A stretch of 32,000 nucleotides of DNA from Alteribacter aurantiacus DSM 18675. GTDB lineage: Bacteria > Bacillota > Bacilli > Bacillales > Salisediminibacteriaceae. A program made the translations under genes and the position numbers. This document shows positions 1 to 32,000 of this stretch, in pieces. The stretch covers positions 2,006 to 34,005 of the forward strand of contig NZ_AUCJ01000010.1 in assembly GCF_000429705.1 (NCBI RefSeq), in the 5' to 3' direction. The notes beneath the pieces were generated by a model. The model made no database searches. It saw nothing but the letters and a program-made list of their open reading frames with translations, and was not told where the DNA came from. How positions within the stretch are numbered: the stretch's first letter is position 1; the number at the start of each line of letters is the position of its first letter.

Positions 1-32
1 ATCACAAACGATATAAACTTCGACCTGTGATT

Positions 33-156
33 AGGTGTAGCCGGAATGTTCGAAGACTCCTGCGGCAGTGGGAGCCAGGCGAGACCCCGCAAGGGCTTTG
101 CCCGAGGAGGCTTGCCGGCACCGCCGCGGAAAGCGAAGAACATTCCGGCTACACCT
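33..156. repeat. MITE-like long-hairpin repeat element, copy A
   Basis: Perfect 19-nt terminal inverted repeat AGGTGTAGCCGGAATGTTC (33-51) / GAACATTCCGGCTACACCT (138-156) around an imperfectly self-complementary GC-rich interior. The 30-nt block GGCTTGCCGGCACCGCCGCGGAAAGCGAAG (109-138) recurs on the opposite strand at 16340-16369 with 3 mismatches. Confidence 0.6.
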
Positions 157-278
157 TTATTCAACTTATTTGCTACACTCAATCCTTTAGTTGATGGCTT
201 ATGGGGTAACTGGTTCCCGCACGGTTTTGTGAAACATTGTATAATGGGGAGGACTTTGAATGGTGGGGAGTGTGTGGG

Positions 279-1181
279 ATGGGGCATACTATTGGGATTG
301 ATTTGGGTGGTACGAGTGTGAGAGTGGCTCTTGTAAGTGACCGTGGAGAGATGGAGGTTCATGAAAAGGCGCCGTCTGAGCCGGAGCGAGGCGTGGAGGC
401 GTTTTTGAATAAGGTGTGCGCAATGGTTGAGCGTGTAAAAGGAAGTAATCCGGTTGGTGGGATTGGTTTAGGGGCGCCTGGTCCACTTGATCCGTTTAAC
501 GGGTTGATTTTGGATCCGCCGAATTTACCTGGGTGGCAGAACGTGCCGATTACTAAGCTACTCGAAGAGCGCACGGGTCTTCCTGTGACCCTTGATAATG
601 ATGCGAATGCGGCTGCTTTAGCGGAAGCGCGCTTCGGAGCGGGCCGAGGTGAGGCGAGCGTGGTGTACATAACAGTTAGTACCGGTGTTGGAGCAGGGAT
701 TGTGATTGATGGCCAGCTCTTTCTCGGTGCTCAAGGAAATGCTGGAGAAATCGGCAATATGATAGTAGAGCCCGGGGGCTATCAACACGGGGATTTGAAC
801 CCGGGAGCCTTGGAAGCGTTGGCGTCGGGTACGGCGATTGGTCGTGTAGGGCGAGAACGGCTAGGTGTAACAGGCGGGGCGATCGAGGTGTTTGAGCGTG
901 CGGATCAAGGGGAGAAGGAAGCGGTGGAGATCATTGGTGAGGCAATCGGCTATCTCGCTATCGGCGTGGCAAATTTGTCGAACGCGTTTAACCCCAGCGT
1001 GTTCGTCTTCGGTGGCGGTGTGATGGAACAAAAGTCGGTGTTGCCACTATTGCAGGAGAAGGTCTCCGGTTTTCTTTACCCAAGCATGAAAGCCCATTTG
1101 AAGATGAAGAAAGCGGGGCTCGGAACGAATGCTGGTGTGATTGGCGCGGCGCTGCTACCTGGGGTGAAGCGTTTAAAATAG
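279..1181 (+). CDS. ROK-family sugar kinase (glucokinase-like), lacking the usual Zn-binding Cys motif
   Basis: ORF 237-1181. ATG at 279 gives the N-terminus MGHTIGIDLGGTSVRVALV (ATP-binding DxGGT motif of ROK/ASKHA kinases) and follows GGGGAG by about 8 nt. LDNDANAAALAE and the GxGxG region are typical of ROK proteins. Confidence 0.85.
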   Translation: MGHTIGIDLGGTSVRVALVSDRGEMEVHEKAPSEPERGVEAFLNKVCAMVERVKGSNPVGGIGLGAPGPLDPFNGLILDPPNLPGWQNVPITKLLEERTGLPVTLDNDANAAALAEARFGAGRGEASVVYITVSTGVGAGIVIDGQLFLGAQGNAGEIGNMIVEPGGYQHGDLNPGALEALASGTAIGRVGRERLGVTGGAIEVFERADQGEKEAVEIIGEAIGYLAIGVANLSNAFNPSVFVFGGGVMEQKSVLPLLQEKVSGFLYPSMKAHLKMKKAGLGTNAGVIGAALLPGVKRLK

Positions 1182-1227
1182 GGTGAGTGGGTACATAGTA
1201 ATGAACGAGCATGAAGGAGGATATAGG

Positions 1228-1749
1228 ATGGCAGACACAAAAACATGTAAGGAATCGTGGGTCGTGAAGACGGCTCATGTGTTTCCGAGCGATACGAATA
1301 ATCATGATACCCTTTTTGGTGGGAAATTGATGAGTTTTATTGATGACGTGGCGTCTCTCTCGGCGATTCGTCATGCGCGGATGCCTGTTGTGACGGCGAG
1401 CACGGATTCGGTGGACTTTTTGACACCGATCGTCCCGTCAGATTCTGTGTGTTTGGAGTCGTTTGTGACGTGGACGGGGAAAAGTTCGATGGAAGTGTTC
1501 GTGAAAGTGGTGGCAGAGAATTTGCTGAATGGAGATCGTAGGATTGCGGCTACGGCATTCTTAAGTTTCGTGGCGTTGAACGAGGATAAACAGCCGGTAC
1601 CGGTACCGAAGATCGTGCCGGAAACGGATGAGGAGAAAAAGCTGTATGAAACGGCGCCGGTTAGGCTTGAGGCGCGAAAGAAGCGTCGGCAGGAGAGTAA
1701 GGAGCTGGCTGCTCATTTGACGACGAAGCGGTTGTGGGAGCAGGGATAA
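1228..1749 (+). CDS. Acyl-CoA thioesterase (hotdog fold, YkhA/BFIT-like)
   Basis: ORF 1183-1749. ATG at 1228 follows GAAGGAGG by 8 nt. The sequence HVFPSDTNNHDTLFGGKLMSFIDDVA...VTASTDSVDFLTPI is characteristic of acyl-CoA thioester hydrolases. Confidence 0.8.
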   Translation: MADTKTCKESWVVKTAHVFPSDTNNHDTLFGGKLMSFIDDVASLSAIRHARMPVVTASTDSVDFLTPIVPSDSVCLESFVTWTGKSSMEVFVKVVAENLLNGDRRIAATAFLSFVALNEDKQPVPVPKIVPETDEEKKLYETAPVRLEARKKRRQESKELAAHLTTKRLWEQG

Positions 1750-1790
1750 AAAAAGGATGCGCGCCAGGGTTGGCACGCATCCTTTTTGTT
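1750..1790. terminator. Bidirectional rho-independent terminator between convergent genes
   Basis: GGATGCGCGCC (1755-1765) pairs with GGCACGCATCC (1772-1782) with one mismatch. An A-run lies upstream and a T-run downstream, between the thioesterase stop (1749) and the protease stop (1799). Confidence 0.75.
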
Positions 1791-1798
1791 TTTAAAGA

Positions 1799-4700
1799 TT
1801 ACTGTACGTTGATGTTAAGTTTACCTGCAGCACGTTCGCGGACTTCGTTACCAAAGTCGTCGCGGACGATGACTTCCACTTCAGCACCTGGTGCTTCTAC
1901 GTTTGAGGTTGCTGTGTAGTAACCCACGTAGTAGCCAGGAGACTGTTCGCGAATTGGAAGTTCAGTTGCGTTTTGAACACCAAGGTTAGTCAGAGGCATC
2001 AAGATCACGAATGATGCGTCGAGTCCTTCTTCAGCATTGAAGCTGATTTCAACTGTTTGGCCGGGAGCCAAATCTCTGTCTTCGTCAGGCTTCAAGTTTG
2101 TGATTTCATAGTCACCGAAGTTTGCATAGATGGTCATGTTTTCAACTGTGCGGTTTCCTGCTTTGTCGATGGCAACGACGCGGATGTCGTTTGCACCTTC
2201 GTCAAGGAGGAGACGGTGGTTGAAGTTACCTTCGCCGTCAATGTCGGCACGTTGACCGTTAATGTTCACACGTTGAAGGTTCTCGTCAATCGCTTGACCT
2301 TGAACGCGAACCGTTTCTGTGTTTACGCGGTCGCCGTCAGCTGGGCTTGTCACAACAAGCTCTGGACCTTCTTGATCAAGGATGACAGTTACCGGTGCAG
2401 ATTCACCAGTGCGTCCGTTTTCTGTGCTTGCAGCAGCAGTCAGAACGTTCTCACCTGAAGTAAGAGATACGTCAGTTGCAAAATGACCGTTGTCATCTGC
2501 AGTCGTGTGAGCGACTTCTTCACCGTTGTTGGAAACGTGGACGTCAACGCCAGGAGACGCTTGTCCTTCAACAGTGACACTGTCTTCGTTCGTGAATGTT
2601 CCGTCTTCAGGAGACGTGATTTCAGGAACGGTTACTTCATAGTTCACAAGGGCACGAATCATGTAGTTTCCTTCAGCTGCCGGAGCTTGGCTGAACGATC
2701 CACCTACATATTGCCAGCTACGCTCAGCGTTAGGACCGTCTTCATCGGTTCCAAGACCTGGAGCGTAAGGATTTGGTTGAGTCTGGATGTACATCATGTA
2801 GAAGTCCCCTTCTACTACAACGCCTTCACTTGAAAGGTCTACTTGCGTCCACGTACCGTCACGGTTTGCTTCAGCGTCGACCGGTCCAGCGATCATGTTT
2901 CCAGGAGCGCCGTTTGTGCCTGTTGCGTCATAAACAGCAACTTGGAACTCAGTTCCACCTGGTACAGGCCATTCAGTATCCCAGAATCGGAACAATCCGC
3001 CTGTGATAAGGGCACTGTCCTGACCGTCTTCAAGGCTCATGCGTACAGCCCATCCGTTGCCAGCGTCAAAGAATGCACGTGCGTTTTCAGCAGTACCGTC
3101 ATCGTAGCCGATTTCACCAGGGAATCCGATGAATGGTGTAAGGCTGAAGTCAGCAACGGTTACTTCGTCGCCAGTGATTGATACTTCAGTTTCGTCACTG
3201 TAGAAAGAAGGAGCAAATACTTGTAACGTGTACGTTCCTTCGTAAGCGTCAATTGAGAATTCACCGTTTTCATCCGTGTGAGCAGGTGACACGCGTGGGT
3301 CTTCTTTTAATAGAAGGGTCGCGCCTTCAATTGGCTCATCTGTTGCTGCATTTGTTACTGTACCTGAAACGGTTCCGCTGTCCAACTCGTCAAGGACAAA
3401 GTGAACTTCGGTTGTTTCGTCTGCTTCTACTACAACGTCTTGGTGTTCAGTTTGGAATCCGTATGCTTCTGCGCGGACTGTGAAGTCACCAGCAGGGTGA
3501 ATCATGCCGAAGCTTCCGTCAGCCGGGTTCGTTTGCACGGAACGTCCGGATTCAAGAACAGATACTGTAGCGTGAATTGGAAGTCCGCCATTGTCTTCTA
3601 CTACAGGCTCTTCATTATCAGAGTTTCCGTCGCGGCCTTTGCCTTTACCTGGGTGACCGTCGCGATGTCCAGGTGGGGTGAAGGATGCGTCTTTACCTGA
3701 TGGAGCAACGTGTACGGAAGGATCTGTTTGTTTTTTAGCCAAACCAGGAGCTTGGATGTTGCCGATGCCACGGTTCATTGGTGCCATCATTGTGTTCATA
3801 GAGCTAAAGCTTGTTCCAGAGTCGATGATGCCAACAGATCCACCGAAATCGTCAGTGCCTGTTGCTTCGTCTGTTAGAGAAACGTGGTCGATGTACCAGC
3901 CTGGGCGGACGATGATGAAGTCGGAGTAAGCGTTATAGCCGACAACGATGCGCTCACCAGCGTAGTCGCTCAAGTCGATGGATGCGTCAACCCACCCACC
4001 AGATTGATTGGTTACGGTGTGAAGGGTTTCCCACGTGTCCATACCGTCTGTTGAAACAACAAGGTAGCCGTAGTCGTAGTTGTTCTCAAAGTTGAACCAC
4101 TCTTTGTACTCAAGGTAGAAGTCGCCTTCATCAGGAACTTGTACCGGAGGCAAGATGAGTGTAGCGTTCATGTTGTTGCCGTAGTCACCGCCAAGGTTTG
4201 TAGCGTACACGTTGTCGCCAGTGTAGGCTTCACCAGGACCGGATGTTGGCGCGCCCCACTCCCAGCTGTCGTTTTCACCAAAGCTCATCCAGCCGATTGG
4301 TGTGCTAGAGAAGTCTTGGTAATAGCCTGTGGAGATCGCTTCGTTTACAGCCACTTCGTATACTTCTGTTTCAACGGTGTTACCACCGAAGTCGTCGATC
4401 GTAAAGAAGTATTCTACTGCCGGTGCGTCAATGTCTGAGCCCGGAATAGAAACCGTGTACGTAGCGTCACGGTAGTTTCCGCTTGAGCGAGATGCGTCAA
4501 GCTCGTGCCATTCGCCGTCTTTTTCAAACGAAAGCGTTACGTCTGTGATGCTTACGTTATCTTGAACGTGAATTTCAAGTGGAAGGTTAAGACCTTCGTA
4601 TGTTTCTTCTGGTGCTGTGTGCTGGTAAGTCGGAGCTTCAGTGTCTTCTCCGTCTTGAAGCACGCTACCTGTTAGGCTTCCAAGTCCGTCAAGGATACCG

Positions 4701-6238
4701 GCTACGGCGTCATAAGCGTTAATGATTCCGTGTCCAAATCCGTTGTTTGGTGCTTCTGGGTACTGACTGTTTGTACGTGGTGTTGCAGTTTCTTCCATGA
4801 TTTCAGAGATATCGTCATGGGAAAGGTCAGAGTTTACTTGTTTGATTAAAGCTACTAAACCAGCTACGTGTGGCGATGCCATGGACGTACCATTCCAGCC
4901 GCCAGTGTATGTGGATCCTGGAGTTGATGAACGGATGTTTACACCAGGAGCACTAACATCAGGCTTCATTTCACCATAAGGAGATGGCCCTTGAGATGAG
5001 AAGCTTGCAAGGTTCATGCTTGAATCTGTCGCACCTACAGCGTAGGATTCAGGGTAATTTGCAGGAACACCGACTGTTCCAGGACCTGCAGTGTTACCAG
5101 AAGCGAAAACCGGGAAGATTCCGGCTGCTTGCCAGTTTTGTACCATCGGGCGGAACCATTCGTTCAGTCCACCTGCGCCACCCCAAGAGTTGTTTACAAC
5201 GTCTGGAGCCATTTCAGGGTGAGGATTACCATCAGCGTCAGTTGGCGCTAGTACCCACTCACCACCGGCTAGGATGTTCGCTTGAGATCCGCCACCGGAA
5301 GCAGCAAGGATCTTAACTGCGATCCACTCAGCGCCAGGAGCGACACCGATTTTGTTCGTGCCGTTTGGTTCAGCACCAAGAGTTGTACCGTTTACGTGCG
5401 TTCCGTGTCCGTGATCATCATACGAAGCTTCTTGACCGTTTACAGCATCAAAGAAGTTGAACGTGTGATCAACAGAGTCGGATGCTGCATCATATCCGCG
5501 GTACTGTTCTTTTAGGGCTGGGTGATCCCACTGAACACCTGTGTCCATGTTGGCAACGACGATACCTGAACCGTCGATTCCCATATCCCATACTTCATGA
5601 GCGCCAACTTGCTCGATGTTCCACTCCACGTTTTCGTTTTGCGTTTCAGGAGTAGAAGTTGGAGCGCCTTCTGCTTTAAGGTCAGGACCGCCTGCACTTA
5701 AAATTTGGAAGGTTTCGTTTGGCGTAATTTCAGCGATCTCTGAAAATCCTTTTAAAGATTCAAGGACTTCTTTTGTCGCTGTTACTTCAAGTCCGTTAAC
5801 GATGTAGAAAGATTGGAAGCTTTCTACGTTACCGGCAGCTTGTTCTTTTTCAAGGAATGCTTTAAGTTCCTTTTGGGACTCCATTTGCGCTGAGCGAAGT
5901 TCGGAAACGATCGCCGTACGCTGAGCGAGTGTTACGTCAGACGTGTTGGCGATTTGGATTTTATTGCTCGCCACGTCTGCTGCTACTTGTTCCGTGTCTA
6001 CTTGGTCTTTCATTTTTACTAGGAAAGAGACGTATTTGTCTTCTTTAAACTCGTTGACTACTTTACTACTAATCTCAACAGCCGCATCTTTATTCGTTTC
6101 TTGTAAATAAGAGATCGAAGCTTGGTCTCCGGCGCTCACATTTTGGGCACCAGCATGTTGTGGTAATAATAATGGGATCATTAAAGCGAAAATCATCGTG
6201 AAGATGATCCACTGTCGCATCGTTCGTTTCCTCGGCAA
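1799..6238 (-). CDS. Large secreted subtilisin-family (S8) serine protease, bacillopeptidase F-like multidomain exoprotease
   Basis: ORF 1799-6373. Catalytic motifs are present: NMDTGV (Asp), HGHGTHV (His), GTSMASPHVAG (Ser). An I9-like propeptide lies upstream and long beta-rich C-terminal domains follow. Signal peptide MRQWIIFTMIFALMIPLLLPQHAGA. The likely start is the in-frame TTG at 6238, 8 nt after GGAG; the alternative is the ATG at 6220. The upstream part of the ORF (to 6373) reads through repeat DNA. Confidence 0.9.
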   Translation of the reverse strand: MPRKRTMRQWIIFTMIFALMIPLLLPQHAGAQNVSAGDQASISYLQETNKDAAVEISSKVVNEFKEDKYVSFLVKMKDQVDTEQVAADVASNKIQIANTSDVTLAQRTAIVSELRSAQMESQKELKAFLEKEQAAGNVESFQSFYIVNGLEVTATKEVLESLKGFSEIAEITPNETFQILSAGGPDLKAEGAPTSTPETQNENVEWNIEQVGAHEVWDMGIDGSGIVVANMDTGVQWDHPALKEQYRGYDAASDSVDHTFNFFDAVNGQEASYDDHGHGTHVNGTTLGAEPNGTNKIGVAPGAEWIAVKILAASGGGSQANILAGGEWVLAPTDADGNPHPEMAPDVVNNSWGGAGGLNEWFRPMVQNWQAAGIFPVFASGNTAGPGTVGVPANYPESYAVGATDSSMNLASFSSQGPSPYGEMKPDVSAPGVNIRSSTPGSTYTGGWNGTSMASPHVAGLVALIKQVNSDLSHDDISEIMEETATPRTNSQYPEAPNNGFGHGIINAYDAVAGILDGLGSLTGSVLQDGEDTEAPTYQHTAPEETYEGLNLPLEIHVQDNVSITDVTLSFEKDGEWHELDASRSSGNYRDATYTVSIPGSDIDAPAVEYFFTIDDFGGNTVETEVYEVAVNEAISTGYYQDFSSTPIGWMSFGENDSWEWGAPTSGPGEAYTGDNVYATNLGGDYGNNMNATLILPPVQVPDEGDFYLEYKEWFNFENNYDYGYLVVSTDGMDTWETLHTVTNQSGGWVDASIDLSDYAGERIVVGYNAYSDFIIVRPGWYIDHVSLTDEATGTDDFGGSVGIIDSGTSFSSMNTMMAPMNRGIGNIQAPGLAKKQTDPSVHVAPSGKDASFTPPGHRDGHPGKGKGRDGNSDNEEPVVEDNGGLPIHATVSVLESGRSVQTNPADGSFGMIHPAGDFTVRAEAYGFQTEHQDVVVEADETTEVHFVLDELDSGTVSGTVTNAATDEPIEGATLLLKEDPRVSPAHTDENGEFSIDAYEGTYTLQVFAPSFYSDETEVSITGDEVTVADFSLTPFIGFPGEIGYDDGTAENARAFFDAGNGWAVRMSLEDGQDSALITGGLFRFWDTEWPVPGGTEFQVAVYDATGTNGAPGNMIAGPVDAEANRDGTWTQVDLSSEGVVVEGDFYMMYIQTQPNPYAPGLGTDEDGPNAERSWQYVGGSFSQAPAAEGNYMIRALVNYEVTVPEITSPEDGTFTNEDSVTVEGQASPGVDVHVSNNGEEVAHTTADDNGHFATDVSLTSGENVLTAAASTENGRTGESAPVTVILDQEGPELVVTSPADGDRVNTETVRVQGQAIDENLQRVNINGQRADIDGEGNFNHRLLLDEGANDIRVVAIDKAGNRTVENMTIYANFGDYEITNLKPDEDRDLAPGQTVEISFNAEEGLDASFVILMPLTNLGVQNATELPIREQSPGYYVGYYTATSNVEAPGAEVEVIVRDDFGNEVRERAAGKLNINVQ

Positions 6239-6262
6239 ATCAACCACTCCTTCTTTTTTATG

Positions 6263-6321
6263 AAAATGTCGGGGGACAGACCCCGCACAAAATGTTTTGG
6301 GGACAGACCCCCGAACATTTT
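6263..6321. repeat. Tandem doublet of the REP-like palindrome family
   Basis: AAAATGTCGGGGGACAGACCCCGCAC (6263-6288) is immediately followed by AAAATGTTTTGGGGACAGACCCCCGAACATTTT (6289-6321). Both carry the family core GGGG-ACAGA-CCCC. The doublet lies 25 nt upstream of the protease start. Confidence 0.8.
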
Positions 6322-7213
6322 GCGGATGGATGTTCATAAAACGTGAATGCTTGTTCTTGAGGCTTTTCCGCACGAGCTATGATGCATATGTACGGGTGGC
6401 CGCTAACACTTGATTGTCTGCTACATTGTTTTGGACTTTACGGATAGCTTTGTTGTGTGGTCGTGATGCGGGTTCCTTCGTTTCCCGTGACGGGCTCAGG
6501 GATACAAAAGGGTAGGCAACCTTAGAGGGGGGACTGCCAATCTTTTTGACCACTGAGCGCATGCACTGAAAAGGGTAGTGTGATCCTTTGTCACTGGGAG
6601 GAATGACAGAGGATGTTGACTCGTTTGTGAGCGTTCATACTATGATAGGTGATAGAATGCAGCTTGCCCGGGCCATTTTAGGTTTCGTGTCGGGTAAGTT
6701 GGTAGATCCGGAAACAAGGGACATTCATCATGTTCCATACGTAACGAACGTCTCGAACCTTTTCAGAAGTTTAAGTGGGCTTCGATCCTCCTTTCAGTAA
6801 TTTGGGACTGTCTGATCTGGGAGTCTCGTGTTGTTAAACTGGATTTTATAGAACAATTTGGAATAAATCACTAGCTTTTAGCCAAAATAAGCCAAAAGAA
6901 TTCTGAAAATTTGTAAAACTAGTAAAGAAGTTTGGTAAAATGTGAGATTGGTGTGGGATTTGTAGTATTTTTCCACTAAAGACTGATAATTGTAAAGATT
7001 TGGTTCGAAAGAAGTGAGGAAATATGTCGGATCAAGGAGGAGGCCTACGGTACGAAAGTATTGAGCCAAATTAGGGGTAGGGAGAGGGAAGACGTTCATG
7101 AGTCCTGGGTCTAATCTAGATAAAAGGGTCCTTACCTCATACAAGAAACAAAAGAAAGTCGAAACGATAGGAACATAGATACCCAGGGGTGGATAGACCC
7201 ACGTTCACCACTT

Positions 7214-7236
7214 CACATGGGGTCTGACCCTATGTG
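7214..7236. repeat. REP-like palindrome, variant-arm copy
   Basis: CACATGGGG-TCTGA-CCCTATGTG has 9-nt arms (one G-T pair) around the same core. A possible degenerate neighbour, GGGGTGGATAGACCCAC, lies at 7186-7202. Confidence 0.7.
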
Positions 7237-7263
7237 AAAGCGTGCACATGGTGCGGATACTAC

Positions 7264-7306
7264 AAAAAAAGAGCTGGGAGCGGTAAATGCGGCCGCCCCC
7301 GGCTCT
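7264..7306 (-). terminator. Rho-independent terminator of the GH13 gene
   Basis: On the minus strand, AGAGCCGGGGGCGG...CCGCTCCCAGCTCT is followed by TTTTTTT, just after the stop at 7314. Confidence 0.75.
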
Positions 7307-7313
7307 AGGTCTT

Positions 7314-9095
7314 TTATTGTTCCTTCAAAATGAGAGATTCGTATGCTCCGACGGTTATGGACAGTTTTTCTTTCTTTACTTTTAGTGCTTCACCGTCTTT
7401 GAACATTGGTCGGAATGTTCCTTGGGCAAGTCCTTCGAGGGTCACTGTTTGCTCGTTGTCGTCTCCGTTTAGGATGACAATAAATCGGTTGGTGTCATCG
7501 GTTCGCTCATAGGCAACGGATTGTTCGCCTTTTTCAGCAGAAAGAAAGCGAAACGATCCGTCACGAAACGCGCGATAGTCTTTTCGAAGAGCGATCAATT
7601 GCTTATAGAAAGCAAACAGCTCTTTGTCCTGGCGATCTTCTTCCCACACCATTGGTTTGCGGCAATCCGGGTCGTTGCCCCCGTCCATCCCAATTTCATC
7701 TCCGTAGTAGATGCAAGGTGCACCGGTGTACGTAAGCTGGAACGTGGCGGCCAGCTTCATTCGTGCTTTATCTCCGTCCGCGATGGTTAGGAGGCGAGGG
7801 GTGTCATGGGAATCGAGCAAGTTGAACGCGACTTCGTTTGCTTGCTTTGGATAAGCGACTTGCATGGCGTCCAAACGTCCCATGAAGCTTTCAGCATCAA
7901 TCGTTTTCTTAGCGAAAAATTCAAGAATGCTGTTTGTGACCGGGTAGTTCATGACCGCATCGAACTGGTCACCACCAAGCCAAGCCATGGAATTGTGCCA
8001 AATTTCACCGAGAATGTACGCTTCAGGATTGGCTTTTTTCACCACATCACGGAAGTCGCGCCAAAATGCGTGGTCGATCTCATTTGCGACATCCAAACGC
8101 CAGCCGTCCACGCCGATATCTTCTACCCAATAACGGGCCACCTCAAGAAGGTACGCTCTTACTTCACGGTTTTCTGTGTTAAGCTTTGGCATGGATGCTA
8201 CGAATCCGAACGTGTCATAGTTTGGCAACGGTTCTGTTTTCACTTCGTTTTCACGAAGGTGGAACCACTTGGCAAAACGAGATTGGCGACCGTTTTTCAA
8301 CACATCTTGGAACGGTGGGAAGTAGTAGCCGCTATGGTTGAAGACCGCATCGAGCATAATTTTAATGCCACGCTTGTGGGCTTCATCTACTAAGCGCTTG
8401 GCCGTTTCGTTGTCTCCAAATTGAGGGTCGACCTTTAAATAGTCAATCGTATCGTATTTATGATTTGATTTCGCTTCAAAAAACGGTGTGAAATAAATAC
8501 ACGTAATCCCGAGGTCTTGAAGGTAGTCGAGGTTATCGATGACTCCTTGTAAGTCGCCGCCGAAAAAGTTGTCGCGGGTCGGAACGGCATCGGCATGCCA
8601 TTCTTCAACGCCCTCAGGATTCAATGATGCGTCCCCGTTGGCAAAACGTTCAGGGAAAATTTGATAAAAAACCGCATTTTTGACCCAAGCAGGAGGTGCA
8701 TTTACGTCTGCAGTATTCAAGAACGGAAACTCGAACATGCCTGACGGACTCTCAAGCATACCGATCCCGGATGTAGACTGGGCGCCTTCTTCTTGAAAAC
8801 CGACTTCATTGTAATAGAGCGTTTCTTTACCGCTCTCAAGTCGAAAGGCATAAGCGAAACGACGAAATTCAGGTTTCACAGCAGCTTCGTAATAATCAAA
8901 TAAACGGTCGCTCGCAAATTTGTTCATTTTCGTCGTCTGAATGTAGTCCTGAGTAAAGCGGTACTTGTCGCCGTGAATTAAAAACACATTGTCCATATCG
9001 TTTCTCTTCGTTCGAAGGCGGATATGAAGGGTCTCATGGTCGTACGCATACGCATAGTGCGACTTCGGTTGGTGAAGAATAGCCTCTAATAACAT
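7314..9095 (-). CDS. GH13 neopullulanase / cyclomaltodextrinase / maltogenic alpha-amylase
   Basis: ORF 7314-9098. All four GH13 conserved regions are present: DAVFNHSG, GWRLDVANE, GEIWH, LLDSHD. There is an N-terminal domain and no signal peptide, as in intracellular cyclomaltodextrinases. The ATG at 9095 lies 7 nt after AGGAGGG; position 9098 is a TTG. Confidence 0.9.
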   Translation of the reverse strand: MLLEAILHQPKSHYAYAYDHETLHIRLRTKRNDMDNVFLIHGDKYRFTQDYIQTTKMNKFASDRLFDYYEAAVKPEFRRFAYAFRLESGKETLYYNEVGFQEEGAQSTSGIGMLESPSGMFEFPFLNTADVNAPPAWVKNAVFYQIFPERFANGDASLNPEGVEEWHADAVPTRDNFFGGDLQGVIDNLDYLQDLGITCIYFTPFFEAKSNHKYDTIDYLKVDPQFGDNETAKRLVDEAHKRGIKIMLDAVFNHSGYYFPPFQDVLKNGRQSRFAKWFHLRENEVKTEPLPNYDTFGFVASMPKLNTENREVRAYLLEVARYWVEDIGVDGWRLDVANEIDHAFWRDFRDVVKKANPEAYILGEIWHNSMAWLGGDQFDAVMNYPVTNSILEFFAKKTIDAESFMGRLDAMQVAYPKQANEVAFNLLDSHDTPRLLTIADGDKARMKLAATFQLTYTGAPCIYYGDEIGMDGGNDPDCRKPMVWEEDRQDKELFAFYKQLIALRKDYRAFRDGSFRFLSAEKGEQSVAYERTDDTNRFIVILNGDDNEQTVTLEGLAQGTFRPMFKDGEALKVKKEKLSITVGAYESLILKEQ

Positions 9096-9130
9096 CAATA
9101 GTCCCTCCTGCTAATTCCATAATTTCACAC

Positions 9131-9158
9131 AAAATTGTGCGGGGTCAGACCCCTGTGG
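9131..9158. repeat. REP-like palindrome, half-degenerate copy
   Basis: AAAATTGTGCGGGG-TCAGA-CCCCTGTGG: canonical left arm, diverged right arm. Confidence 0.7.
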
Positions 9159-9214
9159 TACCGGTGGATATACAATGATAAAATAGTACTTTACATATTG
9201 AGTAAAAGTGAGTA

Positions 9215-9229
9215 ATGCAAGCGTTTGCA
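9215..9229. promoter_or_regulatory. cre-like / LacI-family operator palindrome in a divergent promoter region
   Basis: ATGCAAGCGTTTGCA fits the published cre consensus WTGNAANCGNWNNCW at every defined position. It lies between the divergent amylase and mannose-6-P isomerase genes. Confidence 0.55.
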
Positions 9230-9331
9230 CAAGCACTTCACAAACGCTCTACTTTTTGACATTTTCAGTATAGCACGACCGTGAAAGCGTGTCCATTTCA
9301 GATTGGACAGGCCATATAAGGAGGAATAACG

Positions 9332-10285
9332 ATGAACAACATCTTATTATTTGAACCCGTGTTAAAAGAAAAAATATGGGGCGGGAAGAAGCTTGCCGAA
9401 CAGTTCGGATACGACACGCCGTCCAGCCGCACAGGAGAGTGCTGGGGGATATCTGGGCATGAAAACGGCACAAACGTTGTGGTAAACGGTCCCCACCAAG
9501 GCCAAACCTTGCGCGATCTGTGGAATAACCACCGTGACCTATTCAACAACGAACCAGGAGACGAGTTCCCCCTACTCGTAAAAATCATCGATGCCCAAGA
9601 TGACTTGAGCGTCCAAGTCCACCCGGATGACACTTATGCAAAAGAGCATGAAGGCTATGCATTCGGAAAATCAGAATGCTGGTACATTCTCGATCACGAA
9701 CCGGACGCTCGACTTATCCTCGGCCATAATGCAAAGAACCGCGACGAACTCCGTGGAATGGTCGACAATGGGGAGTGGGATCGCCTCTTTCGGGAAGTTC
9801 CAGTGAAGAAGGGGGACTTCTACTACGTACCAAGTGGGACCGTGCACGCCATCGGAAAGGGAATCGTCATTCTGGAAATTCAACAAAGCTCCGATATTAC
9901 GTACCGTTTTTACGACTACGACCGAACAGACGATGCAGGAAACACACGGGACTTGCATATCGCCGATTCCATCGCCTGTTCCATGGTGCCCCACAAAGAC
10001 GCGCGCTCGGATCAAAAGGAATGGACCGAACAAGATCTCACGGTTACACGTTTCATTGAAGAAAACTATTTCACAGTCTACCACTGGACACTAAACGGAA
10101 CAGTGACCCGTGACGTGAACGAATACATGCTCGTAAGCGTCGTCGATGGAGAAGGGCAGATCACAATCGGAAACCATACCCATCAGCTTGAAAAAGGAAG
10201 CCATTTTATCATCCCGTCAACCGCAGATCGCTATGAACTCAACGGCAACATGACCCTCATGGCTGCCCATACAACAAGTTCGTAA
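9332..10285 (+). CDS. manA: Mannose-6-phosphate isomerase, class I
   Basis: Full ORF with AAGGAGGA 6 nt upstream. The N-terminus FEPVLKEKIWGG, QVHPDD and YVPSGTVHAIG (cupin metal site) are typical of the Bacillus-type ~315-aa ManA/Pmi. Confidence 0.9.
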   Translation: MNNILLFEPVLKEKIWGGKKLAEQFGYDTPSSRTGECWGISGHENGTNVVVNGPHQGQTLRDLWNNHRDLFNNEPGDEFPLLVKIIDAQDDLSVQVHPDDTYAKEHEGYAFGKSECWYILDHEPDARLILGHNAKNRDELRGMVDNGEWDRLFREVPVKKGDFYYVPSGTVHAIGKGIVILEIQQSSDITYRFYDYDRTDDAGNTRDLHIADSIACSMVPHKDARSDQKEWTEQDLTVTRFIEENYFTVYHWTLNGTVTRDVNEYMLVSVVDGEGQITIGNHTHQLEKGSHFIIPSTADRYELNGNMTLMAAHTTSS

Positions 10286-10352
10286 GGGTAAAAAAAGCCG
10301 AGAGACGCATGAACGCATGATCATCAGGGCTCACGCCATCAATCAAACAAAG

Positions 10353-10404
10353 AACCCCTCCATTTTTCAGGTATATGATCCTGACCGAAGGAGGGGTTGT
10401 TTTA
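10353..10404. terminator. Stem-loop between convergent genes (probable bidirectional terminator)
   Basis: AACCCCTCC (10353-10361) pairs with GGAGGGGTT (10390-10398). The 28-nt loop contains its own small TCAGG/CCTGA stem. The T-tail GTTTTA is weak. Confidence 0.5.
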
Positions 10405-10411
10405 GATGGGG

Positions 10412-10696
10412 TTAATAGTGTGAAGGACGTTGGTGGGACATTTCCAAGAAGGAGCGGAGGATGACTTCGTCTGAGTTGATGTTTTCGATGTGCTTCGCTT
10501 CCACGCTTCGTTTAAACTCGAGGATGTCTTCTTGAAGAAAAGCCATCTGTTCTATGGCCTCACCCATTCCTTTGTTTAAGAAGGTGAGGTCTTCTTTTTT
10601 TACCATGGCACGCTCTATGTGAGCGAGTTTATGAAGGACGGATTTGAGTAAGTCCATTTCTGTAACGGTTGAGGACGATTTTAAGGCGGTTGTCAT
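10412..10696 (-). CDS. Hypothetical 94-aa predicted-helical protein, translationally coupled to the ssb-like gene
   Basis: Its ATG overlaps the stop of the upstream SSB gene as ATGA (10693-10696). AGGTG lies 7 nt upstream. The heptad-like charged sequence suggests a coiled coil or helical bundle. I recognise no family. Confidence 0.6.
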   Translation of the reverse strand: MTTALKSSSTVTEMDLLKSVLHKLAHIERAMVKKEDLTFLNKGMGEAIEQMAFLQEDILEFKRSVEAKHIENINSDEVILRSFLEMSHQRPSHY

Positions 10697-11055
10697 TGTT
10701 CGGCACCTGCTTCCTGTAAAGTGGAGGATTCTGTTTTTTTAAGTTGAAGGAATTGGACGTCTTCTGCGATCATGTCCATTCTGAAAATCCGTTTGTTATC
10801 ACTGTTTTCGTATACTTTTGACTGCAATCGGCCCGAAACTGCGACCATCGATCCTTTGCCGCAATGTTCGGCTATCTTTTCTGCATTGTTTCGAAAGATC
10901 GTGCACGGAATAAAATCGGCGTCGTAGTTGCCGCTTTGGTTTTTGTAGCTCCTCTTCACAGCTAGTGAAAATCTTGATAGTGGCACACCATCCTTTGTGT
11001 AGACAAGTTCGGGGTCTTTAACGATTCGTCCGATTAAATTTACTTGGTTCAACAT
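10693..11055 (-). CDS. Single-stranded DNA-binding protein, short SsbB-like form without an acidic C-terminal tip
   Basis: OB-fold SSB signature: MLNQVNLIGRIVKDPELVYTKDG...AVKRSYKNQSG...DFIPCTIF...GSMVAVSGRLQSKVYE. The protein is 120 aa and ends ...LQEAGAEQ, with no DDDxPF-type tail. GGAG follows directly after the upstream stop. Confidence 0.85.
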   Translation of the reverse strand: MLNQVNLIGRIVKDPELVYTKDGVPLSRFSLAVKRSYKNQSGNYDADFIPCTIFRNNAEKIAEHCGKGSMVAVSGRLQSKVYENSDNKRIFRMDMIAEDVQFLQLKKTESSTLQEAGAEQ

Positions 11056-11070
11056 GGGGAATCACGCTCC

Positions 11071-11730
11071 TTAGTTTTGAAAAGCTTCTTTTAACAAACA
11101 AGACAATTTCCATTCGCGCTCGACATACGTCTGGTAATGAATATGACTTGGCACCGGAAACAGGGACGTGAGTTTTTCGGTTGAAAGTGACAATGGTGCA
11201 GGAGGGGATGGGTGTTGATCTAAAAATGTTACAGATGTTTCTCTTGTTAGTGAGTGTGCTTTTTGGCGAGTTGTTTCGAGTTTTACTTGTGATTGAATGT
11301 AGTGATAATAACTACTCCAAGGATAGTCTTCCGGATTTTTTACCATACCCGCCGCTCGCGGATTGTTATGGATGTAAGCACTCGTCTTCATTAAGGCGTG
11401 TGATGACGGGACCGGAGTTGAATAGTAGCGGTCTTGAAACAGATGACCTTTTAAGTCGTACTTTTTATTGATGTATCTGGCGTACATGGAGTTGAGCGGC
11501 TGCATCACCTTATGAGGTGGATCGCTTTTTGTTCCGATCAAGAGATGGACATGGTTGGTCATCAAGCAGAAAGCATGAAGATGAAAAGTTGAATAATGAT
11601 AAGCATCATCGAGCAGTGAAACATACTTGAAGTAATCTTTTCGTTCAAAAAACAAGTTACTTCGGTGGTTTCCGCGGCAAGTAATGTGGTAGATGGCACC
11701 AGGAAACCACTGGCGGGGTTTTCGAGCCAT
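11071..11730 (-). CDS. IS200-like Y1 HUH transposase-family protein (RAYT-type, COG1943-like), 219 aa
   Basis: N-terminal YHITCRGN, an HUH motif H60-V61-H62 (MTNHVHLLIG), and a catalytic-Tyr helix S-A-Y119-IHNNPRAAGMV. GGAG lies 8 nt upstream of the ATG. There is no tnpB and there are no IS ends. Confidence 0.8.
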   Translation of the reverse strand: MARKPRQWFPGAIYHITCRGNHRSNLFFERKDYFKYVSLLDDAYHYSTFHLHAFCLMTNHVHLLIGTKSDPPHKVMQPLNSMYARYINKKYDLKGHLFQDRYYSTPVPSSHALMKTSAYIHNNPRAAGMVKNPEDYPWSSYYHYIQSQVKLETTRQKAHSLTRETSVTFLDQHPSPPAPLSLSTEKLTSLFPVPSHIHYQTYVEREWKLSCLLKEAFQN

Positions 11731-11816
11731 ATAGGTAGCTCCTTTAGTGGAAATTTCAATTTTTTGGGGAGAGTGAGTGGTCGAACGATCCTCCTTTACT
11801 TAAAGCATTTTTTTGC

Positions 11817-11854
11817 CGTACGTGAAGTTTGCCCTAGGGGATACTTCACGTACG
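11817..11854. repeat. Perfect 12-bp stem hairpin upstream of the RAYT-like gene
   Basis: CGTACGTGAAGT (11817-11828) pairs with ACTTCACGTACG (11843-11854). The 14-nt loop contains the palindrome CCCTAGGG. The hairpin lies about 90 nt upstream of the RAYT-like start codon. Confidence 0.6.
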
Positions 11855-12310
11855 ACCGGGTGAAACGTGACGTTTGTGACGAAACAGCAAAATCCTGTGG
11901 TGCTAAAAAAATCCGCAGCAAATATGAGAAATTGGCCAAAAAAAGGTGCGCAAACTAGAGATTGGCGCGAAGATGTTCTATTCTGTTAAAACGATTTGAC
12001 CAATTTCGTGCGGAGAGTGTGTTCTCATTGCACAAGTTTGCCGTTTTAAAACGAAAGGGCAAGCCTCGTCAAGGTGGTGGCGAGGGTGCAATAAGCGTTT
12101 CAGTATCATTTGAGGGTGACGAGGATTACCCTTCTATGAATACTGGTGAAAGAGGATTGGCCCGATGTGAGATATCGTTCTACAAAGTGAACAACTCGGG
12201 ATCTTTAGAGGAGAAAAGACGTGAAATGGTGTCTCTTCTTGATTTCCATTTTATTCAATAATTCGGACAATTTCAAGCACTAATTTACAAAATATACAAA
12301 AATAATCCAT

Positions 12311-12343
12311 AAAAATTGTGCGGGGACAGACCCCGCACAATTT
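12311..12343. repeat. REP-like palindrome, perfect copy, doubling as the asnB terminator
   Basis: AAATTGTGCGGGG-ACAGA-CCCCGCACAATTT has 13-nt perfect arms at 12313-12343. It overlaps the asnB stop codon (12342-12344) by 2 nt. On the minus strand the hairpin is followed by TTTTTA. Confidence 0.85.
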
Positions 12344-14237
12344 AGATGATGTCTTCGATGTTGATGGTGCTCTGTTGGTGACGTTCGGTTTGGGTTGCTT
12401 GTTTGTGCCAAAGCATGAATGTGAGCAGCGTCCATATTTTTCTTGAATGGTCGTACTTGCCTACTCGGTGTTCTTCTAATAGAAGAAGAGCGGATTGGCT
12501 ATTGAACAATGTGTCTGATGCCGGGCTTGTTAGTAGAATGTTTCGTGCCCATTCGTACAACTCGTCTTTTAACCAGACTCGGATTGGCACAGGGAATCCC
12601 AGCTTCTTTCGCTCGACAACGTGTGAAGGTACCACGTCAGCCAAGGCTTCTCGCAACCATACTTTTGTTTGAGTCCCTTGGATCTTTCCGATTGACGGGA
12701 GGGTGGAGGCTACATCAAACACGTTTTTGTCGAGAAATGGCACGCGAAGCTCTAAGGAGTGTGCCATCGTCATCTTGTCGGCTTTTGCTAGAATATCGCC
12801 TCTTAGCCATGTGTTCATATCCACATACTGCATCGTTGTGATTGGATCCCAACCTTTTTGTTTGGCGTACTCGTACAACGGAGCTGTAAAGTCGTGCGCC
12901 GTCACACCGCTATGTTCGTTAAGGTAGGCTTCTGTTTCTTCAGGGTTGAAGATACGTGCGTTCCCTACGAATCGTTTCTCAATTGGCGTTGAGCCTCTTA
13001 ACAGAAAGCTTCTCCCTTTCACCCCGTGAGGCAGTTTCTGTGCGAAGGTGTGGATCTTCTTCTTCGCTTCCTCAGGTAAAAAGTCAAACAAACGCAAGGA
13101 GCCGGGCTCTCTGTAAATGTTATATCCCCCGAAAAGTTCATCTGCTCCTTCACCTGATAAGACGACTTTCGAATGTTTACTAGCTTCTTTTGCCACAAAA
13201 TAAAGGGGAATCGCTGCTGGGTCGGCAACGGGCTCGTCCATGTGCCAGATAATTTTGGGCAGTTCTTTCATGACTTGTTCCGCTGTGATGGTCACGACGG
13301 TGTGGTCTAGGTCGAGATGCTCGGCGGTTTGTCTGGCTACGTCCGCTTCACTGTAGCGTGCGTCGTTAAATTCAACGGTGAACGACTTTACGTCCGGCTT
13401 CATTTGTTTGACGAGAGCCGTGATCGCGGTGGAGTCGATTCCTCCTGACAAGAAGGTGGAAACCGGTACTTCGCTACGCAGGTGAAAGGCGACGGACTCT
13501 TCGATCGTCTCTCGTATTAATGACAATGCTTCTTTTTTCGGTTGAGCGGTCGGTTGAAAATCGAGCTGAGTGAACCTTTTCATGGTTACTTTGCCTGTCT
13601 TCAACTTGGCTTCAATGATATGCCCCGGTGGAACCTTTGTAATGTCGTGATAGCTCGTGAGCGGTTCCGGAACATATTGAAAGGTTAAGTAAGCTGGTAA
13701 TACTTCTTTATTTATGGACATAGGTCCCTTCAAGTTTGCGTAAATGAGACTTTTCTTCTCGGATGCAAAAAGAACGGCGTCATCGTCTTTCTTCATATAT
13801 AACGGTTTGATGCCAAAAGGGTCCCGTGCACCGGTGAGGGTGCTTGTGTTTTTGTCCCAAATCAAAAAGGCGAACATCCCGCGAAAACGGGAGAAGCTTT
13901 TTTTGCCTTCGTGTATGTACGAAGCGAGAATGACCTCTGTGTCAGAGGTGGTGTTGAAGGTGACGCCTCTTTTTTTCAAGCGGTCCCTCAATTCGGGTGC
14001 GTTGTAGATTTCACCATTAAACACGATGGTGTAACGGTCTCCCTCATATTGCATCGGTTGGTGGCCGTGCTCAAGGTCAATAATGCTTAAGCGTCGGAAT
14101 CCGAAACGCACTCCTGTATTTGTGAAAAAGCCACTGTCGTCTGGTCCCCGGTGAGTAATTACGTTGGTCATTTTATCGAGTGGGTATCGTTTTAATCGGT
14201 CTTGATTGGTTGAGATTATTGCTGTAAATCCGCACAT
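12342..14237 (-). CDS. asnB: Asparagine synthetase (glutamine-hydrolysing)
   Basis: MCGF N-terminus (Cys2 nucleophile of class II amidotransferases), PP-loop SGGIDST, 631 aa. Confidence 0.9.
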   Translation of the reverse strand: MCGFTAIISTNQDRLKRYPLDKMTNVITHRGPDDSGFFTNTGVRFGFRRLSIIDLEHGHQPMQYEGDRYTIVFNGEIYNAPELRDRLKKRGVTFNTTSDTEVILASYIHEGKKSFSRFRGMFAFLIWDKNTSTLTGARDPFGIKPLYMKKDDDAVLFASEKKSLIYANLKGPMSINKEVLPAYLTFQYVPEPLTSYHDITKVPPGHIIEAKLKTGKVTMKRFTQLDFQPTAQPKKEALSLIRETIEESVAFHLRSEVPVSTFLSGGIDSTAITALVKQMKPDVKSFTVEFNDARYSEADVARQTAEHLDLDHTVVTITAEQVMKELPKIIWHMDEPVADPAAIPLYFVAKEASKHSKVVLSGEGADELFGGYNIYREPGSLRLFDFLPEEAKKKIHTFAQKLPHGVKGRSFLLRGSTPIEKRFVGNARIFNPEETEAYLNEHSGVTAHDFTAPLYEYAKQKGWDPITTMQYVDMNTWLRGDILAKADKMTMAHSLELRVPFLDKNVFDVASTLPSIGKIQGTQTKVWLREALADVVPSHVVERKKLGFPVPIRVWLKDELYEWARNILLTSPASDTLFNSQSALLLLEEHRVGKYDHSRKIWTLLTFMLWHKQATQTERHQQSTINIEDII

Positions 14238-14467
14238 AATTGTGTGAACACTCCTTTAATTTCTGTGTCACCTATGCGACTTTTGTCGAGCAGGTGAATG
14301 TTTCGTGTAACTATGTAACTTAAGAATACATGGAAAAAGTTTCATCAGGTGAATATTTTTACAAAAATGTCATATATATTGAATAAACCACACACGATAT
14401 ATGGTGTGTGAAAATAGCTTCGATTACCCAAAAACAACCAGGTCAAACCGCCTAGGACAATATGTCA

Positions 14468-14498
14468 CAATATTGTGCGGGGTCAGACCCCTTTGTCG
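14468..14498. repeat. REP-like palindrome, half-degenerate copy
   Basis: ACAATATTGTGCGGGG-TCAGA-CCCCTTTGTCG: canonical left arm, diverged right arm. Confidence 0.7.
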
Positions 14499-14518
14499 AA
14501 ATTAGGCGTTCGAAAGAA

Positions 14519-14547
14519 TTTGACTGAGGTTTTGGGCGTTGCTATAT
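14519..14547 (+). promoter_or_regulatory. SigA-type promoter of the cold-shock gene
   Basis: TTGACT (14519-14524), a 17-nt spacer, then TATATT (14542-14547). This leaves a leader of roughly 50 nt before the ATG at 14602. Confidence 0.6.
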
Positions 14548-14601
14548 TATAAGTGTGGTCAAGCCACAAGATTTTTAATACGAAGGGAATGTGTTAGAAA
14601 C

Positions 14602-14799
14602 ATGCAAGGAAAAGTGAAATGGTTCAACGCTGAAAAAGGTTTTGGTTTTATCGAGCGCGAAGGTGGAGACGACGTATTCGTTCACTTCTCTGCGATCGAA
14701 CAAGATGGGTTCAAATCTCTTGAAGAAGGTCAAGACGTTGAATTCGAAATCGTAGAAGGTGCTCGTGGCCCGCAAGCGGCGAACGTAACCAAACTGTAA
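14602..14799 (+). CDS. Cold-shock protein (CspA family, CspD-like)
   Basis: [32 protein letters not shown]... carries the RNP1 (KGFGFI) and RNP2 (VFVHF) motifs and is 65 aa. The ORF-track start at 14539 is an upstream extension. Confidence 0.92.
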
Positions 14800-14884
14800 T
14801 GCTTCGCACTTCCCTGAAATAGAACGTGCATCAAATCATATGATTTTGTTTACGTCAGTAAGGGGTAAAATGTAAGCGAACACA

Positions 14885-14925
14885 ATCCCGTCATGAAGCC
14901 TAAACGCTTTGTGGCGGGATTTTTC
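14885..14925 (+). terminator. Probable terminator of the csp gene
   Basis: ATCCCG (14885-14890) pairs with CGGGAT (14915-14920) and is followed by TTTTT. The loop is long, which lowers confidence. Confidence 0.5.
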
Positions 14926-14967
14926 TGTGTCCATAAAAGTGTCTTTCACAGAAATACATATGTTCAC

Positions 14968-15000
14968 AAAATTGTGCGGGGTCAGACCCCGCACAATTTT
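14968..15000. repeat. REP-like palindrome, perfect 33-nt copy
   Basis: AAAATTGTGCGGGG-TCAGA-CCCCGCACAATTTT has 14-nt perfect arms flanked by A4 and T4. Confidence 0.85.
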
Positions 15001-15464
15001 GTTAGATTGATGAATAATAAGTTGAGAGGTGAGGCGGGGAGTGGGGTGTCCACTCTCGCCCCTCTTTTCTTATTCCCTTATTTGTAGTACGTGATGACAT
15101 ATTTGAGGGAGGCGAAAGCGTTCGAACAGCTTGGGCGTTGCGCGTTGCCGTCTTAAAGAAGTTTGAAGATCGGGTGTTTAACTTCTCTTCTGAAGAGGTA
15201 AAGTCACTGTACTCTTTCTCCATTGATTCCGTCATTGCTAGATCGAACCAATGGACCTTTAACGTTATGAGAGAAAGAGCGTTTACGAACGGTTGAGGTA
15301 ATCGAGGTCGCTTGGGCAATTGACGTATTCATGACCTGATTGTAAGTACAAATGAAATCCGACGGAGTTTGACAAAAAGTTTTATATTTTTTCTGTCACT
15401 TTAGAAGGATATTGAATCGGGGATGAAGAATATTACACACATAACCGAAAGGAGGAGTTTGCTT

Positions 15465-16034
15465 ATGAATTACAACATTCGTGGTGAAAACGTAGAGGTG
15501 ACTCCCGCACTAAGGGAATACGTAGAAAAAAAGGTAGGCAAACTTGAACGATATTTTGATCAGACTCCATCATCAGATGTACACGTAAAACTCCAAGTTC
15601 TCAACAATGACCAACGTGTCGAGGTAACGATTCCAATGCCAAAGCTCTTGCTTCGTGCAGAGGAAACTCACAATGACATGTACGCGGCTATTGACCTCGT
15701 TCTTGAAAAACTCGAGCGTCAAATCCGTAAGCATAAAACAAAAGTAAACCGCAAGTTCCGACAAGACGACAGCTTGAAGTACATGTTCAAAAATGAACTC
15801 GAGCCAACTCTTGGAGAAAACCCAGTACCAGATGAGCCGCAATTTGAAGATGACGATATTGATATTGTCCGTACAAAGCGTTTTGATTTGAAGCCGATGG
15901 ACGCTGAAGAGGCCGTTCTTCAGATGGACATGCTTGGACACAATTTCTTCGTATTCTCAAACTCTGTAAACGGCGGTACCAATGTTGTATACAAACGTAA
16001 AGACGGAAAGTACGGCCTGATTGAAGCAGAATAA
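15465..16034 (+). CDS. hpf: Ribosome hibernation-promoting factor (long HPF, YvyD)
   Basis: MNYNIRGENVEVTPALREYVEKKVGKLERYF, plus the C-terminal dimerisation domain (RFDLKPMDAEEAVLQMDMLGHNFFVF). GAAAGGAGG lies 8 nt upstream of the ATG at 15465. The gene sits immediately upstream of secA, as in B. subtilis. Confidence 0.92.
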   Translation: MNYNIRGENVEVTPALREYVEKKVGKLERYFDQTPSSDVHVKLQVLNNDQRVEVTIPMPKLLLRAEETHNDMYAAIDLVLEKLERQIRKHKTKVNRKFRQDDSLKYMFKNELEPTLGENPVPDEPQFEDDDIDIVRTKRFDLKPMDAEEAVLQMDMLGHNFFVFSNSVNGGTNVVYKRKDGKYGLIEAE

Positions 16035-16065
16035 TCAGGATTGACTCTTTAAAATAAATAAATCG

Positions 16066-16104
16066 AAAGCCGGCGTCCTTGATTGATCGGGACGTCGGCT
16101 TTTT
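16066..16104 (+). terminator. Rho-independent terminator of hpf
   Basis: AAAGCCGGCGTCC pairs with GGACGTCGGCTTT and is followed by a T-run. Confidence 0.8.
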
Positions 16105-16117
16105 CACGTCTTTTAGA

Positions 16118-16134
16118 GGGGACCTATGTGAAAG
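16118..16134. repeat. Truncated copy of the variant-arm REP-like element
   Basis: GGGGACCTATGTGAAAG matches the right half of 7219-7240 (GGGGTCTGACCCTATGTGAAAG), but with an internal deletion. Confidence 0.45.
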
Positions 16135-16323
16135 AATGAGACTACTAAAAAAGCAGCACACGACTTTTTAAGTGGTTAAATTAAGTGGTTAAATTGAATG
16201 CGAATGTCTCCACTCGGATACAAGCATGTTTTGAGAAACCAACTTGTATCAGTCTTTTAAAAGTAGGGTGTTTTCGTATAGATTGTTGCTTTTTATTATT
16301 TTCTTCATCACTTAGAATTTTTG

Positions 16324-16482
16324 TTGAAGCATACGGGCCCTTCGCTTTCCGTGGCGGTGCTAGCAAGCCGGTAGAAATATCCTGCTTCTTCCTCTGCAAG
16401 TAACGCTTCGTAGTGATCTGCGTCGAAGCAACTCGCAGAAAACTCACGATGCAAACAGTAGTCTCGAGCCCTTCTGCTTCAA
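16324..16482. repeat. MITE-like long-hairpin repeat element, copy B (inverted relative to copy A)
   Basis: The ends are TTGAAGCA...GGGC and GCCC...TGCTTCAA. The internal block at 16340-16369 is the reverse complement of 109-138 with 27/30 identity. ORF-track peptides ...LPAPPRKAK... (46-321) and ...LAPPRKAK... (16181-16606) are the same repeat translated. Confidence 0.6.
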
Positions 16483-16599
16483 TTTTTCTTGTATAAAAGC
16501 AACAATACTTCCGAAAATAGCTTAAAAGTAATAATCGTTTCACACATAGCTTTAAAAGCACTGAAAAAAGTAAAGATTGAACTTTTCCAATGCATTTGG

Positions 16600-16629
16600 A
16601 AAACATTTTCTGGGGTCTGACCCTCTGTT
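16600..16629. repeat. REP-like palindrome, degenerate copy
   Basis: AAAACATTTTCTGGGG-TCTGA-CCCTCTGTT. The core and the AAAACATTTT flank (reverse complement of the 6289-6298 flank) are retained; the arms are decayed. Confidence 0.6.
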
Positions 16630-16665
16630 ACTCCTTTCACAATCCTGGTCTGTCGGGGGATCTTC

Positions 16666-16694
16666 TTGTAAGGGGTCTTGGAAACTGATAAAAT
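16666..16694 (+). promoter_or_regulatory. Candidate SigA promoter of secA
   Basis: TTGTAA (16666-16671), a 17-nt spacer, then TAAAAT (16689-16694), about 95 nt upstream of the secA ATG. Confidence 0.45.
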
Positions 16695-16788
16695 GAATGA
16701 TAACTGTCAGAAGACTTGTACGATCAGAATCCTGACGATAACATCATGGGATATCCCATTGGAATATACGAAAAGGGAGCAATGTCCA

Positions 16789-19323
16789 ATGCTAGGCTTA
16801 CTGAAAAAAGTAATCGGTGATACTGATGCACGCCAAATTAAAAAGTGGCAGAAGACGGTTGACCAAATTGAAGAGCTCGGCGAAAGTATGAAAAAGCTTT
16901 CGGACGAGGATTTACGAAGAAAAACAGATGAATTTAAAAAGCGCCATCAAGAAGATGGTGAATCTCTCGATGACTTGTTACCAGAAGCATTTGCTGTAGT
17001 GCGCGAAGGATCTACCCGTGCCCTCGGTATGCGTCACTTCCGTGTGCAGCTCCTTGGAGGCGTATGTCTTCACCAAGGGGACATCGCTGAGATGAAAACC
17101 GGTGAAGGTAAAACGCTTGTGGCGACACTACCTGTTTATTTAAATGCGATTACTGGAAAAGGCGTTCACGTTGTAACGGTAAACGAATACCTTGCTCGCC
17201 GTGACTCCACAGAGATGGGTAAACTTTACGAGTTTCTTGGTCTTACGGTCGGTCTTAACGTAAACGGCATGAGTAAAGACGAAAAGCGTGAAGCATACCA
17301 ATGTGATGTCCTTTACGCAACAAACAACGAACTAGGCTTTGACTATCTTAGAGACAACATGGTTCTTTACAAGAAGCAGATGGTTCAACGTCCGCTGCAC
17401 TTTGCCATTGTCGATGAAGTGGACTCCATTTTAATTGATGAAGCCCGTACGCCGTTGATCATCTCTGGTTCTGCAGAGAAATCAACGCAGCTTTATACAG
17501 TAGCGAACTCCTTTGTGCGCATGCTTAAAGAGGAAGAAGACTACACGTACGATGAAAAAACAAAGAATGTACAAATGACGGATGACGGTGTTAGTAAAGC
17601 CGAACGTTCCTTTAACATCAATAACTTGTTTGATCAGTCTCACGTACAATTGAATCACCACATTAATCAAGCACTAAAGGCCCACGTTGTGATGAAACGT
17701 GATGAAGATTATGTGGTAGATGATGGTGACGTGGCGATTATCGACCAATTTACAGGTCGTATGATGAAGGGCCGCCGATACAGTGACGGTCTTCACCAAG
17801 CGATTGAAGCGAAGGAAGGCCTTGAAATCAAGCGGGAAAGCATGACGATGGCCTCCATTACGTTCCAGAACTACTTCCGTATGTACAATAAGCTTGCCGG
17901 TATGACTGGTACGGCGAAAACAGAGGAAGAAGAGTTCCGTAACATTTACAACATGAATGTCATTGCTATGCCTACAAACGAGCCGATCGCTCGTGAAGAC
18001 AAGTCTGATTTGATCTACAAGACGATGGACGCGAAGTACAAAGCGATTGTTGAAAAGATTAAAGAGCTACATGAAAAAGGACAGCCTGTTCTTGTGGGTA
18101 CCGTGAGCGTGGATACGTCTGAACTTATTTCACGTCTACTCACAAAGCGAGGCGTTCGACACAACGTATTGAACGCGAAAAACCACGCTCGAGAAGCGGA
18201 GATCATTGAGAATGCCGGTCAGCCAAAAGGTGTTACAATTGCCACCAACATGGCCGGTCGTGGTACGGACATTAAACTAGGTCAAGGTGTAAAAGAACTT
18301 GGGGGACTTTACGTACTCGGTACAGAACGCCACGAGTCTCGCCGTATCGACAACCAGCTTCGTGGACGTTCCGGTCGTCAAGGTGACCCAGGTATGTCTC
18401 AGTTTTACTTGTCCTTGGAAGACGTGTTGATGCGCCGATTTGGTAGTGAAAACATGCGTAACCTTATGGACAAAATCGGTCTTGAAGAGGATCAACCGAT
18501 TGAAAGTAAACTTGTATCCCGTGCTGTTGAGCAGGCGCAAAAACGAGTAGAAGGAAACAACTTCGATGCTCGTAAGCAGTTGCTTCAATATGACGATGTA
18601 ATGCGTGAGCAACGTGACATCATTTATGAACAACGAAACCAAGTACTTGATTCAGAGAACTTGCGTGAAGTTGTTGAAAAAATGATCGAATCCACAATTG
18701 AACGTAACGTTCAACTTTACACGCCGGCGGATGAGGTGCCTGAGGACTGGAACCTTCAAGGAATTGTCGATTACATTAACGCGACTGTGTTAAACGACAA
18801 TGAAATTGAACTGAAAGACCTAAAGCCTCTCGAGCCTGAAGAGATGGTTGAACTGATTGTAGATCGTGCAAAAGAAGAGTACGACAAGCGTGAAGCGGAG
18901 TTCACACCTGAACGTATGCGTGAATTTGAAAAAGTTATTCTCCTTCGTACGGTTGATTCGAAGTGGACAAGTCACATTGACCAAATGGATCAGCTTCGTC
19001 AAGGAATTCACCTACGTGCGTATGGACAAAACGATCCTCTTCGCGAATACAAATTTGAAGGGTTCGAGATGTTTGAACAAATGGTTGCTTCTATTGAAGA
19101 GAACGTCACGCGCTATGTGATGAATGCTCAAGTGGAAGCGAACCTTGAACGTAAGCCAGTGGCTGAAGGGAAACCGGTCCACCGAAGTGCAAGTAGCCCA
19201 ACCCAAAAAGAAAAGCAGAAAAAAGTTCCGTTCAAAAAGTCACCTGAAGTCGGACGTAATGATTCATGTCCTTGTGGATCGGGTAAAAAGTACAAGAACT
19301 GCTGTCAAAAAGAATTAGGATAA
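16789..19323 (+). CDS. secA: Preprotein translocase ATPase SecA
   Basis: N-terminus [11 protein letters not shown], Walker [28 protein letters not shown], and the C-terminal Zn finger [18 protein letters not shown] lies 9 nt before the ATG at 16789. The ORF-track start at 16678 is an extension. Confidence 0.95.
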
Positions 19324-19393
19324 GAAAGTAGTCCTTTTCTCTACGCTTTAAATAGAAACCCATCAATGGTAACAAACCAAAGCAATAAAAATA

Positions 19394-19428
19394 AGGCAGC
19401 CGGTGCTCACAATGATCACCGGCTGCCT
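19394..19428 (+). other. Perfect 12-bp stem-loop between secA and prfB (no U-tract)
   Basis: AGGCAGCCGGTG (19394-19405) pairs with CACCGGCTGCCT (19417-19428). It is followed by ATACTAA, so it is more likely an RNA-processing or stability element, or a leaky terminator, within a secA-prfB transcript. Confidence 0.5.
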
Positions 19429-19449
19429 ATACTAATGAGGTGTTCGTAC

Positions 19450-20554
19450 ATGGAAATGTCAGATATCAGAAACGAACTTTCAACTATGGCTAAGCGATTA
19501 GCGGACTTCAGGGGGTCTCTTTGACCTGGAAAACAAAGAGACTCGCGTAGCCGAACTTGACGAACTTATGTCTGAGCCAGGCTTTTGGGATAGTCAAAAT
19601 GAAGCCCAAAAAGTGATTGATGAAAGTAACCAGCTTAAAGAAGGTGTAGAAACATACCGGAAGCTGGAAGGGATATTTGAAGATCTTGAAGTATCCTATG
19701 AGCTGGTAAAAGAAGAAGGCGACGATGAGTTGTTGGATGACTTGGTAGATGGGGTAAAAGATCTTGGTGAAAAATTGAACCAATTCGAACTTCAACTTCT
19801 ATTAAGTGAACCTTACGACAAGAACAACGCCATTCTGGAATTGCACCCGGGTGCAGGGGGGACCGAATCTCAAGACTGGGCTTCTATGCTCCTTCGTATG
19901 TACACCCGTTGGGCAGAAGGAAATGGATTCAAGGTTGAAACGATGGACTACCTCCCAGGTGAGGAAGCTGGTGTGAAAAGCGTGACCCTTTTAATTAAAG
20001 GTCATAACGCATATGGTTACCTGAAAGCTGAAAAAGGTGTCCACCGTTTAGTCCGTATTTCTCCATTCGATTCATCGGGACGCCGTCACACGTCGTTTGT
20101 ATCCTGTGATGTTGTACCGGAATTAAATGATGATGTAAGTGAAGTAAGCGTGAGCCCAGACGAATTAAAGATCGATACGTATCGTGCTAGTGGTGCCGGT
20201 GGTCAGCATATTAACACAACGGACTCGGCTGTAAGGATTACGCACTTGCCGACGAATACCGTCGTAACGTGTCAATCGGAACGTTCGCAAATCAAGAACC
20301 GGGACCAGGCGATGAAAATGCTTAAAGGGAAATTGTTGCAGTTGAAGATTGAGCAGCAACAAAAAGAACTCGATGAAATTCGTGGTGAACAATCGGATAT
20401 CGGCTGGGGAAGCCAAATCCGTTCATACGTGTTCCACCCGTATAACATGGTGAAAGATCACCGTACGAACCATGAAACCGGAAATACCCAAGCGGTAATG
20501 GATGGAGATCTTGGTACGTTCATCGATGCTTATTTGCGTTCGAAAATCGATTAA
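19450..20554 (+). CDS. prfB: Peptide chain release factor 2, join(19450..19521,19523..20554) with programmed +1 frameshift
   Basis: Frame 0 reads [24 protein letters not shown] and then hits an in-frame TGA at 19522-19524. Skipping T19522 continues as [23 protein letters not shown]... in the frame of ORF 19568-20554. The SPF and GGQ motifs are present. Confidence 0.93.
19510..19525 (+). promoter_or_regulatory. prfB autoregulatory frameshift site
   Basis: AGGGGG (internal SD-like) - TCT - CTT TGA C: the canonical CUU UGA C slippery/stop context with an SD-like element 3 nt upstream. Confidence 0.9.
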
Positions 20555-20567
20555 TCACATTCTCATG

Positions 20568-20603
20568 CGACCTTGGAAGACTCGATCTTCCGAGGTCGTT
20601 TTT
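20568..20603 (+). terminator. Rho-independent terminator of prfB
   Basis: CGACCTTGGAAGA pairs with TCTTCCGAGGTCG (one G-T pair) and is followed by TTTTT. Confidence 0.8.
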
Positions 20604-20677
20604 GTATGCTGTTTTACCATGTGCTGAGACTTTGACATTCATTTAATGCGCCTCGTTAAAGCGTCACCGCAGTCTCG

Positions 20678-20706
20678 TTTACAGCCTTTGGAACCGGTGA
20701 TATACT
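20678..20706 (+). promoter_or_regulatory. Candidate SigA promoter with a ~125-nt leader before the yitT-like gene
   Basis: TTTACA (20678-20683), a 17-nt spacer, then TATACT (20701-20706). Confidence 0.5.
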
Positions 20707-20841
20707 ACTTGAGTCTTTGCTTGATACATGGTTCACAAATGGTGTGGATACGGAAGTCGGGCTCAGTGAAAGCTAAATGACATACATACTTTCCTCTTTT
20801 AAAGTCATGATAGCTCAATTTATTAGAAACAGGTGAACACA

Positions 20842-21738
20842 ATGATGAAAGCCATGAAACGGAGAAAAGATCAGCAGCCTATGAATCCAATTAGCAGAAT
20901 TCTTTATGAATTCGCGCACGTGCTTGTTGGATCGGCGATTGTAGCAATTAGCTTTAACATTTTTCTACTACCAAACCGTATCGCTTCTGGTGGGGTAGCA
21001 GGTATCTCCACCTTGGTAGAAGCGACATTCGGTTTTGAACCGGCATTTACACAGTGGGCTTTTAACATTCCTTTATTTATAGCGGGTGTACTTCTATTGG
21101 GCGGAAGTATTACCGGAAGTTTACTTTATGGCCTCAAGACATTAACTGGAACGATTTTTTTACCCGCAGTCGTCTTGATGACAAGACACTGGGAGCCAGC
21201 AACACTAGATCCCCTTTTAGCAGCGATTTTTGGTGGAATCGGTGTGGGTCTTGGCTTGGGAATCGTGTTCAGATCGAATTCTTCAACCGGAGGGACTGAT
21301 CTTGCGGCACAAATTGTCAATAAGTACACAGGCTTGACCCTTGGAGCATGTGTGTTTTTGATGGATGGTCTCGTTGTTTTGTCTGCTGCCGTTGTATTTG
21401 GTTTTGAATTTGCTTTATATGCGTTAATCGGTTTATTTGCCACAGGGAAAACGATTGACCTTGTTCAAACGGGCATCGGATATTCAAAAATGGCGATTAT
21501 TATTTCCGATTACGAAGAAGAAGTGCGTCAAGGTCTTCTCACTCAAGTGGACCGGGGAGTGACAAAACTCCATGGATACGGTGGTTATACGAACCATGAG
21601 CGCCCGGTTTTGATGTGTGTGGTGGGACGTAACGAAGTCACAAAATTGAAACAAACGGTTCAAACCATTGACCCCCATGCATTTGTGATTGTAAGCAATG
21701 CGTCGGAGGTACTTGGGGAGGGTTTCAATAAGGGGTAA
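20842..21738 (+). CDS. YitT-family membrane protein (DUF2179; yvjA-like by position)
   Basis: Multi-TM N-terminal part (FNIFLLPNRIASGGVAGISTLV) and a C-terminal DUF2179-like domain (VTKLHGYGGYTN...VVGRNEVTKLKQTV). The ATG at 20842 follows AGGTGA. It occupies the same position as yvjA in B. subtilis. Confidence 0.8.
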   Translation: MMKAMKRRKDQQPMNPISRILYEFAHVLVGSAIVAISFNIFLLPNRIASGGVAGISTLVEATFGFEPAFTQWAFNIPLFIAGVLLLGGSITGSLLYGLKTLTGTIFLPAVVLMTRHWEPATLDPLLAAIFGGIGVGLGLGIVFRSNSSTGGTDLAAQIVNKYTGLTLGACVFLMDGLVVLSAAVVFGFEFALYALIGLFATGKTIDLVQTGIGYSKMAIIISDYEEEVRQGLLTQVDRGVTKLHGYGGYTNHERPVLMCVVGRNEVTKLKQTVQTIDPHAFVIVSNASEVLGEGFNKG

Positions 21739-21811
21739 TTCGGTTATAATATCTAGGAAGGTTATCTAGAAAAACCTACCATATTACATTCAGCAGAGCA
21801 GGAGGGTTTAC

Positions 21812-22177
21812 ATGAAGAAATGGCTTATTGCAACATTAGGTGCTGTCATGGTTCTATCAGCATGTGGTGGCGGAGATGACGACACGACACCGGTAGATGA
21901 GGGCGGAGACGACGATGTAGAAGAAGTTGAAGAAGATGATACAGAAGAAACAGCAGGAGATGGAGAGTATGACCTTGCTGCTGGAGAAGAAGTGTACGAG
22001 CAGAACTGTTTATCCTGTCATGGGCAAAACGGTGAAGGTGCATCCGGGCCAGGAATTGCAGGAATGGATATTGATTCTGTAAGAACGGCCATTGAAGAAG
22101 GTCCAGGTAGCATGCCAGATGGACTTGTAGATGGTGACGAAGCAGATAACGTATCTGCATGGGTTGCCGATCAATAA
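21812..22177 (+). CDS. cccB: Membrane-anchored lipoprotein cytochrome c551
   Basis: Lipobox LSAC-GG, haem-binding CLSCH, distal Met region GSMPDG, 121 aa. It lies just upstream of ftsE, as cccB does in B. subtilis. The linker after the lipobox is very acidic. Confidence 0.85.
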   Translation: MKKWLIATLGAVMVLSACGGGDDDTTPVDEGGDDDVEEVEEDDTEETAGDGEYDLAAGEEVYEQNCLSCHGQNGEGASGPGIAGMDIDSVRTAIEEGPGSMPDGLVDGDEADNVSAWVADQ

Positions 22178-22185
22178 AACATAAC

Positions 22186-22217
22186 AAAAACAGCTGATTC
22201 CCTCAGCTGTTTTTTGT
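22186..22217 (+). terminator. Rho-independent terminator of cccB
   Basis: AACAGCTGA pairs with TCAGCTGTT and is followed by TTTTTG. Confidence 0.8.
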
Positions 22218-22658
22218 TTGAGCAAAATGAACGGTCGGCGTGATTTCAACTTACACGAAGTTCACTTATTACCTAAAAATACCTTAAAAACATCCTCTTA
22301 TACCTAGTTATTTTGAATTGTTTTTAAGAAAGTTCGGAAAGGTCTTTCTTATTGAAAAGATCTTACGTATACTCAACACCGTTGTAAAAAAACAAGAGAG
22401 GAGGCACTAGGTCTTATTCATATGAATATCTCATATGACGGTTTACGACAGGATTTGAAACAAAACTGTAACCTAAATTAACTTAAAAGTGATAATTAAG
22501 ATGATATAATGTTTAATTGTAGAACTAGAACGATTTTTGACTAAAGTTTTGAATATGACAATAAATTCACAAATAATTCGACACTATTATACAGGGCTAC
22601 TAAATGAAGACGAGCTTGTCTGACACCATAGAGAATTTTTAATCTGGGAAGTGATATT

Positions 22659-23345
22659 TTGATTACGATGAAAGAAGTGTGGAAGACCTATCCTAACGGC
22701 GTGATGGCCATTAATGGCATTGACATACATATCGACAAAAGTGAATTTGTTTATGTAGTTGGACCGAGTGGTGCGGGTAAATCCACTTTTATTAAACTGA
22801 TGTACAGAGAAGAAAAGCCGACACGCGGCACAATCAAGATCGGTGATGAAGAACTTTCGAAAATAAAAGAGCGGCACATACCGCTCCTAAGAAGAAAGAT
22901 CGGCGTGGTCTTTCAAGATTTCAAGCTTCTTCCCTCCCTTAGCGTGTATGAAAATGTTGCATTTGCACTTGAAGTTATTGAAGAAAGCAAGGCGAATATT
23001 CGCAAACGTGTGATGCAAGTTCTCGATATTGTTCGTCTTAAAAACAAAGCACGATTTCTTCCTCACGAACTCTCAGGAGGGGAACAACAGCGTGTTGCGA
23101 TTGCAAGGGCGATTGTGAACAACCCATCTGTTTTAATTGCTGATGAGCCTACGGGAAACCTCGATCCGGAAACTTCTTGGGAAATCATGAAAATTCTCGA
23201 AGAAATCAATGATCGTGGAACCACTATAGTCATGGCTACCCACAATAAAGAAATTGTAAACACCATGCGAAAACGAGTCATTGCCATTGAAGGCGGACGA
23301 GTTGCTCGTGACGATGCAAAGGGGGGCTACGGTTATGAAAGGTAG
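22659..23345 (+). CDS. ftsE: Cell-division ABC transporter ATP-binding protein FtsE
   Basis: TTG start giving MITMKEVWKTYPNG (compare B. subtilis MIEMKEV...). Walker A GPSGAGKST, signature LSGGEQQR, Walker B LIADEPT. Confidence 0.92.
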   Translation: MITMKEVWKTYPNGVMAINGIDIHIDKSEFVYVVGPSGAGKSTFIKLMYREEKPTRGTIKIGDEELSKIKERHIPLLRRKIGVVFQDFKLLPSLSVYENVAFALEVIEESKANIRKRVMQVLDIVRLKNKARFLPHELSGGEQQRVAIARAIVNNPSVLIADEPTGNLDPETSWEIMKILEEINDRGTTIVMATHNKEIVNTMRKRVIAIEGGRVARDDAKGGYGYER

Positions 23346-24228
23346 AACCCTTGGCCGTCATGTAAAAGAAGGCGGAAAGAACTTAGTAAGAAACGGTTGG
23401 ATGACGTTTGCGTCTATTAGTGCTGTAACGATCATGCTTTTCGTAGTAGGGGCATTCTTACTTCTCATCATGAATATTAACGAATTTGCGGATTCTTTGG
23501 AAGATGATGTAGAAGTACGGGTCTTTATTGATCTGACAGCCGACGAAGAAAATCAGTCGGAACTGGAGACGGAGATCCAAGATATTGATATGGTTCAGAC
23601 GGTCGACTTTGTAGCGAAAGAAGACGGTTTAGAGAGCCTTATTACAAGCTTCGGTGATCAAGGGACTTACCTTGAATCGTTAAGAGAAGAGAACCCGTTG
23701 AATGACGTGTTTGTTGTGCAAGCGCAAGACCCTCAACAAACACAGGTACTTGCAGAAGAGATTCAGACCTTGAGTTACGTGGATGACGTAGAGTACGGGG
23801 CTGATATTGTAGAGCAATTGTTCTCAGTGACGAACATTATGCGATATGCAGGCATTGTCCTAATTGTAGGATTAATGTTCACAGCCATGTTCCTCATTGC
23901 GAATACAATTAAAATTACCATTATTGCAAGAAAAAGAGAAATACAGATTATGAAATTAGTAGGAGCTACAAACGGATTTATCCGTTGGCCGTTCTTTGTG
24001 GAAGGCCTACTGCTCGGTGTCTTAGGTGCAATCATCCCGATCAGTGCTTTAAGTTACGGCTACGTAAAGCTAGTGGAAGTTGTACAAGGTACACCAGAAC
24101 TTTCTTTCCTGACCATGACCCCACCTAATCCGCTAATTCTACAAATGGGCGGTTTGCTTCTTGGGATCGGAGCTTTCATTGGGATATGGGGAAGCATGAT
24201 GAGCGTACGTAAGTTCCTTAAAGTTTAG
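23335..24228 (+). CDS. ftsX: Cell-division ABC transporter permease-like protein FtsX
   Basis: The ATG at 23335 (MKGRTLGRHVKEGGKNLVRNGWMTFASI) overlaps the ftsE 3' end by 11 nt and follows AAGGGGGG. It has a large extracellular loop and 4 TM segments. Confidence 0.9.
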   Translation: MKGRTLGRHVKEGGKNLVRNGWMTFASISAVTIMLFVVGAFLLLIMNINEFADSLEDDVEVRVFIDLTADEENQSELETEIQDIDMVQTVDFVAKEDGLESLITSFGDQGTYLESLREENPLNDVFVVQAQDPQQTQVLAEEIQTLSYVDDVEYGADIVEQLFSVTNIMRYAGIVLIVGLMFTAMFLIANTIKITIIARKREIQIMKLVGATNGFIRWPFFVEGLLLGVLGAIIPISALSYGYVKLVEVVQGTPELSFLTMTPPNPLILQMGGLLLGIGAFIGIWGSMMSVRKFLKV

Positions 24229-24280
24229 CAAAGGCTACTTTTTAGCTAACTGGTCTTACTTTAAAAAAAGAAATGAAGCC

Positions 24281-24325
24281 GCGTGCTTAAAACTTCTGTG
24301 GCAACCACGGAAAGTTTGGGCGCGC
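24281..24325 (+). other. Long imperfect hairpin downstream of ftsX without a U-tract
   Basis: GCGTGC..AAAACTTCTGTGG-CAA-CCACGGAAAGTTT..GGGCGCGC, with about 16 paired positions. Confidence 0.4.
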
Positions 24326-24458
24326 AGGGTTCAATCATTTCCTTGTATTTGATAGAAAATTGATGAAATGAAGTTTAATAGAGTAAAAGAAACAGAAAAT
24401 TATTGTCTATTTCCGTGGAAATAAAACGAGATAGCAGGGTTGAGGGGGAGTTTTTTCG

Positions 24459-25934
24459 ATGAATCGCAGATTGGGACTCGTTTCATTAGCATGTTTGCTT
24501 GCGGCGTCGACATTATTCGGTCAAAACATGTGGACGGTAGCTGAAGCAAATACAGGTGACGAATTAAAAGAACGTATTGAACAAAGTCAGCGTGAGCAAG
24601 AAGAAAAGCAAGGTCAAGCAGAGGAAACAGAAGAAGAACTTGCTGAAGTTGAAGAGGAAATCAACGAACTTCATGAAGAAATTCGTGAGTTGGATGAAGA
24701 AACGCAAAAAACAAATGAAAAAATCAATAATAAACAAGGTGAAATCGATCAAACGAATGAAAACATTGAGGATCTTCGAGATGATATCATTGAACTTCAA
24801 GAACGTATTGAAGAACGTGATGAATTGCTAAAAGATCGTGTGAACTCTATGTATAAAAACGGCGGAACGGTAAACTACCTTGATGTTCTATTGGGAGCTC
24901 AAAACTTCGGAGACCTTATTGAGCGTATCAACGCGTTAAGTACTATTTCTCGTCAAGATCGAAACATCTTAGAGCAACATATTGCAGATAAGCAAGCGTT
25001 GGAAGATGCAAAGATCGAGCTTGAAACGGAGCTTGAAAACCTGGAAAACCAGATGGCTGAGCTTGAAAACCTTCGAGCGGAACTTGAAGCTCAATCAAAA
25101 GAAAAAGATCGTCTTGTGGGCTCTCTTGAAGAAAAAGGTGCTCAGCTAAAAGACGAGATTGTTTCTCTTGAAGAAGAGCAGTCTATTTTAGCCGCACAAG
25201 AAGCGGCCGCGAAAGAAGAGCTTGTAGATTGGGAAGAAGAACAGCGCCGTCTTGAAGAAGAGCGAAAAGCGGAAGAGGAACGTCAACGTAAAGCTGAAGA
25301 AGAGCGTAAGCGTCAAGAAGAAGCAGATCGCAAAGCCGCAGAAGAAGAAGAAAAAGAAAAAGCTGCAGCCGCAGCTGCTTCGGCCTCTTCAAACTCGAAC
25401 AGCTCAAGCAGTTCAAATAGCTCAAATAGCTCAAGCAGCTCTTCAGGAAGCTCAACTTCGAGTAATTCTAGTTCTGGAAGCAGTCCGGATCGATCAAGTT
25501 CTCCATCAGCTGCAGCACCGAGCGATTCAGGTGGAACGATGATGAGACCGGCTACTGGACGAGTGACGAGTGAATACGGCCCGCGTTGGGGACGCGTACA
25601 CCACGGTATTGATATCGGACAAGGTGGTCGTTCAAACGTACCTATTGTGGCGGCCGACTCAGGGACAGTCATCTCTGCTCGCTATATGAACGGATACGGA
25701 AATACGGTTATGGTCACTCATAACGTTAATGGTCAAACGATTACTACGTTATACGCGCACTTGGATTCAATAAATGTTTCAGCTGGTCAGTCTGTTAGTC
25801 GTGGACAACAGGTAGGGATTATGGGGAACACAGGAGTTTCAACTGGTCCTCACCTTCACTTTGAAGTGCACGAAGGCGGATGGAACGCTGCGAAATCAAA
25901 CTCGGTTGATCCGAGAAAATACGTAAACTTTTAA
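24459..25934 (+). CDS. Coiled-coil M23 (LytM-type) peptidoglycan metalloendopeptidase, EnvC/PcsB-like FtsEX partner candidate
   Basis: Signal peptide, then ~270 aa of heptad-rich E/K/Q sequence, a charged EEERK repeat region, a Ser/Asn/Ala low-complexity linker, and an M23 domain with HHGIDI (HxxxD) and GPHLHFEV (HxH). Confidence 0.88.
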   Translation: MNRRLGLVSLACLLAASTLFGQNMWTVAEANTGDELKERIEQSQREQEEKQGQAEETEEELAEVEEEINELHEEIRELDEETQKTNEKINNKQGEIDQTNENIEDLRDDIIELQERIEERDELLKDRVNSMYKNGGTVNYLDVLLGAQNFGDLIERINALSTISRQDRNILEQHIADKQALEDAKIELETELENLENQMAELENLRAELEAQSKEKDRLVGSLEEKGAQLKDEIVSLEEEQSILAAQEAAAKEELVDWEEEQRRLEEERKAEEERQRKAEEERKRQEEADRKAAEEEEKEKAAAAAASASSNSNSSSSSNSSNSSSSSSGSSTSSNSSSGSSPDRSSSPSAAAPSDSGGTMMRPATGRVTSEYGPRWGRVHHGIDIGQGGRSNVPIVAADSGTVISARYMNGYGNTVMVTHNVNGQTITTLYAHLDSINVSAGQSVSRGQQVGIMGNTGVSTGPHLHFEVHEGGWNAAKSNSVDPRKYVNF

Positions 25935-25984
25935 ACACAACCCAATCAATGTGAGTCGATAGAAAACTCCAATTAAATCTAAGT

Positions 25985-26030
25985 AACCACATCTTTGCTA
26001 GGACAAGCTAGCAAGGATGTGGTTTTTGTT
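25985..26030 (+). terminator. Rho-independent terminator of the M23 peptidase gene
   Basis: AACCACATCTTTGCTAG pairs with CTAGCAAGGATGTGGTT (one mismatch) and is followed by TTTTG. Confidence 0.8.
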
Positions 26031-26101
26031 TTATGAAGAAAGGGCAAATAGAACAATCTATATTATATTAGGATGATGGTAACGGAAAGGGGAGGGTTGA
26101 G

Positions 26102-26485
26102 GTGTCAATCGTTATCCCAGGAGTGATCGGGCTTTTAAGTATGATTCTCATGGTCTATATACATGTGCTCATTGAAAGAGTCTATCGCCAAAGGGAGAAA
26201 ACGTTAGTTGTCCTTCACTTTCCAAACCTTATGTTTACTTGGTTGATGTATGGGGTGACGTACATAACGGTTAACGGTTTTGTGTTTAATGGTCTTCGTG
26301 AGCGAGGGAGAAAAGAGGTGTTATTGGAAGCATTCATTGATTCTGCTTCATTTATCGTTATTGCTTATGTTGTGATCGCTCCTTTTCTTAGGAAATATCT
26401 TAGAAGGTATTATCCAATGAAAGGGACAAATCTGGTGTATTTAAAGGTGAAGAATAATGAAAAAAAGAGAAATACGAATACATGA
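26102..26485 (+). CDS. Hypothetical small membrane protein (127 aa, about 3 TM)
   Basis: GTG start 5-6 nt after GGGGAGGG. Three hydrophobic segments and a basic C-terminus. The coding region is AT-rich and I recognise no family. Confidence 0.55.
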   Translation: MSIVIPGVIGLLSMILMVYIHVLIERVYRQREKTLVVLHFPNLMFTWLMYGVTYITVNGFVFNGLRERGRKEVLLEAFIDSASFIVIAYVVIAPFLRKYLRRYYPMKGTNLVYLKVKNNEKKRNTNT

Positions 26486-26676
26486 TTCTTTCTTTTGCAC
26501 GCATAATAAAAAGAGTTTTTAAGAGAAATGAAGTAGAACAATTTAATATGGATTCCATATTTGGTAAGATAGGAAGTAACATGTTTCGTAATGTGCGAGG
26601 TGACGTTGTGATTCCTTTGTTGTTAGAAGGTGTTGGCGATGTCCCTTACATAAACACAGGTAGTTGGGCCAAGTAA
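26482..26676 (+). CDS. Hypothetical 64-aa protein, ATGA-coupled to the upstream ORF
   Basis: Its start overlaps the previous stop (ATGA at 26482-26485). No recognisable motif and very AT-rich, so coding status is uncertain. Confidence 0.35.
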   Translation: MILSFARIIKRVFKRNEVEQFNMDSIFGKIGSNMFRNVRGDVVIPLLLEGVGDVPYINTGSWAK

Positions 26677-26747
26677 GTAGGAAGCAAAGATAAAGAGAAA
26701 GACTAAACGGGGGATCAGCCTAGTGGTTTCCGTAATGAGGTGAGTAA

Positions 26748-28265
26748 ATGAACATCGATAAGAGGTTTTTGCCGCTTATAGTATCGCTGTCCGTGATTTT
26801 TGGTGCTGTTGTCATGTTTATTGTAATGGAGGTTGCGGATGGTTCGTCTGCCGAGCCGGTATTAAATAACAGTGAAGCTGAGACAGAGCTGGCAAATGAT
26901 GCGGTTGAAGAAGATGAACAAGGTACCGAGGAGGCCATTGAAACCTCGGGCTCACAACTGTCGGACGACAAAGCCGAGAAGTTCCATAAAGCCTACTCGA
27001 TCATTAAAGATCGATATGTAGAAGAGCTGGATGAGGACGAGCTGATGGAAGGCGCCATTAATGGCATGTTGGAAGTGCTTGATGATCCGTATTCCGTTTA
27101 CATGGACGAAGCAACCGCCCGTGAATTCATGGATTCTTTGGATTCCTCATTTGAAGGAATTGGTGCGGAAGTTAGCATGACTAATGGAAAGGTGACAATT
27201 GTAGCACCGTTCAGGGATTCACCTGCTGAAAAAGCCGGTTTGCGTCCAAACGACCAAATCGTTGGTATCGATGGAGATAGTATCGAAGGGCTCTCCCTTT
27301 ATGAGGCCGTTTTACAAATCAGAGGTGAAAAAGGGACAACGGTGACATTAACCATTGAACGTCCTGGTGTAAGTGATGATTTGAAAATTGATGTTATTCG
27401 AGACACGATTCCAATCGAGACGGTTACAAGCGAAGTGATTGAACAAGACGGAGCAACCATTGGGGTCTTAGAGATCAGGTCATTTGCGGAAAGTACCGCT
27501 AGAGACTTTGAGGAAAAGCTTTTTGAACTTGAAGAAGACGGGATTGATGGTCTAATTATTGACGTTCGCGGAAATCCTGGCGGACTTCTGCAAAGCGTTG
27601 AGGATATCGGGAAGCTTCTTGTCCCTGGCGGGGAGCCGATCGTGCAAATTGAAAACCGTAGCGGTGAACGAATTCGCCATGTTTCCAATTTGGAAGAGGA
27701 AAAAGAGTATCCGATTGCTACCTTGATCAATGAAGGAAGTGCTTCAGCTTCCGAGATTTTAGCTGCTGCTTTAAAAGAAGCAGGAGGTCACCATGTCGTT
27801 GGTGAAACAACGTTTGGTAAAGGGACTGTACAACAAACCATCCCACTTGGAGACGGTAGTGATTTGAAGCTTACTCTATTCAGATGGTTAACGTCTGCAG
27901 GGAATGATATTAATGAATCAGGAGTAGAACCGACCGAGCACGTTCGTCAACCTGACTTCTTCTACGTATCTCCTGTACAAGCGGAAGATCCACTAACATT
28001 TGATACGAACAGCGAACAGGTTAAGAACGCCCAGCTCATGCTTGAAGGATTAGGCTACGATCCACAGCGAACGGACGGGTATTTCAGTAGAGAAACGGAA
28101 GATGCGGTGAGGGCGTTCCAAGAAGATGAAAGCATGGATGTAACCGGTGAGGTTGATGAAGATACGGCATTTGCACTTCAAGATCGCGTTGTAGAAGCTG
28201 TACGAGATCGAGAGAATGACAACCAATTCAAACGTGCTGTTGAATTGCTAATTGAAGATCAGTAA
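26748..28265 (+). CDS. ctpB: S41 carboxy-terminal processing protease with PDZ and a C-terminal peptidoglycan-binding domain
   Basis: N-terminal TM anchor, a PDZ domain (GIGAEVSM...SPAEKAGLRPNDQIVGIDG), catalytic Ser in NEGSASASEI and Lys in TFGKGTVQ. The C-terminal region has a PG_binding_1-like sequence (GYDPQRTDGYFSRETEDAVRAFQ). The symbol is assigned by synteny only. Confidence 0.85.
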   Translation: MNIDKRFLPLIVSLSVIFGAVVMFIVMEVADGSSAEPVLNNSEAETELANDAVEEDEQGTEEAIETSGSQLSDDKAEKFHKAYSIIKDRYVEELDEDELMEGAINGMLEVLDDPYSVYMDEATAREFMDSLDSSFEGIGAEVSMTNGKVTIVAPFRDSPAEKAGLRPNDQIVGIDGDSIEGLSLYEAVLQIRGEKGTTVTLTIERPGVSDDLKIDVIRDTIPIETVTSEVIEQDGATIGVLEIRSFAESTARDFEEKLFELEEDGIDGLIIDVRGNPGGLLQSVEDIGKLLVPGGEPIVQIENRSGERIRHVSNLEEEKEYPIATLINEGSASASEILAAALKEAGGHHVVGETTFGKGTVQQTIPLGDGSDLKLTLFRWLTSAGNDINESGVEPTEHVRQPDFFYVSPVQAEDPLTFDTNSEQVKNAQLMLEGLGYDPQRTDGYFSRETEDAVRAFQEDESMDVTGEVDEDTAFALQDRVVEAVRDRENDNQFKRAVELLIEDQ

Positions 28266-28270
28266 GTGTA

Positions 28271-28301
28271 AAAGACCCGCTCGTTGTTGAGCGGGTTTTT
28301 T
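28271..28301 (+). terminator. Rho-independent terminator of the S41 protease gene
   Basis: ACCCGCTC pairs with GAGCGGGT and is followed by TTTTTT. Confidence 0.85.
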
Positions 28302-28607
28302 GTGCAGGGAAAAAGTGAAAGCAGGTGTGCGAATGTCGTGATGATGGTGGGGAAAGTAGGGTAATGGCAGAACGGCTTTGATGAGGCTGAAAAAGGGCGA
28401 TATCAGTTCGTGAAGATTCGTGAAAAACGATTAGCGGATCGGAGGTTTCTTGGATATAGGGCAGTACTTTCTACTATGCTCGTGATTTATATGATTCATT
28501 TTTAAAAAAGGGTGCCCTTTTCTTCCAGATCAATTAAAATGAAAGTAGTGTGATAAGGAAATAACGGAGGTCAGATCGATAAACGTATTTGACCAAGGAG
28601 GCGGACG

Positions 28608-29921
28608 ATGGAAGCGGTTTTGTGGGAAATGCTTCAGGCAGTTGGACGTTTCTTCCTTCATCCAGCTTTGTACCTGTTCCTATTTGCGTGTTTATGGTTT
28701 GGTATTAGCAGAGTGAAGCGAGAGCGTCGCGATTTTCATACAAGGATCAATGATGTTGTGTCCGATTTATTATCTCCTCTAGGGGTGGCATTCGTAACCG
28801 GACTTATTCTTACTGTGGTGTTTGTGGTCGTCGGTGTGACGATTCCCTTTGCCATGTTTTTACTTATGACCGTTGTTTGGGTGTTTTTCCTACCCTTTAA
28901 AAATGCGAGGCTACTAAGTTTTTCGTTTACAGGTAGCATTGCCTATCTTTTAACGATGGTATTCCCTTCGTCAGGTAGTGGCTGGGGCTGGCTCGACCAA
29001 CAGCTCACGGTCATTAGTGCAATGGAAGGCATTCACGTTGCGTGGTTTTTAGGATCGATCTTTTTCGCGGAGGCTTTGCTTATTTTAGTTAATGGAAGAA
29101 AAGGTTCAGGGCCAAAACTTGAAAAAAGTAAACGAGGAAAGACAGTTGGAGCCCATGAAGTCAATCGTCTGTGGCTGGTTCCAAGTATCCTCTTGCTCCC
29201 TGCAGGAGGATTGGCCGTAAGTGAGATGGGAATTTGGCCGTTTGGACAGACGGCTATAGGGATGTCATTGGAAACGGCAGGGCTCATGTTTGTTCCGGTC
29301 ATTCTTGGTTTTCGTGCGGTAGTGCGATCAGGCTATCCTGAAGATATTTATAGAAGACTAGGGAGCAAGCTTCTTATCGTAGCATCTATAGCCTTGATTA
29401 CGACTATAGCCGGGGTGTTTGTAAATGTTCTAGCTTCGGTAGTGCCATTGATTATTCTTGTTGGCCGTGAACTGATCTTTTTCATTCATCATAAACGAGA
29501 AAGCAAGTCGCAAAGTATGTTCAGAAGCGCTAAAGAAGGCTTGGTGGTCCTAGGTGTGATTCCTCGTTCCGTTGGAGACGAGATGGGAATCAAAGTAGGG
29601 GAGAAAGTAATGAAAGTAAATGGACAACCAGTGTCGACACAGATGGAATTGTACGAGGCACTTCAGAAAAAAGGGGCTTTTTGTAAGCTGCAAGTTCTTG
29701 ATGAACAAGGGGAGCTTAGGTTTACTCAATCCTCTGTTTATGAAGATGATCATTATCAGCTCGGTCTTCAATTTGTACCAGACGATGATATCGGAAATCT
29801 ATCGACAGAAGGACTTCGCTATACCTTCTTGTTACAGCAAGACCGGGAAAAAATTCATCAAGCAGGTACGGAAGAACACGAACATGAAACGGAAGCGGCA
29901 GCGACTAAGGAACGGGAATAA
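28608..29921 (+). CDS. minJ: Polytopic membrane protein with C-terminal PDZ domain, MinJ-like
   Basis: Multiple TM segments followed by a PDZ domain (GVIPRSVGDEMGIKVGEKVMKVNGQPVSTQMELYEAL). It sits between ctpB and uvrB, as minJ (yvjD) does in B. subtilis. AAGGAGG lies 7 nt before the ATG. Confidence 0.75.
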   Translation: MEAVLWEMLQAVGRFFLHPALYLFLFACLWFGISRVKRERRDFHTRINDVVSDLLSPLGVAFVTGLILTVVFVVVGVTIPFAMFLLMTVVWVFFLPFKNARLLSFSFTGSIAYLLTMVFPSSGSGWGWLDQQLTVISAMEGIHVAWFLGSIFFAEALLILVNGRKGSGPKLEKSKRGKTVGAHEVNRLWLVPSILLLPAGGLAVSEMGIWPFGQTAIGMSLETAGLMFVPVILGFRAVVRSGYPEDIYRRLGSKLLIVASIALITTIAGVFVNVLASVVPLIILVGRELIFFIHHKRESKSQSMFRSAKEGLVVLGVIPRSVGDEMGIKVGEKVMKVNGQPVSTQMELYEALQKKGAFCKLQVLDEQGELRFTQSSVYEDDHYQLGLQFVPDDDIGNLSTEGLRYTFLLQQDREKIHQAGTEEHEHETEAAATKERE

Positions 29922-29927
29922 GAACAA

Positions 29928-29959
29928 GGCGGAGGACCAACAAGGTCCTCCGTCTTTTT
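29928..29959 (+). terminator. Rho-independent terminator of the minJ-like gene
   Basis: GGCGGAGGACC pairs with GGTCCTCCGTC and is followed by TTTTT. Confidence 0.85.
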
Positions 29960-29975
29960 GTAACTAATGGTACTA

Positions 29976-30008
29976 AAAAGTTCGGGGGTCTGACCCCGCA
30001 CAAATGTT
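29976..30008. repeat. REP-like palindrome, asymmetric-arm copy
   Basis: AAAAGTTCGGGGG-TCTGA-CCCCGCACAAATGTT. The arms are nearly identical to copy 6263-6294 (AAAATGTCGGGGG-ACAGA-CCCCGCACAAAATG). Confidence 0.75.
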
Positions 30009-30017
30009 GGAAAAGGG

Positions 30018-30058
30018 TTGACAACGTTGCTATGATAGATATAAAGGAACGTGTGTTC
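30018..30058 (+). promoter_or_regulatory. SOS-type promoter: SigA promoter with an overlapping LexA (Cheo) box upstream of uvrB
   Basis: TTGACA (30018-30023), a 16-nt spacer, TATAAA (30040-30045), then GAAC-GTGT-GTTC (30047-30058), which matches the Gram-positive LexA core GAAC-N4-GTTC. A second extended -10 (TGATATAAT, 30088-30096) is followed by a 2-mismatch box GTACATATGTTA (30100-30111). Confidence 0.65.
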
Positions 30059-30215
30059 TTGTTTTTGGGTATTTTGAGCGGTTTTTGTGATATAATGATG
30101 TACATATGTTAAGAATGGGTAATGAAATAATAAATAGAACAAAAAAGAACCTAAAAAGGGTTCTTCGTTTTATATAAAAGTCGATAGAACGATTGGGTGA
30201 AGGAGGTTACTCGCA

Positions 30216-32000
30216 ATGGATCAAAGCATAAATACGTTTGAATTGGTTTCGAAATACGACCCGCAAGGAGATCAGCCCAAAGCGATTGAAGCGCTCGTTA
30301 AAGGTGTTAAGGAAAATAAGAAAATGCAAACGTTGCTCGGTGCAACGGGAACAGGAAAAACATTTACCGTTTCCAATGTGATTAAAGAAATAAATAAACC
30401 TACGCTTGTGATCGCCCACAATAAAACGTTGGCGGGTCAACTTTATAGCGAGTTTAAAGAATTTTTCCCGAACAATGCAGTAGAGTATTTTGTCAGTTAT
30501 TATGACTACTATCAGCCTGAAGCCTATATTCCCCAATCGGATACGTTTATCGAAAAAGATGCTAGCATCAATGATGAAATCGATAAGCTTCGTCACTCAG
30601 CCACAAGTTCTTTATTTGAGCGAAATGACGTGATCATTGTTGCTAGTGTATCGTGTATCTACGGTCTTGGTTCACCAACGGAATACCGTGATCTCGTTGT
30701 TTCATTGCGAACGGGAATGGAAATGGAGAGAAATACTCTTCTTCGTGAGCTGGTAGACATTCAGTACGAGCGAAATGACATTAACTTTACCCGTGGAACG
30801 TTCCGTGTAAGAGGGGATGTTGTTGAAATCTTTCCGGCGTCAAGGGATGAACACTGCCTCCGTATTGAGATGTTTGGTGATGAAATTGACCGGATTACCG
30901 AGGTTGATGCTCTTACAGGGGAAATTCTCGGTGAGCGAAATCATGTCGCAATTTTCCCGGCTTCCCACTTCGTTACGCGAGAGGAAAAGCTGAAGCGTGC
31001 GATTGTAAATATTGAAAAAGAACTGGAAGAAGTCTTGGACGATATGAATGAAAAAGGGAAGCTCCTTGAAGCTCAACGCCTTGAACAGCGCACCCGTTAC
31101 GATATCGAAATGATGCAGGAGATGGGCTTTTGCTCTGGGATTGAGAACTACTCTCGTCACCTTACATTCAGAGAGCCGGGTGCAACGCCGTACACCTTGA
31201 TCGACTTTTTCCCTGACGACTTCCTTCTGGTAGTAGACGAGTCCCATGTAACACTGCCGCAAGTAAGAGGGATGTACAACGGAGACCAAGCGCGTAAAGG
31301 GGTTCTAGTGGATCACGGATTTCGACTACCATCGGCAAAAGACAATCGTCCTTTAAAGTTCGATGAGTTTGAAAAACATATCAACCAAGCGATTTTCGTA
31401 TCGGCTACACCAGGTCCATATGAGCTTGAACACTGTCCGGAAATGATTGAACAGATCATTCGACCGACAGGCTTACTCGATCCAACGGTAGATGTGCGCC
31501 CAATTGAAGGACAAATCGACGACATCATGGAGGAAATCCATGTTCGAAAAGAGCGTAATGAGCGTGTGCTCGTAACGACTCTCACAAAAAAAATGAGTGA
31601 AGATTTGACCAACTATTTTAAAGAGCTGGGCATTCGTGTGAAATACCTCCACTCGGACATCAAGACCCTGGAGCGAATTCAAATCCTCCGTGATTTGCGC
31701 CGAGGTGAATTTGACGTTCTTGTCGGAATTAACCTTCTTCGTGAAGGGCTTGATATTCCCGAAGTGTCCTTGGTCGCCATTCTCGATGCCGATAAAGAGG
31801 GATTCCTGCGCGCCGAGCGGTCTCTGATTCAAACGATGGGACGTGCGGCTCGTAACTCGAACGGGCACGTGATTATGTACGCAGATAAAATGACGAAATC
31901 AATGGAAATTGCTATAGAAGAAACCAAACGTCGTCGCCAAGTCCAAAAAGAGTTTAACGAAAAACACGGCATTACACCTCAGACGATTCAAAAAGCAATT
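30216..32000 (+). CDS. uvrB: Excinuclease ABC subunit B (5' part; continues past the window end)
   Basis: Not in the supplied ORF track because there is no stop inside the window. My own translation from the ATG at 30216 (GAAGGAGG 8 nt upstream) gives [31 protein letters not shown]...[17 protein letters not shown]...[39 protein letters not shown]. It stays open for 595 codons to position 32000. Confidence 0.95.

Follow-up and report, generated by a model that had tools for sequence, protein, structure and literature searches.

Intergenic palindromes of Alteribacter aurantiacus form a REP/REPIN-like population with a probable TIRYT-type Y1 partner

Work on REP/REPIN-RAYT systems has been done almost entirely in Proteobacteria, and the pairing of REP/BIME elements with the TnpA-REP (RAYT) of E. 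coli, like that of REPINs with RAYTs, is reportedly treated in Ton-Hoang 2012. Our comparison with these systems draws on Nunvar 2010 (PMC2817692), Bertels & Rainey 2011 (PMC3116915) and Messing 2012 (PMC3479197); no REP/REPIN-RAYT system in Bacillaceae was found described in the literature searched. A related type, the TIRYT/TIRtron (Di Nocera, De Gregorio & Rocco 2013, PMC3733652), corresponds approximately to subclass 2.1 (Quentin et al. 2018, PMC6006769) and to group 1 (Bertels et al. 2017, PMC5581495), and published TIRYT inverted repeats share GGGGWSAS (PMC3733652, PMC6006769). Subclass 2.1/group-1 TIRYTs form the largest class-2 Y1 subclass (PMC6006769), and two surveys reported them without REPs (PMC6006769, PMC5581495); REP-like sequences were not found near subclass 2.1 genes by Quentin et al. 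2018 (PMC6006769), and 16-mer abundance was weak for group 1 RAYTs in Bertels et al. 2017 (PMC5581495).

We analyzed a 32-kb stretch of the A. aurantiacus genome, referred to as the window. The original prediction that one palindrome recurs in its intergenic DNA was borne out: the motif GGGGWCWGACCC occurs at nine sites (match starts 6272, 6299, 7219, 9141, 12322, 14479, 14978, 16612 and 29985) and in one truncated copy where 0 were expected, and matches appeared in 0 of 100 dinucleotide-preserving shuffles. With palindromic sites counting once per strand, there are 13 matches overall. Exact copies of the 21-mer GTGCGGGGWCWGACCCCGCAC stand at 12318-12338 and 14974-14994, and versions with at most three mismatches at 6268 and 29981. 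The copies are as follows, the strand given being that whose centre reads CTG:

6263-6288, minus strand: family copy, outer unit of a doublet; core GGGGACAGACCCC at 6272-6284, arms a TTGTGC-core-CGACA hybrid
6289-6321, minus strand: family copy, inner unit of the doublet; core at 6299-6311, arms AAAATGTTCG / AAAACATTTT
7212-7238, plus strand: family copy with CACAT-type arms TTCACATGGGGTCTGACCCTATGTGAA (motif match, palindrome extent, fold)
9131-9158, minus strand: half-site AAAATTGTGCGGGGTCAGACCCC (motif match, intergenic alignment)
12313-12343, minus strand: full palindrome AAATTGTGCGGGG-ACAGA-CCCCGCACAATTT (motif and 21-mer match, fold)
14466-14498, minus strand: half-site CAATATTGTGCGGGGTCAGACCCC in the divergent asnB/csp gap (motif match)
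14964-15004, minus strand: best copy, a 41-nt palindrome with a CAG/CTG loop (21-mer match, fold)
16118-16134, plus strand: truncated CACAT-type copy GGGGAC-CTATGTGAAAG (compared with the 7219 copy)
16600-16629, plus strand: degenerate copy AAAACATTTTCTGGGGTCTGACCCT, 165 nt 5' of secA (motif match)
29976-30008, plus strand: hybrid-arm copy AAAGTTCG-GGGGTCTGACCCC-GCACAAATG (motif match, 21-mer with at most three mismatches)

Non-coding DNA makes up 19.8% of the window and holds all ten palindrome cores (P ~1e-7), as predicted for copies lying outside coding sequences, while one arm of the 12313-12343 palindrome shares 2 nt with the asnB stop codon. The predicted clustering also held, with nine of the ten copies at 6.2-16.7 kb. 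The motif is not confined to the window: scanning a Logan contig of the same strain, which reaches window-equivalent 39.9 kb, revealed two further intergenic copies at window-equivalent 35215 and 37402. Over the window and this extension of ~8 kb, which together define our counts, the density is approximately one copy per 3-7 kb, and the units are arranged as singlets, half-sites and doublets spaced by 27 nt. They occupy 5' leaders, 3' ends, gaps between divergent genes and a position 3' of a gene with its own terminator-like hairpin; about half lie at 3' ends or in convergent or co-directional gaps between functionally unrelated neighbours. No match was found in the viral contigs searched, which fits vertical inheritance.

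Individual copies differ in context and completeness. The doublet at 6263-6321 has a core-start spacing of 27 nt, both centres (6272/6299) in the same orientation and a fold of -17.7 kcal/mol (z -4.5), with its outer unit 52 nt 5' of the start of an S8 protease gene. Orthologous doublets occur in A. salitolerans (locus L016, 15886/15913) and A. cf. populi (L017, 17304/17331). The copy at 7212-7238 has 13-nt arms and follows the end of a maltogenic amylase gene by 83 nt, while the half-site at 9131-9158 lies 46 nt 5' of an amylase start and keeps its half-site state in three Alteribacter species, where this amylase-leader site reads GGGGWCTGWCCCCGCACAATTTTGTGTRAAATTATG and the left flank is unalignable. 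The palindrome at 12313-12343, which abuts the asnB stop codon, has arms of 15 nt in which an A.A mismatch adjoins the loop (-16.6 kcal/mol, z -7.0), and it has position-matched copies at L016 9398, L017 9270 and B. shivajii L020 9315. The half-site at 14466-14498 is kept in A. cf. populi and decayed in A. salitolerans. In the best copy, 14964-15004, the arms pair perfectly over 18 positions, giving a DNA fold of -20.3 kcal/mol (z -8.3), and this copy has orthologues at L016 6679 and L017 6448; it sits 3' of csp, past that gene's own terminator-like hairpin at 14884-14921. The copy at 16118-16134 (GGGGACCTATGTGAAAG), 84 nt 3' of hpf and called truncated in the original prediction, corresponds to the right half of the 7219-type copy (GGGGTCTGACCCTATGTGAAAG) and carries an internal deletion. 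In the hpf-secA gap, which holds the degenerate copy, E. alkalicola carries a doublet (L018 7700/7727) ~180 nt from secA. The hybrid-arm copy at 29976-30008 is 64 nt 3' of a PDZ-domain gene.

Each unit, 26-41 nt long, is a single hairpin lacking a terminal-repeat-plus-body structure. Full copies fold as DNA hairpins with z of -7 to -9 relative to shuffles, and the half-sites at 9141, 14479, 16612 and 29985 show no gain in folding over shuffled sequence. In a set of 41 copies drawn from 8 genomes, covariation over 17 stem pairs was 0.355 compared to 0.172 in shuffles, a value reached by 0 of 500 shuffles, with slid controls at or below 0.134; changes on both sides were seen at 14 of the 17 pairs (109 cells vs 51 in shuffles). 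The centre is A or T, never G/C, in all GGGNNCNGNNCCC matches counted (nine sources). Pairs closing the invariant CWG loop are lineage-specific yet complementary, on unchanged arms: at matching sites, A. aurantiacus and A. salitolerans have the tip GGGG-TCWGA/TCTGT-CCCC, A. cf. populi has GGGG-ACWGT-CCCC, and Evansella and B. shivajii have GGGACCWGGTCCC.

These structural features bear on two alternatives. The first, raised in the original prediction, is that the units are MITEs, that is, deletion derivatives of an IS with a DDE transposase, terminal inverted repeats and target-site duplications. Dispersed intergenic copies with apparent subtypes and graded variants would suit such elements; however, units of this size have no internal body and form one hairpin rather than two terminal repeats and a spacer, the 40 kb examined holds no DDE transposase or parental IS, viral contigs have no matches, and positions are common to several genera. 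We therefore rejected a MITE identity on unit size and structure and on the lack of IS or DDE transposase in the window and extension, and regard it as extremely improbable. The second alternative, that the palindromes are operators of a dimeric transcription factor whose regulon carries the box TTGTGCGGGG-N5-CCCCGCACAA, draws on their dyad symmetry, conserved half-sites and the positions kept upstream of amylase, S8 protease, secA and asnB. This too is very unlikely, if slightly less so, given that about half of the copies lie at 3' ends or in convergent or co-directional gaps beside genes of unrelated function, that doublets and arrays are present, and that the density exceeds that of a regulon. 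Moreover, the stem covaries freely while pairing is kept, as would be expected of a folded strand more than of a fixed operator, and genomes of 34-72% GC contain related cores whose outer arms are quite unlike one another.

We compared the intergenic positions of the copies across relatives. For most of the copies in the window, A. salitolerans and A. cf. populi carry a counterpart in the matching intergenic region, and for some of them Evansella and Bacillus shivajii do as well, while the DNA around shared copies is often unalignable. Gains and losses are seen too, including lineage-specific extra copies in A. cf. populi (L017 533/581 and 13207). No excision or insertion events were observed in the compared loci. 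Judged from these alignments, most copies have long occupied their shared intergenic positions and did not jump there recently, and the suggestion of current mobility was not upheld. Nor was 'graded decay', since some half-decayed copies are conserved as half-sites and the variant arms, GTTCG/CGAAC as well as TTGTGC-core-CGAAC hybrids, reappear in Evansella and B. shivajii as subtypes. REPIN-RAYT systems have been described as inherited vertically and replicating extremely slowly (bioRxiv 10.1101/2021.07.10.451892), and although the original prediction listed shared positions as a refutation, we therefore do not count them as refuting a REP-type family.

The same retention invites a third reading, that the palindromes are host cis-elements (intrinsic terminators, mRNA 3'/5' stabilisers or sites for nucleoid or RNA-binding proteins) now kept in fixed positions by selection, whatever their origin, and that the Y1 enzyme encoded among them has no present role; a common host factor would then account for the similarity of sites, and co-evolution with that factor for the lineage-specific tips. 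Consistent with this are the same-region counterparts in three Alteribacter species and partly in Evansella and B. shivajii amid often unalignable DNA, and the half-site 5' of the amylase ribosome-binding site, which is near-identical in three species even though it is unable to form the long hairpin. Full copies are also flanked by A/T runs on both sides, resembling bidirectional terminators (at 12313-12343 and 14964-15004 the runs pair with each other), and REPs are known to act in transcription termination and mRNA stabilisation (cited in PMC6006769). Against it, every type of context is occupied, including the site 3' of the gene with its own terminator-like hairpin at 14884-14921, and the CTG strand follows the direction of transcription in just 5 of 9 co-directional cases. 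A consensus terminator scan flags one unit only, at 6285-6270, and on comparison with terminator criteria four copies are half-sites and several copies are 5' of genes.

Within the cluster of palindromes lies a gene that the original prediction had overlooked, together with its neighbours:

11071-11730, minus strand: single-copy HUH/Y1 gene of RAYT/TIRYT type, WP_051314586.1, 219 aa (NF047646, PF01797, BLASTP)
10693-11055, minus strand: short SSB gene, starting 15 nt past the Y1 stop
10412-10696, minus strand: orf94 (gene order comparison)
11817-11854, no strand assigned: unrelated hairpin with a 12-bp stem (CGTACGTGAAGT...ACTTCACGTACG), ~85 nt 5' of the Y1 start

The encoded protein matches PF01797 (Y1_Tnp; 3.4e-16, residues 13-123) and scores 73.4 bits against NCBIfam REP_Tyr_transpos NF047646, under the cutoff of 80. 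Its motifs are intact, with NHVHLL as the HUH motif and the catalytic Tyr in SAYIHNNP, the class-2 Y---NP signature. In its C-terminal 70-residue tail there was no Pfam match and no HTH/Bac_DnaA_C-like domain was detected, and the protein had no match among PDB sequences. Compared by BLASTP with published TIRYTs, using sequences transcribed from Additional file 5 of Di Nocera 2013 (PMC3733652), it shows 34-40% identity at E of 1e-24 to 1e-33 (pfs148A 40%, pca3049 36%, gbm2474 37%, sml1152 38%, dau2153 34%), whereas E. coli RAYT b228 shares 19% identity with it (E 7e-4) and P. fluorescens 3939 shares 28%. These identities assign the protein to the TIRYT type (RAYT group 1, subclass 2.1), and membership of the canonical REP-associated Y1 groups (Bertels 2/3; Quentin 2.2/2.5) was rejected on 19%/28% as against 34-40% to TIRYTs and on the NCBIfam score under the cutoff.

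The Y1 gene is present once, its sole match at 90% identity or above being itself, and has syntenic orthologues in A. salitolerans (73%), A. cf. populi (62%) and Evansella and B. shivajii (45-48% identity). Such a graded syntenic single-copy series matches the distribution described for domesticated RAYTs (PMC5581495). The SSB gene and orf94 are probable operon partners, and the Y1-SSB-orf94 order is common to Alteribacter, Evansella and B. shivajii. Y1 genes recur directly 5' of natural-transformation ssDNA genes, namely ssbB-like SSB, comM and dprA. The hairpin at 11817-11854 is kept at orthologous Alteribacter loci, and is only a possible part of the palindrome system. The only Y1-proximal palindrome in the A. 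aurantiacus locus is 12313-12343, 583 nt 5' of the Y1 start, with no copy in the orf94-manA gap; an inverted pair, 9132-9153 / 12322-12343 (91% complementary), spans the Y1 operon and manA over 3.2 kb. The units' related sequences support the original view of a dispersed REP-type family rather than independently evolved terminators, a view strengthened by the Y1 gene sitting within the cluster.

The same core surrounds Y1 genes in other genera. In Rubeoparvulum (L038) the Y1 gene (6001-6561) is bracketed by two inverted doublets of the form GGGGTCAGACCCC-26 nt-GGGGTCTGACCCC, one at 5923-5974 and the other at 6530-6581, and the locus has two additional doublets. In Salinibacillus (L021) the Y1 gene has GTGTGGGGACWGTCCC(C) on either side, at distances of 80 nt in front and 60 nt behind, and in E. 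alkalicola (L018) Y1-ssb-orf77 is bracketed by 37-nt arms at 9277-9313 and 11630-11666. Inverted doublets occur in L016, L017, L018 and L038, with a core spacing of 27 nt (39 nt in L038). No such palindromes were present within 11-20 kb of the Y1 locus in Neobacillus novalis (L022, 53% identity over the core) or of a related Y1 locus in Clostridium algoriphilum (L039). The bracketing of Y1 genes in three other genera argues against host cis-elements, and a purely host-factor model does not predict the match to the published TIRYT motif; we consider that reading unlikely, though it has more in its favour than the MITE and operator alternatives.

We favour as probable the explanation that the palindromes are a vertically inherited REP/REPIN-like population of A. 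aurantiacus whose likely partner is the domesticated TIRYT-type Y1 enzyme at 11071-11730 (minus strand). Its foundations are the family and the confinement of its copies to intergenic DNA, the Y1 gene and the type to which it belongs, the core flanking Y1 genes elsewhere, regional retention and compensatory change. If IS200/IS605 TnpA and E. coli TnpA-REP are a guide, a unit in single-stranded DNA (e.g., on the lagging-strand template or during recombination) would fold into a hairpin whose tip consists of the G4/C4 stem and one variable closing pair around the invariant CWG loop. The Y1 enzyme would bind this tip and cut and rejoin nearby, and at a very low rate such events would copy, replace or homogenise units. 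Low-rate processing would explain long-lived positions, conserved arms and a lineage-specific tip. Separately from any Y1 role, some units have probably been put to use by the host: at the asnB 3' end, the full hairpin and its A/T flanks may be a terminator or 3' stabiliser, and leader elements may be formed by the units just 5' of the ribosome-binding sites of the S8 protease and amylase genes. Speaking against the partnership, the Y1 gene in A. aurantiacus is not closely flanked by palindromes, and the GT[AG]G guide tetranucleotide of canonical RAYT substrates is absent. The survey results for subclass 2.1 and group 1 weigh on the same side, as do the palindrome-free N. novalis and C. algoriphilum loci. 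Near-complete regional retention and conserved half-sites unable to form the long hairpin would also fit host-selected, transposase-independent sites.

The locus offers a clean Gram-positive case in which a Y1 gene of a type thought to be REP-less accompanies a tip matching the TIRYT motif, and in which several genera share the position of the Y1 gene and many repeat positions while their tips differ by compensatory swaps. This combination makes two questions testable: what TIRYTs recognise, and whether repeats are homogenised in place or move. More tentatively, and with a chance we would put well short of even, Bacillales TIRYTs may maintain their own REP/REPIN populations, with a deeply conserved tip of G-rich stem and CWG loop, positions fixed across genera and the tip rewritten per lineage; fixed positions and concerted rewriting would imply in-situ conversion or replacement by Y1 rather than transposition to new sites. 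If so, the placement of Y1 5' of ssbB-like SSB/comM/dprA would suggest that the enzyme acts in competence or ssDNA processing. The practical effect is smaller: the hairpins break short-read assemblies (contig ends, isolate M55B130), seed spurious small ORFs and may serve neighbouring genes as terminators or leader structures.

Among known systems, bcr1 (B. cereus), RUP/BOX (S. pneumoniae) and EFAR (Enterococcus) are likewise Gram-positive dispersed intergenic repeats that are foldable and affect neighbouring transcripts, but they are MITE-like, 70-300 bp long, with terminal repeats and DDE-linked, whereas the A. aurantiacus units are Y1-linked hairpins of 26-41 nt. IS200/IS605 elements (IS608, ISDra2) share the PF01797 Y1 HUH superfamily and, in their subterminal hairpins, the recognition of imperfect hairpins in ssDNA, on which the proposed mechanism is based; the A. 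aurantiacus hairpins differ in being dispersed alone and bounding no element, and the Y1 gene is not itself mobile, given that it is single-copy and syntenic across genera. Like E. coli REP/BIME and Pseudomonas REPIN-RAYT systems, the family consists of short GC-cored extragenic palindromes in singlets and doublets, the latter inverted in L016, L017, L018 and L038; it is long-lived, its repeat sequence is specific to each lineage, and one vertically inherited single-copy Y1 gene is kept in a constant location. It differs in host phylum (Bacillota vs Proteobacteria), in its Y1 subclass (19% identity to the E. coli RAYT), in that recent duplication was not observed in A. aurantiacus, and in the hairpin foot, which carries no GTAG/GTGG tag in any window copy and reads CACAAAATTGTGC... 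or AAAATGTTCG... instead. TIRYTs differ from the A. aurantiacus system in host (no Bacillus entries were found in the supplementary lists of PMC3733652, in contrast to a Bacillaceae host here), in the close flanking of the Y1 gene by repeats and in a C-terminal HTH/DnaA_C-like domain, neither of which was detected in A. aurantiacus. Nonetheless, GGGGWSAS fits the window core (GGGGACAG at 12322, GGGGTCAG at 9141), the Y1 protein clusters with published TIRYTs at 34-40% identity, and some TIRYT repeat families are, as in A. aurantiacus, self-complementary and dispersed in dimers or clusters; what sets the A. aurantiacus units apart is that two GGGGWSAS half-sites overlap at the CWG centre to make one hairpin tip.

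The repeated palindrome described in the original prediction is real: GGGGWCWGACCC matches the window at 6272, 6299, 7219, 9141, 12322, 14479, 14978, 16612 and 29985 and matches none of 100 dinucleotide-preserving shuffles, and the long form GTGCGGGGWCWGACCCCGCAC has exact matches at 12318 and 14974. That such palindromes arose by chance is improbable. The copy at 16118-16134, previously called truncated, proved to be a deletion derivative of a 7219-type unit. As had been claimed, the copies lie outside coding sequences, with all ten cores in the non-coding 19.8% of the window (P about 1e-7). Structurally, they fall into full copies that form strong hairpins and half-sites:

14964-15004, full copy, 18 perfect pairs per arm, −20.3 kcal/mol, z −8.3
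12313-12343, full copy, −16.6 kcal/mol, z −7.0
9141, 14479, 16612 and 29985, half-sites, 5-bp tip hairpin only

Two more intergenic copies were found in the same strain's Logan contig, which reaches window-equivalent 39.9 kb; the family is therefore not restricted to 6-17 kb, and extrapolation from three copies in the 21 kb beyond that stretch would imply hundreds of copies genome-wide. Rfam at gathering thresholds matched no family across the whole window, and neither a metagenome scan with a 25-mer specific to Alteribacter nor a search of viral contigs for the palindrome returned a match. With a 21-mer whose closing pair was left free, the metagenome scan returned 13 scattered contigs (36-72% GC). 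The genome-collection scan with the 21-mer returned isolate M55B130 (34% GC), Jeotgalibacillus malaysiensis and a few MAGs, in all of which the outer arms differ. M55B130 is an unrelated isolate of low GC content; one or two additional partial arms (GCCGTGCGRGGTC...) precede or follow its full palindrome GCCGTGCGGGGTCWGACCCCGCACGGC at these positions:

L005, 4700-4860
L010, 150-330
L012, 40-220
L006, 7100-7300

Several contigs of this isolate terminate in the repeat, which suggests a high palindrome copy number together with assembly breaks. A 3.7-kb metagenome contig (Ga0310690_10081418, 53% GC) has seven units whose arms are assorted and whose core is of the GGGGACTGTCCCC type, and the same tip therefore builds dense families far outside Bacillaceae. 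No Y1 gene was found by tblastn in the M55B130 and Jeotgalibacillus locus fragments.

The gene order of the window is ROK kinase, thioesterase, large S8 protease (−), maltogenic amylase (−), manA (+), orf94-ssb-Y1 (−), asnB (−), csp (+), hpf (+), secA, prfB, yitT, cccB, ftsEX, M23 peptidase, ctpB, PDZ protein and uvrB. The prfB ORF (19450-20554) has 328 aa compared with 367 aa in annotated RF2, a difference due to the well-known programmed +1 frameshift of release factor 2. The original prediction had missed an ORF at 11071-11730 (−), which encodes an HUH/Y1 protein of 219 aa (WP_051314586.1) with intact HUH (NHVHLL) and class-2 tyrosine (Y-IHN-NP) motifs. It matches Pfam Y1_Tnp (3.4e-16) and scores 73.4 bits against the NCBIfam 'REP-associated tyrosine transposase' model, slightly below the cutoff of 80; a PDB sequence search gave no match at E <= 0.01. 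Its only close match among 5.8 billion proteins is itself, and the next matches are graded, with identities of 73% (A. salitolerans), 62% (A. cf. populi) and 43-48% (Evansella spp. and Bacillus shivajii). The locus is fixed across Alteribacter, Evansella and B. shivajii, directly 5' of a short SSB gene and beside csp-hpf-secA-prfB. This is the pattern described for domesticated RAYTs, namely single copy, fixed locus and host-like divergence (PMC5581495). Di Nocera et al. 2013 (PMC3733652) list TIRYT and RAYT sequences in Additional file 5; compared with transcribed copies of these, the protein shares 34-40% identity with the main TIRYT group (E 1e-24 to 1e-33), 19% with the E. coli RAYT (E 7e-4) and 28% with a Pseudomonas RAYT. 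TIRYTs correspond to subclass 2.1 and to Bertels' group 1 (Quentin et al. 2018, PMC6006769).

Genes for ssDNA handling in natural transformation repeatedly lie directly downstream of Y1 genes of the window clade (comparative loci L018, L020, L022/L023 and L039). In Alteribacter, Evansella and B. shivajii this downstream gene encodes a short SsbB-like SSB, across a 15-nt gap in the window (10693-11730 (−)). Neobacillus novalis and Clostridium algoriphilum have a gene for a comM-like Mg-chelatase ATPase there, with dprA next to it in the Clostridium locus. A hairpin unrelated to the palindrome family (11817-11854; 12-bp stem CGTACGTGAAGT / ACTTCACGTACG) lies about 85 nt 5' of the Y1 start. A. 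salitolerans shares it, A. cf. populi does so in part, and no T run lies 3' of it on either strand.

Inverted repeats beside TIRYT genes share GGGG[AT][CG]A[CG] (Quentin et al. 2018, PMC6006769; PMC3733652). The window core, GGGGACAG or GGGGTCAG, matches this motif, and the palindrome tip consists of two such half-sites overlapping at the CWG centre. In the window the link to the Y1 gene is loose, with one full copy 583 nt 5' of the gene, adjoining the stop codon of asnB; among inverted pairs, the best (9132-9153 with 12322-12343, 91% complementary) spans 3.2 kb including manA. The link is tight in other Bacillales genera, where palindromes bracket the Y1 gene:

Rubeoparvulum massiliense, L038, 5923-5974 and 6530-6581, inverted doublets GGGGTCAGACCCC-26 nt-GGGGTCTGACCCC around Y1 at 6001-6561, with two more doublets elsewhere in the 12.5-kb locus
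Salinibacillus kushneri, GTGTGGGGACWGTCCC(C) 80 nt before and 60 nt after Y1
Evansella alkalicola, 9277-9313 and 11630-11666, 37-nt arms around a Y1-ssb-orf77 operon

This layout is the REPtron/TIRtron arrangement, built on the core of the window family. No such palindromes were present in the 11-20 kb examined around the Y1 genes of N. novalis and C. algoriphilum, so that the association is frequent, not universal.

We aligned the intergenic regions of A. aurantiacus with their orthologues in A. salitolerans (L016) and A. cf. populi (L017) within the Y1-gene neighbourhood only, and searched for counterparts of the copies at 6-17 kb other than that at 16118. The original prediction had opposed a mobile repeat to an ancient regulatory site conserved at orthologous positions. 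For most copies at 6-17 kb, the matching intergenic region of the other species also contains a copy, in some cases beyond the genus, and gains and losses also occur. Counterparts lie at the following sites:

3' of asnB
3' of csp
half-site upstream of the amylase ribosome-binding site
doublet upstream of the S8 protease ribosome-binding site
upstream of secA
asnB/csp divergent region, decayed in A. salitolerans

Orthology is uncertain 3' of the amylase gene, because the doublet at that site in A. cf. populi has other arms and A. salitolerans retains no more than a degenerate remnant. B. shivajii (L020) shares the sites 3' of asnB (9315) and 3' of the amylase gene (14601), and an E. alkalicola doublet (L018, 7700/7727) lies about 180 nt upstream of secA, compared with 165 nt for the window unit at 16612. 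The intergenic DNA beside counterpart sites is often unalignable. Units absent from the other species occur in A. cf. populi, in the prfB-yitT spacer and 3' of manA. The two E. alkalicola assemblies compared (L018 and L019) are 99.98% identical except in a tandem-repeat region and are uninformative on presence or absence of copies; that repeat, near ftsE (L018 1300-1930, period about 51 nt), differs in copy number. The hpf-secA spacer (window 16035-16788) varies in length, from 315 nt in A. salitolerans through 750 nt in A. aurantiacus to 840 nt in A. cf. populi, and little of it can be aligned beyond the secA leader and the family unit; a 141-aa ORF within it (16181-16606 (−)) has no family match.

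The same arm classes, TTCACAAAATTGTGC/GCACAATTTTGTGAA, AAAGTTCG/CGAACTTT and hybrids of both, recur in all compared genera, and the loop-adjacent pairs vary by lineage:

GGGG-T.CWG.A-CCCC, with many T.T/A.A intermediates (TCTGT), A. aurantiacus and A. salitolerans
GGGG-T.CWG.A-CCCC, also Rubeoparvulum, Jeotgalibacillus and isolate M55B130
GGGG-A.CWG.T-CCCC, A. cf. populi and Salinibacillus
GGG-AC.CWG.GT-CCC, Evansella and B. shivajii

When 41 units from eight genomes were aligned without gaps, a 17-pair stem was supported, with both-side changes in 14 of 17 pairs (109 cells vs 51 in shuffles) and a covariation score of 0.355 (0.172 in shuffles, 0/500 reaching the observed value; slid controls, maximum 0.134). 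Among GGGNNCNGNNCCC matches from nine sources, the central base is always A or T, never G or C. Independent point mutation is an unlikely cause of the tip swaps, since identical swaps recur at several matching sites per lineage; either copying or conversion homogenises the sites, or the sites follow a change in a shared trans-acting factor. A reading built on positional persistence with concerted tip rewriting is less certain.

The most economical reading is a REP/REPIN-like population with the domesticated Y1 enzyme as its partner. IS608 TnpA and E. coli TnpA-REP serve as the model here: like them, the enzyme would recognise the tip of the hairpin when the DNA is single-stranded, and we infer that it may bind and cleave there. 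The family is not a MITE, and a transcription-factor regulon has a low probability. Compatible with the main reading, individual units may serve as host cis-elements, a plausible use to which we give appreciable weight because the conserved half-sites, in the amylase leader above all, argue for site-specific selection on at least some units. A/T runs on either side of the asnB-proximal hairpin also favour host use; however, a consensus terminator scan flagged one unit only, csp has its own terminator-like hairpin ahead of the best copy of the family, and the strand on which the unit centre reads CTG agrees with transcription in only 5 of 9 co-directional cases, on which count an orientation bias was dropped.

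Other features surround the amylase gene. A promoter at the leader half-site (−35-like CTGACC, extended −10-like TGAAATTAT) was rejected, the motif abutting the ribosome-binding site in A. cf. populi. Between the divergent manA and amylase genes, a cre/LacI-type palindromic operator (9216-9229; TGCAAGCGTTTGCA (+) / TGCAAACGCTTGCA (−)) is kept in all three Alteribacter loci. About 1 kb between the S8 protease and amylase genes (6321-7313) has no convincing gene and its ORFs have no Pfam match; blocks at about 6841-6935 are near-identical in three Alteribacter species and end at a ribosome-binding-site-like GAAAGGAGGATC in two and GAAAGGGGGATC in the third. Candidate identities for the stretch are a small gene, a promoter region and an sRNA.

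A search of the accessible literature that included literal 13-mer cores found no such family described in Bacillaceae, and Quentin et al. 2018 (PMC6006769) reported no REP-like sequences near subclass 2.1 genes. The window family works like a REP-RAYT system, but it lacks the GT[AG]G tag of canonical REPs and its Y1 protein falls outside the REP-associated groups; on these two defining tests, tag and Y1 group, it is not a canonical REP family. Although the subclass's C-terminal HTH-like domain is missing from the Y1 protein and tight flanking is missing in A. aurantiacus, the system fits the less studied TIRYT/TIRtron category by both protein type and repeat motif.

Follow-up and report, generated by a model that had tools for sequence, protein, structure and literature searches.

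Gene organization of the locus

The window analysed here is a 32-kb stretch (32,000 nucleotides) of the genome of Alteribacter aurantiacus DSM 18675. A gene for a Y1/HUH protein lies on its minus strand, directly upstream of genes for a single-stranded DNA-binding protein (SSB) paralogue and a small protein (Table 1). The tight packing of these three genes, noted in an earlier sequence-only reading, is confirmed in the minus-strand sequence by the 15-nt gap between the first two genes and by an ATGA overlap between the last two at positions 10693-10696. The AAGGAG ribosome-binding site of the SSB gene overlaps the HUH stop codon, and a ribosome-binding site is likewise placed in A. salitolerans. 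The same reading had missed no mobile partner within the window: neither tnpB nor a second HUH copy nor IS-like ends with subterminal end hairpins were found in the 32 kb.

Table 1 Features of the HUH-SSB locus and REP-like elements in the window
Feature	Position	Strand	Description
Two REP-like copies flanking csp	14479..14990	.	14479-14491 and 14978-14990
REP-like palindrome AAATTGTGCGGGGACAGACCCCGCACAATTT	12313..12343	.	Core 12322-12334, directly after the asnB stop
Promoter-like site	12248..12276	-	TTGAAA-17-TAAAAT, consensus match only, just downstream of the palindrome
Structured leader	11731..12245	-	Non-coding, from the promoter-like site to the HUH ATG
HUH gene	11071..11730	-	219 aa, Y1/HUH class-2 (RAYT/TnpA-REP-like)
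HUH-SSB junction	11056..11070	-	15 nt between the HUH stop and the SSB ATG
SSB paralogue	10693..11055	-	120 aa, single OB fold and 13-aa non-acidic tail
Small ORF	10412..10696	-	94 aa, conserved core from M15
Inverted repeat AACCCCTCC...GGAGGGGTT	10349..10402	.	Between the convergent small ORF and manA
REP-like element, half palindrome and core GGGGTCAGACCCC	9132..9153	.	22 nt, 91% complementary to 12322-12343
REP-like core doublet, REPIN-like	6272..6311	.	Cores 6272-6284 and 6299-6311
Other REP-like copies	7219, 16612, 29985		

The HUH protein is a relative of TnpA-REP

The HUH protein carries the residues H60-V-H62 and Y119-IHNNP (Y119-x3-N123-P124), which are invariant in 22 homologues. The tyrosine signature of class 2 of the TnpA-Y1 superfamily, to which E. 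coli TnpA-REP and other RAYTs belong, is Y---NP (PMC6006769; for RAYTs, PMC5581495). Profile searches place the protein in the Pfam family Y1_Tnp (PF01797; 59.9 bits, E=3.4e-16, cut-off 23 bits), and the NCBIfam profile REP_Tyr_transpos scores 73.4 bits as against 21.7 bits for the IS200 profile. The former value lies just below the 80-bit equivalog cut-off of REP_Tyr_transpos (NF047646; the IS200 cut-off is 55 bits); the HUH protein is a divergent relative and not an equivalog of the curated set. Its sole sequence match in the PDB is E. coli TnpA-REP (4ER8), and this structure is also the top Foldseek hit of the AlphaFold2 model (TM 0.76 on the target, rmsd 2.3 Å), which has a HUH fold with a tyrosine helix (pLDDT 89, pTM 0.84). 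Foldseek ranks 1-30 are Y1 transposases throughout. The IS200/IS605 TnpA proteins (e.g. IS608, ISDra2), found at ranks 2-30, share the HUH/Y1 fold and single-strand hairpin chemistry but match the HUH protein less well in sequence and fold. The HUH protein is thus closer to TnpA-REP than to IS200 transposases in both sequence scores and fold.

Like TnpA-REP, the HUH protein combines the HUH motif with a Y---NP tyrosine helix, and like RAYT genes its gene has no second copy in the window, appears to be vertically inherited in a syntenic position and is accompanied by dispersed extragenic palindromes. Several features distinguish it from TnpA-REP. Its identity to 4ER8 is only about 19%, the palindromes of A. 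aurantiacus have a GGGG-N5-CCCC core in place of a GTAG tag, the nearest of them is about 590 nt away and does not directly flank the HUH gene, and the gene heads a probable operon with an SSB paralogue. Furthermore, the protein has an extra C-terminal part, in which a disordered linker (about residues 150-180) is followed by a predicted helix (residues 195-218) bearing the clade motif LFPxPxxxxYxxYVEREWKL.

TIRYTs with their TIRtrons (Di Nocera 2013, PMC3733652), subclass 2.1 (Quentin 2018, PMC6006769) and RAYT Group 1 (Bertels 2017, PMC5581495) are one and the same kind, and Group 1 has the widest taxonomic spread of the RAYTs, Clostridia included (PMC5581495). Homologues retrieved here resemble this kind in that inverted GGGGWSAS motifs lie on both sides of their genes, each at a fixed distance, and the palindromes of the window contain the motif as GGGGTCAG or GGGGACAG. 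Unlike subclass 2.1, the HUH protein lacks a C-terminal helix-turn-helix domain (Bac_DnaA_C, HTH_23 or HTH_28), Y1_Tnp being the single Pfam match at E<=1. Unlike TIRYT loci, the A. aurantiacus locus has no GGGGWSAS within 250 nt of the HUH gene, and the motif lies inside self-complementary hairpins that are densely dispersed (9 per 32 kb). The HUH protein is probably nearest to the TIRYT/RAYT Group 1 kind, a tentative placement.

The SSB paralogue and the small protein

The acidic C-terminal tip of bacterial SSBs (D-D-D-I/L-P-F) recruits partner proteins. The SSB encoded here matches the Pfam family SSB (PF00436) over residues 2-103 (92.2 bits, E=2.4e-26, cut-off 26 bits), has F54 in place of the tryptophan of its relatives and ends in TLQEAGAEQ, so that the tip is missing, as had been read from the sequence. 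It is also absent from the tails of 12 relatives, which are long, variable and non-acidic (up to about 60 aa).

B. subtilis SsbB (YwpH; PDB 3VDY) is the ComK-dependent competence SSB, and an alternative already voiced in the sequence-only reading was that the SSB is simply SsbB, next to which the HUH gene landed by chance. The two proteins are alike in being short single-OB SSBs without an acidic tip, and the SSB gene is a second copy apart from the usual rpsF-ssbA-rpsR location. However, the SSB scores level against B. subtilis SsbA (105.8 bits) and SsbB (105.1 bits), with PDB matches to both at 1e-29, and against the NCBIfam models PRK06752 (114 bits) and PRK06751 (112 bits) it stays far below both cut-offs; its relatives differ from SsbB in their long tails. 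No ComK box pair (AAAA-N5-TTTT, spacing 8, 18 or 31, at most 2 mismatches) was found in 13 upstream regions with the B. subtilis consensus, which is a weak guide for this lineage. B. subtilis ssbB has glcR as its neighbour, with ywpG upstream outside its operon (PMC3460841); the neighbours here are others, and no synteny with ssbB-glcR was found. The SSB gene is always followed by a gene for the small protein with the ENINSD motif, which these searches did not find in B. subtilis. There is thus no evidence for ComK control or SsbB orthology, and of the alternative only the part in which the SSB operon appears older than the HUH gene still stands.

The small protein was correctly anticipated to be helical: AlphaFold2 predicts one long helix over residues 3-88 (pLDDT 87). 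Its core H-x-ENINS is invariant (consensus KHIENINSDE). Most orthologues begin at the M15 position (MTExDLLK, about 80 aa), which leaves the first 14 residues unconserved and confines the ATGA overlap to A. aurantiacus, A. salitolerans and, going by its gene call, A. populi. The protein belongs to no Pfam, PHROG or PADLOC family, and a fold search found no counterpart in the PDB, which is unsurprising for a lone helix. An exhaustive HMM search retrieved only about 20 clusters (E<=1e-3) among 1.84 billion representatives; those with names all come from the same few alkaliphilic Bacillaceae genera, and a metagenome scan added one Alkalicoccus-like contig. Identity with B. subtilis YwpG was considered and rejected on the grounds of this narrow family and of the position of ywpG outside the ssbB operon (PMC3460841).

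REP-like palindromes and the GGGGWSAS motif

The palindrome GGGGWCWGWCCCC occurs in 9 copies in the window, whereas 0.06 are expected. The consensus is AAATTGTGCGGGGTCAGACCCCGCACAATTT, and the canonical REP 5' tag GT[AG]G is absent from it. About 582-591 nt separate the HUH ATG from the nearest copy, which lies upstream directly after asnB, and the earlier description of a palindrome cluster with its closest member 580 nt upstream is therefore accurate. All seven HUH-bearing genomes described below share the position and the outer stem of this copy. Downstream of the operon, no further copy occurs for 1.9 kb, until one on the far side of manA.

The GGGGWSAS motif has been described for TIRYT and subclass 2.1 (PMC3733652, PMC6006769). 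Across 80 other listed RAYT loci, the 250 nt preceding the start codon contain it 38 times, with background bins of 0-5, and 20 instances of its reverse complement follow shortly behind the gene (+750 to +1000). At the A. aurantiacus locus the motif is confined to palindromes at least 590 nt from the HUH gene. Because there is no GGGGWSAS within 250 nt and no C-terminal helix-turn-helix, the substrate of the HUH protein is assigned by family analogy only. As to the suggested relation between palindromes and the HUH gene, every HUH-bearing locus sampled has palindromes, and none of the HUH-less ones does.

Conservation of the three genes

Orthologous trios were recovered by exact-protein look-ups, the closest orthologues not being among the genome-collection matches listed. 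The HUH, SSB and small genes are adjacent in all seven orthologous loci, so their adjacency is not peculiar to A. aurantiacus. The order csp<-|asnB->HUH->SSB->small->|<-manA is found in 6 of the 7 genomes, which span at least two genera; in the seventh, Evansella sp. AB-P1, a DUF8042 gene takes the place of manA. Identities to the A. aurantiacus proteins in A. salitolerans, A. populi, Evansella sp. AB-P1, E. caseinilytica, E. halocellulosilytica and "Bacillus" shivajii are, in this order, 73, 61, 48, 47, 43 and 46% for the HUH protein, 81, 66, 50, 51, 49 and 50% for the SSB, and 68, 65, 54, 49, 49 and 47% for the small protein. The three proteins diverge in parallel, and all three genes are under purifying selection (dN/dS of 0.08, 0.12 and 0.10, respectively). 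The HUH gene, present once in the 32-kb window, keeps the same slot in all seven genomes and appears to be vertically inherited. Together with the REP_Tyr_transpos score (73 versus 22 bits), the best match to 4ER8 and a dN/dS of about 0.08, this bears out the earlier view of a RAYT-like, domesticated gene.

An active IS200/IS605-type insertion sequence adjoining the SSB gene by chance, a reading in line with the Pfam domain name 'Transposase IS200 like', is very improbable given the IS200 score far below its cut-off and that of REP_Tyr_transpos, the lack of tnpB, adjoining end hairpins and a second copy in the window, and a chromosomal position that is the same in seven species, the gene diverging at the pace of its host.

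The pair of SSB and small genes also occurs without the HUH gene in the same slot (csp<-|SSB->small), namely in Alkalicoccus (4 contigs), Salipaludibacillus daqingensis and 2 metagenome contigs, and the pair therefore looks older than the HUH gene. In a Logan assembly contig (L092) the pair adjoins manA, with just 662 nt available upstream of the SSB gene. Among the matches listed, 80 other RAYT loci were searched with tblastn, HMM and phmmer, and no SSB or small-protein homologue was found within 6 kb in any of them. In other Bacillaceae loci (L004, L005 and L010) the RAYT family and the palindrome core recur, but no SSB gene adjoins them. The pairing thus rests on a single evolutionary event, and the idea of a general fixed module is not supported. 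The trio had no blastn match to plasmids. A defence or phage origin was also considered; PADLOC gave no matches, and PHROGs matched the SSB alone.

Putative transcription unit

The HUH, SSB and small genes are most likely transcribed together, as suggested by their spacing and by a promoter search that was a crude consensus scan. From asnB to the SSB start, the coding strand has a single sigma-70-like match, the promoter-like site after the palindrome, and a match is similarly placed in 5 of the 7 species. Between the HUH and SSB starts no promoter-like match was found in A. aurantiacus, A. salitolerans, A. populi, Evansella sp. AB-P1 and E. halocellulosilytica, whereas matches lie inside or near the HUH gene in B. 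shivajii and E. caseinilytica. The HUH-SSB gap is 5-57 nt in six of the seven loci and 132 nt in Evansella sp. AB-P1. The inverted repeat between the small ORF and manA is a probable two-way terminator that would end the operon.

The leader is highly structured. Its minimum free energy is -138.3, as against -104.8 ± 5.8 for shuffled sequences (z = -5.8), and 0 of 100 shuffles are as good; the sense-strand z ranges from -3.4 to -8.4 in five species (mononucleotide shuffles). A near-perfect hairpin at 11817-11854 is kept in A. salitolerans. No Rfam family reaches its gathering threshold in the whole window, and at E<=1 the leader has only a chance-level match to STnc260 (22 bits). Two candidate explanations of the leader region were rejected. 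A hidden gene in the 610-nt asnB-HUH spacer is contradicted by tblastx and blastn against six species, in which nucleotide-level similarity within Alteribacter and the shared palindrome were all that appeared. An origin from the old SSB promoter region is contradicted by the lack of similarity between the regions upstream of HUH-less SSB genes and those upstream of HUH genes.

Origin of the gene arrangement

The best explanation, to which we assign a probability of about 0.6 as a whole, is that a domesticated class-2 Y1 enzyme nearest to the TIRYT/RAYT Group 1 kind was acquired once upstream of an older SSB operon and was then vertically inherited and probably co-transcribed with it. The acquisition would date to an ancestor shared by Alteribacter and Evansella and would have placed the gene immediately before a two-gene operon for the tail-less SSB paralogue and a coiled-coil protein of about 80 aa, an operon confined to a narrow set of alkaliphilic Bacillaceae. 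Transcription would start at the promoter-like site after the conserved palindrome, pass through a structured leader of 0.5-0.9 kb and stop at the terminator shared with manA. E. coli TnpA-REP binds and cuts REP hairpins in single-stranded DNA, and the 4ER8 structure is a complex with such a hairpin. By homology, the HUH enzyme would bind and cut single-stranded DNA hairpins of the GGGGWSAS-type palindromes (AAATTGTGCGGGGWCWGACCCCGCACAATTT). The SSB and the small protein would have their own, older role in handling single-stranded DNA, and co-expression may bring them together with the HUH enzyme.

We infer a gain rather than a loss of the HUH gene. The HUH-bearing genomes form one clade in the ManA tree but are non-monophyletic in the Hpf tree, which leaves room for a loss in other genera. 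Against a single transcription unit, the 132-nt gap of Evansella sp. AB-P1 could hold a promoter of its own, and there are promoter-like matches inside or near the HUH genes of B. shivajii and E. caseinilytica. In addition, the very short HUH-SSB gaps may have been retained for so long because coupled expression is selected for, which would favour a functional module.

In such a module, the RAYT would need the SSB and the coiled-coil protein to present or protect REP hairpins or to restrain cleavage, and the operon would be kept by this dependence. Adjacency in all seven loci with mostly short gaps despite HUH identities down to 43%, purifying selection with like divergence rates, a single promoter-like site upstream of the HUH gene in most species, and the action of Y1 HUH enzymes on single-stranded DNA (4ER8 with its REP hairpin) agree with a true three-protein machine. 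However, the pair is conserved without the HUH gene in sister genera, none of the 80 other listed RAYT loci has an SSB nearby, other Bacillaceae carry the same RAYT family and palindrome core without one, and the association is one evolutionary event. Moreover, csp, hpf, secA and manA are equally syntenic, and gene order alone therefore carries little weight. We regard this explanation as possible but unlikely.

It is rather improbable that the genes are mere neighbours, the SSB and small genes forming an SsbB-like recombination or competence operon with its own promoter in or after the HUH gene, and the HUH gene being expressed independently for an unrelated role. The greater age of the pair, the wide gap in Evansella sp. 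AB-P1, the promoter-like matches within the HUH genes of E. caseinilytica and B. shivajii and the SsbB-like length of the tail-less SSB would fit such an arrangement, but five of the seven species have no promoter-like match between the HUH and SSB starts, the HUH stop and the ribosome-binding site share nucleotides in A. aurantiacus and A. salitolerans, and neither the ComK box search nor the level scores against SsbA and SsbB point to SsbB.

Implications for RAYT function

What RAYTs, which are widespread, single-copy, domesticated transposases, do for the cell is still unexplained (PMC5581495). Gene context seldom offers a useful clue, since the typical RAYT gene is solitary and bordered by its repeats. 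In the present case a RAYT, an SSB paralogue and a small partner have stayed together in at least two genera, probably as a single transcription unit, and sister genera that at the same locus have no RAYT and, in the loci sampled, no palindromes offer a natural comparison with and without it. This comparison makes it testable in cultivable Bacillaceae whether the RAYT family creates or maintains GGGGWSAS-type palindromes and whether SSB paralogues modulate Y1 enzymes.

A working partnership of the RAYT and the SSB is possible. A more speculative proposal, which we consider doubtful, is that in the Alteribacter-Evansella group the RAYT has been wired into an operon for handling single-stranded DNA and that the SSB and its coiled-coil partner assist the HUH enzyme at REP-like hairpins, for instance by keeping the strand open or by curbing cleavage, be it at replication forks or on incoming DNA. 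If true, joint action of RAYT and SSB would give a first genetic handle on the 'housekeeping' role of RAYTs; if the adjacency is merely historical, the locus is still a clean case in which a host operon has captured a domesticated transposase. Among the palindromes themselves, the counterpart in A. salitolerans of the core doublet forms a 19-bp hairpin.

Organization and conservation of the trio

Three genes, for the Y1/HUH protein (HUH), a tail-less SSB paralogue (SSB) and a small helical protein (small), are packed on the minus strand as the sequence-only reading had described. Only 15 nt separate the HUH stop codon, which is overlapped by an AAGGAG ribosome-binding site, from the SSB ATG, and an ATGA overlap joins the SSB and small ORFs. 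Pfam assigns HUH to Y1_Tnp (E=3.4e-16) and the SSB protein to SSB (E=2.4e-26), in agreement with the earlier assignments, and places the small protein in no family. The SSB protein ends in ...TLQEAGAEQ and lacks the acidic tip. The small protein is modelled by AlphaFold2 as a single long helix (residues 3-88, pLDDT 87), again as proposed, and a PDB fold search with this model gives no match.

Features of the locus and of its orthologues. Positions are those of the window or, where named, of orthologous trio loci (L082-L087). Identities to the window are in the order A. salitolerans / A. populi / AB-P1 / E. caseinilytica / E. halocellulosilytica / B. shivajii; dN/dS is for the closest pair and approximate because dS is near saturation.
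Feature	Position	Strand	Description	Identity (%)	dN/dS
HUH/Y1	11071..11730	-	219 aa	73 / 61 / 48 / 47 / 43 / 46	0.08
SSB	10693..11055	-	120 aa	81 / 66 / 50 / 51 / 49 / 50	0.12
Small ORF	10412..10696	-	94 aa	68 / 65 / 54 / 49 / 49 / 47	0.10
Inverted repeat	10349-10402		between small ORF and convergent manA; terminator candidate
Leader	11731-12245	-	5' of HUH
Sigma-70-like match	12276->12248		TTGAAA-17-TAAAAT
Post-asnB palindrome	12313-12343		window
Post-asnB palindrome	7390-7418		L082
Post-asnB palindrome	7260-7292		L083
Post-asnB palindrome	7063-7095		L084
Post-asnB palindrome	7350-7386		L085
Post-asnB palindrome	7303-7339		L086
Post-asnB palindrome	6866-6898		L087

Exact-protein look-ups gave the contexts of the six closest orthologues (A. 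salitolerans, A. populi, Evansella sp. AB-P1, E. halocellulosilytica, 'B.' shivajii and E. caseinilytica). The order csp<-|asnB->HUH->SSB->small is found in all six, and the next gene is a convergent manA in five and a DUF8042 gene in Evansella sp. AB-P1. The HUH-SSB gaps at these loci are 14, 16, 132, 57, 21 and 5 nt, the gap of 132 nt being that of Evansella sp. AB-P1. The HUH-bearing genomes form one clade in a ManA tree, and their grouping is ambiguous in a tree of the shorter Hpf protein. In this clade, the trio is real, stable and functional. In E. halocellulosilytica, the otherwise syntenic region carries a DDE transposase in two ORFs, possibly frameshifted, between hpf and csp (L085 3216-4429).

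The SSB operon without HUH

The small protein belongs to a very narrow family: among 1.84 billion representatives, 20 clusters match at E<=1e-3. A KHIENINSDE motif with the invariant core H-x-ENINS is conserved in this family, whose members come from Alteribacter, Evansella, Alkalicoccus, Paenalkalicoccus, Salipaludibacillus, Salisediminibacterium and Texcoconibacillus. The SSB and small genes adjoin csp in the same slot, without asnB and without HUH, in Alkalicoccus (L089-L091, L093), Salipaludibacillus daqingensis (L094) and two metagenome contigs (L095, L096). A further contig (L092) extends only 662 nt 5' of SSB and covers neither csp nor the presence or absence of HUH. manA lies directly 3' of the pair in S. 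daqingensis, L092, L095 and L096 and several genes further in Alkalicoccus.

The pair looks older than HUH and independent of it. In the simplest history, a RAYT, a domesticated TnpA-REP-like Y1 enzyme, would have been acquired once, either together with asnB or later, 5' of an SSB operon that was already there, and the trio would then have been inherited vertically. Given a single acquisition, the HUH-SSB association rests on one event, and because neighbouring housekeeping genes are equally syntenic, gene-order conservation alone weighs little. Capture of HUH into a host operon, with a functional link unproven, is the reading that we favour (probability about 0.6).

A true three-protein machine of HUH, SSB and small is unlikely. 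The trio is conserved and probably co-transcribed in one clade, but the same single event and equally syntenic neighbours count against such a machine, as do the pairs without HUH. Furthermore, none of 80 other RAYT loci among the matches listed has an SSB or small-protein homologue within 6 kb (tblastn, SSB HMM, and phmmer with E. coli SSB), so that RAYT-SSB pairing is not seen outside this clade in that sample. The arrangement is conserved in the six orthologous genomes, and these results speak against a general module; the observation of the sequence-only reading is confirmed and its interpretation supported in part. What is new is the operon context of a RAYT gene. Genomes with and without HUH at this locus allow a natural comparison that bears on the role of RAYTs.

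It had also been considered that SSB is the competence-type SsbB, with HUH landing beside it by chance. Like B. subtilis SsbB, the SSB protein is short and tail-less, and the pair's apparent age fits this view in part. However, SSB scores equally against B. subtilis SsbA (105.8 bits) and SsbB (105.1 bits). Its neighbours also differ from those of ssbB, which forms an ssbB-glcR operon with ywpG upstream and outside it (PMC3460841). Nor was a ComK-box promoter found: 13 upstream regions contain no ComK-box pair, even with two mismatches allowed to the B. subtilis consensus, although a search with this consensus has little power in the present lineage. The most fitting description of SSB is a second, lineage-specific SSB that is always paired with the small coiled-coil protein.

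The SSBs of relatives have variable non-acidic tails and are 119 to about 169 aa long. The 208-aa S. daqingensis gene call (L094 7355-7981) seems over-extended at its N-terminus, the conserved MLNQFTLIGR start lying 47 residues in. Residue 54 (10894-10896) is Phe in A. aurantiacus and Trp in 11/11 relatives (CTIF versus CT[LA]W / VSW); by its position it is presumably one of the DNA-stacking aromatics of SSBs.

Transcription and the leader

A consensus scan from asnB to the SSB start finds a single sigma-70-like match on the coding strand, directly past the post-asnB palindrome and about 520-545 nt 5' of the HUH ATG. A match is similarly placed in 5/7 species, and the scan finds none inside the HUH gene in those five. 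Consensus scans thus suggest that HUH, SSB and small are likely to be co-transcribed, and the inverted repeat 3' of small probably ends the unit. HUH and the pair could instead be mere neighbours with separate promoters, as the seemingly older pair would allow; since the window holds no sigma-70-like match between the HUH and SSB starts, this is quite improbable. HUH heads a conserved, probably co-transcribed trio in one clade.

The leader, a non-coding stretch from the sigma-70-like match to the HUH start codon, folds far more stably than expected (z = -5.8; 0/100 dinucleotide shuffles as stable). The 0.5-0.9 kb leaders of five species (the window and its equivalents in L082-L085) give sense-strand z of -3.4 to -8.4, below the antisense z in every case. 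Sequence conservation is confined to Alteribacter, and an Rfam search finds no family. A repressive leader is known for IS200 tnpA; the leader here could likewise be repressive or consist of decayed hairpin repeats. A near-perfect hairpin of 19+19 nt (CGTACGTGAAGTTTGCCCT / AGGGGATACTTCACGTACG; 11817-11854) lies about 90-120 nt 5' of the HUH ATG. A. salitolerans retains it and A. populi does so in part; at a similar distance, other genera carry different hairpins.

HUH as a class-2 Y1 enzyme

HUH is labelled 'transposase' in the A. aurantiacus (Bacillaceae) annotation (100% identical). It scores 73.4 bits against REP_Tyr_transpos (cut-off 80) and 21.7 bits against IS200 in NCBIfam. E. coli TnpA-REP (4ER8) is its closest PDB match in both sequence and fold: it is the only sequence match of a profile from 22 homologues, and it is the best fold match of the AF2 model (pLDDT 89; TM 0.76 on target, rmsd 2.3 A), above the IS200, IS608 and ISDra2 transposases. 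H60, H62, Y119, N123 and P124 are invariant among homologues, giving the Y---NP signature of class 2, the TnpA-REP-like class (Quentin et al., PMC6006769). The window contains no tnpB, no second HUH copy and no element ends. On all these lines, HUH is a domesticated, RAYT-like class-2 Y1 enzyme, as had been argued, and an active insertion sequence is extremely unlikely. Subclass 2.1 is described as having a C-terminal HTH domain; Pfam finds none in HUH, which is therefore placed in class 2, close to TIRYT / Group 1 but without proven membership.

Palindromes and the GGGGWSAS motif

The suspected local cluster of REP-like palindromes is borne out: 32 kb contain 9 copies of GGGGWCWGWCCCC where 0.06 would be expected, all of them intergenic, within the fuller consensus AAATTGTGCGGGGTCAGACCCCGCACAATTT. 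Among 80 listed loci of HUH relatives from many phyla (L002-L081), GGGGWSAS has 38 matches in the 250 nt preceding the start codon, compared with 0-5 in each 250-nt background bin, frequently as tandem GGGGTCAG copies, and its reverse complement has 20 matches immediately 3' of the RAYT gene. GGGGWSAS lies in inverted repeats flanking TIRYT genes (Di Nocera et al., PMC3733652), TIRYT being subclass 2.1, which also includes nearly all sequences of Bertels' RAYT Group 1 (PMC5581495) according to Quentin et al. (PMC6006769). The enrichment confirms the TIRYT motif and extends it to Bacillaceae, Actinomycetota, Acidobacteriota, Planctomycetota and candidate phyla.

The window palindromes read GGGGTCAG or GGGGACAG and thus contain this motif; at the sequence level, the motif of the HUH family matches the local palindromes. 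A GGGGTCAGACCCC-type hairpin lies 50-180 nt 5' of the RAYT gene in other Bacillaceae (L004, L005, L010) and on both sides of it in two actinobacterial assemblies (L047, L075). GGGGWSAS repeats in hairpin form are new for Bacillaceae.

No GGGGWSAS copy lies within 250 nt of HUH in the window; the nearest is the palindrome directly 3' of the asnB stop. All seven HUH-bearing genomes keep its position and outer stem (AATTGTGCGGG...CCCGCACAATT). The inner core is GGGGWCWGWCCCC in Alteribacter and, in Evansella and 'B.' shivajii, GGGACCTGGTCCC or a similar sequence; core and loop vary among genera, matching each genome's other palindromes. This pattern may reflect repeat-enzyme co-evolution, or the family may have been seeded by a conserved asnB terminator.

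HUH-bearing loci carry 5-9 palindromes in Alteribacter and 1-3 related ones in the Evansella group, and seven loci of HUH-less relatives carry none. Counted locus by locus, palindrome number agrees with a RAYT-palindrome link, but in a small, phylogenetically confounded sample.

REP-like elements at 9132-9153 and 12322-12343 (91% complementary over 22 nt) bracket a 3.2-kb block of manA, the small ORF, SSB, HUH and the leader, which may be chance given the local palindrome density. REP-like cores also form close doublets 5' of a large S8 peptidase gene (window 6272-6311; L082 13883-13928; L083 15301-15346), where a larger, REPIN-like hairpin is possible.
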